NCBI GenBank assembly: GCA_905178155.1
Contig: CAJINV010000005.1
Coordinates: forward strand, 228,254 to 292,253
DNA from: Amoebophrya sp. A120
Lineage: Eukaryota; Protista; Dinoflagellata
Direction: 5' to 3'
DNA length: 64,000 bases
Part shown: piece by piece, positions 1 to 64,000 of the stretch
How the letters are laid out: every line of letters begins with the position of its first letter
How positions within the stretch are numbered: the stretch's first letter is position 1
Notes under the pieces: generated by a model
What the model was told of the DNA's origin: nothing
Seen by the model: only the letters and a program-made list of their open reading frames with translations
The model's database searches: none
Made by a program: the position numbers and the translations under genes

Positions 1-656
1 AAATCGTAAAACTTCTTTGCCAGCTTTACGTAGCGGAGGTCCTGCTGGCGCTTTTTTGGTTTAATATTCCCCTCTGTAGTACCGCCAGAACTTCTTGTAT
101 CCTCTTCGTACGGAATTTCCCTGTTTCTGAAGTAGTGTTGCACGAGATACTTGTCAAAGGTCGGGTCAACACACAGCTTCCCCAACGCCCGCACGTAGTC
201 CAGGTTCGCGTTCATTTGCACCTGCCCTTCGTCCGTGACCGAAAACATCACGTGCTGGTATTTAAACACGATGTGTTCCGCGAGTTCAACAACCTCTTGA
301 TCGCGGAACAATTTGGCGACGCCCTCTTCCTTCATTCTGCGGTCAAGTGCATTTGGTCTGAGGCCGTCATTGTTGTAGTTGGTGGGGTTCTCTTTCTGAT
401 ACAGGAATATTACTTCCATCTTCTCCCGTACCAGTTTTCGCCAGGCCGCGAAGTCGGAGCCGAAAATGTTCGGGTCTTCACAGGTGAGCAGAACCGGAAG
501 CTGGTAAAAAGAGCTGCTTGACGTTGTTCCCTCTACTGCAGGACCAGCCTCAGCGCAAGTGCCACTGAATTGGTCGTGCACCACCGTTGTAAAAAAGAGC
601 AGCGCGGCTGCAAAACGACAGAAACGAAGAGAACAAACAGACACAGGGGCTAACAT
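1..656 (-). CDS. Hypothetical protein with signal-peptide-like N-terminus, runs off the window edge
   Basis: Open frame from ATG 656 (MLAPVSVCSLRFCRFAAALLFFTTVV...) for about 218 codons with no stop before position 1; absent from the ORF track because it has no stop. Confidence 0.65.
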   Translation of the reverse strand, partial: MLAPVSVCSLRFCRFAAALLFFTTVVHDQFSGTCAEAGPAVEGTTSSSSFYQLPVLLTCEDPNIFGSDFAAWRKLVREKMEVIFLYQKENPTNYNNDGLRPNALDRRMKEEGVAKLFRDQEVVELAEHIVFKYQHVMFSVTDEGQVQMNANLDYVRALGKLCVDPTFDKYLVQHYFRNREIPYEEDTRSSGGTTEGNIKPKKRQQDLRYVKLAKKFYD

Positions 657-3600
657 CGTTATATTTTGCAAATATCTGTGATTCATCCGGGTTAATCAGA
701 GTACGAAGAAGAAACCCAAGCTCACCCAACGGTGGTACTACGCGTCACTTGATGACCTCTCTTGAAAGGCAAAAAAACCCGTAGAGTTTCCAATCAGGAA
801 AGTTGTAAGATGCGAAAGCCAAGAGAGTCGAAGCATTGTCGGTTGGGATGGACGATGGGATGGCACGAATGAGTTCTTCCTTTGTTTTGTGTCGATAAAA
901 ACACGTCACCGCCGTGGTGGGTCCCAAACTTCACGAAAAAAAAAATGTACCTGCAAGTCAGACCGATCGAGATCGCGAAAGGCTGCGGCTGTAAGTAAGT
1001 GCTAGGATCCTGCATGCTCTGACCTGACAAACTTGCAAAGAAGTACTTAAACGGATGACTTTACTGACCCTGCTTTTTTTCGTGCCGTACGACACGTTCG
1101 GCTGCGATAAAGAACGCACAAAAATGGCCGCCGCAGGACCCTGGTAGCCGCGAGGAGACGACTCTTACCCCACGTGGTTTTTTCTCATATTTTTGTTCCA
1201 TTACAGCAGCACAGGGAATAATAGCTCACGAAAAAATGGTTTGAAATCCCCTTGTACAAGAAAAACAAGAAATTCGTGTTTGCGTCGTGTTCTCAAAAGT
1301 GCGCGGCAGTTCACTACCTACGGGTTTTTTTGTCCAGTGGCCTCATCACAAGTGTAGAGAAAAGCCACGCAAGATTAGTTTACGTCACCTTTACTACACT
1401 TAGATAGCAAGGTCGTCGCTTTCTTCGTAAAAATCCTGATAGATGGCAAAAGACCCCACCCTTATGTCTGAATTCAATCTTCTACCGCCGCGTGCGAAAG
1501 AGTTTCCAAAGCAAGAAGCGTTTTGCTCCGAAATCTTGCGCTGCGGTTCGACGTAATCTTCACTGCCCTAAGGACATGTAGAAAGTAGATAGTAGACACC
1601 TATCGCAGTATCCTATCTATGAATTCTGTGTTTCTCTTTCTGCTCCCGCGAGCTACGTATGAAATACCAATTCCAAGCCTTCGCTGGGCCATTCTCTCTG
1701 CGTGCTGCTGCTATCCTATTTTTGTTCGTTTTTCATCCACCACCAGGGGCAAAGAAAGCACACGCACAATTGCACCCGAGTTGATGACATTTTGCTTTTA
1801 TAATTTGGTACACACAAGCAATTAGTGTTTTGGTTAAAAGAAATGACCTGAGAAGGTAGAACCTTCAATTTGTGGTGTAGTCCTGATTGGGGGGCAACGC
1901 AGTACTGGTTAATATTCTGGTAAGCACGTATTGAATAATTCGGTTACAGATCGAAGTTGAGTGGAGTAATTACTTAAATCGCAATAAATCGGTTCACATT
2001 ATGTTGCTGAATAGTGGATTTTATAATTCTTACTCAAGAGGTACAACTGGTGGTCAGGATTATAAAAGACATTGTAAAACTGCTCGCTTCCGCTACACCC
2101 ATTGGTGGTGTCCGCATCCGCAAGCTCGTAGTGTACGATGGCTTTGTAAATTATTACCCTAATAATCCCAGCTGCAGTAAGCCAGAGCCTCACACGCGCT
2201 AGCCAGCGACGTCATGGTCGGGCTTTTGCGGGCTGTGCTCAGCTTGTGCTGTCATTTGTTATCGTGGCGCCTACACATGATGCTCAGAAGTAAAAACCCT
2301 ACTACACAAGTCGCTTGTCAATGACAACTTGAACTTTTGAGTAGTTTTGTATTGTTCGCTTAAACTTAAGCAATATTAACTATCATATATTTTCGTCTCT
2401 ACATCACTGTAAATCCTTGTGCAGGAGCTGCTTCTCCGTGTCCGTATGAATGAAACTAAGTCATAATTTAGTACCTACTGCAGCATGAAATTAATATCGA
2501 AATCATTTGAAGATCCCCTAAATAGTCTAATTCGCCCCTAAGAAGCTACTTGCGCGACATTACCGTTGCACGAGACTTTTAATCCCCATGTGCGTCTTTC
2601 CTACTACAGCGGCACAGACTCCTTCGGAGCGTGTGTACTTAGAGTAAACTTACCCTTAATGATCCCATAGATTGCATACCACGGTGCGCAGTATGTTGCT
2701 GCCTAATGTTCATTTCGAAGTGCCATCCCAGAGGAGAGAGCTGTAGAAGCTCTCGCCCCGTTTTCTTGACAATATCCCGTCACCGTGCAGTCTTATTTGT
2801 GTGTTGAGGTGATAAACCCATAGCCGTAAGATACAGCTAGCTTCGATTTGCTATGACAATAAAAGCCTGGTGTTGCATATTCCATCTCGTCTTCACGCTG
2901 CACCCATTTTGCAACAGCCCGGTGAAGTTCGATGATGCACAGCAACAATATTGTCAGTGTGAGACTTTTTATTCGCATCTCGTCGGCCAACAAGTTGTAA
3001 AGCGTTTCCTTTTCTCGATGCGCCGCTGCTAAATTGTGTCGACCGATCGAAGTAGGTCACTGCAAAATTTATCCGTTTGTGCTGTAGGTCAAGCTATGGC
3101 TATTAAGCTTCTGTTCGTCATCTACGCTTGAAAAATAATATTCATAGCGTGCATTTTTTACGACTGCGGAATATCCCGTGAAAGAATAAGACAGAGACAG
3201 CTCAAATTTGTAAATCGAAATACAAAATTTACGCACAACAATGCGGCGCATCATTCTTTTTTGCACCGTTGCACCGACGAGAAGGCGCAGTGCACTCGTG
3301 GCGCAGTGCATCTTCACGACAGGGTGCAGAACTCTACCGTATACATGTAGCGAAGAAAGTAGCGTGTCGATTAACTATTGGTCGTTTATGCATCTACAAA
3401 GAGTTGTAAAGCCGGTTTCGTTGTAAGCTTGCTGTGACTATTAGAAGACCTATTTTTCCGTTAGAAGAAGCAAAAAAAGGGGTAAACACTATAAGTAGAA
3501 AACTGTTTTTCAAGAAATTTTGACAGGTTTGTATATCTGTTTTTTTTTGTTCCTAACGTTCCACTACTTTCGACTTTCATGATCAAGACCGCACTTATTC

Positions 3601-4144
3601 GAGACGATTCTTACCCTGCATGACGACAGAGAAACAAGGCTGACTTCTTCCCATGTCATCCGCGGTTGGGAAAAAAAGCCCCGTACTTTTTCCGTTGCGG
3701 TCGCACTGATCTTTGATATAACGGTCATGATTTTCAGCTTAAATCGTTCATCGCAACATCATTGACGACATAATAATCTTTTCGCACAACACGGCAGAGC
3801 GCGCAGTCCTAGTATCCTGGCTGTATTTTTTTTTGTTTTTGTTTTATTAGGTGTGGTAGTATCTATTATCGATCTTATCTCGGCATAATATGATGTCGGA
3901 GTTTACCGCGTCGTGACTGTGGGTTTGTAGTTACTCGCAAATTTCCAGTTCTTTCAGGAAACAATAAAGCACGAGATATTGATTATATTGGATGTCGCAC
4001 GACACAAACCGCTTTCGAGCGTGATGATGAAAAACAAAAAGTTGTGACTACTACTTCTCTTTTACTAACACTTCAAATCGTATCTCTAAAATCAGACACG
4101 ATGTTTGAATCGATGATGTTTTTTCACTGCAAGAATTTTTGCTT

Positions 4145-7100
4145 CTACCGCAACTGTATCAAATGCAAAAGTGTCTGGGTCTGGAAGAGTCATGCTGTTT
4201 TTGCATGACACAGAAGGTCTGGCATGGAAGCGCTAGCATCACAGGCTTCGAGAAGCTTCCGCAATGCCGAATCGGCATGACAAATGCCCCATTTTGGTGA
4301 CAGATAGTGGGCAGCTTTTGCTGCCTATGCATGAGAAGTTTTTTTGTGTTGTGAAATGCGCATCACAAGTTTGCATTCTTCCAGACCCAGATATATTTGC
4401 ATTGCATAAACTGGCTGCTGGTGTGGAACAGCTCCTCGGGGGTGCTGAACCCATCCTCGTAGGTGTCCGCCGTGTACTGCCGCGACTGACTCCGCCGCGT
4501 GTAGTACGTCTCCATGGCCCCGCGCTCGCCGTTCGCCGCCGCCAACTGCGCGCTGTCGGCGTACATCAGGGTTGCTCCCGGGGAGAGCGGCCGCCGCACG
4601 TTGCCGTTCGCGTCCGGATGCTGCTGGCGCTGGAGCACGCCCAGCAACTCCGTGACCAACGACAACACCAGCTGCTGGCTCTGCGGGTCCTCGGGCAGGC
4701 TGGAGGGTAAATGGCGCAAATTGGTGTGATATCAAATGCAAAAGTGTCTGGGTCTGGAAGAGTCGTGCTGCTTTTGCATGACACAGAAGGTATGGCATGG
4801 AAGGTCTAGCACCACAGGTTTCGAGACGCTGCCGCAATGCCGAATCTGCATCACAAATGCCCGATTTTGATGACAGAAAGTGGGCAGCTTTTGCTGCCTA
4901 CGCATGAGAGATTTTTATGTGTTGTGAAATGCGCAGCACAAGTTTGCACTCTTCCAGACCCAGACATATTTGCAATTCATATGTGACTCGAAAGGGTGTC
5001 CGCGTACTGTTGCCGGCGCAAAGACGACGAGGACCCAGCTGCGTTCGGCTCGTGCGGGTGCAGCGGGGCCGCGCCAGAAGAATTTCTTCCGCCTTGCTGG
5101 TGCTCCAGTTGGTTGTAAGCAAAATTTCCCGTGGACGACGCGTTGGACAGCGAAGCCAGATTGTACCCGCTGTACTGGTTCGACGCCAACGTGTTCGTGT
5201 TGCTACCCATCGTCGCATATCAAGTGCAAAAATGTCTGGGTCTGGAAACTTGTGATGCTGAACTGTGCACGACTGAAATACTTCCCAAGGCAGCCAAGCA
5301 TGACAAGTTTGCCGAACACTTTGTGATGCGCATTCCGCATGACAAACTGCGCTTTAATATGACCAAAGGGGGCGATTCTTTGTTAGTCATGCAATACAGA
5401 TCTTACAGGAATGTAGGACTAGCATTACAAGGTCCAAGTTTCCAGACCCAGACACTTTTGCATTTGATATCGCAGCGCCGGAATTCAGGTCGTTGTAGTT
5501 GTGTGCTGGACCCCCTCCTGCAGCAGTTCCCTGACCGTGATGACCTCCGAAAGGAGCGAACTGATCGTAGACGGAAGATGAACCGTAGTTGCCGTACCCG
5601 TGGTTGCCTGCTCCGGGAATAAAGCCGGGAGCTGCACCAGCTGCGCCACTGCTACTCAACATCGGATTCGAAGTACTCGCAGCCAGGGGGCCGAACCCCG
5701 AGTGCGTGTTGCCATACAACGGATTGTAACTGTCGTGTTGGAGATCCAGGTACGACGTGGGACCCACCGGGTGGAATTGCGATTGCAACAAACTTGCGCT
5801 CGTGTGGAAAAACGTCGAACCCGTATCATTTGTCCCAGCACTGTGCTGATCGCGGTTGTTGAAAGTCGCTGCATCAACACCTCCCGACGCGGCCCCGGTC
5901 GGGGACAGGCCGTTGCTGTTGTTCCCGCGCTGGTCCTCGACGTGATTGGCTCGCACCGGGCTGTAGTACTGGCGATTCGCGTTGCGGTTGTTCCAAGAGT
6001 TATTGATAATTGTGTCGTCCCGCAGCCGGCTGTTTGGCGAAAAGTCCTCCCGAAAGGCCCGCGCTGCGCCGAACGAGGACGTGGTGGTCACGTTCCCCGT
6101 CGACGTATTCGCATTGGTCGTGGTCTCCGTACTTAGATTGTTCACTAACGAACCATTAGTCGGCGAGTTGGTACTACCATTCTCCATTTCCCGTGTCACG
6201 TCCCGCGAAAACCCCAACCCCGGGGGCTTGCGCGGCGGCAGCGCCGCGTTTTTCACCGTCTTGGATCGGATTTTGGAAGAAGTAGACTGGTGGTTATTGT
6301 TCCCTGAGGTCGAGGAGCTCGAACCACCCGCCACGTAGCCGTTGCTCTGCCCCGCGGTGTTGGAAGAGGAGCTCCCCGGCTGGTCGGAACTCGACCCCGT
6401 GCCGGTGCGGGTGTTGATCGTGGCGTTCGAAGTGTTGGTCGTGGGCTGCTCAACATCCAAATTGATGCGCTGATGACTGTTGATGTTCTGTTGGTGCTTC
6501 TTGGATTTGGTAGTAGTCGGTCCTTGCGAAATGGTGACATTGTGGCGGTGCAAACCAGCAGCAGTTGTACTACTACCCATCGGCGGAGCGCTGATGCTCC
6601 CGGTGATGTTCCAGTTGTGGTCGTTCTGACTAGACGAAAACCCGTCGTAAAAGTTCGCGGGCGCGGTCGAGCTGGAGGTGTTCGCCCAAGAATTACCGTT
6701 GCCACGCGGGGGCGGTGCTGGTGCTCCAGCCGTCGCAGGACCGAGTCCATGCAGGTTATCGTACGTCATGTAGTTGTCCGCTGCGCGCATGCGCATCCAG
6801 CTGGGGATCGTAGTGGCACCATTGTTCATGTTGTTCTGGTTGTTGCCTCCGAGAGGTCCAGAGAACTGTCCGAACATGTCACTCATCTGCTGGGCTGCTT
6901 GAGAATTGTTGTGCAACATCGGAGCAGTCGCTTTCTTAGTCGTACTCGCAGGTTTGCCGTTATTCACCATCCCGCCAGCCGGAGTGGCGGAAAGTGTAGT
7001 CGTACTTTGCTTGCTGTTCTTCTTGGTTTTGCTGGGACGGGGGAGCGAGGACTTCCCCTTGGACAGGTCAGGATTCTCGTTGACACAGGCAGACGCTTCA

Positions 7101-7584
7101 TCCGTCGGGTCCACCGGGTGCTTGAAGCGGCAACGGGATCCTGTTTCGATTTGTTCAGATGCTCTTTGTTCTCAGCGACATAGCAGCATACACCATCCGC
7201 TTTCACCCAATTTTTCTCATGCTCACTACTTCTGATGAAAACAATAACAAAGACGCACCTTCCCAAAAGTGTCGTGTACTCAAAGAAACACCCGCTGAAA
7301 ATTATACCTTTGAAGCAGTTCCCCTTGAGATAGTGGCGACACACGACCGATTTCAGCAACTCGCGCTTCTCGTCGTTGCTCATGTTGAGAACGGTGGCCA
7401 TGGCCTCCTTGTTTTTGTCCAGCAAGGGGCTGGTGTCATTGTTTGCATTCTCGAGATCTCCCTTCTCCGGGGCCAGCACGTCGGCGCAGATCAGCGACGA
7501 CTCGTCGGTGAGTAGCGCCGGGGCGGCCAGTGGAGCGAGGGCAGATCCGAGTTCTTCTACGTTCTGTGCTACTGCTGCCGCCAT
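4145..7584 (-). CDS. CCCH zinc-finger protein with long N/S/G-rich disordered region
   Basis: A GT-AG intron at 7141-7307 joins CRHYLKGNCFK to GSRCRFKH (C-x7-C-x5-C-x3-H). Removing three TIR elements joins ORFs 5387-7114, 4977-5210 and 4363-4719 in frame, ending SSQLR* at 4145. Confidence 0.85.
4157..4408. mobile_element. Introner/MITE family A, 252 bp, TSD AACTG
   Basis: TIR TATCAAATGCAAAAGTGTCTGGGTCTGGAA ... TTCCAGACCCAGATATATTTGCATTGCATA; AACTG on both flanks. Confidence 0.95.
4730..4981. mobile_element. Introner/MITE family A, 252 bp, TSD TGTGA
   Basis: About 30-bp TIR; TGTGA on both flanks; excision gives SSHTNLRHLP in frame. Confidence 0.95.
5218..5469. mobile_element. Introner/MITE family A, 252 bp, TSD TCGCA
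   Basis: TIR plus TSD; excision gives SGAATMGSN in frame. Confidence 0.95.
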
Positions 7585-8040
7585 ATCCGATTTGGTCTTC
7601 GCGCAACTGCGCTAGAACGGCCGGCGGGCGGTGCGAAGTAGGCTGACGCGAAGTAGATAGAAGTGCGAGGTCTCTGCTTGGAAGGTGTTCTTCCTTCGTC
7701 GCTGATTCTAGTGTTCGTCGTCCTCCCACTGTGAGAGGTGTTAGTTCCTCCCCCCTTGGGAAAGTTTACGTTTGTTGTCGAGTTGGTTGCGCTGGTTTCA
7801 AAAAATCAGGACCCGCCTCACGAATGTGAAGAGCAATTTGATTGCAAGTTCTTCGGAAGTGAAATCCTTAATGAATAAAGGACAGCGCTATGAACAGCGC
7901 CTAGAAAACAGTGACAAAGCTTGCCCTCACGTTAGCCTATTAGATAATAGGAGGAGGAGGAGGAAACCTCTATAGCCAGCTTCTATCTACTAAGCTATTC
8001 TTTTGTAAGCTAACTATAGGACATGTTTTCGAAGTGGACT

Positions 8041-8123
8041 AGCCCAGCGGTATATGTATAGATAATATTGATTCAGTATAGCCCAGCGGTGTATATTAGC
8101 CTATTAGATAATATTGATTCAGT
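8041..8123. repeat. Short imperfect tandem duplication
   Basis: AGCCCAGCGGT...TAGATAATATTGATTCAGT occurs twice in tandem. Confidence 0.7.
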
Positions 8124-9541
8124 GCGTTGTATTCTTTAGCACACGGAGTAGTTCATCTGCATGCGAACGGGTGAAAAAATAAAAAATCCTATACCGTTAT
8201 AGGAAATTTTCGTTTCCACGAAAGCTGTTCGCGAGACTAAATCTTCGGTACAACAAAGAGGCTTTGATGCTTTCTCACAGGGATTCGGATCTTCTGCAAA
8301 CACAAATCCTCGGAGAAAACAACAATCGTCGATGCTGTATGTGTCTCTCTCCTGTTGTTGAAGAGGCTAAGATGGTAGCTAACCGTCTAAAGGCAGTACT
8401 ATGAATTTGATAGAAAGTAAGGAAGTATGTGTACGTTGTGTTTGTAAAGAACTCGTTCTTACTTTTTGTTACACAGACTGAGACTGGGGGAAAAGCTTGT
8501 GAGTAAGCTCTTGGGATGATGATGAGATAAACCCTTGAAAATGATGTCCGGCGCCACACTCTCCCGCACTAATCTCGATCCACCTCCGTAGGACAATTAT
8601 TCCGAGGCCTTCTGCTATTGGTATTGGTAGATGATTGAGCTCTTCTTTTCAAGGTTGAGTTGGTAGGAATTACAATTTTTTTTTTGGTGAAAATATATGC
8701 TGGTGGTAGAGAGAAAGATTATAAATTTGTGGAAACAAATGAAAACGATCAGAACTGAACTACTTATTGGCTATACTTCCTTCACACAACATACACACGA
8801 TAGTTCGATCGGTTAAGAAGCAGGAGCAACTGCTCCGTTTTCTTGTCGTTGAGGGAACCTAAAAAACTCACACACTTGGAACCCTGGAAGGATGGGGGAG
8901 GGGAAAAAAAAAATTGGTGAAAGATTCTCTGAAAAACCAAAACACCAGCGAAAGACTTTTTCCAGCAAGGATGAGCCACCGGCGCAAGGTGTTCAACTAC
9001 TATGGCAAGCACGTGTAGTTTCATCTACCTAGCACCGAACTGCTTGTATACCAGTTTTCGCTCCTGTGACCCATACCAACCGACTTAGGGGTATGATTGT
9101 TGTGTGGAATCCATCTCAACCGACGTCGAGCCTCCTCCATTTCTGGCAAAATCTGTTTTTCACCGATACCAAAATTCTTTTTTAGAAGCCTTACAGAAAG
9201 CGTAACACAAGAAAACTCGCAAATCAATGCGACTCTACTGTAGCTCACAAGAGTCGGCTTCCGCAGCTGTTGGTCCTGTTTAGATTTTGAATCGTTTTGT
9301 TTTTCCCTTTTGTGTTGACATCCACACGACACCTTCTCTACGTTAGACTTGGCTGAAGCCCAGCGCAGATGTGGACAAGTTTCGGTTCGCGTAATTTTAC
9401 AGGTTTATCTTTTGCATACAGGGTTCTATGACACTGCGACAGGTTGTGTACAGTTTTTCAATAGGCGCGTTTTTTCCAACTTCTAGTATTAATATTACGT
9501 GTGTTTAGCACATTATACATTTTTGGTTTTCAACTGTTGCT

Positions 9542-9803
9542 TATCAAATGTAAAAATGTCTGGGTCTGGAAGAATGCGCGATTTGTCATGCAGAATTTCC
9601 ATGACCCATGAGGTCTGGAATGCAGGACACAGCATGACAGATTCTGTGCGATCTTTCCCATGCCTATCCTGCATGAGAAACTGCTTCCCGACTTGGTCAA
9701 AACTGGACGACTTTTGGTAATCATGCAACACAGATTTTTGCATGCTTCAGACTTAGCATGACAAATTGCATTCTTCCAGACCCAGACACTTTTACATTTG
9801 ATA
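9542..9803. mobile_element. MITE family A, 262 bp, TSD TTGCT, apparently intergenic or UTR
   Basis: TIR plus TTGCT on both flanks; no host ORF evident. Confidence 0.93.
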
Positions 9804-9862
9804 TTGCTAGAAGTGCGACCGGCCGAGAAAATCGTTTTCGCAACGCCCATGTCATGTTGTAT

Positions 9863-10177
9863 TATGAAAGTGTCAGAATCAAAATGGACAAAATCGAAAA
9901 ATTTGTGATGCACAAAATCGATGTCAGTTGGAGTCTCAGTTCCCAAGTGGCGCATGACAAATTTCGGGAGCACCCAAATCCAGTCTGTCATGCTGTTTGG
10001 GCAAAGAAGACTGCTCCTGTCATGCTTCTCTGGCAGCGCATACGCATTGCATACCCCTAAACAGGCTTACAATCCGTCTCATGATTTGCCTGCTCCCCAA
10101 TACAGGCCTCCAGTGCCCTACATTTTATGCATCACAAATTTTTCGACTTTGTCGATTTCGATCCTGACACATCCATA
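9863..10177. mobile_element. MITE family B, 315 bp, TSD TGTAT, apparently intergenic or UTR
   Basis: About 50-bp imperfect TIR (TATGAAAGTGTCAGAATC... / ...GATCCTGACACATCCATA); closely similar copy at 50214-50520. Confidence 0.93.
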
Positions 10178-10905
10178 TGTATTTGCAAAATAATATCCTG
10201 ACGAGGAAGCAGCCAAAGATTGCGACTCTTGGCGACTTTCTGCTTTATTTCCGTGAACCAAAACGACAGATATTAACTACAGCTAGAAAAACATCAAACA
10301 ATTATAGGTTTACTGTCCGTCGATAAAATCTTCAAATGCATAAGTGGGTAATAATGAAGCAGAATAAGTGTTGCATCTAGCACAGTTGGAACGCTCTGCA
10401 GCTGACCCGCGCCAGGCGAGCAAACGGCAGTAGCGCCTGCGTAGAAGAGAGGTTTTTAGGAGTGTAATTGAATAGCTTACAATGGTTTACTATCGAGGAG
10501 AGGGTTGTAATTGAATATTAGCATGTAATAGAATAGAGGTACTATCAACTCGCGTGGTTAAGATGTAAATACAGTAAGACAAACAGGACCCAGGGATAAT
10601 TTTTTTAATGCGTTAAACTGTTAACTGAAAACCAACTATTTGAAAGCGCAGAAAATCTGAATTGATGAAAGAGGCTGCGACCTAGAAGCAAATCCACTCT
10701 ACGTATGCCCTAGTCGCACGCTCTTGCTTTGTCTGATTCTATTACGTTGAGGTACATTACGTTAAGATACTAATCGAGTCTGACATTTTTGCTGTTAAAC
10801 TGGTAAACAAACAAATCGAATTACGGTTTTTCACGTTCATTTGCTAGAAATCTAGAGTCATTTGAAATCATTCCCAATACCAATCGGCACAACCAAACCG
10901 GCCGC

Positions 10906-13900
10906 TCAGAACACCCGCATCGGCGCCAGCTGCCCTGGTCGATGGTAATTGGATGGTGGTTGCTTCGTGCCCGGCAGCGCGCGACGGGAGCTCGAAATTT
11001 GGTACCGGCCGCCGCTCTGGTGCACCTTCTCGTACACGGGGACTTTGTTGTTCGGACGGTGGTCGTAGCCGTTGTTGGGCACCTTCATGTTCGCGAGCGC
11101 GGGTAGGTTGTGCGGGTACCGCTTCGCAACGCCAGACCCGGACGCCTGATACTGCACGGACCCGCTGGGCCCTTGGCGCTTGACGTCGTTGTAGTTCCTT
11201 TCGTAGTTCCGGTACTGCTGCGCCGGCGTGATTTGCGGTCCGCCGCGCGAGCCTGGGGGGGTTTGGAGTTGTTGTGCGTAGGGGGATTGGTAGGTATTGG
11301 GATCGTTGTAGGGGGTACCCACTTGTTGCTGTCTTGAATTATTGTTTGCATCTCGACTCTGATTCCTACGATGTCGCTCTTGCACGTGATAGCCGTCGAC
11401 TCCCTCGAAATAGCCTCTACTCTCATTTTCGCCCGGTAACGGGTAGTGATCCACGGGCGGTTGCTTGCTGCTGGACGACGGCGTCTGCGCCCTCTCTCCG
11501 TGGTGCTGCTGCTGTGAAGATCCTCTACTGCGCACATTCTGCTGTTGGTTATACGCATCATTATTGTTCCCAGTTGCAGCTCCTGATGGTCCCGGGGTTC
11601 CCAAGCCCATCCGTTCCCTGTCTCTCTGCGCTCTCCTTAATTCTAGTTCCTGTCGTGCGACCTCCAATTCCTCTCTCGATCTGACCCGCCGCTCAGGCCC
11701 GACAATGTTATCTGGCGGCGGCTTCGAGCTACTGCTACTTCGCTCGGCTTGCTGCCTCTGCTGCTGCTGCGCAGCGTAGTTGTCCGGCGTCTGCGCCCGG
11801 GCGTTGGAGCTCGACGACGGTTCTTGGCTGTAGTCAACCCGTCTCGAAGCTGCAGACGAGCCTCCTGCTTGCTCTCCTCTCAACTCGTGATCTCTCCGCA
11901 TTCTTCTCTCGTAGTTGTTCCCAGCAGCGACCGCCACCATCTCCGCGTAGTTGGGTGGTGGCCTCGGCCCGGAATTCGACCCGGGCCGTTGGCTCGACGT
12001 CCCTGGTCGATTTCCGTTTAGCTGCTGCTGGTTCAATAATTGCCTCTGCTGCGCCATCACCGCCCCCGGGTCGACGGCGGACGGCATGGCCGGCGGCCGG
12101 CCGGGCCGGTTGCTGTTGCCGTTGTTTCTTTCCCTCGCCCCCTCGGCGTATTCCTGCACATAAACTGGCAAATTGGTCTTCGGGGGCTCCCGCGGATGAT
12201 CCCGACTCGGCGTTTCGTTATTTGCCCGCACCTGACTGCTTGCAGGCCGGTACTCCCCCCCTGCCTGGCGAACCAGTGCGTCGTTGCCCTGTCTTGAATT
12301 CAGCAGCTGCCTTTGCTGGTCGGCCGAGACCTGTGGATCCCCGTTGTACGAACCGAACCCAGGTGTGTTGTTATCCACTTTTCTCGCGCGGTCCTGCTGG
12401 TCCGCCCCGAGTGGTGTGAGCATGACAGCCCCGCTCCGATTACGATGCTCACGAGTCTCTCTGTCTCTCTCATCAGTACCTTTTTTGGACCGGGTCGTTC
12501 TTTTGGGTAAAAATTTCTGCTGGGGTAACATATTGATATCGGCATTCGAAAAAAAAGAAATAAACGCTCAATGGTTTTATTATTTTTGCAAGACCAAAAT
12601 CTTTTGAGAGAAAATCCCATACCATACCTGAATGTGGCACCTCCTGCCGACGGCTGCTTGAGACTGCGTGCCCTCCAGATGGCGTCCCGAGATGTCGGTA
12701 CGGACCCTGATATGATGTTAAAGTTTTCAGGTTGCCGAATAAAATGTCAATTGCGATCAAGCATGCCAAAACATACTCCAAGTGCATGTTCCTGCATAAG
12801 AAACTTCATATTACCTGTGGGTTCATCTGGTACGGGCCTTGGTTCAAATAGTCCGGGACAACTGGCAAATCCTGTTGAGGTATCAAATGCAAAAATGTCT
12901 GGGTCTGGAGGAATGCAAGTTTGTCATGCTTGTCTGGCATGACTCGAGAATCTGTGTTGCATAGGCACGAAAAAGCCCTCTTACGTGTCATGCAAAAACG
13001 CAGCTTGCCATGCGGAATACGTAAAACATGGCAGCCAAAAAAATTGTCATGCATAGCCGCGGAATGCAGTGCGTCTATCATTCATTTTTAGCATTACATA
13101 CAAGTTTCCAGACCCAGACGCTTTTGCAGTTGATATGAGGCTGCGGCTGTTGTGACTGCTGCTGCAAGTTGTATCGCAATTGGTCCAGCGAGTCTTTCGG
13201 CCGCCGGGATTGCCTCGACCTTCGGTATCTTTCCTCCTGACTTGGTTCCTCCGGGATCGGATCTTCGTACCTGATATTACGATTTTTCTTTTTCGACGAA
13301 AGTGATCGAACGGTATTAATTTTCTCATGCTGGTACTTACCGCGATGGGGATGGAAACAAACTCACTGCATCTGGTGTCATGCAAAAACTCAGGAAACAC
13401 AAACAACTTCTTCATCCCTCTAAATAAGTAATACCTTGGCCTGGGCATCTGCCCTGCCACCTCGGACATGTTTGCGTCCTTGGGCATCTTAATCGTGTTC
13501 AGCAGATCCGTGGGTACGTTCCGCGGCCCGCCCTTCCTGCTGGCCGAGTCGTAATGGATGTGCCGCTGCATGACGGGTAACTGCAGCAAAACGTCCACCG
13601 CCGGGCGTTGCCGGGGATTGACCTGCAGGAGCAGCGCGATCACTTCGTTGACGTCCCGGGAGTAAACCGAGGGGACTCGCGGGTATTGCCCGCGGAGAAT
13701 CTTGCGGTACAGAGACTCCATGTCGTCCGCTCGGAATGGAGGCCTGAACAAGCACATGATTGGTTACAATTTCATCTTCGTGTTTTTAGGTTGTCATGCT
13801 AGTAGAGCACTTCATGCATGTGAGAAGTACATACTCATCAACAGCAGGACCTAGTTTATCATTTTTACCTTTGTAGTACAAAACTGGAACAAACCCCAAA

Positions 13901-16342
13901 TCACGTACCTTAACGCCACCATCTCGTAGATGACGCAGCCTAAGCTCCACATATCCGATTTTGCGTCGTACGGCATGTCCCTCCACACCTCTGGACTGGC
14001 GTAATACGGTGTGCCGGTTTGCGTCATGCACAACCCTCTTTTGGCCACTTTCGACACGTTCAAGTCCCCGAGCTTGACTTCGCCCTTCGACCCCAGAAAA
14101 ACGTTTGCGCACTTCAGGTCGCGATGGAGAATTTTCAACTCGTGCAGGGCCTTCAGCCTGTTGTGGAGGCAGTTCACGAAAATGATTGTGATGCGTGACA
14201 ACAAAAAACAGCACACTGCTTGTCGTGCAGTTTTATTTCATGCTCAAAACATAAATCGCAAACGTGCAAAAGCTAGTATACCCGTGGCACATCCCGAATG
14301 TGCAGTGCCACACGTCGGCTTCGCGAAAGAAAGTTCGCATTTTCTGGTGGTGACTAATCTTCTGGAACAGGTCGCCGCCGTCTGCGTACTCAGTGATGAT
14401 GCACAAACACCTGATTGGTTTTTTCTCATGCATACAATAATCCATCACTGGCGTTATTTCTCTTTTGCTTTTCGCACAAGCTGCCTGACAATGAAATCCG
14501 ATAGGACGACAATAGAGATTTTATCTGCGAGTACTTACCTCGACGCGTCGTCATAGAACGACTCCTTGTAGCCGATGACGTTTTCGTGCTGAATGGAAGC
14601 AAGGAGCCGCACTTCGTTCAGCGAGTTTTGCTTTTCCTTCTCGGACAAATTCGGCAATTTTACCTTCTTCAAAGCGTAGATTTTGTTGTCCGATAGTCGC
14701 AAAATTTTGTACACCGCGGAATAAGCGCCCTCCCCGAGCAACGCCATCTGCCGGAAATCCTTCAAACTCGTAGACACCGCCGGGGGTAGGCCGTTTTTCA
14801 ATTCGGAGATGATTTTCTCGTCGGTGGCGGAGATGGGAGGCTGATAAATTTAGTTTTTTTTCTTTGGAAAATTGGAATTTCTCACACGAACCTTGATCTT
14901 GAATACGTAAAAACAACGAACTGCGCTTCTCCTTCTCTCGTTCATGCTTAAAAAGAGACAAGTTCAAACGATGTACAAAACGGAGGACGACATCACCAGA
15001 ACCAGTATTCCCAAAATAAAACAAAGTACTCTTTTATCCTGCGACGAGCTGCTTTTGCTCTTCGAGTTATTCCCGACGGAGGGGTCTTCCGTCATGTCGC
15101 CTCGTCTTCTTCTCCGCTCACTTTTGTTCAACTCCCGATCGGGTGAACCGACGCCCGACCCCGTAGAGGAACTCCGGTGCTTGCTTATCATTTGTAAAAA
15201 CGTCCCCACCTGATAGCTGTAATGCAATTCTGCATGCTGAAGACGTTTCTCATGCGGAGCCCCATGAGAAGCATTCTCTAGTCGCGTTTCGGAATTTTTC
15301 ACGCTTCAATCAGCATTATAGGCTGGATTCGTGATGCTGGTAAACTAGCTAAACAGTCTTGCACTATGTGGCCAAACTTGTCATGCGCAACAGCCAAGCC
15401 CTGTGGATTTGTCTAGCAGATTTGCCATCTTGACTATGGGGCGGGGACGTTTTTACACAAGATATTGCTGTGCGACGACTCCACCGGCTCTCCGGTGATC
15501 ATGCTGGACGGGTTTATCAAATGTAAAAATGTCTGGGTCTGGAAGATTCCGAGATTTGTCATGCACATTTTGCATGACTCCTGATGTCTGTGATGCATGC
15601 CCTAGCATCAGAAATTTTTTGCGAGCTTTCGGATGCGTATCCTGCATGACAAATGCCCTCATCGTGTAGCACAAAGTCGAATCCTCTTGCTAGTCATGCA
15701 ACACAGATTTTCTTAGAATCCGAAGACAGCATCAGAAGTTGCATCCTTCCAGACCCAGACATTTTTACAATCCATAGGGTTATTGCTGCTACTATTGTTG
15801 TTTCCACTGGAGGAGCCTCCACCCGCGTTTGCAGCACTGCCCAGAACGTTGTTGCTGTTGCTTCCACCTCCACCGCTGACAGAGTCCAGCACGTTACTCG
15901 GCGGTAGCGCCGTGGAGGAGCTCGGCGTCCCGGAACCTACCACCACGCCGGACGTTGCATTTGCTCCCGATGAATCGCCGTTGCTGCTGGTGCTCGACCT
16001 CCTTTTCTTCATTTCCCGTTCTGCCTTCTGCTGCTGCGCCCGCACCTCCGCGGCCTGCTGCTGCATGGCGGCCGCCTGCGCCTGCAGCTTCTCCGCCTGC
16101 TGCTCCAAGTCGACGGCTTGCTGCAGTGACATGGCGTGGGGGGTGTTGGACCCGACCAGGCTGTCGACGGAATTCAGAGACGAAGAGTGTCGGTGGTCCT
16201 CGGTGCTGGAGGTCGCTGTCGTCGTGTTCGTCGCTCGACTGCTAGACGCGACGACGTTGGCAGATTTCACAGAGACTAACGGTTCTACGGGTCCGCCAGC
16301 GGTCGGCGTGCCGGTTCCGACCGGTGGCTGACTGCTAGACAT
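10906..16342 (-). CDS. NIMA-related (NEK) Ser/Thr kinase with long low-complexity N- and C-terminal extensions
   Basis: Motifs GEGAYSAV, YALKKV, NEVRLLASIQHENVIGYKESF, ILHRDLKCANVFL, KLGDLNVSK, TQTGTPYYASPE, KSDMWSLG lie across GT-AG-separated exons (13.4-14.8 kb). The N-terminal part (16342-15030) is joined through an inferred GT-AG intron 14841-15029. The junction to ORF 10906-12531 is less certain. Contains three introners. Confidence 0.85.
12881..13135. mobile_element. Introner/MITE family A, 255 bp, TSD TGAGG
   Basis: TIR plus TSD; excision gives QQPQPQQDLPVV in frame. Confidence 0.95.
15186..15464. mobile_element. Introner/MITE family C, 279 bp, TSD TTGCT
   Basis: TIR TATCATTTGTAAAAACGTCCCC / GGGGACGTTTTTACACAAGATA; excision gives ESSHSKHRSS; copies at 36119 and 61012. 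Confidence 0.95.
15515..15776. mobile_element. Introner/MITE family A, 262 bp, TSD GGGTT
   Basis: TIR plus TSD; excision gives SNNPSSMITG in frame. Confidence 0.95.
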
Positions 16343-17416
16343 GATTTTGATAATCTATTTCTTGTTTCGTCGGCGATTGCTCTCTTGTTTTCAATCGAGG
16401 AGGACTTCTTCCCGTGCTGGTCTGTCGGTATCTGATGTTCTATTCTGTTTACTGCGAGCATGCATATGATGCGTTTCGACTTATGAATTCTCCTTGTGAA
16501 TAACTCTTCGCAAAAATTGTTCGCAACGAAGTTTTTTATTCTGATTTCCCTAGAAGTACGTCTTCTGACACTCTTCTGCTACAGCGGGCTACAAGCTGCT
16601 AAGCTAACAGTCAGCCTATTGTTACCGCGATGTAGTTGCTTCTCCTCCGTTCTCGAAACAAAAAAATCTAGGCAATGTTTTCGTGTTTGTGAGATGAAAA
16701 TCATTCATTGAATTCACAAAAAATATCGTGGATGAGCAATCCTCACGAGCAGTCCCTCAAACAAGTTTTAGTACTTTTCACGAACTACATGCATGTACTC
16801 GTCGGTCCTACCGTGTGCGACGTATAGCCCGAAATGTGTTCTCGACGTGGTGCGACGATGCTGAATGTAGCGATAAAATAATCGATGACATTATGATACG
16901 ATTGTGTAGAGCTTTGTGATGTGAATATGATAGGTTCAACTTGGGGCCCTGTAGGTGCAACGATAAAACGTGCGACGATAGGGAGGATGATATGCTATTT
17001 TCTAAACAAGAGCGGTCGTGGTCCTCAGCTTCTTCTCTCAACGATTACACGGGCACTCACCTTCGACTTTGACCATTAACGAGCGCCGATGACTTTTCAA
17101 GAACCGACTCTTTCGCAAGACTTTCCTGCGTACAGTAACAACAGATGAGAAAGACCCAAATTATGTGCTGGCCGACTTCGATGTGTGCGGTAGGAAAGTA
17201 AAGTCAATCTTCACGTACTTACTTCTTTTTCTTTTCATAAAAAGCACAGTAGTAGTAATGCTGCCCGCCAAGCAACTTGTTGTTTTCTACTTTTATTCAA
17301 ACGTGTCAGCAGCATGCAAGGGAACGGTCAGGCCGATCTGACAGGCTGCGGGAACTACGCGTCTGTTGTAGATTTTCACGGCTTTTCTTACCATCGCTTT
17401 CTCCGGCAAAACCATG

Positions 17417-18363
17417 TCATACCGCCGGTTCAAGCTGGCCTGGTTTCGGAACCCAGAAAGCAGCCCCCGGAGGGAATCTTCGAGCTGATGCTGGGCCCGG
17501 GTGTACCTGTGGAAATTTTTCTTTTCTTTGACTACGAGGGAGGAAGCTGCTGGTGGAAGGGAGCACGGGAAATTCTATAAACACATCCGCGGTGATACGA
17601 CGCGTTTCCATCTGCATGACAACAGATAACCGAAAAACGTACCTTTCAAGTTGCTTCAGCAGTCCAATCCTCTTTGTATCATACTTGTGCACGGCGCCCT
17701 GAAAATACGTGTGCGCCATATTCTATCAAGTGTAAAAATGTCTGGGTCTGGAAGAGTGCATGTTTGTCATGCTTGTCTGGCATGACTCTCAAATCTGTCA
17801 TGCACGTTACCCAAGACCGCCATTTTTCTGTCATGTAGAAACGCAGTTTGTCCTGCAGAATAGGCAACATCTAGAAGCTCAGAAACTTGTCATGCTGAGC
17901 GAGCACTTGTGGCCTCCTCATGATACGCCACCCAGCATCACAAGTTTCCAGACCCAGACATTTTTGCATTTGATATATTCACGGCCCGGTTTGCCTCGTC
18001 AATCGTGCCGTCTTTTTCCTCTTTCGATTTAAAAACCGGCGGCGGGCCGAGGGGTCTGTCTCCGCCCGGACTCCCATTACACCGGCACTTTTTCCCGTTT
18101 GCCTTAAACCCCGCGACTTTGGGGTCCGGGAAATTTTCTAGCGGTGGAGGCTCGGAAGGGGCGAAAAACTTCAAAAGTGAGCCAAAAGAGAAGAAACTCG
18201 TCCTTGCGTTTCTTCTGCCGCTGTTGGTCGGGAATGCTGCTGAAGGTTGCGCACGCGGTTCTTCGGTTCCAGTGTGGCTGAGTGGCGTTCTGCTCGAGCT
18301 GGCCTTTCCTGCGCCGGTGAGGATACTAGCGGCATCGGTGGCCGAAAGCACGTCGCGCAACAT
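17417..18363 (-). CDS. Hypothetical protein, 3' end uncertain
   Basis: ORFs 17938-18363 and 17417-17719 join in frame (RAVNMAHTYF) after introner removal; a probable GT donor follows LKQLER, and downstream exons were not resolved. Confidence 0.6.
17724..17975. mobile_element. Introner/MITE family A, 252 bp, TSD TATTC
   Basis: TIR plus TATTC on both flanks. Confidence 0.95.
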
Positions 18364-19097
18364 CTTATTTGTTGTGTGCGAAAACTACACCTTTGTATCA
18401 CTGAAAAGGACGCGGCGCCCTACTGGCGCGGTAGAACGCGGGATGAATTTCGTGCACGCGACGCAGGATCGAGCGAAAACGGCGACGCAGGCTCGAGCGA
18501 AAACGAATAAAAGCAGGAATAACGAGAGAAAAAGGCGAAGAGAGATGCGACAGCGACAACGATCAAGATGTTCTCTCAGTTGCGATGGGAACTAACGTCC
18601 ACCGGGCGATGATGCTGACGATAATGACCACGAGAAAACGAATACGAAATTGCACGCAACCATCTACTATTTGTACAGCGATTTGCTCAACAGAAGTCCC
18701 AAGACCACGCACAACGAACTAGCAAACAGTGATCCTCTGAAAGAGCCCGAGCCTTGCCGCTTCCGCGATTGCATCGTGGTTTACACTTTCTTTGAAAAAC
18801 TCATCCTAGCGCCGTCGAGCAAATGATCTACAAGTTGTTCGTGTGGACGTTCGAACCTTCTCGTCGGGCCACAGTTTCATTGTCATGAAGGGTAGTAGGT
18901 GCCAGTTTTGGAGGGTTTCGTTTTGATAGTGAGTTCCTTGCCTATGGGGAGACAAAAACAATTCTACTCCTACTATGCGTGATGTGTTCGTTGGTTGACA
19001 TTCAATTTCAAATCAGTTCGTCGCAAATTATGATTATCTCGCCTGCTGTCTATGTATTTTTACAGACAGGAAACGAAAGAGCATGTCCACAGCATCT

Positions 19098-19620
19098 TTA
19101 AGAGTCCTTTTTCTTTTCCGCCTCCTTCGCATCTGCCTTTTCTTTCTTCTTCTTTGCGAGCATGGCGTTCTCCTCCACGTAGTCCTGTGCCGGGTGGTGC
19201 ATCATGGAGAGCAGTGCGATGAGAATGGAGAACAGCAACACGTGCGTCAAGTTGTAATTCCACTTTTTTCCCGGCATTGGAAACATCTTGTCGAGCACCT
19301 GCGCCACCATACCAAATTTCTTCACCTCCGTAACACCTGGTAGTATAGGACGGGGAGTTTCAGATTTCCTGCACTTTGTTTTGCAAAGTTGATCAACTTT
19401 CCTTCACATACAGAAAGTGTTTTCATGCGAAGAACGACCGGCACATGCATGACTAGTAATAGGCTGTGATGCTAAAAGTAATTCAGAAAAACACTGTACA
19501 GATGTAGGTGTAGAAGTTCCCGAAGAAGAAGAGCGCAATCCCCCCGAGCATCATCACCAGAAACGAAAATACGGCTCCGTCAAGGAACCTCCCTGGGGCG
19601 ACAAGCGTCAGGACCGGCAT
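19098..19620 (-). CDS. Small two-TM membrane protein with Lys-rich tail
   Basis: Exon 1 MPVLTLVAPGRFLDGAVFSFLVMMLGGIALFFFGNFYTYI splices by a phase-1 GT-AG intron to CVTEVKKFGMV...LLFSILIALLSM...KKKDS*. Confidence 0.7.
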
Positions 19621-20499
19621 TTTTTTCAGATTTTGGTTTGCGTGATTTCTTGTGACACAACTCTAGTGAGGTCTAGGAGACCTAGTGTGAAACAGGATAC
19701 TAGCAGACTACAGACTAGTGCGCAGTCCGCGATCAACTTCTTGCTTGAGAGAATGACAATAGGTTTAGCACCTAGAAGTACACGTGCATCTATGTAAAAG
19801 CAAAATGTACTTTCTGTTTGAAAAAATGGCACTTCTGTCTGCGTTTCTTCGCGAGCATTGTTACCAGACTGAAACTTTTTGAGGACGGTTTCCGTTTTTG
19901 GAGTCGCGTTGGTGAAACATAACCGGTTTGGCAGTACATGATCTCAGAACAGTTTTGGAGCAGTAGGATCTTTCAAATTTGAGCTGCAACTGCAATAAAT
20001 ATGCGCATGTGCGATGATATCAATCGGCTCTCTTCTAGAATGACCTTGAAGCCGACGTTGGGAACCCGTTTGCTGCCTGTCGCAGCATCGGAGTACTTTT
20101 TGTTGCTGCTTCCTTGTCATGCAATGATCGCATGACAAGGAAGCGGAGTACTTCTTGTTGTTGCTATTTTGATTTGTAAAAAATTCTTTGAAGGAAAATG
20201 TCTTAGTGTACGGCAAATTATTTGATGCGGATTTTTGAAACCCGAGCGAGCATTGCATCGAGTTAGAATAATCGCATCAGACTCTTTTGCGTATTGTACA
20301 TACGAAAAGTAATCGGCGGAGAAACGACCAACTCAACTCGCGATCACAAAATGATCATGTGCAGCGAGGTTATTCTATGCGATCAGAAATCGCGCTCGAA
20401 GGATCTTGAAAAAGTACTATACGGCAACATGCTACAACAGCCCTATGGATATGAAACCCACAGGGAAATAAAACTGCAGTATTATCGGCCTGCAACTTT

Positions 20500-22040
20500 T
20501 CAGGGAAACTCCTGCAGTACAAGATTCCTTGCCAAGACCAGTGGCATCGGCCCTATTAAGGCATTGAAATTTTCCCTGCTCAAACAGTAGCAGCTTGCTG
20601 TTTCTGAGAGTACTTTTACCGTCGCGGGGCGCGGGTGGTCGAACACTAACGCCAGCTCGCCCCAATAGTCGCCGATGGTGTAGGTTGTGGTCTCCACCCC
20701 GTTTTCGATCACAGACAAGGACCCACTCGCGACCAAATACAGGCAGTCTCCGGGCTGTTTCTGCTCGGTGACCTTCGCCATCTCCTCGAAGTGCTGGAGT
20801 TTCAGTGCGTCGACGAGCTGGGAGATTTCCGCCTCGGTTAATGAGAAAAACATCGGAATCCGGCGCAAATGCTTTTGTAGCTGGGTCCTCTGCCGCAGCG
20901 CGTGGTCCTGTTGCACGGCGCGCCAGACCGTTCGCTCGAGTTTGTACAAGACCGAGTCTTCCGCGGCGACCACCGCCACCGCCCGTCGCTGCGCCATATC
21001 GGTCAGGCAGTTTTCGCCGAGAATCAAGCCGGGCTCCAATGTGCGCACCAGCTGCTCGTCCGGGTTGCCCTCGAGCACCTTGAAGCATTCCAGCTTGCCG
21101 CTATCGACCACGTACATGCAGTCCGCCTCTTCGTTCTCCTCGACGACCCTGCGGCCTTTGGAGGCCGCGACGGGCTCGAGGGCATTTAAAAGGATTTCTT
21201 TAACCGCGTCTGCGCATCCATTCCACAGGAAAGATTGCTCGAGGGTCTGTAGTTTTTCATCCGATACGACTTGGTAAAAACCGAGTGCTTTTGCTTGATG
21301 TCATGCCGTCTGAATAACTATAAGTAGCTCGCTTCAACATATTTATTTTCATGCGGAAGATAGATCACGGTTTGCAGGATTAAAAAAAAATCGGAAATCA
21401 TTCGTACCTGAAGTAGCCGAAGCCTTTCGTCATCAGTTTTCGGGTGCACGGGCGGGACTATGGCTGTTCTTGGATTGGCATCACCGAACCTGACAAGTTT
21501 TGTTTGCCATAGAAATTGCGTTTTTGTCTTGAAGAAGGAGCTGCAGTCCTTGCATCTCTACTAAGCGTAAATCAACAAAAGCGAGAAAAAAACATACGTT
21601 TCCGCGCTGATCGCCATTCCTCGCTTCCTTGGAACGGGCACCTGGCTATCATCCAAATATTCTTCCTCCTCTCCCTCCTCTTCAACCTCAGCTTTCTCCT
21701 CTCCTTCCACGATCTCCGCTGCGGATTTCTCCGGCGCGTTCACAAAGTCCGAACATTCCTGCACTCGTTGTCCCATGTTCTGCAAAGTTGCGTGCAGTGT
21801 TTTGTTCTCCTGCTTCAGCGCCTCGACCTGTTTGTCCCTCGCTACGGTCTTCAGCCGCTGCATGTCGATCGCGAAATCGGAGGGCCTGCCCAGGCGCTTC
21901 TGCAGCCACGCCTGCATAAACTTCAGGGGTTCGCTGGGTTGGTGACAGATGATGTCGGTGACCAGGTCGTGCAACACTGGGTTCATGTGCTCGGACAAAA
22001 ACCGGCTGCGCTCCTCGCCCAGGGCGCTGGTGTCCACCAT
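20500..22040 (-). CDS. cAMP-dependent protein kinase regulatory-subunit-like protein
   Basis: N-terminal dimerisation/docking-like helix (QPSEPLKFMQAWL), inhibitor-site-like RKRGMAISAE, and two cNMP-binding domains (MYVVDSG; YWGELALVFDHPRPATV); two GT-AG introns. Confidence 0.85.
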
Positions 22041-22848
22041 CTTGTGTGATCTTGTAGTGTGGGGTTGGGAAGATAATGTACGAAAAATACGGGGGTACGG
22101 CTGTAGAACTAATGCAACAATGGGTCACTTATATCATCCTGAATGAAAGCCTGGTTTTTGTTCGCAAATATCGTAGACGATGAAGTAGAAGTCGACGCAG
22201 GGATGAACAGCGCAACTTCGCCGGGAAAACGAAAGTACGGCGATTATTGTACGATGAAACGACTTGATTTTTCTATCGACCAGTTTTCAATCCGATGAAC
22301 GACAATCGAAAGCAATACAGATACAGAACCGAGAGCAACATGACAAAACATTTTTACCGAGATGAGGCACGAACTTACTATTCGAATATGCACCTCGCGC
22401 CAGGTCCGAGCGCAGTGCAACTGCAGAAACAGGAGGACCGACAGTGATGTATTTGATGGTGGTCGCATACCGAATATTGTGGAGAATAGGAAACAGGCAT
22501 ACTTCCTCCACGGCGGAAGTTTGTTTCATCATCCAAAGTCGAAGTAATTCGTGCGGGCGCACTGCGGCTGTTGGTGCAGACCGTTTCCTATGTATCTATG
22601 CGCTGGTCATGTCGACTGCCGCAGCAAGGAGTACTTACGGCGCAGCGACACGCAGGAAATTCTGCCCAATAAGGCGAGTTTAGAAATAGGAATTTGTCCT
22701 CTAATCGCTAGCAGCAATGCAAAGTTAAGTTATCCTCGACACACAAATAAATACTTATTAATGCACGTAAAAACTACGCCGGCTCCGCTCTATTCTCAGC
22801 AAAATATTCGATCCGCAGGTGTTTAGTACTTTATTCCCAGCTTGTTCG

Positions 22849-25634
22849 TCACAGCTCGCCCGCGGGAGGTGAGTTACTGTCGAACGCGCCCTCGGGGAAG
22901 AGATTAGGAGGGGATGGGGAATCACTATCGAACGCCCCGCTCGGAAACAAATTTGGGGCAGAAGAGGACGACTCGCCGCTGCTGTCAAAAACCCCGTCCG
23001 GAAACAGATCCGCCGGTGAACTAGACTCGCTGTCGAAAGCCCCGTCCGGAAAAAGCGGGTCGACGTGGATGTCAATCGTCGGGATTTTGCTAGTGGTTGT
23101 GGTTTTCGTCTTTGCGGCAGATGAACGAGCAGGGGGTACAACTTTATTTCTGACAGGTGGAGGCGCCGTCGTTGTACTTGCAGTTCGAGGTGGAGTTTTA
23201 CTTGTTTCTGTTGGCATTTCTTTTCCAACAACTCGAGGTGGCGGCTCATAATTTTCCGACTTGACAGACGCACTGTTTACTCGTTGAGATTTGGTCACCG
23301 TCTGCGGTACTGCATCTTCGTCCAGCGAAGGTGCTGGTTCTGCTCCTGCCTCCCCGGCTTCGAGGTTTGAATTTGGGAACGTCGCACCAGCAGGTTCTAC
23401 TTCATGATCCACCGGAGGGCCGTTCGAATTTTCCTCGTCCTCCTCCCGCGCCGGGAAATGGTTGTTCATTTTGTAACCCGGCTTCTTGCTTTCCCGCAAG
23501 TGTTTTTCCATTTCCTCCTTCCGCTGCTTCGATTCTTCTTCCTTCATCATTTCCAGAAACCATTCGAAAAAATCCACCCCGTTCCAGTCCTCTTCAAAAT
23601 TGTAGTCTTCGGGGTCTTTGTCGTGCATTGCCGCGCCGCCGACGAAAGAACTCTTAGAACTGAAAGAGTCATCTTCATCTTCTTCATGTGGCGGGTAAGA
23701 GGAATTCATCTCGTCGTGTTCTTCATAGTACTGTTCCTGTTCGTGCTCGTGTTCCTCGTCCTCTTCCTGCACTGGACTGGCGGTTGTTGTTCTCGGTTTA
23801 TTTTTCTGCTTTGGTTTCTTCGTTGTAGCCGAACTCTGTTTCTTTTTCTTCTTGCTTGAAGTAGATTTCTGGCTGTGGTAAGGTTTGTAACTCGCCTTCG
23901 CATGCTTGTCCGTGTTTTTTCTTTTCGGGGAAGCTTTGTTGTTGGAGGAAGACCAGAAGCGTGCCAGATCCGAGAATTTGAAGCTCCCGGACTCCTCCAT
24001 CCAAGCAACGTAGTGGTCAAATTTCCCGCTCATCGCGGTCAGGAAGCTGGCCCACTTCTCCTCCAGTTTCACGAAATACTTGTGCGTCTCGAAAAACCCG
24101 TCGTTGCGATCTGTGTAGGATTTTTCATTGTCTTGGTTGAGGGTATACATGAATCTGGGGTCGTGGGCTTGTGGAAGACGATTCTAGGGGGGCAGAGATT
24201 GGAACGCAAAACGTCAATTCAGCGGTCGTCGGTCAACTCCTTCTTACTCGAAAAAGTTATTTAAAAGTAAAAATCATTCTGAGTGCTGTACATATACCTG
24301 ATCCTGGCTCTGTGATCCACGGCCCGTTCCACTCCCAGCCGTCCTGGACCATTTCCCAAAACGTGCCCCCGTCGTCCGCATCGCCGCTCCTCCGGTTGCT
24401 GTACTTCTTGATTGCCTGGTGCGCCTGGTTCAGCTCCGCCATCTTCCGCGAGCAATCTTCACAATCCGGATTCCGATCCGGGTGGAGTTTCAGCGACATT
24501 TTGCGAAAGGCCTGCTTCACCTCGTCCGCACTGGCGGTGCGGCTGATCCCGAGCAGTCGGTAGGGGTCTTGGTCGGCGCCTTCGGAAACGTCGTAGCCGG
24601 ACAGGAACTCGTAGATGTAGGGCAGGTACACGATGAGTGCGAGAAAAGCGATCACGGTGAACAGACGGGAGGTGACTGTGAGTGGAGGAAGGTTTGCGTT
24701 TTATAACATGCTGACGTTTTTGGAAAAAATTTAAGAAAGTTAAGGCTTACTGCAGTAAGACAGCCACAGCGCGTACGTGTGCCCACGTAAGTACCGTACT
24801 CAGGAACAATGCAATTATACCGTAACCGTAGCGCAGAAATGAAGACATTTATCAACCCACACAAAAACAGCTTTTACCACCCCACAGAAACGCTCTGCAG
24901 CACCCTTGCGGGCCGCAGCAGGTCCTCCCGGCGGCCGCGTACCTGTCCGCCTCTGCGCCGAGGGGCGCGCTCGGGTGCACATTTTTGTCGTTGAACTGTT
25001 TTACGTAGTACGGGATGAAGAGCAGATCGACGTAGATCCCGAGGGATAAGAACCCAATTGTCCACTGGTGCAGCGTTGCCCACATGGGGTCTTCCAGGTA
25101 GATGTGGTGTGCACCGGTCAAGAAGCCGCCACAGAAAAACTGCAGGTACGCGTGCTTCACGTCTTTTCGCTTTCGGAGCTGTCCGCTCCGTATTCGCTCG
25201 CGCGACGCCGGGGAAAGATCGCCGCCCGCAGTAGGTGGCGGGTCCTCAGCGCCTGAAAGAACGGCCGCTGTGCCGTCGGCGTTTGTGGTCGCAGGTGAGG
25301 ATCCGGGGCGAGGTGTTTCGGTCGCATCAGCAGTTGCGCCAGTCATGGACGTGGTTCCCTGCACTGGGCTGTTCACCATATTTGCATTATTTCCCGGCTG
25401 CTGCGGCGGTTGGTTATTATTTCCCCCGGTCTTGCATCCGTTGGAGATCCATCGGCAGACCAGCCAGAGTCCAATGGTGTACGTGAGCGTCCACATCTCG
25501 TCTACGTCACCGTCCATGACCCGCTCGATGCGGGCAAGAAGGACGTCGAGCAGCTCCAGCAGGAGCACCATGATCCGCGCGTACCACGAGGCGCCGTCGC
25601 CGTCGGAATTGGGCTCGGAACCGGTAGCAGACAT
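22849..25634 (-). CDS. TM2-domain plus J-domain membrane co-chaperone (DNAJC22/Wurst-like architecture) with long repeat-bearing C-terminus
   Basis: TM2-like [24 protein letters not shown]; GT-AG intron 24676-24877; J-domain [34 protein letters not shown]. The link to ORF 22849-24150 is inferred through an AAG acceptor and is less certain. Confidence 0.75.
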
Positions 25635-28600
25635 TGTCTCTGTTGCTCGTTGAAATTCTTGAACTACAGGGGCTGTATAAAGTTGCTGAAACGGTGGAAA
25701 CTTCTATTTTTAACCAAAAGCTCCTGCTGAAAGCAAAAATTAGTAGGTCGAGGTATCCAAAATGGAAACGAGAAGCTTCGTGTGCAGCGTCGTGGTGGTA
25801 CTTCGACTGGTACGAAGCGTGCGACTTTCGGGGTTCTTCGGGAGGGTCAAGAACTACCAGCACACACTTCGCTCCTCGGAATGGATAGAATCTCTGTTGA
25901 GGATGAACAAATTGGTCATGGGCACGCGGCTACAAGCTTTCGCCGCGGCAGTGCTAGCAAACCAACCAGTTGTGGTGTTTGTCATTTCACCTACTTACAG
26001 TTGGACGGTCAACGGCTACGCGACGGTACGAAAAGCGTACGAGACTTCACCTGGACGCTTGGCTAGTACGAGTAACGAGACTTCTGCTCTACGTTGTTGC
26101 GAGGATAATGAGGCTCATGCGGAACGAGGCCGATCGGGTGGAACTACGAAAAACCGACGTGCAAACCAAACGAAAACTACCACTTTTGCTCAGATGCGAC
26201 GCGGCGGGGGCAGACGCAAGCACCGCCGCTTCCCGCGGCGCCCGGAGTGCGGGGGATGCGGGGAGGTAGACGCGGGCGCACAAACGTTTGCATTGAACCG
26301 TCCGCGGAAAAACAAGAAAAATCGCCGCGCGGAAACAACTATGGGAACAGGCAGCCTGCTGGGCAAAGGCCGCGGCGAGCTGTCGGAGCTACCACAAGCG
26401 CACCGCGTCTTCAGTAAGCGCCGCCGCGCCTTCCGCGTTGCTGAAAAGCCGCGTCGGCGACGCTGCAAATTAGCTGCATCGTGCACGCCGCCGTCAATGT
26501 GCGTTCGAGTCTACTGGCGACCGACGGGGTGCCCTTTCCCCCTCGTGGCATGGCTCTCCTCGGGCACCGAAAGCGGGAACCGCGCGAAGCGGCGTGCGTC
26601 CGGTATACCGGATGAGCCGCGGGCACGCGGTGGAGACGCGCCCTCCTCTTGCGGCGGGAAAGCCAATACGTGATGCCGTTACTCATGCTGTTTCCGAGCG
26701 TGTCGGGCGGAGAAAAGCCGCTTCGCTGGGTATGCGGGTGCGGACCGATGAAGGAAGGGGGGCGGCGACAAGGGGGGTGGGGGATCGGGGTGCGAGTAGG
26801 CCATGGTGCGCCCAGTATCTCCCCCTGCGGGCTCCACAGAAAAGACGCGCCCGCGGTTGGCAACCTATGAAGGACTTAAGAGCCCACATATAAAGCCACA
26901 CTTGGATAGTGTAAAATTCCAAAAAAGAAAACCCAAAATTTTAAAAAAAAAATCCAAAGAAATTCAGTGGGTGTGAAATTTATGAAAAAAAAAGTACAAA
27001 CATGCAAGCAATTTGGCATGTTTCAAAGGATACGGGGCGCGTTTATACTACCTTTGTGACAAACACCCTTTGGGGGTCCATGAGATTAACGGCATTCGTG
27101 GCCCCGGCAAATTTTCAAATTTTTTCAAAAAAATTTTGAGATTGCGAAATTTCCTGCAATCTGATAAAGTGGCACTCTATTGGATAAAAGTATGGGCATA
27201 TATTTTACATATGCGCATTCTATCTCTGCCGTTTGTCAAATTTTTGCACTCTTTACCCAGATCGAAAAAATCGCAAAATTTTTGCAATTTTCTTGATGCC
27301 TGAAAAACTCTGGAAACCTCCACTAATAAAGGGCTAAATAATACTCATAGACTATATGTCTGCAGACATATTCCATGAAGCTAGTCACTTCCACAAAAAT
27401 TGCAGCAAATTAGCCGACTTCAATTTTTTTATTCTTTTCAAATTTTTTAAAAGTTGAAAAAATTGCATGACTTTGGAATACTTGGACTATGTGGATAAAG
27501 AAAATTAGGAAAGTAGGGAGGTGCAGCTTACGGGTGTCATTTTTTTGGATATTTTACTGCTTTTTCCTCGTCCAGGGACTTTGGGAAATTTAGCAATTTT
27601 TGCAAATATTAAAAATTGCTAGGATTTTTGTAGTGCCCGTGTATGCAAATAGGCAATGTTGTCCAATATGGGGCGCCTGGCGCTTTCTGCCGGTTTTTTC
27701 TGCTAATTCTGCGGCTCAAATGTCGCTTATGTTTTAAAGCGTGCTACTTTCCAACGAGGGTGCTTGGATGAAAAGGATGAGGATCCTCCAAAACAGTGGG
27801 GCTGCAAAAACGTACCAAGATAGTGGACGCCCTTAGTTTTTTGCACTATAAAAAGCCTCAGCCGCCTTCCAAAGTTTCAGCCTGCCCCCCCCCCCCCCCC
27901 CCCTNNNNNNNNNNNNNNNNNNNNNNNNNNNNNNNNNNNNNNNNNNNNNNNNNNNNNNNNNNNNNNGCCCCCCCCCCCCCCCCCGCCCCCCTTGCACTAC
28001 CCCCTAAAACACACACACCCCCCCCCCATTGGCCCGCCTCGGGCGACCCTGCTGCCCCCCTGCGCGCCTGATATCGCGACTTCAAGTGGCCTCCTCGGGC
28101 GTCGGGAGGTGAACTATGCAAGCGAGAAGCCCGTCCGTGACGAAGCGACTGCTCAGACAGGGGAGGGGGCCCGTGCCGCGACTTGCCACTGCAGCCCCGC
28201 CCCTTTTTACTACGCGCACGAGGATGCCGCGCGGCAGTGGGGCGCCGAGGGTGCGCGGCCGCGCGGGGAGGGGGCCAAGCGTGCTCTTGTTCGGCGCGTC
28301 GCCTTTTTCCGCAGCCTCATGCGCAACGCCGATACGAATTCTCCGTGGTTCCGGCCCGCCGCCCGATCTCGCGGTCGGGTTAGTTCGCCCGGGTCTTCTG
28401 GGAGAATCCGGCGCGCGGGGCGACCAACGTCTCCGCACGACGCAGCCATCAAGGTGGTCCGCGCATCATCATTGCCGGAACTTGTTCTCTTCTGCTGCAC
28501 AGGTACTTCTCCGGCCTCCGCTGTTGTTAGAAATCAACTGCGGTCCCCTAGCTCTTGCGCCATCTCCGCACGTCTAGGGACGGCAGCAGTTCAGCGGTGT

Positions 28601-28995
28601 TTATTTTTATTTTTCGCGGAAGGCTTGTGCTCGAAGATCCTGGAAGCCCTGAAGCGGCGCGTACAGATCCAACCGAGCTCATCCAAACCTAAATTGCTTT
28701 TACCGCCCTTGAACAAAGCGGCGCATTATTTTTGAAGCGGATCTTCCTTTTTATCAATCGGGCTACGAGCGCTCCTTTTCGACGTATTTTTTGTTTCTTC
28801 CAGAAGATGATCCTGTTGTTCTCCGCTCCAATCATGCAAACTGCTCAACATTGTTTACAAGAATTCTACTTTTAGCGGCGGCTGCGTAATTTATAGCACT
28901 GCAAGACCACTCACGATATCTTTGCCGTCACCGCTTCTCGGCTGCACTTCTGAGCATTGTATACGAAATATTCATCAAACTCGTCAGAAAGACAA
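25635..28995. promoter_or_regulatory. Divergent strand-switch region, putative bidirectional transcription start region
   Basis: All modelled genes to the left are on the minus strand and all to the right on the plus strand. A-tract core at about 26.9-27.85 kb, flanked by GC-rich arms with G-runs on the left and C-runs on the right. Function is inferred. Confidence 0.5.
27885..28060. other. Poly-C tracts containing an assembly gap (N at 27905-27965)
   Basis: Seen directly in the sequence. Confidence 0.95.
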
Positions 28996-31900
28996 ATGTT
29001 GTTGCGCAGCGCGTCCTTGTTGCTTGCTGTTGTGCGGGGTAGTGGAGTTGCGGCACCGGCACAAGAGGAACATCAGGGCGGGGCGGATGCGGTATGTTGT
29101 TTTTGCTTTTCAAGAATTGTTCGGTGAAGCTGCATTGCTCTTGCCACAATGAATCCGCGTTTCGTTTATCAAGTTGTTTTGCGCACCCGCCCATCTGTGT
29201 GCGGTGTCGTTTCTCTCTGAAAATAAACGCTGACGCGACATTCCTAAATAACAAATACCAGGCCCCGTGGGTGGACGTAAAGGGCGCGGACACGCGGCAG
29301 GTGCCGGATCTTCCCGCGGACTGGTCTTTTGTCGACGATGCGCCTATGAACCTGGAAGGAGATGATTTTGTCACGGCAGGGGATCATGATCATCAACCGT
29401 CCGCCGGGAAAATACCTTCCCCCACTGCCGCTTCTCCCAGCAAACCGAAGATCGTCAACCCCATCCTGGTGCAGCGTACCAACTCGGTCGCCTCCACCGC
29501 AACGCCGGCAAATGGGGATGGCACGACCCGAAGTCATTTGCTCAATACACCTTTCGGAACGCCGTATACGGGTGCGAAAAAAACCTTCGGGTTCAACACC
29601 GAGCAAGAGGAGGATGCGGGCAACGTCCGACCCCTTTTCGACGAGGAAAAGGAGGAAGAAGAAAAAGAGCCCGCGGAGGAAGAAGAAGAAGAGCCCGCGG
29701 ACTTGCGGCCCTTGTTTGATGAGGATGAGGCTGCTAGTCAACTTTTCGATGAAGACCGAGCGGACGAGCTGTTTCACCAAGTTATGTACGGTGATCACTA
29801 CACGGCGGAACAAGCAAGTCCAAGTTCTGCTCAAAAGCCCGCATCCTCTTTTTCTTCCAAGGGGCTGAAGAGAAAAGCGAAGGTGAACAAGACTTCCGCT
29901 CCCTCGAAGAAAGCAACCATGGAACAACAAACCAACCTCGCGCGGCACGAGGACGACATCTTTGACGAGGACCGGGCGGATTTGCTGTTTCACGAGGTGT
30001 TCGGGAATAAGAAGAAAAAAACGGAAGACCACCCCGCTGGTGCCACTTCTAGTGCTGCAACTCCATCGAACCAGCAGGAGGAAGCGGAGGGCTCCGCGTC
30101 CGAAAGTGAGGACATGTTCGACGAAAACCGAGCGGACGAGCTGTTTGACGCCATCTTCGGCCAGGAACAGGAGGGCGAGGAGGAGGAGACGCAGACTAGT
30201 GACATGTTTGACGAAGAACGCGCAGACGAGTATGCATAGCAAAAGTATCGTACTCGTATGAATGCATTACAAATTTCCTGAGCATGAGAAATCTGTAATC
30301 CGGATTTACCTAAAAAAAAAGATTTGTAATGCAAGTCTTGCATTTATACGAATACGATAGGTTTGCACAGGATAACGAGTTGTTTGATGCGATCTTCGGA
30401 ATGACGGAAGAAGACAAGCTGGCCCGGGAGCTGGCCCAGATGAACTTGCAGGAGAAGGAGCACTCTGGCGCTGCTGTTCCGGAGAAAAGGAGTTTCCGCC
30501 TGCTGCCATCGGTACTTGGAAGATTTTTGTTTCACTACTAGCGAGAACGAGAAGTGGTCATATGCGCATGTAGGAAATAATTTATCGATCATTCTGCACT
30601 AGTACAAAAACACCCTAAATCTTTTAGACCGGCCAGTCGCTGTTCGTGCCGAAAACTTCGCAGAAGACGGGTCTCAAAGTTCACGCGGCGTCTGCCTCGA
30701 AGAAGCCGAAGCGCTTGTCGCGAGACAAGGAAATCGCGGAGCCGCAGAAGAAGGAAGATGTGCGCTTTCTCCCATCGGTATCGGTCTGTTTGGGAAATGA
30801 AGCTAGACGCAGACGTAGCTCTGCTTTTTTGCATCGCACACCGTTCGAGCTGCCTCAGTTTTTTTTTCCCGTTACTATGGCAAAAAATCAACAAATTTCT
30901 AGTTCGGCGCCACGCTGCAGACACCGACGGTGCCCTATCTGGCCCGCGTGGAGGAACACAGACCGACGACTGCGCCAGAAGTCGACTCGAATACACCGCA
31001 CGCGCAAGCAGGTATGGAAACGATTTTGGAAGATATGTTGCACCCGATTTTCTGTTTCGCGATAGAGTCCTAAGCAAAATGCGTCTTTGAGATTCGTTCA
31101 TAAAAAAACTCCACTCGCTTACAGAAGCCCTGCACGGCGATACAGCAAGCCTACGCGCCTTCCACGGCAAAGCCGACATCCGGGCGGCTTCGTGCGACAC
31201 CTTACGGCAAAAGATGCAGGAGGAACGGGACGAATCGGTGCGACGAAGGGACGAGAAACGTTTGGATGCGAAGGTGGCCAAGCGGACGCCAAGTGTCGTG
31301 GGACGAGGGCGCGGGAAAGATATGGAGAAGAAAACCTGGAGGCCACGTAAAAGATCGTTTTTGGTGTTGGAATTATAACTGTAATGATGTGAGATTACTG
31401 CCCCGTCGTGTGAATCATAGTGCGAACTAAGTGGCACTTTACCCTGGTGCAGAGATTAGGCCATGCGCTGGGACGCACTACTTAAGTGGAGTACTCAAGC
31501 GCACTACTTAAGCGGAGCACTTGTCCGCACTACTTAAGCGGATTACTTAAGCGCACCACCTAAGCGCACTACTTAAGCGGACTGCTTAAGTGAACTACTT
31601 AAGGGCACCACCGAAGCGGAAGCGTACTACTTAAGCGCGTCACAAAGTGCGAAGCATTTAAGCGAAGCACTTAGCTTAGGCGAAGGACTTAGGCGAAACA
31701 CTTAAGCGAAGCACTTAAGCGAAGCACTTAAGCGAAGCACTTAGGCGAAGCACTTAAGCGAAGCACTTAAGCGAGCACTTAAGCGAAGCACTTAAGCGAA
31801 GCACTGAAGCGAAGCACTTAAGCGAAGCACTTAAGCGAAGCACTTAAGCGAAGCACTTACGCGAAGCACTTACGCGAAGCACTTAGGCGAAGCACTTACG

Positions 31901-33064
31901 CGAAGCACTTAAGCGAAGCACTCAAGCGAACCACTTACGTGAAGCACGTAAGCGAAGCACCTAAGCGCGAAGCACTTAAGCGGGAAGCATTTTCTCGACG
32001 CAATTAGGCGAAGCACTTAAGCGAGGCACTTAGGCGAAGCACTTAGCGCCAGTGCTTGGGCGGGGCACTACTTAGGCCAGGCGCTCCTTATGCGAGGCAC
32101 TATTTCGGCGAGGATCCATGGCACTACTTAGGCGAGGCACTACTTAACAGAGGCACTACGTAAGAGAGGCGCCACTCAGGTGAAGCAGATATTTAGGCGA
32201 CGCACCACTTAGGAGAGGCGCGCACTACTTAGGCGAGGCGCTACTGTGGTGCACTACTGCTCAAGCGAGGTAGCGAGACGCTATTCTAGGGAGGCGCTTC
32301 TTGTCGCAGGAGCTTCTAAAGGGAGACGCTACATACTTCAGTACTTATTTAAGCAAGCCGTCTGTCATTTACATTTTGCATCAACCGTTTCGCCCATATT
32401 TACAGGCCAAGTCCCCACCGCGTACGACGCATCGGAGGAGAAATCCCTCGCCAACGACGACACTACAACCTCCGTGACAGCGGAGCAAGAAAAGCAACAG
32501 CTGGCCGAGAAGCGCGCCGCGAGTCTGGTCCCCAGCCTGGCGGACGAGAGGAAGCATCACAAGGACATGCTGCAAGCGGGCTTGGAGGCGGTAGCCGCAT
32601 ACCACAAGGCGCTGGCAGAGCGGCTTGCCGAATCGGACTACTCGACCTCGGCGAGTCCGCCACTGAAGCCGACCGGGGTGGAGCAGGATAAGCTGCAAGC
32701 CAATGCGGGTGATGTAGTTCCGGCAGTGGAACAACTGCAGCCGTTGGACAACTTCCAGCGACTAACCTCCACCGGGTCTTCCTCGAACGACTTGTTTGCC
32801 ATGAATTCCAACGGAAAATCCGACACCCGAGCGGACTCCGTCGCTTCCAACCGGTTTCGAAAGCAGCAGAGCCGGGACCACTACCAAACCAAGAAGGACC
32901 AGCGGCAGTGGGTGCCGAAGCACGCGTTAATCGCGGCGAAGAAGCAGCAGCAGCGGGAGCGCAGCACGAGTGTGTCCGCAGCGAAGATGCCGTACAACTT
33001 CGACAAAAACGAGGAGAAATACCTCGCGAAGCGGGGCGCCGGTGGTCTGCGGGGCTGGCAGTAA
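28996..33064 (+). CDS. Putative secreted acidic-repeat protein (FDE.RADELF repeats)
   Basis: Exon 1 MLLRSASLLLAVVRGSGVAAPAQ is signal-peptide-like. GT-AG introns including 29092-29261 and 31347-32405 have matching phases. One introner splits a repeat unit. Confidence 0.75.
30231..30374. mobile_element. Introner/MITE family E, 144 bp, TSD ACGAG
   Basis: TIR TATGCATAGCAAAAGTATCGTACTCGTAT / ATACGAATACGATAGGTTTGCACAGGATA; excision restores RADELFDAIFG, identical to the preceding protein repeat. Confidence 0.95.
31470..32270. repeat. Intronic minisatellite, 13-bp core AAGCGAAGCACTT
   Basis: Near-perfect tandem units at about 31.68-31.98 kb, with variant units on each side; lies in the 1059-bp GT-AG intron 31347-32405. 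Confidence 0.92.
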
Positions 33065-33834
33065 GCGGGAGAACAGCGATGTAACTGGTGTGGGTGTGTC
33101 TCGGTGAAAAAATTGGGATGAACGTGCAGGCCTTTCGAGTAGCAAAGATTTTGTAGAGATTGAAATTTTGCATTTGCAGCTCCTTTTCCCGAACCTAGCG
33201 AGTTGTCATTATAGCAAAATCCTGAGAATGAACCCAAATTTATTTTCGAGTCAAGCTTAAGTACCGCTGTAAATGTCAAATTAAAAAAGTAGAAGATACA
33301 TGTATCAAAAACGCACGTAAAGCTTGGCCAGAGTGCACTATTTCTGAAACAATGAAAGCTGCTACCGCAGGGGAATCGTTTATTTTTTATTTTGCAAAAC
33401 CTTATTTTCGATGTAGTATTGCAATTGGATAACGCTGGCAGTTGTTTTTGTCTTGTGGTCTGCTAAACTTTTGTTTTTTGGAAGTCTCCCTGGCTTTTGC
33501 AGTTATCTAATTTTCAAATTGACGCTCGAGAATACTAGTTTTCGCAAAGCAAATGCTTTTGACAGGAAGAACCGCTGAAGATTGTCGCAGCGCCTTTTCG
33601 AACTATTTTTTTAACTGACAGTGAAGAAACTACGACGCCGTGAAGGCAGAATCATGAAGCACAATGCTGTTTTGGGTTCTTTCGTGGCGTTGTTGCAAGC
33701 CTACATTTCTGCGAGTCGAGCGGGTACTTAAGACAAACGTTTGTCAATAATGCAGCTCTACTTCTTACTTGCTTCGCATGTCAAAGTCCTCCACCAGAGG
33801 AGGCCTGGCATCGCTTTGTCCTTAACAAGAAACC

Positions 33835-36800
33835 ATGGCGGGAAATAACAAGAATTCAGGTTTGTCGTTTTCTCTTCTGCTCTTCTCGGGCGCCACCTAT
33901 GCCTTTTGCTCGCACAACTTACACGCCCTGAAGAGACTCTGCGCCGACAGTGGCTTCGATTGGCCCGTGGCGTTGACGACACTCGGCACGCTCCTTCTGT
34001 GGATCTCCCTCGAGGGTCTCGCGCTACTTAAATGTTTCAATCCCGCAGCAGATGTGCCGCTGCGGCGGGTGTTGGTTTTGAGTGTCACGCAAGCGATCGT
34101 GGCCTGCACGGTGGTGGGGTTGGCGGGAAAATTATCTAGTGGAACAGCAGCAGCTACGGTACTAGGAATCGATCCATCTACAGCAGCAGCTGAAGGTCCA
34201 CCAAGCTCAGTAGACGAATTCGAAGCGACGCTGCTCCCCATCCTCGTGATCCCCTGCACGATTTTCCTCCAGACCATCTTCACCGGCCGCGACGAGTATT
34301 TGGAGGACAGCAACTTGCCCCAGATCGGGATCGGCAGCGCGCACAAGCGACTGCGGGACCGGAGTTGGGTCTGCCGAACGGGGTTGTTTCTTCTCTACGT
34401 CCTCCTTCCCCGATTATGCGACGTCGCCGTCGGCACGCTCTCCGCCGCGATTCTGACCATCTACCACGCGTTCCGGGTGGTGTACTGCGGCGGGAGAACC
34501 GTGTTTCTGATTCTCCACGTGGTGTACCGCATAGTATCCTGCCCCTTTCAGTTTTTCTGCAAGCTGTGCTGCGGGAGGAAAGAAGGAGCGGATGAAACAA
34601 CGATGGAGGAGACGGCGATGCTGGTCCCCGGCGGCGGAGGCGCGGACGTCGTCGGGAAAAAAACCGACCGCGACGTCGATGTGGAAAATCAACCAGGAGG
34701 GCCGGGAACAGCTCGAAATAAATCTGCACAAGATCAAGTGGAGATGACACCAGTTGCGCGCAGGAAGTCTTCGAACAATCTATCGGTCGACAAAACGTCA
34801 CCGAAGATCGACATTGTGGTGAAGACGCCGGACCAGGAGTCAGACCGGTCTTCTTCTGTCTCGCAGACCAGGAGCCGCCGGAACTTGTTGGACGTTAGCG
34901 GCGAGTTGGATTTACCACCACCGATATCGCACATGACACCGAGAAGCGTTGCGAGTAGGCTGAAATTCCCGACGTTTTGCGAATTAGTGGCGTTATCAGT
35001 TGTGTGCGTCCCGTTGGTGTTGAAGCTTGTGCAGCAACTCGTGCCATTGATTGCGACCATGGTGCCGGCAGCAGCGGGGAATGAGGGTGCTGGTGCACCT
35101 GCGTCGTCTACTACGGCTCAGGAGAATAGTAACACGGACGGAACACAACTGTCAGCATCTTTGTCGAGGACTTCGTTTTCCTCTTTCCTGACCGACTTAC
35201 TTCTTACTCTTGCCAGTCAGAAGGGTCTCACTAGAACAGTCGTAATCGCGTTTTTGGTGGCGCTGAACGGCCTGTGGATTCACCGTGCGGAGATCCAGCT
35301 GGAGGTCACAGCGATGCAATTGCTGCATCTAGTTTCGAGGACAAGTTTTTGGATTCTGCTGCTCGTCGCGATCCCATTCACGGAAGGCCACTTGCTATCG
35401 ATTCAGGAACAGGAGAAACTGCTGACACAAGCCCAGGAACTGTGGTCTTCGGCGACGCAGGAGCGGAATTGGCGAACAGTTTCCTCCATGTTCGATAAGG
35501 ACAACTACGGGAAATACTTGCTAAGACGGATACTGCAAGCGGACACGACGAGTTTGGAAAATGGTGGGGGCGCAGCAGCTCTTGATACAACAGCGTTACC
35601 ACTTGCCGCAGCACAGCCTATGCGTGAAGAACTGTCCAACACGGTATTGGCAAGTGACCAACAGCAAGCTTGGCTGTTCCTGCCCCACACCTGGGTGTCG
35701 ATAAGATCTTTCAGCATATCAGAAGGAAAAATCCCCCCGCCCCATATTGGAAAGGTATGTTTCCGCAAATTTGTGTTGCTGATTTGAGGTCACAGATCGC
35801 ATTTGTCTTGCAAGAAGACAAGGGCAGAAGCTTCCGCCCCATTATGGAAGCGATTTGTCATGCTGTTGGGCCTAAAGAGGAGCCGTCTGCCATGCTGAAG
35901 AACTAGACCGATACGCCCCTACCTGGCCTGGGGATCAGGCGGCAATGCCTTCCTGCAGTACAGAGCTGATTTGTGTACACAAATCCAGCATCAGAAATTC
36001 CGTTTTGATATGGGGAGGGGGGATTTTTGCTCTCAAGACACCACCGTCGCGTTATTCTGCGCAAACTTCGCGGGGATGCAGTGGGCCGCAGTCACGTTTC
36101 TGATGAAGGGCGCGCCGCTATTCCGAGTAAAAACATCCCCACCCCAGAGTTGTCATGCAAATTTGCATGCCAAAAAAGTTTTTCATGCAAAGCCCCATGA
36201 GAAGCTTTTTCTAGTCGTGTTTTGAGATTTGTGATGCTAGAATCAACACGCTATCCTAAATCTGTGATGCTGCTGAGCTAGCTACTCAGGATCACACTAC
36301 GAGGACAAACTTGTCATGCGAAACAACCAAAGTTGGACGATTTCTCTAGCAGATTCTTCACCTTGACTCTGGTATGGGGACGTTTTTACTCAGGATAGCC
36401 GCTCTCTTTTCAGGTGTTGGACCGGGGAACGACCAGTGTCGCAGCCGTGATGTATGGATTGTAAAAATGTCTGGGTCTGGGAGATTGCGAGATTTGTCAT
36501 GCTATTCTGGCATGACTCTGGGATCTGTATTGCGTGGCAACCAAGAGCTCCTCTAGCCTGTCATGCAAACACGCAGTTTCTCATGCGGAATACGCAACGC
36601 AGAAGCATGAAAAAACTTGTCATGCTCGGCGGCGCATTACAGTGTCCTTATTATTCAGTGACCTGCATCACAACTTTCCAGACCCAGACATTTTTGCATT
36701 TGATATGATGGTGCTTGCAGCAAAGGAGCATTTTGCGTGCTTGGTTGCGGCCGTGTGGTATGGATTGTTGCGGCTGAACAGCAATCGGAAGGTGAAGTAG
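33835..36800 (+). CDS. SLC35/triose-phosphate-transporter-family (DMT fold) nucleotide-sugar transporter-like protein with large insertions
   Basis: Multiple TM segments; motifs NLHALKRLCADSGFDWPVALTTL, TAMQLLHL and, after removing three introners, FLMKGAPLSFQVL; frame continuous to TAG 36800. Confidence 0.7.
35717..36038. mobile_element. Introner/MITE family D, 322 bp, imperfect TSD CAGCA/CACCA
   Basis: TIR core AAAAATCCCCCC-CCCCATAT / ATATGGGGAGGGGGGATTTTT; right end reads AAGA; excision gives RSFSTVALF; inverted homolog at 58251. Confidence 0.88.
36119..36397. mobile_element. Introner/MITE family C, 279 bp, TSD GCCGC
   Basis: TIR plus TSD; excision gives KGAPLSFQV. Confidence 0.95.
36453..36705. 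mobile_element. Introner/MITE family A, 253 bp, TSD TGATG
   Basis: TIR plus TSD; excision gives AAVMVLAAK. Confidence 0.95.
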
Positions 36801-37098
36801 CCGGGCCTTGTGGAGGATTATAGCTTGAATGAAGAAAGAAAGGCAAGAACAATTTTCAGTCCGCAAAGACGTTTCATTCAGTATTTCTGAAATGTGTTCG
36901 CCGAGCTGGTCAAGTGGAACCGTTTAGTATCGGTGTTTGTGTGGTGTTATCATTCAATCTTCCATGTCAATGTCGTCCTTCCGGCTAGAACAAACACTGT
37001 CTTAAAAACGCCAACGATAATATAAGTACGAATTTTTCGAACTCAATCACTACTAGAAAGGAGTCGCTTTTTGCATTACCACAGCCACCACGCCCGCA

Positions 37099-40081
37099 AT
37101 GTTTAGCGTCCTGATAATTCGCTTCTTCTCTAGAGAGTCAGAGCTCAACACGTTCGCTCGAAGTAATTTCGCAAGAATCCTGATCACTGTTCTCTTCTTG
37201 CACGTACATCTAGTTAGAACAGCAGTAGAGCAGAATGCCGCCTACACGTGGGACCCGACCAAGCTGCTCTGGCGCGGCCAGCGGGTGGGGTTCGTCCTGG
37301 ATCAGTTGCAGTTCTCGGCCGTTCTTCCCGAGGGGTTCTCCAAAACGGGCGACGCGCGGGGGACGTTTTTCGAGGGTCTGGAGCTGCCGGACGAATTTAC
37401 GCAATTCCAGCCGACTTTTGAACAAATGCTGGAGCACTTTGTGGAGAAGAAGTTCGTGCAGAGAGTGGACTTGGCGGAAGATTTTGCAGAAAAGGAACTG
37501 TTTGCAGCAGCAGGAAAAGAGGAATCATTGCAGCCCTCCACTAGACCACCGCGGCATCCCACAATTGCTAGTGCCGGAACGACGTCGACAACTACTTCTG
37601 CTGCAAGAAGAGCCGCCCTCCGTCGCTTAGTGCAGGAGGTTTTCACGAGCAGGCAATCCCCTGGCTTCATCCGGTTCCACATACAGCAGTCAAATGAGGG
37701 AGACGAAAAGGCGATGAAGATGCCCGACGGGAACAACCAGATGGTTCACTCCGACAACTACCTATTCGGCGGCGTGTACTACATCGCGTCGGACAGACAA
37801 GCCTTCATGACCACGGTGTACAGCTCTCCACGGGACAAGGTCGGGCAGCTGGGCCACGAGTACGCGATCTACGCGCAGGACGGGACGGCGTATCACAGCT
37901 CGAAACCGCACTGCGCAGCGGAGGGGCCGTTGGTGGCTAGCGACAGAAGTGATAAGGAGTTCGTGGCGGAGCAGGTGCGGGAACTACTTCCGAACGATTA
38001 CAAGCGATCTGTCGCGCGGCGAAGTGTCCGGACCTTTTTCCGCGTGTGGTTCTGGCATCCGACCTTGGTGCGGGACTCGCTGCTCGCACCGTATTTTCGC
38101 AGGTTAGAAGAACAAACGTCGAAAGAGCAAGACGTTGAGAGGAAGAAGCTGGAGTCGTTTGCGGCAATCTGCTCTGAGTGGGGTTATCAGACAAAGACAA
38201 GTAGCAGCGGCGGTACTACTGCGGCGCTGGAGATATTTTCCACGACCGAACTTTCGACGGTCTTGGAAGAAGGTGCAGCCGCCTCTTCGGCCGGTGCGAC
38301 GGGTGCAAGTGCTGTGGCCGCGTTATCAACACAAACCGACACCCTTACCCCTGTGCAGCCTGCTGAGGCAGTCTCTAGCTGTGCCACCGAGCCAATCGCC
38401 GATCGCCCCTCCAACGGTTGTCCCACCGCGTACGCGCGTGACAATCTGCTGTCCGGGAGGCAGTACGAATCAGCGGAAGAGTGCAAAGCGCTCGGTGCGC
38501 ATTTGGCGGTCGACATCACGTTCTCGAAATCACTATCGGACTTTCGACACGAGGTCAAATCACGAATGGAGAAAACGCAGGAAGAGCAGAAGAGAGATTC
38601 TCTTTTCATCTCCAATTTTTTCTACACCGCCAACGACCTCCCACTCGCACTATTAAACACGATTCGCGGCAGCTGCTTTCTCCGCGGTGGTAGTGCGCAG
38701 GCGGTCGTCTCCGATGCGTTTCCGCTGGGTTCCGGTTTACTCGCGAAAAAGGTTGAGGACGTTTTTTCCTTCCCCCACGCCAACGTCCACACGAACTTTC
38801 TTCAGTATAAAAATCCGACGAACAGTGTCACCGGCTTCCTCGACGCGATTGAGCAGCAGGCGTATGAGGTGACAAAGAAACATAACACGGACCTGGTCAC
38901 GATGAAAGCACTGACTACCGCCCTCCAGGAGGTCGGTGTTCCAGCGAATCTTGATGGTGATTTGCTGCATTCATATGATGCAGTTCGAGCGTTTTTTTCC
39001 GATGAAGTTTCTCCTACCACTCTGAAATTTCATCGACTGGAAAATCAAGAATCAGATTCTAATACCGACGAAGAACAAGAAAAACCAACCCACCACGAAG
39101 ACGCCGAGGACTCGCTGCAAGTCCTGAAGTCCTTCGTCTCACCTCTGACGGACATGAACTTCGTCACAGAAGAGGAGTGCGCAGTGAAATGCCAGGAATT
39201 CAACTTCAACCAGCTCCTAGAGTGGACGTTTCAGTTCGGGAACGGCGACCCGAATATGCTGAGGGCCTTATTGGAGCAGAAATTCTCCGCGAAAAAGAGC
39301 ACGCTCAACCCGCGTTTCTGTTTCGCCTACACGTTCATCGATTTGAACCACGGCGGCGACCCAGCCTCCTTTTACACGCCAGAAGTATCGGGTATCCGGT
39401 TGGAGCAAAGATGCTTGCAGAAGACGCCGCGGTGGAACAGGTCGTTGCCAAAAGTGGAGGACAGTGGGAGGAAAAAGATCGAGTCGAAAACGGTATAGGC
39501 GTTCTGTTTTCGATTTTTTTTTTATGTAATTTGACAAAAGCTTTCGACGCTTTTCGCGCATGTGAGGAACACTTGGACTTCGACTTGCACATGCCCTGCG
39601 TTGCGAATTCTGCAAAAAAAATTCTAAGGTTACAGTCAGCACTCTTCCGCACAGTTTGACGGACAACGCAGCGAATATCCTCCAAGTTTCCGAGCCCCAG
39701 CTTCTGAGCAAGAGCATCGAATTCCATGACTGCCCGGAACCTATGAAAACGTGGCGTTTGCAGTTCCGAGAGCCAACAATAATCAAGTCTCTGCGCATTA
39801 CTCCCTGGAAATACTCGCGGGCCGTGCAGCAAAAGCTGTCGTCGGTGATGGAAAAGTCACAGAGACTTCGAGTCTTGTTCGACGGGAGGGATTTCGACAC
39901 TCTCGCGGCAGCCGCATGTACCAGCCAACCGCCAGCGAAGGAGAGTCTTGTGGCGTTCGAAATGCAAACGCGGCTCGAGGACGTGCTGGTAAATTGCGAG
40001 GAGGGCGTGGCGGTGCAGCAGATCGAGCTGCAGTCCGCAGCTGATTATCCGCTGTGGCTCTGCGCCGTGGATGTGCACTAG
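37099..40081 (+). CDS. Large hypothetical protein with N-terminal hydrophobic segment
   Basis: 799-aa ORF plus a probable last exon (ORF 39656-40081) through a phase-0 GT-AG intron; no family recognised. Confidence 0.7.
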
Positions 40082-41300
40082 CGATTAGCGCGCGCGGTGC
40101 TTCGAGGCGGACGGGGAGGCAGACGGAGTTTAGCATGCAGTTCAAAATAAATCTAGTGACTTGATATTTCCTGTCGGAAGATGACACGAAAGCGCGAACG
40201 CACACGACAATGCTGTAAGCACCGATGTTGCGCGCTGCAGCATTGATCTTCTTTTGAGTTGAAAGAACGAACAAAGTACTATACATAATCCAACACAGGA
40301 GCGAATAAATCCAGTGCAAAGTCTACAGGTACATGCACTGCGACAGCTTTCGCGGTACGTGGGCCGCCCAGGGTGTTCTTTATCGCCGATCACAGTTGCT
40401 GAGTGTGCTGTTTTTTCTTGCGTCACCTTCTCCATTGGCACCCTGCGTAAACGTCACGAGTCTGGCGTTCGTGCACGACCCTTTTGTTTGTTTAATTCGA
40501 TTTGGCGAATTACGTATTCTTTATACGACAACACCTCAAAGAGCACGAAGTTGAAAAGTAGAAGCAAAATATGGCGGGGAAAAAGGAGGTGTCTCGTTGG
40601 ATGAAGGCCTTCGCGAAGGCGAAGGCAGCAAAAGTGGCAAAACCGGCACCGCTGGAGCGGTACACGAATCTGTCGCTTGGGCACATATGGTACTTCTTGG
40701 TTAGAGTGTCTTCGTTTGAGAATCTGCCTGCATGTTGATGCTCGCAAGATGACATGATTGCCATGTCGTGATGCATGTGAGGATTGGAAAAACAAAAAAT
40801 CTCTTTCAGGGAGAAGTTCGATTGCCAGACGCAACTGCTGTGCAGGGAAGCGATGCTACCGCTGATGCAGAGGAACCCAGAGCTACTGGACATGATCTCA
40901 TCTGCGAAGGCAAAGTGAAGAATTTTTGTGAACGACTGCAAGACGATCGGGGAACCCACCACTTTTGTGCTGTTACTGTATCGAAAAGACTTCTTTCATC
41001 CAAGCTCAAACGCCCGCGATTGCCGTGTACTGGGGCAGGCTCAGAATCAGATCTTCGTGCACAATGGAAAGATACACTGTGTTCTGTATGACTGTGTTCT
41101 GAGCAGCGCTTGTGACGAGAGTCTGCAACGCACCAGGCGTTTGAGTGAAGATGATCTTTTTGTTCTCGGTGCCGCGCAACATAACATGGGCGCTAGTTGT
41201 GTGCCGGTGCTGGCACAGCAGCTTCGCTTCAATAGGAATACCTCGTAGGGGCTTTTGCCCGGCGGCTAAGAAGTTTAAGTCCACAGTCAGTGCAAGTTAG

Positions 41301-44300
41301 ATGAAAATGCAGGGTAGCCAGCGTTCGCGTCCGCTTGGCGATTTTGCGTCGCGCAACCGAGACTTGCTGAAAAACTTTGACAGCGTCGTGGCCCACCGCG
41401 CAGAAGTGAGCGCAGCATCAGCCTCGGTGGTGAACAAGGGTGGGCCGGTCGTGATTCTGCCCAAAGCAGCGGCGTCGCCGACGAGGGCGTTGCCGGGCGG
41501 TGGCGCTGCATTAGGTCCAGCAACAAACAATATCCCTCGCCGGAGCAGCAACGTCGAGCAGGGTGGTTCAGCGTCACCGTCGTCTGCGAACAAAGTCGCA
41601 GGAGTAGTAATGCCTGCAAATACAACACTCGCAAGCCCGACAAATCTTCTTCCTGACAAACCGAAACTGGCGGTGGCGAAGCATGGTGTTCATAAATCCA
41701 GAAGCTCTAACATCGTGCTTGGCACGGGTAGCTTACATCTTGGCGGATCTGCTGCTACGGCTGCAGCTGCTTCGCCGAATGTTCAGAAGCCGGGCTTTCT
41801 CGACATCGTGGCTAGGTCACCGAGTGCGTTGGTCGTCGGGAACAAAACCGGAGATGCGGCAGATGGCGAGCAAGGTTGGAGGAAGTGGCAAGGATCTTTG
41901 TGTTGATGCGTGATGCGTGACAATTATGCTCGATACAGGTTTGATATTCTGGTTTGAAAATAAGTACTGGCAACATCAAACCTTGACTCATCCAGGTAAA
42001 GCACACCACGCGCCGGACGAAGGTGAAAACGCATCCCATACTTTCGGCGGCCCAGGCCTCGTCTCTCCCATGTCCGCGTCACCGTCGCCGTCCTCGCCGG
42101 GTCTTTCGCCCTCGCCTGCCTCACCTCCTATGCTGGAGAAGGAGGAGCTCGAGGACGTGTCGCAAAATGAGTCAGGTCAAGAGAGTGTTGATTCCGGTTC
42201 CTCGCAAGCCGGGGAAGAGGGTGCCGGCGCCGATTTTGTTGCTTCTCTTCCGTTGCAGCCCGCTGTTCATCCGGTGCCGGGAGGGCGGAGACGAAGCTCG
42301 TTTCTGCAGCAGGTCTTGACCGAAGACTTCACACGAGAATTGAAGATCGTGCAAGTGCAGCAGCTACGGCGAGCGAGCGTAACTTCGAAAGAGCAGGTGG
42401 GGGTGGAGGCAAAGCACGATGTTGGAAGCGAAAAGTCCCCCGCGCCGGCAGTGCATTTACAGAACGCGATGGTTGCAGCTTTTCCACCCCCTCCGACGTT
42501 GTTGAGCACAACGGACGACAGCAGCCGCGGCCTGCATGAGGAGAGCCGACTACTGGCTGACGATAAGGGAAGATTTTCACATCCATTTGAAAATCCGCAT
42601 GGGGGGGAAAGCGACGACTTAGCAGCGAGTAAAAATACAGTTGCTTCCACGTCCGAAGGTCCGTTGATTATCAAGCCGGAGCTGCAGCCATTCAACAAAC
42701 GCCCTATTCACCAAAGTTTGACGATCAAAACCGAAATTCAACGGCCGTCTTCTGCGGTAGCTGCCACGAGAACTACCTTGCAGTTACCAGCGGGGGCCGC
42801 TCCGGATGAAAAAAACAAGAATTCCGCAAGCAGTACTGACTTACTGACCAACCGGCCGAAGTCCGCGCAGGGAGGTGGTGCGGCAACAACAGCTGCAGGC
42901 CTGTCTCCTCGCGCCCCCTGGCGTCCGAGCACGAACACTAAGAACGCAGCGAATAATAATTCTGGCGTAAGCAAAAGCGAGAACACGAAAATGAAATTGC
43001 GCGTTTCGCGGAGGGACCCGCGGACCCTGCACGTCGAGGAGGTGTTGCGGTCGCGGCCAACGGAATGGGTGACTGGACCACGTGGGCCCCGGGAATCCGC
43101 TAGGGTGATCCAGGAACGGATTCTGAAAGAATTGAAAAGGGAGCAGAAACGGCACCGCGGGAAGAAGAGCCATTTGTTCGGGCCAGGGCTGGATCAGGTT
43201 TTGGCGTTACTCACCCCGAACCGGAGCTCCGCAAATTTAGGGACGGCGAGCAGTACTACTGGTGGACAGGAGAAGAGCCCGGCGGTGTCGTCCTCCCCTG
43301 GAGGTGGAGCTGCAACAGTCGAGCATATTACAGGATCCTCGAGCAGGCTGAGCGCACCGGGGTACCACCGAACGAACGCGTCAAATAGTGCGGCGACGTT
43401 AAAATTCTCGCCGAAGACGTTGCAGGTGCAGACCTCGATGAGTAGTTTCTTGAAACGAAAAGAGGAAACAGCGTCTAGTACTGCCGGTGCAGGAGCTGCG
43501 CCATCACTCGTGAAGGCAACAGGAGTTGGTCTGGTTGCGGCCCCTTCAAGTAGCGAGACCGCGGCGAACACAAGTCGTGTGGGAGTTATTTCTGGTGCAC
43601 CAGGCGCTGCGTCTTCACTGAGTACAACTACAAGCGTAGTAGTTGCAACTGAGCCGCCTGCAGCTACCTCCCCTTCGCAAGCTGCAAATAAGGCAGAGCT
43701 GCTGCAGTTACTTTCCAGCAAGGACAACAGCTCCAAAGATCGGTCCGCCAACGGCTCGAAAGCCTCCTCGAGTGGTGTGAGTCACAGTTACCAAGCAAAG
43801 AACTCGCCCGCTGGTTCGCCGACCAGCGCGGCGAACAGCATGCGCCGGAGTCCGCGCGTCAGTGCCATCAGCACGCAAAACAGCTTCAAGTCGGACGAGC
43901 AGCCACCAGTGTTGACGCCGAAGATGTTCGAATACGCGAACTTGGAGCTCGGATTGGACACGACGACCGGGATGACATTTATCAACACAAAAGCCCTTTC
44001 CTCTGTAGCTGGGACGACTTCATCTGCGTCAGGAGCTACAACTACTCTTCCCGCGGTCCAAACGCCGAAAGGCGGGAGCCAGCGACACTCTTTCAATTCG
44101 TCTTGTTCAAAACGGGACATGATTGCGCCGACGGTGGTCGCGCCTCCTTTGCTGTTAGAAACGAAATCTGTCGCGGTGGTGAAGCCCGTAGCGGTGCCTT
44201 CATCTTCGCAGAGAATCAGTGCGAAGGGAGACGGGGCTGGTGCTGTCGTGGGGAAGAAAACGATGAACCTTGTCCCTGAAAATAATAGTACAACGTCGAG

Positions 44301-45105
44301 CCCTTGTAATAATATCACCAGCAGCGCATCCGCGGTCGAGATTCGTTCCGTGAATAGCTCCGTCGCGGAAAACAAACTGCTGGGCGTCGAAAGGAACAAA
44401 CTGGAAAGTAATCAAACTAGAGACCACTTGAAGAGCAGCGCGAGTGCGACGCTGGCCGAGACCGGCCCGGCGAGCACTAGTCCAGGCGAGCAAGGTTGTA
44501 AGCGGTCCGGCGCGGAGCGCAGCCGGCGAGGAAGCGCGATTATTGGTAGCTCCCAGCCGCTGTCAACGGGTCCTCGTCGTGGCAGTGTTAATCTTAATAC
44601 CGGGAACAATAATAAAGCCAGTTCGGCACAACTATCAAACCTCGCCCCGGTGGAAAAGGACGATTCCATCTTCATCTACCACAGCCCGTCCGGCGAAAAG
44701 TCGGAAGAAATGCGACTTCTGGAGCAAATCCCCTCGCGGCGGCCGTCGAGAATCTTGCCCGAGTTCGAACTAGAAGCATTGACGGAAAGACGGGAAGAAG
44801 CAGAGAACAAGGGATCATCTCCCGCTCCTCACAAAGAAGTACTAGGGAACAATTCTGTGGAGGGAACATCAAAAGCATCAGCTTCGAATGCAGGAGCTCC
44901 CGCCGTGCAACAAGCCACAGGTTGTTCACAGAAGTTGCCATCCCCTGCTGCACCGAAGCCGGTAAGAATCAATCCCTTCGAGGCGAAGTTTCAGAAATTT
45001 GAAGCCGACGCGGAGCGGATTCGGCGTAAGTTGAGCGCTCTGCAGGATAACGACAAGCAAGAGGAGCCTGAGGAGGAGGAGGACGACGCTTCGGAGGAGC
45101 AGTGA
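41301..45105 (+). CDS. Large Ser/Ala/Pro-rich disordered protein
   Basis: ORFs 41301-41906 and 41917-45105 join through phase-1 GT-AG intron 41875-41995; true start uncertain. Confidence 0.75.
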
Positions 45106-45731
45106 TGGCGGGGGAAAAGTGTTTGCATTTTTGTACGAAAAAGTCTTGTTTCTGCAAAAGGGAGAATGACTGTTGTGGGTGTGAAGGTGGTATCTTCTGT
45201 GGTAAGTTCTTGTCATGATCGCTGTAAAAGCGACGGAAAGAACTGTGGCCACATTTTTCGCATTGTACTGAAGATCGTGCGTCTTACATGAATTGAAAAC
45301 AGATTTTACAATAGGTGGATATCATAGGCTCGAGAATAGTAAAATCGAAAATCGTCGCTCTGTGTGGTTGGTTCTTAAGCCTCGACCTCGACCCGTCGTG
45401 CAAAGCGAAGATCTCGTTTCTTGTTCGTGAGCTGCTCTCTCGTCCTGTTCGACGTTGGTCGCTGCGTCATGCAGTATACACCACTGCTGTAACTACCACG
45501 ATTTTGTCAGCAGAAATTATGTGCGAATAGTGTGCAGATGCCTGCGCTTTCCTGTACGTTTGTAGTTCGATGTGTTTTTAAGTATTTTGAGTGTTGTACC
45601 ATTGAAGGTGTGAGGTTTTTTGAAGACAACAAGGGCGACTCAGTGTACAACTGTCTTGCAGTTGAGTCCTTGTCGGACTAGAGAATAAAAACACACGCGG
45701 AAAAATAGTACACGATTGTTTCCACTACCCG

Positions 45732-48713
45732 ATGGCGGCCCTGCTCGCGGCTTGTGCTCGTCGGTGCACGAATCTTCGCCGTTTTACGAGAACAACCGAC
45801 AGCAGCAGTGCGCAAAACCAAAATCCCCAACATAAGTTCCCTGTCAGTGCTACAACTCCGCCTCCGGAAGACGAGGAACACCACATTTACGTCGAGGGCA
45901 ATATTTCGGATGTGAATTTTCCCGTCGACACGAAGCATTGGCAGATCATCATTCCCAAAGCGCACCGCAACTACGAGCATCCGGAGGAAGAAATCAGAAA
46001 TCCGGAAGAAATCAAAGCCATCCCGCTTTGCTCGCTGTCTCCCGACTACTCAAAACGGGTTCTGAAGAACACCATAGAATGGGACAGTTTTGGCTTTGTC
46101 GAGCAGTGCCTTCGGTGTCATCTACAATTGAAAGTGATGTTGGTGAAGAAGAAAATTCCTCGAGGGTCTTTAGGTGGCTCTTCCAGTAAGAGGGCGAACA
46201 ACGGATCATGGTCCTGTAGCAGAAGAAAATGCCGTGCGTGTTTAAGGAATTCGTGGAGAGGTTGTATACGTCGCATAATAAATCCATCAGCTGCACGACC
46301 CGCTCTCCCTCTCGAGAAGAAGCAAATCTTCTCGACTTGGGAAATCGGCGGGCCGCTTTGCCAACATCTCGAACTGCATGTCGAAATCGACACGGTGCAC
46401 TTCAATTGGATAGAAGGTCCTCCAGTGCTCTCCGTGGAGCTGCCGTTAGAGGACGAGGACGACGAGGATCATGTTGGAGAAAAAGAAAATGATTCTCGAG
46501 TAGATGACGGCGCCGGCGGAGAGGGAACAACAGACGTGGATCAGGACTCTTCCCCGTCCTCCAGCCTGTGCGAAGCGGTGACGCATTGCAACATTTGCTG
46601 GGAGGCGCATAAACACAAGTTCGACGGCTACGAGGAAATGGACACAAGCGAGGTGGACACTAGCGAGAGTGATAGTTCCAGTCCCGCGCGCTCCGATCAC
46701 GAATATGTTGTAGTAGCAACATCTACCAGCACATCAAGCAGTTGTGCCGGCAGTGATCCACCATCTAGTACTTCAATTTATTCGACCGCCGAAACAACTC
46801 CTGCTGCGATGAACAAGAGAAAATTATCGCTCGCCCCCGTCATTTTTCACAACAATCTTCTCCTCGAGATTTACCAATTTCTCCACGTCAGAGATTGGGT
46901 CACGCACTCCCGCGTGTCCAAGCACTTCCAACAAACTTTAAACACGAAGACCGCGCGTCTCTTCCTCTTCAGCAAATATAACCGCTTTTCGGCGTTTTCG
47001 AGTCTCTTGCTGCCCGAGCACCGGTTGTTCTACAAAATTTTCATTTTGGTCAGGATGCTGTTCAAGCGGGAGTTTTTCGAGGTGCAAAAAAAGCCCATGC
47101 GGTTGAAGGGCAGCGCGAAGTTCCGCTTCGAGCTCTTTCAGCGGCTGGACTGGCTAGAACCCATCCTGCGGATCTGCAAGGACCGAAAGGGCCCGAAGGC
47201 TCTGTGCGTCCACGCGCCATTTACCGCGGAGCAGGCAGCGGACGTCGAGCAGTGGGGCGGGCAGAATCTGGTCAAGGGGGTGTTGGCGCAGGCGCTGCGA
47301 TTCGGTAAGTACTTGATTTGCTTTGCTTTTCGGTCGTAGACTTCTTCATCTCTACTTCCGAAAGAATTCGGTAGAAATAAATGCGAGTTGAATATACACG
47401 AATAGTTACATACATGGTTCCACCGCCATAAAAGTTCATTCATGCTTCCACCACTTCAGGCGACTGCCACACCGCCGCTGTCGCCCTCAGCTACGGCGCC
47501 TCCCCCTTCGAGCCCTTCTGGGTCGTCTGCCCGTTCGGCGGGTTGCGCGCGCGGAAGGAGGAGTCCATGCTGTCGCTTGCCGCCGTTTCGGGGCAGGTGG
47601 CCTCCGTGAACTGGATTTTTGAACTGTACGAAAACCTCCCGGACGAGGAGAAGCGAAAACACCTGGAACACAGCCAGGCGGAGAACCCGGAGAACGAATT
47701 TCGCTTCGGAATCGACCAAACCACGCCCGTATCAAGTGTAAAAATGTCTGGGTCTGGAAGGATGTAATTTGTGATGCGCATTTCAGAACGCAAAAAAATC
47801 TCTGACGCATAGGCAGCAAAAGCTGCTCACTTTCTGTCACCAAAATGGGGGATTTGTCATGCGGATTCGGCATTGCGGAAGCTTCTCGAAACCTGTGATG
47901 CTAGAGCTTCCATGCCAGACCTTCTGTGTCATGCTGAAGCAGCATGATTCTTCCAGACCCAGACATTTTTACACTTGATAGCCCGGGCTGCAGTCCGCTT
48001 TGCACGCCGCGGCGTTTTCCGGGCACGAGGAAGTGTTGAAAATCCTGTTGCAGCACAAAGCGAACCCCAACGTCGAGGACGGAAACGGGTTCACGCCCCA
48101 CACGCTCGTCGAGTCCATGATGCAGCTGCGATTACACTACTTGGCCAGGGATCCGAGTAGGTGGAAACGAGTGAAGGACTTGCTCCGCCCGCGGCGACAG
48201 TTAGAACGGGAGCCGATGCAGCGGGTGGCCGAGATCCAGCCAGCGGTGCCAAACAATAATGATCCGGAGGAGGGGAGGGCGGAGCTTGTAGACAGAGTGG
48301 TCGATAGAGTCGCGGATCGGATCGTCGAAATGGCGGTGGAAAGAGTAGTCAACAATTTGAGAAGAGGTGGAGATGCGGGTGACGAAAATGGTGAAGAAAT
48401 AAATCCTACGAGTAGACCCCAACCGGGAGCGCCTGAACAAGCGGACTGGAACCTGCAATCCACGGCTGCTCCTGCTTTTGGCGCTCTTGGCGACGGAATG
48501 TTGAATAGCGGTAACGAGACCAACACATCCACCGGGTCCGGACGATTGTCCTTGCAGGACCAGTACAACAAAATTTTCCTTGTCGAGCAGAACGCCGAGG
48601 AAAATGCAGTTCGGCGCCGTGCTTTCACCTGGCCACAGAGTAGAGTACTAGGAGGCGTGGGAATCGAGGAGGAACAAGAGAAAAGCGGTGAGGCAGAAGC
48701 TGCGGCAGAGTAG
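45732..48713 (+). CDS. F-box-like plus ankyrin-repeat protein
   Basis: F-box-like NNLLLEIYQFLHVRDWVTHSRVSKHF; GT-AG intron 47305-47459; after introner removal, ankyrin repeat QSALHAAAFSGHEEVLKILLQHKANPNVEDGNGFTP. Confidence 0.8.
47730..47980. mobile_element. Introner/MITE family A, 251 bp, TSD GCCCG
   Basis: TIR plus TSD; interior is the reverse complement of the 4157/4730 subtype. Confidence 0.95.
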
Positions 48714-50110
48714 AGCGGCGAGAGTAGAAGCAGTGCGGGAAATGATAGACACTAAGGGGGCGCGGGCGGAGGAAGTGGTGCGAGCTGAGTCAACGGTTGA
48801 AAGGTCTTGCCTTGTCTTCAAGAAAGATTTGTTTTCAGTCATGTCAATTTTCCGGTCGCTAAGGTCTTAGTAGATTGAAACCGTGAGCGATGATGGCTAT
48901 TTTCTTTTAAAATTTCTTTCTTCGTCGGCAAGCTACTGCAGCAAGAACTGAAGCAAAATTTTTCGTAGGGAAAAGCAAGAAAGAGATACCTAATGACCGT
49001 CTTGTCTCAGATAGTGGACAACGCAAATAGACCTTAGAATCATGCCTGGCGTGAATTATGTACGAGCCTAAGCTGACATACGCGCGTACGTATGATCGTT
49101 CCCCCGTCACCATCTCCCATCGCGACCAGAGTTTTCATCAAAGTCGTACTAGCGTCGCTACGTCACAAGAAGGAGAGAATTGTGAGAGCAACAGAGAGAT
49201 TTGAGATATCCACCCAATCGTGTCGAGGGAGTGGTGAGTTGGGAGCAGTATCATTTTTCCCGATGGTAGTGGTACAGTGAGCAGTTGAGAGAAAGAAGTA
49301 ATCGTCTTCGACTCGTTGGGGGATCGATTACTGTCGTGGTAGTCTTGCAGATAAGTACGAAATTTTCTCAACTGAATATCGTCTTCGTACAGGTATTTCG
49401 ACTTTCCATGGTTTATCGATGCTGCACCGAATTCGTTTAGAAAGGTACCGAAATAGCGCACCCCATAGCAAGGTAACCCCATTTTTTCACCCGTCGTATA
49501 ATTGCCAGAGAGATTCACTTGGCTACTGGCTCGAAGCAAGTCGGTGCTGTAGTCTTTGCAGGCTACTGGCGCACCGCAAAGCACACGAGGAGCCAGTAGC
49601 ACACGCAGTTCGTGTGTCGTTTTTTGCTGAAGAAGCGGCTTGGTTCAGTGCGCGGTTCACTTACGGTTCACCGCACGACGAAAAGTGGCTCCGTCTCCGC
49701 TGTAAACTTACGAGCGCGACGGGACGAGCAGCACATTCTGATTTGCACCGTGGAATAATCAAATCCGACGGGGAGGTCTCTGGTACCTAGTCCTTCAAGG
49801 TTGTACCGCCGCTCTCTCTTTTGCCAAGCGAACCCAGGTATCTATCAGCAGTCAGGCGCAGTCGAGCGGTAAACTCTATCATCAGGAGGTACTCGCCGCA
49901 TCACAACGGACGAGCAACGAAGAGCAAGTGGCTGGCAAAGACCCCGAGGTGGACTACTTCTACTTCCCTTCACAACAGCCGCACCACGAGCATCGTGTTG
50001 AAAAAGACCACGAACCTCAACGAGCAAAAGCGTTGTAGCCCAACACTTCTCTTCGCAAGAAAAACCCCCGTTATTTTCAAATAAAACAATAACCGAAAAA
50101 CAAAGACGAA

Positions 50111-53100
50111 ATGGTGACCGTCGCGGAGCCGCTTTCGGACTTCAAGGACCTCGGTCCGGTGGTCTACCAGGAGTCGAAAATCTTGGACAACGAAATACAC
50201 CTCCTCTGCGTGCTATGGAGGTGTCAGAATCGAAATTGACAAAAGCCAAAAATTTGTGATGCGCAACATCGTTGTCAGTTGGAGCCTCAGTTTCCAAGTG
50301 GCGCATGACAAATTTCGGGAGCACCCAAATCCAGTCCGTCATGCTGTTTGGGCAAAGAAGACTGCTCCTGTCATGCTACTGTGGCAGCGCATTGCGTACC
50401 CCTAAACAGGCTTGCAATCGGTCTCATTTGCCTGCTCCCCAAGACAGGCCTCCAGTGCCCTACATTTTATGCATCACAAACTATTTCCACTTTGACGATT
50501 TCGATCCTGACACATCCATACGTGCACGACAGCAGGGAAAAGAAGTTTGTCAACTTCGAAGCGTACTCCTTCGAGACCGGGAAAGTGAGCAGAATACAAT
50601 GGGACTACGTCAACTTCGACTCACACTTTCGGTAGCATTTTGATGTGACTGTTGTTTTTCTTTTTGCGGGTACGAATTGGAGTTCTTCTTGAAGTAGAGC
50701 GATTCTTCTTTTGCTATTATGAACGTGATCAGTTTATTTACTGCATGTTTTTACACAAGTACAAACCTCAACAAAGGTTCAACGCCGAGCTGATGAACCC
50801 GAACAACCGAGAAGGCCGCTACCACTGGATCTGCGAGCGACTAAACTTCGTGTCCGATGGCAAAGGCGGAAGAAAACTGGAGCTGTGCGAGCCGACCGAC
50901 GACTTGCCGCAGGTGGCGGACAAGGCGAGAAATTTCAAAATTCCAACGGGCAGGATGAATTACGCAGACAGGCAGCGGCTACGGCTGGAAATGGAGAGAT
51001 TGCCGGTATAGTACAAGGATCGATTCTGTCATCTTCATGCATAAGGGTCGTTGCTCGTTCTGCATAAAGCGATCTATTTTATTCTCGACTGAAGTGGTGT
51101 CCCATTACAGGTTGTTTAGAACAAACCGTGTTTAAGTATGCACTACCCATCAACAAATTAACAGAAACGACGGAATGAGAACATCTTGCGCATGGCAGCC
51201 GAGTTTAAGGAAGCCTTCTGTGCCGAAATCGCGGAGATGCAGGAGATGGACAGAAGAAAGGCAGAATTGCGCGCACAAAGAATAGAGGAAGAACGAAGGG
51301 TGCGATACGCCGAAATTTGCGAGGTATAACTTTTTTTTTTCTTAATTTGGGGATAATCATAATGTCGTGTGTCATGCAATAAAAATTGCAGTTTCACAGC
51401 CGATGGATTATTGCGAAACAAGAAATACGAAAATAATCAGCAGGACGATGTTGTCTAGCAACACAAAATGATGATATCCATCTAGGTCCGAAGGCAGGAG
51501 AACGTGCTGAAGCAGGACTATGGAGACAAGGATCGAAAACGTGAAAGAATCATCAAGGATAAAGACGACACCAGGAATGCTGCATCGGTACTATTCATTT
51601 GGATTTTCCGTCTTTATTCACATAATTTGCCATGCGGAATATGAAACACAGTAGATGTTGCCCACAGTTGTCATGCAGGGCTTGCATGGCTTTGTCTCAA
51701 AACGAAAAAACTGGAAGATGAAAGAACTCAACCTCCCCCCTCATCAGCTCGCGGAAATTCGTGTAGTCCTGAAAGCGCACGATGAGCAGAGGCAAGAGAC
51801 TGCGCGGAAAATTGCGGCGCAGCGACAAGCAAAGAAGGACGAGAGGGCGGAGCAAGCCAGGCTTGCCGAGGAGCGCTTCGCGGCGGACCAGGCAGCGGAA
51901 GATAGAAGAGGCGAAAACTGGGAGAAGAGGGAGGAAAGGCTAGAGCACAAGGCGGTATTGCATTGTTGTGGTTCGATGAAAGCGGCGTCTTCATCACATG
52001 GATGATGTGGATAATTTTCTTTACACAGGGCTGCTTGCTTTCTTTGGTTGTGCACGGCAAATTGGAATTTGTTGTAAAATCCAAAAATTTTCAGATTCGG
52101 CTCCAAGCTGAGCGTGCGTCCTACCTAGACGGAATTTCCCGAACCGAGCAGGCACGGTCGGAGAGAAAAAAGGAGTTAGCGCACGACCAGCAGGTTATCC
52201 GGCAAAACCTCTGGGCAAAAGCCTCAGCGAAGGACGAGAAGAGAAAAGCGTACTTTTTTCATTTTGCTGCTTCTGCATCGAATCATAGTGTAATAGAAAA
52301 AGAGTTTTTTTTTTCTGGGTTTCAACCACCCACAATCTATCATCACCACAGGGACAACAAGGCTGCATTAGAAGCTCTTGCCACGCAGAAAGAAAATGCG
52401 AAAAACGCCGCCTCGCTCAGCATGGGGAAGAAGAAAAAGGTATATTTTTAGTGTACTTAATTTTCAATCCTGTCTACTTCTTAGTTTCTCACGTCCGCTG
52501 GCATGGCAGACTTGGTTTACGCTGTTTTTTCTACATGCCGAATTGATCGATTTTCCCTAATATTCGGCAGGAACGCAAGTCCGACGCACGGATGGACGCA
52601 GTCGAGGCTATCAAATGCAAATATGTCTGGGTCTGGAACATTGCCAGGTTTGTCATGCATATTTTGTATGATCCATGACGCCTGGGCCTGTAATGCATGA
52701 TCTAGCATAACAGATTTTTAGAGGGATTCTTAATGCCTATTCCGCATGAGAAATGCCCTCTCCACGTAACACAAACTGGATTCCCGTTGCTGGTCATGCA
52801 ATACAGATTTTTTTGGACTTCAAAGACAGCATTACAAGTTGCAACCTTCCAGACCCAGACGCTTTTGCAATGCATAGAGGCGGAGATGCGGCAACAGCTG
52901 GAGGCAGAAGGCAAGCAGAACGAGAACGCGCAGAAGCGCGACGCCAAGTTCAAGAGGATCGAGGAGAAAAAGAACGACCGCGAGGTGCAGAAGGTGATCA
53001 AGTGGAAGGAACGCAAGATAGACGAGGCTTACAACAAGCAGAGAGAGTATAATTCTTGTTGCCCATGATCATCTTCTCATGCAGAACAGAGCCTGACATT

Positions 53101-53623
53101 CAGAAAATCCTTCTTGTCAACATGCGAGCTGCGCAAGTACAAAGTATATGGAAAAAATTTTCTTCAGACGCGACGAGACCGCCGCTGCGGTGGCCGAGGC
53201 TTACAAGGAGCAAAAGGCCGAAGAAGACCGTGAACGCGACATCCTGGCGCGTAAGCAGCGGATGCGCGACATGGCGACGGAACGCAAGCTTGGGGATATC
53301 AAATGCAAAAATGTCTGGGTCTGGAAGATTCTGAGACTTGTTATGCAAGTTTTGCATGAGCCATGATGTCTGTGATGCATGCCCTAGCATCAGAGATTTT
53401 TTTAGGGCTTCCGGATGCCTATTTCGCATGACAAATGCCTTCTTCCCGTAGCAAAAAGACACTCCCTTTGCTGCTCATGCAGTACAGATGTTTTTGGAAT
53501 CCAAATGCAGCATCACAAGTTGCACCCTTCCAGACCCAGACACTTTTGCAATCCATAGGGGAGCGCATGAGGCGACTAGTACCCGGGTTCAAGGACTCGG
53601 GCTCGGCCTTCAAGCCGTTGTGA
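50111..53623 (+). CDS. Hypothetical protein: globular N-terminus plus long charged coiled coil
   Basis: MVTVAEPLSDFKDLGPVVYQ...; several phase-matched GT-AG introns and three introners give a continuous frame to ...SAFKPL* at 53623. Confidence 0.8.
50214..50520. mobile_element. Introner/MITE family B, 307 bp, TSD CGTGC
   Basis: TIR plus TSD; excision gives HLLCVHDSREK. Confidence 0.95.
52609..52876. mobile_element. Introner/MITE family A, 268 bp, TSD GAGGC
   Basis: TIR plus TSD; excision gives DAVEAEMRQQ. Confidence 0.95.
53297..53557. mobile_element. Introner/MITE family A, 261 bp, TSD GGGGA
   Basis: TIR plus TSD; excision gives RKLGERMRR. Confidence 0.95.
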
Positions 53624-54975
53624 GGCTGTGGTCAGGAACGTCGTATAAGGAAATGTCAGAATTGATAGCCTTCTGTCACCTTGAATGAAAATGCAAATTT
53701 TACAAAAAGATTCTATGAGTAATATGGATAAACATCAAGAAGAGTTCTAGCAAAGAGATTTTGTCACCTGATGACAAGAATCCGAGCTTCAGATCCTATA
53801 CCATTCAGACAGTCTTGCAAGACCTCGAAAAGCTCGCCCTGTGAAAACGACGACTGATTCCAAATGTACACAGAAAAACCATCTACCAAGTCGTCAGAAC
53901 CGAGTACAATGTACCGAGGTGCAGGACTTGCAAGATGAGTTCGTCGGGGTATCTACGTGGTAAGGAAACAGCACGTATCCGAACCATGACTGTAGCCTTT
54001 TGAGAATAAAGATTACACTAATTGTCACTAAATACGACCAGATTACAATTGCACAAACGAGTTACTATTTTCAACCTTTATGATAGCAGATTACAATGCT
54101 CACCTTTCATCTTTCCGAATGAATGCGAATAGACTTTGAATCGAATGCCAAGAAGAATTATACCTTGTCGTTGACAGAAAACAAAACTTTACGATATAAT
54201 TCACACTATAGCAAGCGCCGTTTTGAACATCAAAAGAGCTGCGTCACTATTGTTTGAAAAGCTTTCGGATCGTTCGCCAAGGTTGATGTGCGAACGGATC
54301 CGATATGGAAATGCAACCGCGGAAAGAAGAACAATGGTGCTTTTGCATGGACAGTTTGACCAACAGACTCTAACAAAACACTTGTATCTTACACGGAATT
54401 TTCGCAACAGAAATTTACAAAAACACGTAACACACTGCGACGCACATGATTTGTGTGCGTTGGTAGTTTGAAATAAAGTTCAATAGCACTACTTACATTT
54501 TTCTGGGGCGTCGACACTCCGAGCGCCGGCACTTAGAGGCACCAGTAGAGGTCAGGGATTTACAGGGTGATGGGTATTGAACTTACTTTTCGCTGAGCGG
54601 ATAAGCTGGACAGGGAAAGTTCTTGTTCACGTTGAGAGCAGAGTGAGTGCCTATGCTGTTTCCATGCAGTATGTGACGAGTGGAGACCACGCGCCAAACC
54701 TGTTCAACCCGTGTACTTTTCGGCTTTATTTCCTATTTCGACAGCGAGGCAAGCACACCACCATGTCATCTGCCGTTGCACGCGGCCCCTGCCCGGTTTC
54801 CACTTGCGCGGCACGACTTCTGGCCGGGGTCACGTGACTCATGAGTGACAAGGGCTGGCCACTGCTGCAACCGCAGTGCTCGTGCGTTGCTGGTCTAGAC
54901 GCGGCGTAGCGCGACCATCCGAAAACCGACAGCGAGGCGGCTGGACTGACTCGTCCACCACCTGGCACTGGCACC

Positions 54976-57900
54976 ATGGCGTCCGCCACTGCGAACACCC
55001 AGGGCCCTCGGCGGTCGAAGATGATCGGGAAGGAGATCACCCAATGGCTCCACGAGCAGGAGCAGGCAAGGAAAAGCCGGATCCGGTGGTCGCCGCCCAT
55101 CTTCGAGAAGCACAGCCGGATGTCGCGGAAGCATATCAAATGCAAAGATGTCTGGGTCTGGAAGATTCCGGGATTTGTGATGCATATTTTGTATGCTCGA
55201 TGATGCATGTAATGCATGATCTAGCATCACAGATTTTTAGAGGGCTTCCTGATGCCTATTCCGCATGAGAAATGCCCTCTCCGCGTAACACAAACCGGGC
55301 TCCTGTTGCTGGCCACGCAATACAGATTTTTTTGGAATCCAAAGACAGCATGATTCCAGACCCAGACATTTTTGCAATGCATAAAGCAGTACCTGGAAAA
55401 CATGAATCTTTCCATGGCGCCGCAGGAGATCGACATGTTGGCAGAGGAGTTGGAAATCGCCGAGGAGCTGCAGGAGTGGATGGTTTTCGACCTGGTCTTC
55501 GGCTTTCTCGTCATTTTTAACGCGTTGTTTATCGGTTTGGAGGACATATCAAATGCAAAAATGTCTGGGTCTGGAATGTTGCCGGGTTTGTCATGCATAT
55601 TTTGCATGACCCACAATGACTGTAATGCATGACCTAGCGTCACAGATTTTTAGAGAGCTTCCTGATGCCTATTCCGCATGACAAATGCCCTCCCCGCGTA
55701 GCACAGACTAGACTCCTCGCGCTGATCATGCAATACAGATTTTTTTAGAGGCCGAAGTTAGCATCACAAGTTCCAACTGTCCAGACCCAGACATTTTTGC
55801 AATCCATAGGACAGCTACAACTACGAGGAGGACGCGACCACGATCACGTCCTGGTACATCTTCGAGTGCTATCAACTGCAAAAATGTCTGGGTTTGGAAA
55901 GTTGTGATGTAAGGAAGGGAATAGTGAGCACAGGCATACTGTAGTGCGCAGCGCAGCATGACAAGTTTTTCCGTGGTTCAGAGTTGCGTACTCCGCATGA
56001 GAAACTGCGTTTTTGCATGACAGGCAAGAGGAGCTCTTTGCGGGCACGCAATACAGAGTTGAGAGTCATGCCTGACTAGCATGACAAATCTCGCAATTTC
56101 CCAGACCCAGAGCAGATATTTGCATATGCATAAGTGCCTCTTTTTCGTGCTGTTTTCCGTCGAGTGGGTGCTGCGGTTCATCGGGGCGAAGTCCTGGCAA
56201 AAGTTGGCGGAAGATAGCTGGTATGGATTGCAAAAATGTCTGGGTCTGGAAGATTGCAACTTGTGATGCTGTTTTTGGATTCCAAAAAAATCTGTATTGC
56301 ATGACCAGCAACAGGACTCCAGTTTGTGTTACGCGGAGAGGGCATTTCTCATGCGGAATAGGCATTAGGAAGCACAATAAAAATCAGTGATGCTAGATCA
56401 TGCATTAGAGGCATCAATCATCATACAAAATATGCATGACAAGTCCGCATTCTTCCAGACCCAGACATTTTTGCACTTGACAGCTGGATGATCATCGATA
56501 TTTTGCTGCTAGCGATAACGGGGTTTGACCTCTTCATCTTCAAGTTCGCACTGACCGAGGTGGATGGTATATTGGATTATTTGTTCTTCGTACTCAAATT
56601 TCATTTGTGCCTTGAGAAGATGTGGTGCGGAGAAATGCTTTCTGTGTTGTGATGATGTCTTCTGTCGTCTACAGCAGCAGACCCCATAAGTCTCCCATCG
56701 TACTACTCTGTTTTACCATCTTGTTCGTCAGGCGCCGGCAACCTGACGATTTTCCGCGCCTTCCGTATTTTCCGTCTTGCCCGGCTTGTCCGCGTTTTCA
56801 AGCTACTCAAGTCCGTCGCCCGGCTCGTCACGGGCCTGCAGATCTCGTTCCGGACGCTGTTCTGGGCGATTTTTCTCATTGCCGTCACGGTGTTCGTCTT
56901 CGCGGTGCTGATGGTAGAGCTAGTCGGGAAAAACGAGGAGGCGTACGATGCCGTGGTACGGAACAACTGGAAGGATTTGAGTTCCAGCGCCACCAGCTTT
57001 ATCCTGCTCGCCACGGCCTCCGGGTGGCAGCGCAGGGTGGACGCGTTAAAGGACGCGAACGCGCTCTTTTTGGTCCCCATTCTGCTCTTCATGCTCTTAG
57101 TCGTGGTCGGCATTTTTAACATGATCATCGGTTACGCAGGGTGGTTTGAGTGGGTCGTGTTTGGGGTGATGTTCGGGGAGGTTGTGATATGTCTATATGC
57201 AGCTGCTGACAACAGTAGTCGATTCTTCGTCATAACTGCAGTGGCTATTCAAGAAGTAGTGTAAAAAGCAGACCCCTGATCTCACCCCAAAACGACCCGC
57301 ATTCCCTTTGAATGTCGCGTGATGGTGTACACCGCCCTCGCGATCGAGGAGAGCGCCCGCAGGTCCGGCGAGGCGCAGCGGAATTTCGAGCACCGGCTGG
57401 GGCTGATTCGGTTGAAAAAAATTCTCTCGTCCGTCAACAACCGGCCCTTGCTCCGGAACCCGCATAGAATGGGCGTGGTCGAGTTTGCGGAACTGTACGA
57501 CGAGGGTGCTTTTCAGAAGCAAATCCAGTTTCTGAAACCTTTCCTTCCCCTAAACAAGCTCCGGGAATTGGTGCATTTGATCGCGGAGGTGAACCCAGTC
57601 ACCCAGGAATACGACTTTTCCATCGACAGCTTCATCCACGTGCTGTCCTGGCTCAGCGAGCGGGTGTTTCTGCCGCGCGACATGGTGTACCTGCGCGCCG
57701 CCAGCTCGCACGCGCTGGAGATGATGGGGCATTTGAAGGGGCAAACGAATCAGGCGGTGGCGAACTTCATGCACAAACTGGACGCCTGCTACAAGGAGGC
57801 GCAGGAGATCTACCCGGTGCTGCAGGTGCCCGACACGCTGTCCGTCGCCCCGAAGCGGCCGCCGGGGAAGAAGCAGAGCAGTGCATCGTCCTCGTTGGTC

Positions 57901-60900
57901 GCGTCCAAGGCGGAGACCGCGCAGGCGCTGTCCGTGGTTTTGGACGGGCTCGAGCCGTTCATTTCCCCCGCCAAGCGGGCATCGAGCGCCAAGAGGGGAC
58001 GGATGATCTCGAAACAGGAGATCGAGGAGGCGCGCACGAGGAAACGGCAGGCGAAACGGAGTCAGAAGGTGAAAGAATTTTTACCGCCGGTCCACGAACA
58101 GGATGATTTTTTAGGAGAGCAGGACTCTCATTCGCAACGACAAGGGACGAGAGAAGCTTCACAAGATAGAGGCAATAATTCCACCTTGGCGGGAGACGGT
58201 GCGAGTAGTCGGTGCACCCTGGATTTCCTCCCGGAAGACCGCGCGGCGTATATCGAAAGGAAAAATCCCCCCTCCCCATATCAAAACGGAATTTCTGATG
58301 CTGGATATGTGTACACAAATTGCTGAAGAGCATTGCAGGCCCATACTAAGCGTGAGTAGAGAGGTTTTGGCCTAGGCGCATAGCATGAAAAATATCCGAG
58401 CTGTAGGTCCAAAAGCATGACAAACCGCTTGCACAATGCGGCGGAGCCTGCGGAGTTGCCTTCTTGCAAGACAGACACGATTTGTGACCACAAATCAGCA
58501 TCACAGATTTCAAAAAGTATACCGCTTCAGTATGGCGAGGGGGGATTTTCCCCTACGATAGCGTACCCGGATCAGATCGCCTACCCGAAGTCCGGGCGGG
58601 AGACGCTGACGCTGTGGCACCCGTTCGTCAACGCTTTTGAACCCCAGTTCGCGCCCATGGAGTACGAACACCTCCGGCTCGGCGACAACATCCGAATTCT
58701 ACCCCATCTAGGCAACACGCCCCAAGCGGACCTGCATGGTTTGGCCCGGTGGGCGCAGTGCCCCTGGAACGACTTCCCCTTGACACTAGTGGACCAGTGC
58801 AACGAGTTCGTGGACCGGGAACGGCAGGGCGTGATGAAGAAGCAGGAAACGTACCACAAGTCAACCTTGGCGGAGATGCGGCGATTGGAAACCGTGCGGA
58901 AGCCGGGCGCGAGTTCTGCCGACGTGCAGATCGAACAGGGGTTTTTGCATTTCGGACAGCACCGGAAGCACATTCCGAAGGAGGTGTTGGACTCGTTGAA
59001 CAACACGGGTGGAGGTTTTTCCACCTCCTTCGCATCCTTCACCTCCTCGAAAACGCTCGACGCGTTGACCGCGTCGGACACGTGTCTGGGCAAGTTGAAG
59101 AACCTGTTTGTCCGGATTTGCTGCTGCGGAAGCAGCGAGGAGGAAAACGCGAGGCGGCGGGATATCTTGTGCAAAAGTATCGTACTCGTATTGCAGTCAT
59201 GCATAACCAATTTTATTTCTCATGCTGAGGAAATTTGTAATTCATTTATACGAGTGCGATACTTGTTTTGCAGTTCATACGGGAGCAGCAGCGGCAACGA
59301 CAGCAGGTGAGCCCGACCTCGAAAGCCAACCTGTTCGCGATGGTGAGCCCCCGCAGTCAGGGCAGCGGGACCCCGCGGAGTGGGGACCGGAGCGGAGAGG
59401 AGAGCAACGAAGGGGACCACGCAGCGGCGGGCGGGGCAGACGACCAGGCCCCCGTGGCTGACGCGGAGGACGAGGCGAGTCTGGTGTTTTTCCGGGAGGC
59501 CGTAAACAACGCTTTGTTTCCCGTGGACTGCTTTTGGTTCGCCGCCGCGCTGCTCCACGCGATTCTCATGGGCCTGTCGCTGTCCGAGCGCACGAACTTC
59601 AACACGACCGCCCACGTGGACAGCGGCACGTCGAGCAACGACGCCTTCCGCCTCATCGAGGGGGCTTTTTTGGTCATTTTCATCGGGGAAAATCTGCTGC
59701 GGTACTTGCTGTTCATCCAGTCGGAATATAACAACGACGTGATTTTTACGTTGAACATCCTCCCGCAACGGCAGTACCTCTGCGTGGGTTTATCCCTCTT
59801 CCCCTGCGAGTTCCCCTACTTTTTGCGTGCGGACCCCTACTGCGCGCTCGATCTCGCCCTCATCTCGGCCAGCGCGTTCGCGAACATTTCCCTGCTGCCG
59901 CTGCGCCTCCCCTTCGTGCAGTTTTTGCGGTTCGCGCGCCACGACTTTCCGAATTTCGACGAGGGGTTACTGCAATGAAAAATGCCCCCACCCCCCATTT
60001 GTATTGCAAACCTTTCCAAATGAAACATTCGCCCTCTTGCATCTATCAGCATCACAGGTTTCCAATTGTGAATAGCAAAAATTTGTATTGCAAAAGACCC
60101 CAGCAAGAGCGGCGCTTGTCATGCAAGCGATGCGATACTCGCCTAGACTCTGCATCAGAAAGATTCATATGCCTTTCATGCATGACAAAAAGTTTTCATT
60201 TGGAAACTGCGCATCACAAATATTTGCAATGTCAGGGGTGGGGGGCACTTTTCACTGTAATAGGGGTGGCTGTTGTTGCAGGGCATGCAGTCCGCGGTCC
60301 GGACCCTCTTCTGGGTGGGGTATCAAATGCAAAAATGTCTGGGTCTGGAAGATCCTGAGACTTGTCATGCACGTTTTGCATGAGCCATGATGTCTGTGAT
60401 GCATGCCCTAGCATCGCAGGGTTTTTGAGGGATTCTTGATGCCTATCCCGCATGACAAGTGCCCTCTCCGCGTAGCAAAAATTGGATTCCTTTTGCTGCT
60501 CACGCAACGCAAATTTCTTAGACATCCGAATGCAGCATCACAAGTTCCAACCTTCCAGACCCAGACGCTTTTACATTTGATATGGGGGTGGGGTCCGCGA
60601 TTCTGGTGTACTTGATCAGCATCTTCGGAATGCTCCTCCTCCGTGACCAGGACATCGTGAATGCCCAGGTGTATTTCGGAACCCTTGCTTCCTCGAGTTT
60701 GACGGTGATGCAGATTCTACGATGCGCGAAAGATGATTAAGCATCGTTGTTGCTTCGCATACGCGGAGTCGAGTCAAGATAGATTACATTTTCGCGGTTG
60801 CTGCAACAAAGCAAGTAGATGCGACTTTCACTTTTTCGAGGAGCACGCCAGGCAGAAGTCTTCCTGGCATTGTAGAAAGACTTTTATCGTTTCATAAGCG

Positions 60901-62438
60901 TATGCGAAGTGATCAATCCTTTTGCAATGTCCATAAGCAGCGACTTTCGACAATTGGTCTGCGGTGGTGAAGCCGATGGTGGACGCGCACAGTCAGGTGT
61001 TTATCTTTTTCTATCCTATGTAAAAACGTCCCCACCCCAGAGTTGTCGTGCAAATCTGCATGGTAAAAATGCTTCTCATGCGGAGCCCCATGAGAGGCAA
61101 TTTTTAGTCGTGTTTCGCAATTTGTCATGCTCCAATCGGCATGATGTGCTAGATCTGTGATGCTGCTGAACTAGCTAAACAGGATTACACTATGAGGCCA
61201 AATTTGTCATGCGGACCTCCGAAAACTTGGGGACTTGTGTTGCAGACTTTCCATCTTGACTATGGTGTGGGGATGTTTTTACATATGATATTTTCGCGAT
61301 CATCATCACGCTGATGAATTTCGGGCTCCTGAACATCGTGATTGGAATTTTTTGCGAGACGGCCTACGAAATTCTCGAAGAACGAAGAAAACAAACGGAC
61401 ATGCGGCGGTACTCGCAGATGCGTGGAGACATGGTACTGTCGATAGTGTATGTAAGTGCGTGCTGTATGTCTAGCAGGTCTGCTGGGGACCGGGATTGCG
61501 GCTATTTCGACAATCACGCGTTTGAGGATTGAACGGAATATTTGTGAAGGTATTAGTTTCGTTCATCTATTTACCATGCAGTCGCTTTCCTTTTACAGTG
61601 GTACCGCAAACCACATTCAGGGCGGGCTTCGATCAAGGTTGGCCGCCTACGTATCGCTCGACGCGGAAGGCGAGGTCTGGATTGACCGCAGACTAATCGA
61701 CAAAATGTTCGAAAGCAACACCGTATCCAGTGGTGCAGCGAGTCATTCATGAGCAGGGTCGTCGAGGAATTACCAACTGAAATTAAGATGCGAACGATGG
61801 AGGATATGATGTCACGTCGTGTAGAAAATCCTGCTCTCGTGTATGCATCCTTCGTGTGACAGACGCAGAAGATAATAAAACCCAAGAAATGTCGAAGATT
61901 TCTATACACTATCAAAAAATGAATCTGCACTTTGGTATTGTTTCTCGACTGATCATGTCCTAACTCAGCGAGTTGCACCGGTGGATACGCCAATTCAAGC
62001 AGTCGGGACGGCGACCAAAGCGCGGCGCTGCAGATAGCCGGCATGAAGTCCAGTCAGGTGCAAATGATTTTGGATCTGTTAGACGTGGACCCGCTGGACC
62101 AACGAGGCGAGCAGTCCATGTCCGAGTTCTTCACGGCGCTAGAAGCGTGGCAGAGGCAGCACGTGCAGGCCATTGACGTGTTTGCGTTGCGGGTTCACTC
62201 CGAAACGTTGCTGCGCAAGGTCCGGCTACTGGAGGATCTGGTGGCGTCTGTCTCGCGGGAGTACGAGCGATGTCTATCACCTTGCACAACATCCTCACAA
62301 CCCGCTCCTGCTTGTGTGGTCGTACTTTCTCAACAGGGTCACAAACTGCACAACGTCCCCACCGCGCTTGCAAACCTGGCCTTAGCTTCTGCATCCTCTG
62401 ATTGCATGATAAATTCCGCAAGTCGCGCAAACGTTTAA
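54976..62438 (+). CDS. Two-repeat (2x6TM) voltage-gated cation channel-like protein, 3' end uncertain
   Basis: After splicing: S2 FSVEWVLRF, S3 DSWMIIDILL, S4 FRAFRIFRLARLVRVFK, pore LLATASGW, S6 GIFNMIIG. Second repeat: FIGENLLR, DPYCALD, pore YFGTLASSSLTVMQI.TFDNW, S6 FGLLNIVIG. Contains nine introners. Confidence 0.85.
55134..55383. mobile_element. Introner/MITE family A, 250 bp, TSD AAGCA
   Basis: TIR plus TSD; excision gives MSRKQYLEN. Confidence 0.95.
55547..55808. mobile_element. Introner/MITE family A, 262 bp, TSD GGACA
   Basis: TIR plus TSD; excision gives IGLEDSYNYE. Confidence 0.95.
55870..56132. mobile_element. Introner/MITE family A, 263 bp, TSD AGTGC
   Basis: TIR (right copy has small insertions) plus TSD; excision gives YIFECLFFVLF. 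Confidence 0.93.
56222..56482. mobile_element. Introner/MITE family A, 261 bp, TSD GCTGG
   Basis: TIR (right end GACA) plus TSD; excision gives EDSWMIID; inverted relative to the 55134 copy. Confidence 0.93.
58251..58560. mobile_element. Introner/MITE family D, 310 bp, TSD GCGTA
   Basis: TIR TATCGAAAGGAAAAATCCCCCCTC / GAGGGGGGATTTTCCCCTACGATA; excision gives RAAYPDQIA. Confidence 0.95.
59163..59279. mobile_element. Introner/MITE family E, 117 bp, TSD CGGGA
   Basis: TIR shared with the 30231 copy; excision gives ARRREQQRQ. Confidence 0.93.
59968..60262. mobile_element. Introner/MITE family F, 295 bp, TSD GGGGT
   Basis: TIR TACTGCAATGAAAAATGCCCCCACCCC / GGGGTGGGGGCACTTTTCACTGTAATA; excision gives FDEGWLLLQG. 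Confidence 0.93.
60321..60582. mobile_element. Introner/MITE family A, 262 bp, TSD TGGGG
   Basis: TIR plus TSD; excision gives LFWVGVGSAIL. Confidence 0.95.
61012..61290. mobile_element. Introner/MITE family C, 279 bp, TSD TTTTC
   Basis: TIR plus TSD; excision gives VFIFFAIIITL (S6 helix). Confidence 0.95.
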
Positions 62439-62859
62439 TATCTTGCCCTACTGCGGACCAGTCCTCAATAGATAAGTGGGAGAGCAGCAGGAGGTTGTTG
62501 TGCGTCTCCATACTGTCTGCCGCGGATGCACGAGGATTTGAAACACGCAAAGGAGAAGCTATATCCGGAACTCATCCGGCCAGAGTCAGGCCTAAAGTAT
62601 GTCAAATAAAGCACTTAGCTGCACCGAGACCGTCTGAGAAAGTTACTGCAACCGCGTTCCTCTTCCATTTTTGAAAAAGTCGATCCATAGGACAAGACGA
62701 AGATCAACATGATCAACATTCCAATGCGGTATAATTTGATAGAGTGCGAGATCGGGGAGTAGCGGAGCAACACGAATGGTCTCTAGATAAGAACATCGCT
62801 TTAGTTAAACACACATCATGATATCAACCGTGCAGCGCTTTAGGCCTCTTGCATACCAG

Positions 62860-63566
62860 GGGGGCTATCTTGAAAACGCTGACCGCCCAGCGGATGCACC
62901 GTGCCTTGGGCGAGACGCGGCGAAAACAGCTGCTGAAGAAGGCCGAGCAGGACCTAGAGCGGAGTCGGAAGGAAATCCGGGAGTCCGGTGCGGTCGAGGA
63001 GGAGTTGGGACACGTGTACCTCGCCAACCGGGACCTGCAGCGACGCAAATACGAAGAGGAAAACGCGGCGGAGAATGATCTCAGCTGCACGTTGGCGCCC
63101 GCGACCAATTTCCGCTTTCACGAGTGGGGGCGCCGGTCCCGCGCCTGCAAGGCGACGAAAAAACTCTCACAGGACTTCGCGGTCGCGCAGAAAAAAAACA
63201 AAAAGCTGAAGCAAGACGTATCAATGCCCGTTTTTGAATTTGTATACTATTAGGCACGCCATGAGATGCGAGCGTCAGACTTACTTTTTTTCGCAAAGCA
63301 GACGAGAGAAGAACATAGGTAGTGTACGATTAACACCAATCCAAGAGATGAAACTTCCTCCCATACATCAGCTCCAACGCGCACTCTACACGGCGTCCTT
63401 GCGCGAGCGAGAGATTCGCACGTCTCTCCGGTCCGAGCAGCGGGCGGCGAGTCAAACGCAGAAGAGTTTGCAGGCGAAGTCCGCAGTTCGAGAGACAAAC
63501 GGGGCCGACCAAACGCCCATCGATTCCGCACGGAGCGGGGTCTTTGCGGGCCTGTTTGGAAGCTAG
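62860..63566 (+). CDS. Coiled-coil coding exons, either the channel C-terminus or a separate gene
   Basis: ORFs 62849-63253 and 63234-63566 can join through a phase-0 GT-AG intron; the upstream link was not resolved. Confidence 0.5.
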
Positions 63567-64000
63567 ACGCGGCGCGATGCTGGAGGAGACTTCGAAGAGG
63601 GCCAGTGAAGTCGCAGTAATATGCCGCTTTTCTGCTGGCGCGGTCCTGTTTCAGGGTATGCCGCACGGTTTTCTTTTCCTAACTTTTTTTCAAGATGTGG
63701 AGCAATCATCCAAGCAAGGAAAAGGACCCAAGCACAAGAACGTCGTTTTCCTTTATTTTCACCAGAAGTGTACAACAGTACAAAGAGATAGACTCGAGTT
63801 TTATTGATATCACATCAGAGAAAACAATGGAAGCTGCATCTGACAGAGCTTAAGCAACAGGTAACAGCAATGGATTTTACCATCTTCGCAACAGAATCAA
63901 AAAGACCAGCAGGCATACTACGCTGGCAGGGAAAGATTTCCACATCAACGCGATTGTGTAGCTTGAATCGAGCGTCGCAAGAAAAAGCTGCTAGAAGAAG

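Follow-up and report, generated by a model that had tools for sequence, protein, structure and literature searches.

Miniature inverted-repeat introner elements in coding exons of Amoebophrya sp. A120: absence from mature transcripts and retention in genomic DNA

Introns without GT-AG ends, supported by RNA and about 240 nt in length, were described for the genome of Amoebophrya sp. A120 by Farhat et al. (2021, BMC Biol 19:1; PMC7789003), whose assembly comprises 115.5 Mb with an N50 of 9.243 Mb. The introner elements (IEs) involved, 29,850 in number and occupying 17% of the assembly, carry terminal inverted repeats (IRs) that form a hairpin, with TAT + 7 nt + AAA as the IR motif, and direct repeats (DRs) of 3–5 nt across the exon/intron borders. 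The DR/IR layout is also present in 15% of the canonical A120 introns, and the IEs yield ordinary GT-AG introns when the target is NNAGG. Nearly all of the spliceosomal proteins are present in A120, neither U1 nor a transposase was found, and no minor-spliceosome snRNAs were reported; the authors call for an alternate excision mechanism, and a figure legend leaves the cut register open (PMC7789003). A later study names A120 as one of the species that carry diverse introners of the TIR type (PMC12130899).

The introners of Micromonas, Aureococcus, Polarella and Symbiodiniaceae (Gozashti et al. 2022, PMC9860276; 2025, PMC12130899) resemble those of A120 in that they are mobile elements whose insertion gives rise to an intron, and in that they are spliced out together with one copy of the target site duplication (TSD). 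Canonical introners, however, supply or co-opt GT/GC-AG sites, which is possible for at most two to three of the 24 coding-context elements in the 64,000-nt stretch of A120 DNA analyzed here (the window). MITE-derived non-GT/AG introns are reported for Fritillaria borealis (Henriet et al. 2019, via bioRxiv 10.1101/2025.08.15.670264), which, according to this preprint, shares with A120 the escape from GT/AG in most introns of its genome. There, fixed ends are preferred (AG/AC, AG/AT) and splicing is credited to a spliceosome with duplicated U2AF, whereas the ends of the window elements are variable in every register.

Inventory and structure of the elements

The 26 elements of the window are members of the published A120 IEs, and the phenomenon is thus already known: organism and elements are the same, with no essential difference from the earlier description. 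Transcript-supported non-GT-AG ends, hairpin-forming IRs, the direct repeat and the IR motif were all found in the window elements. The TIR sequence itself gave no match in the supplement text of PMC7789003. Added to that description are a constant length of 5 bp for the direct repeat in all 26 elements (3–5 nt in the paper), IRs that extend over 24–35 nt, the removal of both orientations within one gene, and a cut register constrained by one imperfect repeat.

A reading of the letters alone (the sequence-only reading) had placed 26 elements of six families between 4157 and 61290, and all of them were recovered with the same family counts, namely 16 A, 2 B, 3 C, 2 D, 2 of the short family (E) and 1 single element (F) (Table 1). 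The Amoebophrya introns, which this reading had brought in as a parallel from elsewhere, belong to the very genome from which the window comes. The elements measure 117–322 bp, those of the short family 117–144 bp, and they start with TAT and finish with ATA, giving TA...TA termini. In 24 of the 26, the first 24 nt can pair with the other end at 18–24 positions, and in the remaining two the right ends are degenerate. The 5-bp TSD, which had been ascribed to every element, is exact in 25 and carries one mismatch in the element at 35717, while displaced-flank controls gave 0/260. When the window was scanned blindly for ends with at least 18 of 24 complementary positions enclosed by 5-bp direct repeats, 24 matches were returned, against none in each of 10 shuffles. 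The TSDs nearly always differ between sites, as had been stated, with TTGCT present twice (9542 and 15186). The A120-type motif is found at the 5′ end of 24 and at the 3′ end of 20 elements, its A-run being absent from family B (two copies).

Table 1 Elements and introns of the window (positions in the window; host-gene strand)
Feature	Position	Strand	Remark
Family A, 252 bp, TSD AACTG	4157..4408	-	frame claim covers only 3 codons ahead of stop
Family A, 252 bp, TSD TGTGA	4730..4981	-	inside 751-aa ORF
Family A, 252 bp, TSD TCGCA	5218..5469	-	inside 751-aa ORF
Family A, 262 bp, TSD TTGCT	9542..9803	.	non-coding context
Family B, 315 bp, TSD TGTAT	9863..10177	.	non-coding context; without A-run
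Family A, 255 bp, TSD TGAGG (sense CCTCA)	12881..13135	-	short ORF only
Family C, 279 bp, TSD TTGCT	15186..15464	-	flank-frame test
Family A, 262 bp, TSD GGGTT (sense AACCC)	15515..15776	-	flank-frame test
Family A, 252 bp, TSD TATTC	17724..17975	-	inside 236-aa ORF
Short family (E), 144 bp, TSD ACGAG	30231..30374	+	inside 449-aa ORF
Family D, 322 bp, imperfect TSD CAGCA/CACCA, degenerate right end	35717..36038	+	skipped by published protein, G of 5′ copy kept
Family C, 279 bp, TSD GCCGC	36119..36397	+	skipped by published protein
Family A, 253 bp, TSD TGATG	36453..36705	+	skipped by published protein
Family A, 251 bp, TSD GCCCG	47730..47980	+	interrupts ankyrin repeat
Family B, 307 bp, TSD CGTGC	50214..50520	+	short ORF only
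Family A, 268 bp, TSD GAGGC (GC-AG possible)	52609..52876	+	short ORF only
Family A, 261 bp, TSD GGGGA	53297..53557	+	weak coding support, short ORF only
Family A, 250 bp, TSD AAGCA	55134..55383	+	missing in cDNA contig (skip 55129-55383, 255 nt)
Family A, 262 bp, TSD GGACA	55547..55808	+	missing in cDNA contig
Family A, 263 bp, TSD AGTGC	55870..56132	+	missing in cDNA contig
Family A, 261 bp, TSD GCTGG, internal orientation opposite to neighbours	56222..56482	+	missing in cDNA contig
Ordinary GT-AG intron, 165 nt, same channel gene	56567..56731	+	missing in cDNA contig
Single-copy non-canonical intron, 186 nt, GT..TC or TT..CG, hairpin-forming, without TA..TA ends	57131..57316	+	not in the sequence-only reading
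Family D, 310 bp, TSD GCGTA	58251..58560	+	missing in cDNA contig (skip 58246-58560, 315 nt)
Short family (E), 117 bp, TSD CGGGA	59163..59279	+	missing in cDNA contig (skip 59158-59279, 122 nt)
Single element (F), 295 bp, TSD GGGGT	59968..60262	+	missing in cDNA contig
Family A, 262 bp, TSD TGGGG	60321..60582	+	missing in cDNA contig
Family C, 279 bp, TSD TTTTC (G in no register)	61012..61290	+	short ORF only

Genome-wide (115,520,608 bases searched), the family-A TIR core gave 11,851 forward and 11,803 reverse matches, corresponding to about 11,800 family-A copies. With TIRs, a TSD of fixed length, small size without an ORF and high copy number, the elements show the features by which MITEs are recognized, and the proposal that they are non-autonomous DNA transposons is supported in the form of MITE-like TIR/TSD elements. 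An Rfam search of the window returned no family. An assembly gap at 27905–27966, flanked by poly-C (C19/C17), lies more than 2.2 kb off the nearest element; it is part of none, and no result depends on it.

The suggested search for a long, transposase-encoding element with the same ends did not yield one. Family-A ends were found on one long element only (G000:C2:9169095-9179289, TSD CGGAG, with an rve ORF), which was considered as an autonomous partner and then rejected. A plain family-A MITE makes up its first 224 and last 50 nt, and between them lie a Copia element, present in single copy and bounded by LTRs of 276 bp, and a patchwork of further repeats, so that it represents a nested insertion. 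When the genome was searched in six frames with Pfam models, only rve matched; RAG1/Transib, hAT dimerisation, MULE, Harbinger DDE_Tnp_4, piggyBac and DDE_3 were not found in these searches, which introner-split genes could escape. A hAT candidate amounted to one weak match (E = 0.33) without supporting domains nearby. Four identical 1,986-aa rve ORFs were assigned to an LTR retrotransposon of 7 kb, which has LTRs of 366 bp and also 5-bp TSDs, and the rve-only ORF at C1:4344747, sitting between direct repeats 7.1 kb apart, is likewise of the LTR type.

Reading frames, transcripts and genomic DNA

Twenty-four elements lie in a coding context, the exceptions being those at 9542 and 9863. The length of the element plus 5 nt is not divisible by three in 15 of the 26 cases, so restoration of the frame is a real test. 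Deletion of the element with one TSD copy gave ORFs spanning more than one element site (751 aa across three, 702 aa across three and 818 aa across four), and independently called coding frames on the 48-nt flanks were in phase at 20 of the 24 elements (binomial P = 6.6e-7). Of the 24 elements for which frame restoration had been claimed, the one at 4157 offers only 3 codons ahead of a stop, and the supporting ORFs at 53297, 50214, 52609, 61012 and 12881 are short (Table 1). Among the motifs said to be rebuilt, an ankyrin repeat begins at the second residue of the exon that follows the element at 47730, and Pfam Ion_trans positions 91–226 map to exon 56731–57129, so that S1–S3 must fall in four small upstream exons and the domain is split across elements. 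The database searches behind these assignments were run exon by exon, and the joined models were only translated.

The removal from transcripts was observed in the channel gene. A cDNA-type contig of 5,289 nt (contig 9 of the public run X3) lacks eight elements, each by exactly the element plus 5 nt, which is the junction that the sequence-only reading had named as support. One ordinary GT-AG intron of the same gene is absent from this contig as well. The X3 run, whose type is otherwise guessed, is taken to be cDNA because the GT-AG intron is missing and exon–exon 31-mers are present; the missing GT-AG intron likewise indicates that RNA processing is at work. An exon model without the eight elements (each plus 5 nt), the GT-AG intron and a single-copy non-canonical intron matches all of the X3 record coordinates and contains an open frame of 1,123 codons, seen only when spliced. 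Additionally, exon 33826–35715 is 100% identical over 630 aa to the NCBI entry "unnamed protein product [Amoebophrya sp. A120]", and this published protein skips the three further elements at 35717, 36119 and 36453. Among the 24 coding-context elements, eight are covered by the cDNA contig, three by the published protein and the other 13 by reading frames only; the transcript support consists of an assembled contig and a published gene model, the raw RNA runs X9 and X10 having yielded 4 and 2 reads.

At the same time, contigs of the DNA run X1 connect exons to element ends at a depth of 41–51, equal to that of unique sequence, and no element-sized deletion was present among the 15 of 280 X1 joints listed. 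The elements remain in genomic DNA, and mature transcripts lack precisely the element plus one TSD copy, with the frame restored. Of the two alternatives that the sequence-only reading had left, the X1 contigs argue against removal from the DNA; the contig-level data are compatible with rare empty-site DNA molecules, which may exist.

Boundaries and possible routes of excision

GT-AG is present in no sliding register of any element, as the sequence-only reading had stated. A GC-AG register could be drawn at just two coding-context elements (52609 and 35717) and a GA-AG register at one (55547), and neither occurs in the other 21; to these registers, AT-AC had to be added, which exists among the coding-context elements only at 4730 (TCACA), 55547 (GGACA) and 35717 (family D), so that, judged by end dinucleotides, the elements are not of the U12 AT-AC type. 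The end bases vary in every register, none of which fixes bases on both sides; the boundaries at 61012 are entirely T/C, and several others are without any G. Family A is oriented 8 versus 7 relative to the gene, and both orientations are removed. Terminal stems of 20–41 pairs were predicted for all 26 elements. In the element at 35717, where the two TSD copies differ, retention of the G of the 5′ copy in the protein gives a cut register of k of at least 3; this one imperfect TSD, together with the published gene model, would place the 5′ cut 0–2 nt ahead of the first T of the element and the 3′ cut 3–5 nt beyond its last A. Nine more imperfect-TSD elements at other genome loci were examined, and their flanking exons were too short to match annotated proteins.

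It is highly probable that the window elements, being published IEs, were inserted as MITEs and are removed from RNA via cut sites set by a stem. Pairing of the inverted repeats within the pre-mRNA would form the predicted stem, which would place the two TSD copies side by side, and the cut sites would be determined by position relative to the stem rather than by terminal dinucleotides. Our best guess for the excising enzyme, held at about even chances, is the resident spliceosome, apparently without U1 snRNA, for which a weak search of the genome (41 of 2,102 candidates scored) gave no match. A U1-less spliceosome may read N|TAT(C/G) as the 5′ site, with the first base free. To our knowledge, arbitrary first and last intron bases have no precedent in spliceosomal catalysis, which, for example at 61012, weighs against this guess.

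Cleavage by a structure-specific endonuclease that reads the long terminal stem and cuts at fixed distances from its base, followed by joining of the exons by an RNA ligase, would be a pathway separate from the spliceosome, in line with the proposal of the sequence-only reading; it is a possible though less favored route, resembling tRNA/bulge-helix-bulge splicing and the structure-dependent "nonconventional" introns of euglenids. Such a route would account for boundaries that share no conserved dinucleotide pair and in several cases have no G, for the predicted stem in every element, for a removed length that is always the element plus 5 nt, and for orientation-independent removal, which needs no directional branch or polypyrimidine signal; PMC7789003 itself asks for an alternate mechanism. 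However, the analysis yielded no candidate enzyme, A120 has almost the full set of spliceosomal proteins, and the GT-AG introns arising from NNAGG targets, together with the DR/IR layout in canonical introns, suggest one machinery (PMC7789003); the Fritillaria introns are, according to the preprint, handled by a modified spliceosome. The specific version of this route, a non-spliceosomal, hairpin-reading nuclease/ligase with the fixed register given above, is rated as less likely than not.

That the host genes are pseudogenes whose frames are restored by chance in GC-rich, ORF-rich sequence is practically out of the question: many long overlapping ORFs do exist on both strands, and a simple comparison of longest ORFs against shifted deletions gave no clear answer, but the in-phase flanks, the long frame of the spliced channel model and the Pfam domain split across elements speak against chance, and the spliced forms backed by the cDNA contig and the published protein already refute it for 11 elements. 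Ciliate internal eliminated sequences are TA-bounded and are cut from DNA by a domesticated transposase, and they share with the A120 elements the TA at both ends, the transposon origin and the precise, gene-restoring removal. A comparable DNA excision in transcriptionally active nuclei, the cDNA mirroring rearranged DNA, is very improbable here. The termini and the precise restoration of the target do recall transposase-mediated excision, and the contigs leave room for rare empty-site molecules, but the ciliate sequences leave the DNA, whereas the A120 elements stay at full depth in the DNA run, from unique exons into element ends, and are missing only in cDNA; moreover, the listed joints show no deletion of element size, the assembled genome retains its family-A copies, and a GT-AG intron is missing along with the elements from the same contig.

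Coding exons of A120 host miniature transposons in the tens of thousands, whose removal is precise and does without splice-site dinucleotides. This system was published for A120 in 2021 and taken up again in 2025, and no new kind of system is added by the present analysis; the remaining value lies in how the elements are excised and what mobilizes them. Elements whose TSD copies differ by one base would expose the cut register in existing RNA-seq data, and one example already narrows it to k of at least 3. If the hairpin nuclease/ligase were true, it would represent a third route of nuclear mRNA intron removal, by which a MITE invades coding sequence harmlessly.

Inserted elements and their relation to published introners

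Repeat searching and blind scanning of the window recovered 26 elements with terminal inverted repeats (TIRs) and 5-bp target site duplications (TSDs) between positions 4157 and 61290. The scan, which required a 5-bp direct repeat around ends complementary at 18 or more of 24 positions with a spacing of 100–1500 bp, gave 24 matches in the real window against none in ten shuffles, and the 5-bp flanks were identical in 25 of the 26 elements versus 0 of 260 displaced-flank pairs. The observation, made in a sequence-only reading of this DNA, is real and well supported. The elements, named by their start coordinates, are 117–322 bp in size, sum to 10.6% of the window, and begin with TAT and end with ATA, except for 59968 (TAC at the start) and 56222 (ACA at the end). 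Their inverted repeats reach 24–35 nt, and all 26 predicted folds carry a terminal stem of 20–41 pairs, with a stability far above that of shuffled sequences. Grouping by similarity resulted in a family A of 16 copies, sharing 70–91% identity within the window, groups of two, three, two and two, and one single copy; the family-A TIR core occurs genome-wide 11,851 times in the forward and 11,803 times in the reverse orientation.

The phenomenon is already known for the A120 genome (115.5 Mb, scaffold N50 of 9.243 Mb; Farhat et al. 2021, PMC7789003). More than 60% of its RNA-supported introns are non-canonical; these have a length of about 240 nt and carry hairpin-forming inverted repeats of 8–20 nt, the motif of which is TAT followed by seven more variable bases and a run of three or more A, and border-spanning direct repeats of 3–5 nt; 29,850 introner elements in 1,954 families constitute 17% of the assembly, and both a transposase and U1 were not found (PMC7789003). 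These introners include diverse TIR transposons as well as odd TIR-flanked elements with integrase-like ORFs (PMC12130899). The same motif, TAT followed by seven bases and an A-run, is located at the 5' end of 24 of the 26 window elements. Since the phenomenon has been published for A120 (PMC7789003, PMC12130899), the present finding is a correct rediscovery. The sequence-only reading had mentioned Amoebophrya as a parallel, whereas the window itself comes from this genus.

Features of the window and of other genome loci
Feature	Position	Remarks
Tandem arrays	31442–32275	13-nt (CTTAAGCGAAGCA-like, >30 units) and 16-nt units; first part opposite in orientation to the remainder
Assembly gap	27905–27966	nearest element >2.2 kb away; element claims independent of the gap
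Gap surroundings	27866–28006	C19 and C17 homopolymer runs on either side; typical sequencing/assembly break
Element 35717	35717–36038	sole imperfect flank pair (CAGCA/CACCA); right end degenerate
Further one-mismatch elements	e.g. L013:3870–4132, L025:5263–5527	nine in other genome loci
Possible old element	62275–62512	238 bp, running from TAT to ATA; ends complementary at 15 of 24 positions; flanking pair ATGTC/CTGTC; beyond the range of the sequence-only reading
Segments skipped in X3 contig	55129–55383; 58246–58560; 59158–59279	255, 315 and 122 nt
Ordinary intron, channel gene	56567–56731	GT-AG
Single-copy intron	57131–57316	186 nt, absent from the cDNA contig; ends GT..TC or TT..CG, no TA..TA termini; 1-nt direct repeat; long imperfect hairpin reaching into exons; not listed in the sequence-only reading; looks like one of the single-copy non-canonical introns of PMC7789003
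LTR retrotransposon	G000:C8, about 3694608–3701653 (L012+L016), and three other copies	7 kb; 1,986-aa ORF; 366-bp LTRs; copies 98.7–99.7% identical, different 5-bp TSD each
Family-A element with nested insertions	G000:C2:9169095–9179289 (L023:7096 to L024:7290)	10.2 kb; perfect family-A ends; TSD CGGAG
Integrase ORF locus	G000:C13:1149000–1168999 (L021+L022)	ORF of ~1,087 aa; domains: integrase zinc-binding and rve, no reverse transcriptase match; flanked by inverted GC-rich tandem-repeat blocks ~10 kb apart; ends not of TAT...ATA type; possibly a DNA transposon of the Ginger or Polinton kind

Removal from transcripts and restoration of reading frames

Four public sequencing runs were compared with positions 54700–60690. 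Run X1 behaved as genomic DNA, with a depth of ~41–51 for unique sequence; its contigs extended from the exons 26–30 nt into the element ends at a depth equal to that of unique sequence, and the elements reached summed depths of 10^4–10^5. At the same time, a 5,289-nt contig of run X3 covered the exons and skipped the intervening segments. An exon model of the channel gene, from which eight elements were deleted, each together with exactly 5 nt, along with the GT-AG intron and the non-canonical single-copy intron, matched all record coordinates of this contig, including its 224-nt and 54-nt stretches, and opened a frame of 1,123 codons; the spliced model was translated as joined sequence, and database searches were done one exon at a time. 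X3, the RNA origin of which was otherwise only guessed, is taken as cDNA because the ordinary intron is also missing and because a de Bruijn contig spans an exon-exon joint only if the reads contain that joint. Junctions lacking the element and exactly 5 nt, as the sequence-only reading had proposed, were thus seen for eight elements. Runs X9–X11, RNA data of 2026 under the same species label, held just 2–4 reads over 6 kb of expressed genes and may represent another strain, another life stage or host-dominated samples.

Additionally, exon 33826–35715 (630 aa) showed 100% identity with a 698-aa NCBI "unnamed protein product [Amoebophrya sp. A120]", which continues straight across elements 35717, 36119 and 36453; these three are therefore introns already in the gene annotation of the authors.

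Excision of the elements with one 5-bp copy each opened frames of 751 aa (three elements), 702 aa (three) and 818 aa (four). This restoration is a real test, because the length of element plus 5 nt is indivisible by three in 15 of the 26 cases. With the coding frame called independently on each side over 48 nt, using a codon table from element-free ORFs, both sides were in phase at 20 of 24 elements (P = 6.6e-7, chance 1/3). Four elements failed this independent test: 4157, with a stop three codons past the junction; 35717, the boundary of which was misplaced in the test as run; 53297, a weak case; and 59163, a near tie whose removal was nonetheless RNA-verified. The sequence surrounding 9542 and 9863 is non-coding and lower in GC. 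As for protein motifs, an ankyrin repeat picks up at residue 2 of the exon downstream of 47730, and Pfam Ion_trans positions 91–226 map to exon 56731–57129, so the first 90 positions must fall in the four small exons between which family-A elements lie.

Search for an autonomous partner

A six-frame genome search with seven DDE-type Pfam families, which introner-split transposase genes would escape, matched rve alone, and several of the rve loci examined were Copia/Gypsy-type retroelements. One of these retroelements, the 7-kb LTR retrotransposon with four copies, seems to have been active recently; its TSDs, at 5 bp, are as long as those of the introner elements. The one long element with family-A ends that turned up, 10.2 kb in size, was rejected as an autonomous partner: it is a MITE filled by nested insertions, among them a Copia-type retroelement (LTRs of 276 bp) and fragments from three or more further repeat families.

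Splice-site registers and the mechanism of removal

As had been claimed, no GT-AG was found on the sense strand in any of the six equivalent registers of any element, and in several elements every boundary is free of G. GC-AG can be formed at 52609 and GA-AG at 55547, in agreement with the earlier assignment to GAGGC and GGACA only, but 35717 also permits GC-AG; an AT-AC register exists for 4730, 55547 and 35717. An NNAGG target would yield a canonical intron, G↓TAT...ATA NNAG↓, which explains the canonical introns of the same layout in PMC7789003; this form is absent among the sense-strand targets of the window. For element 35717, the published protein reads ...SFS↓TVAL... and needs the G of the 5' repeat copy, so the 5' cut falls 0–2 nt ahead of the element and the 3' cut 3–5 nt past its end (register k ≥ 3), a limit taken from the gene model of this single element.

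Insertion with a 5-bp duplication, retention of the element in the DNA and exact loss of the element plus 5 nt from transcripts were all observed, and removal depends on neither the terminal dinucleotides nor the orientation of the element. Family-A copies lie in the two internal orientations relative to the host gene in 8 versus 7 cases, and the eight RNA-verified elements include both; the signal must therefore be symmetric, i.e., the TIRs or a structure formed by them. Pairing of the TIRs into a stem probably brings the two repeat copies together and fixes the cut sites. The transposon origin and the precise removal from RNA stand, whereas a pathway separate from GT-AG splicing is unproven. 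Excision at the DNA level is unlikely, because the X1 contigs keep the elements joined to the exons at unique depth. A dedicated hairpin nuclease/ligase is a less probable but serious rival, since the first and last intron bases are fully arbitrary, for which we know of no spliceosomal precedent. We lean slightly, at an about even chance, toward a relaxed, U1-less spliceosome that would read N↓TAT(C/G) as the 5' site. The Rfam U1 search of the whole genome gave no match, a weak negative (41 of 2,102 candidates scored) in line with PMC7789003. The lean to the spliceosome rests on the precedent of Fritillaria, where, as summarised in bioRxiv 10.1101/2025.08.15.670264, it is able to adapt to MITE-derived non-GT/AG introns (Henriet et al. 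2019), and on the fact that the same elements give GT-AG introns at suitable targets.
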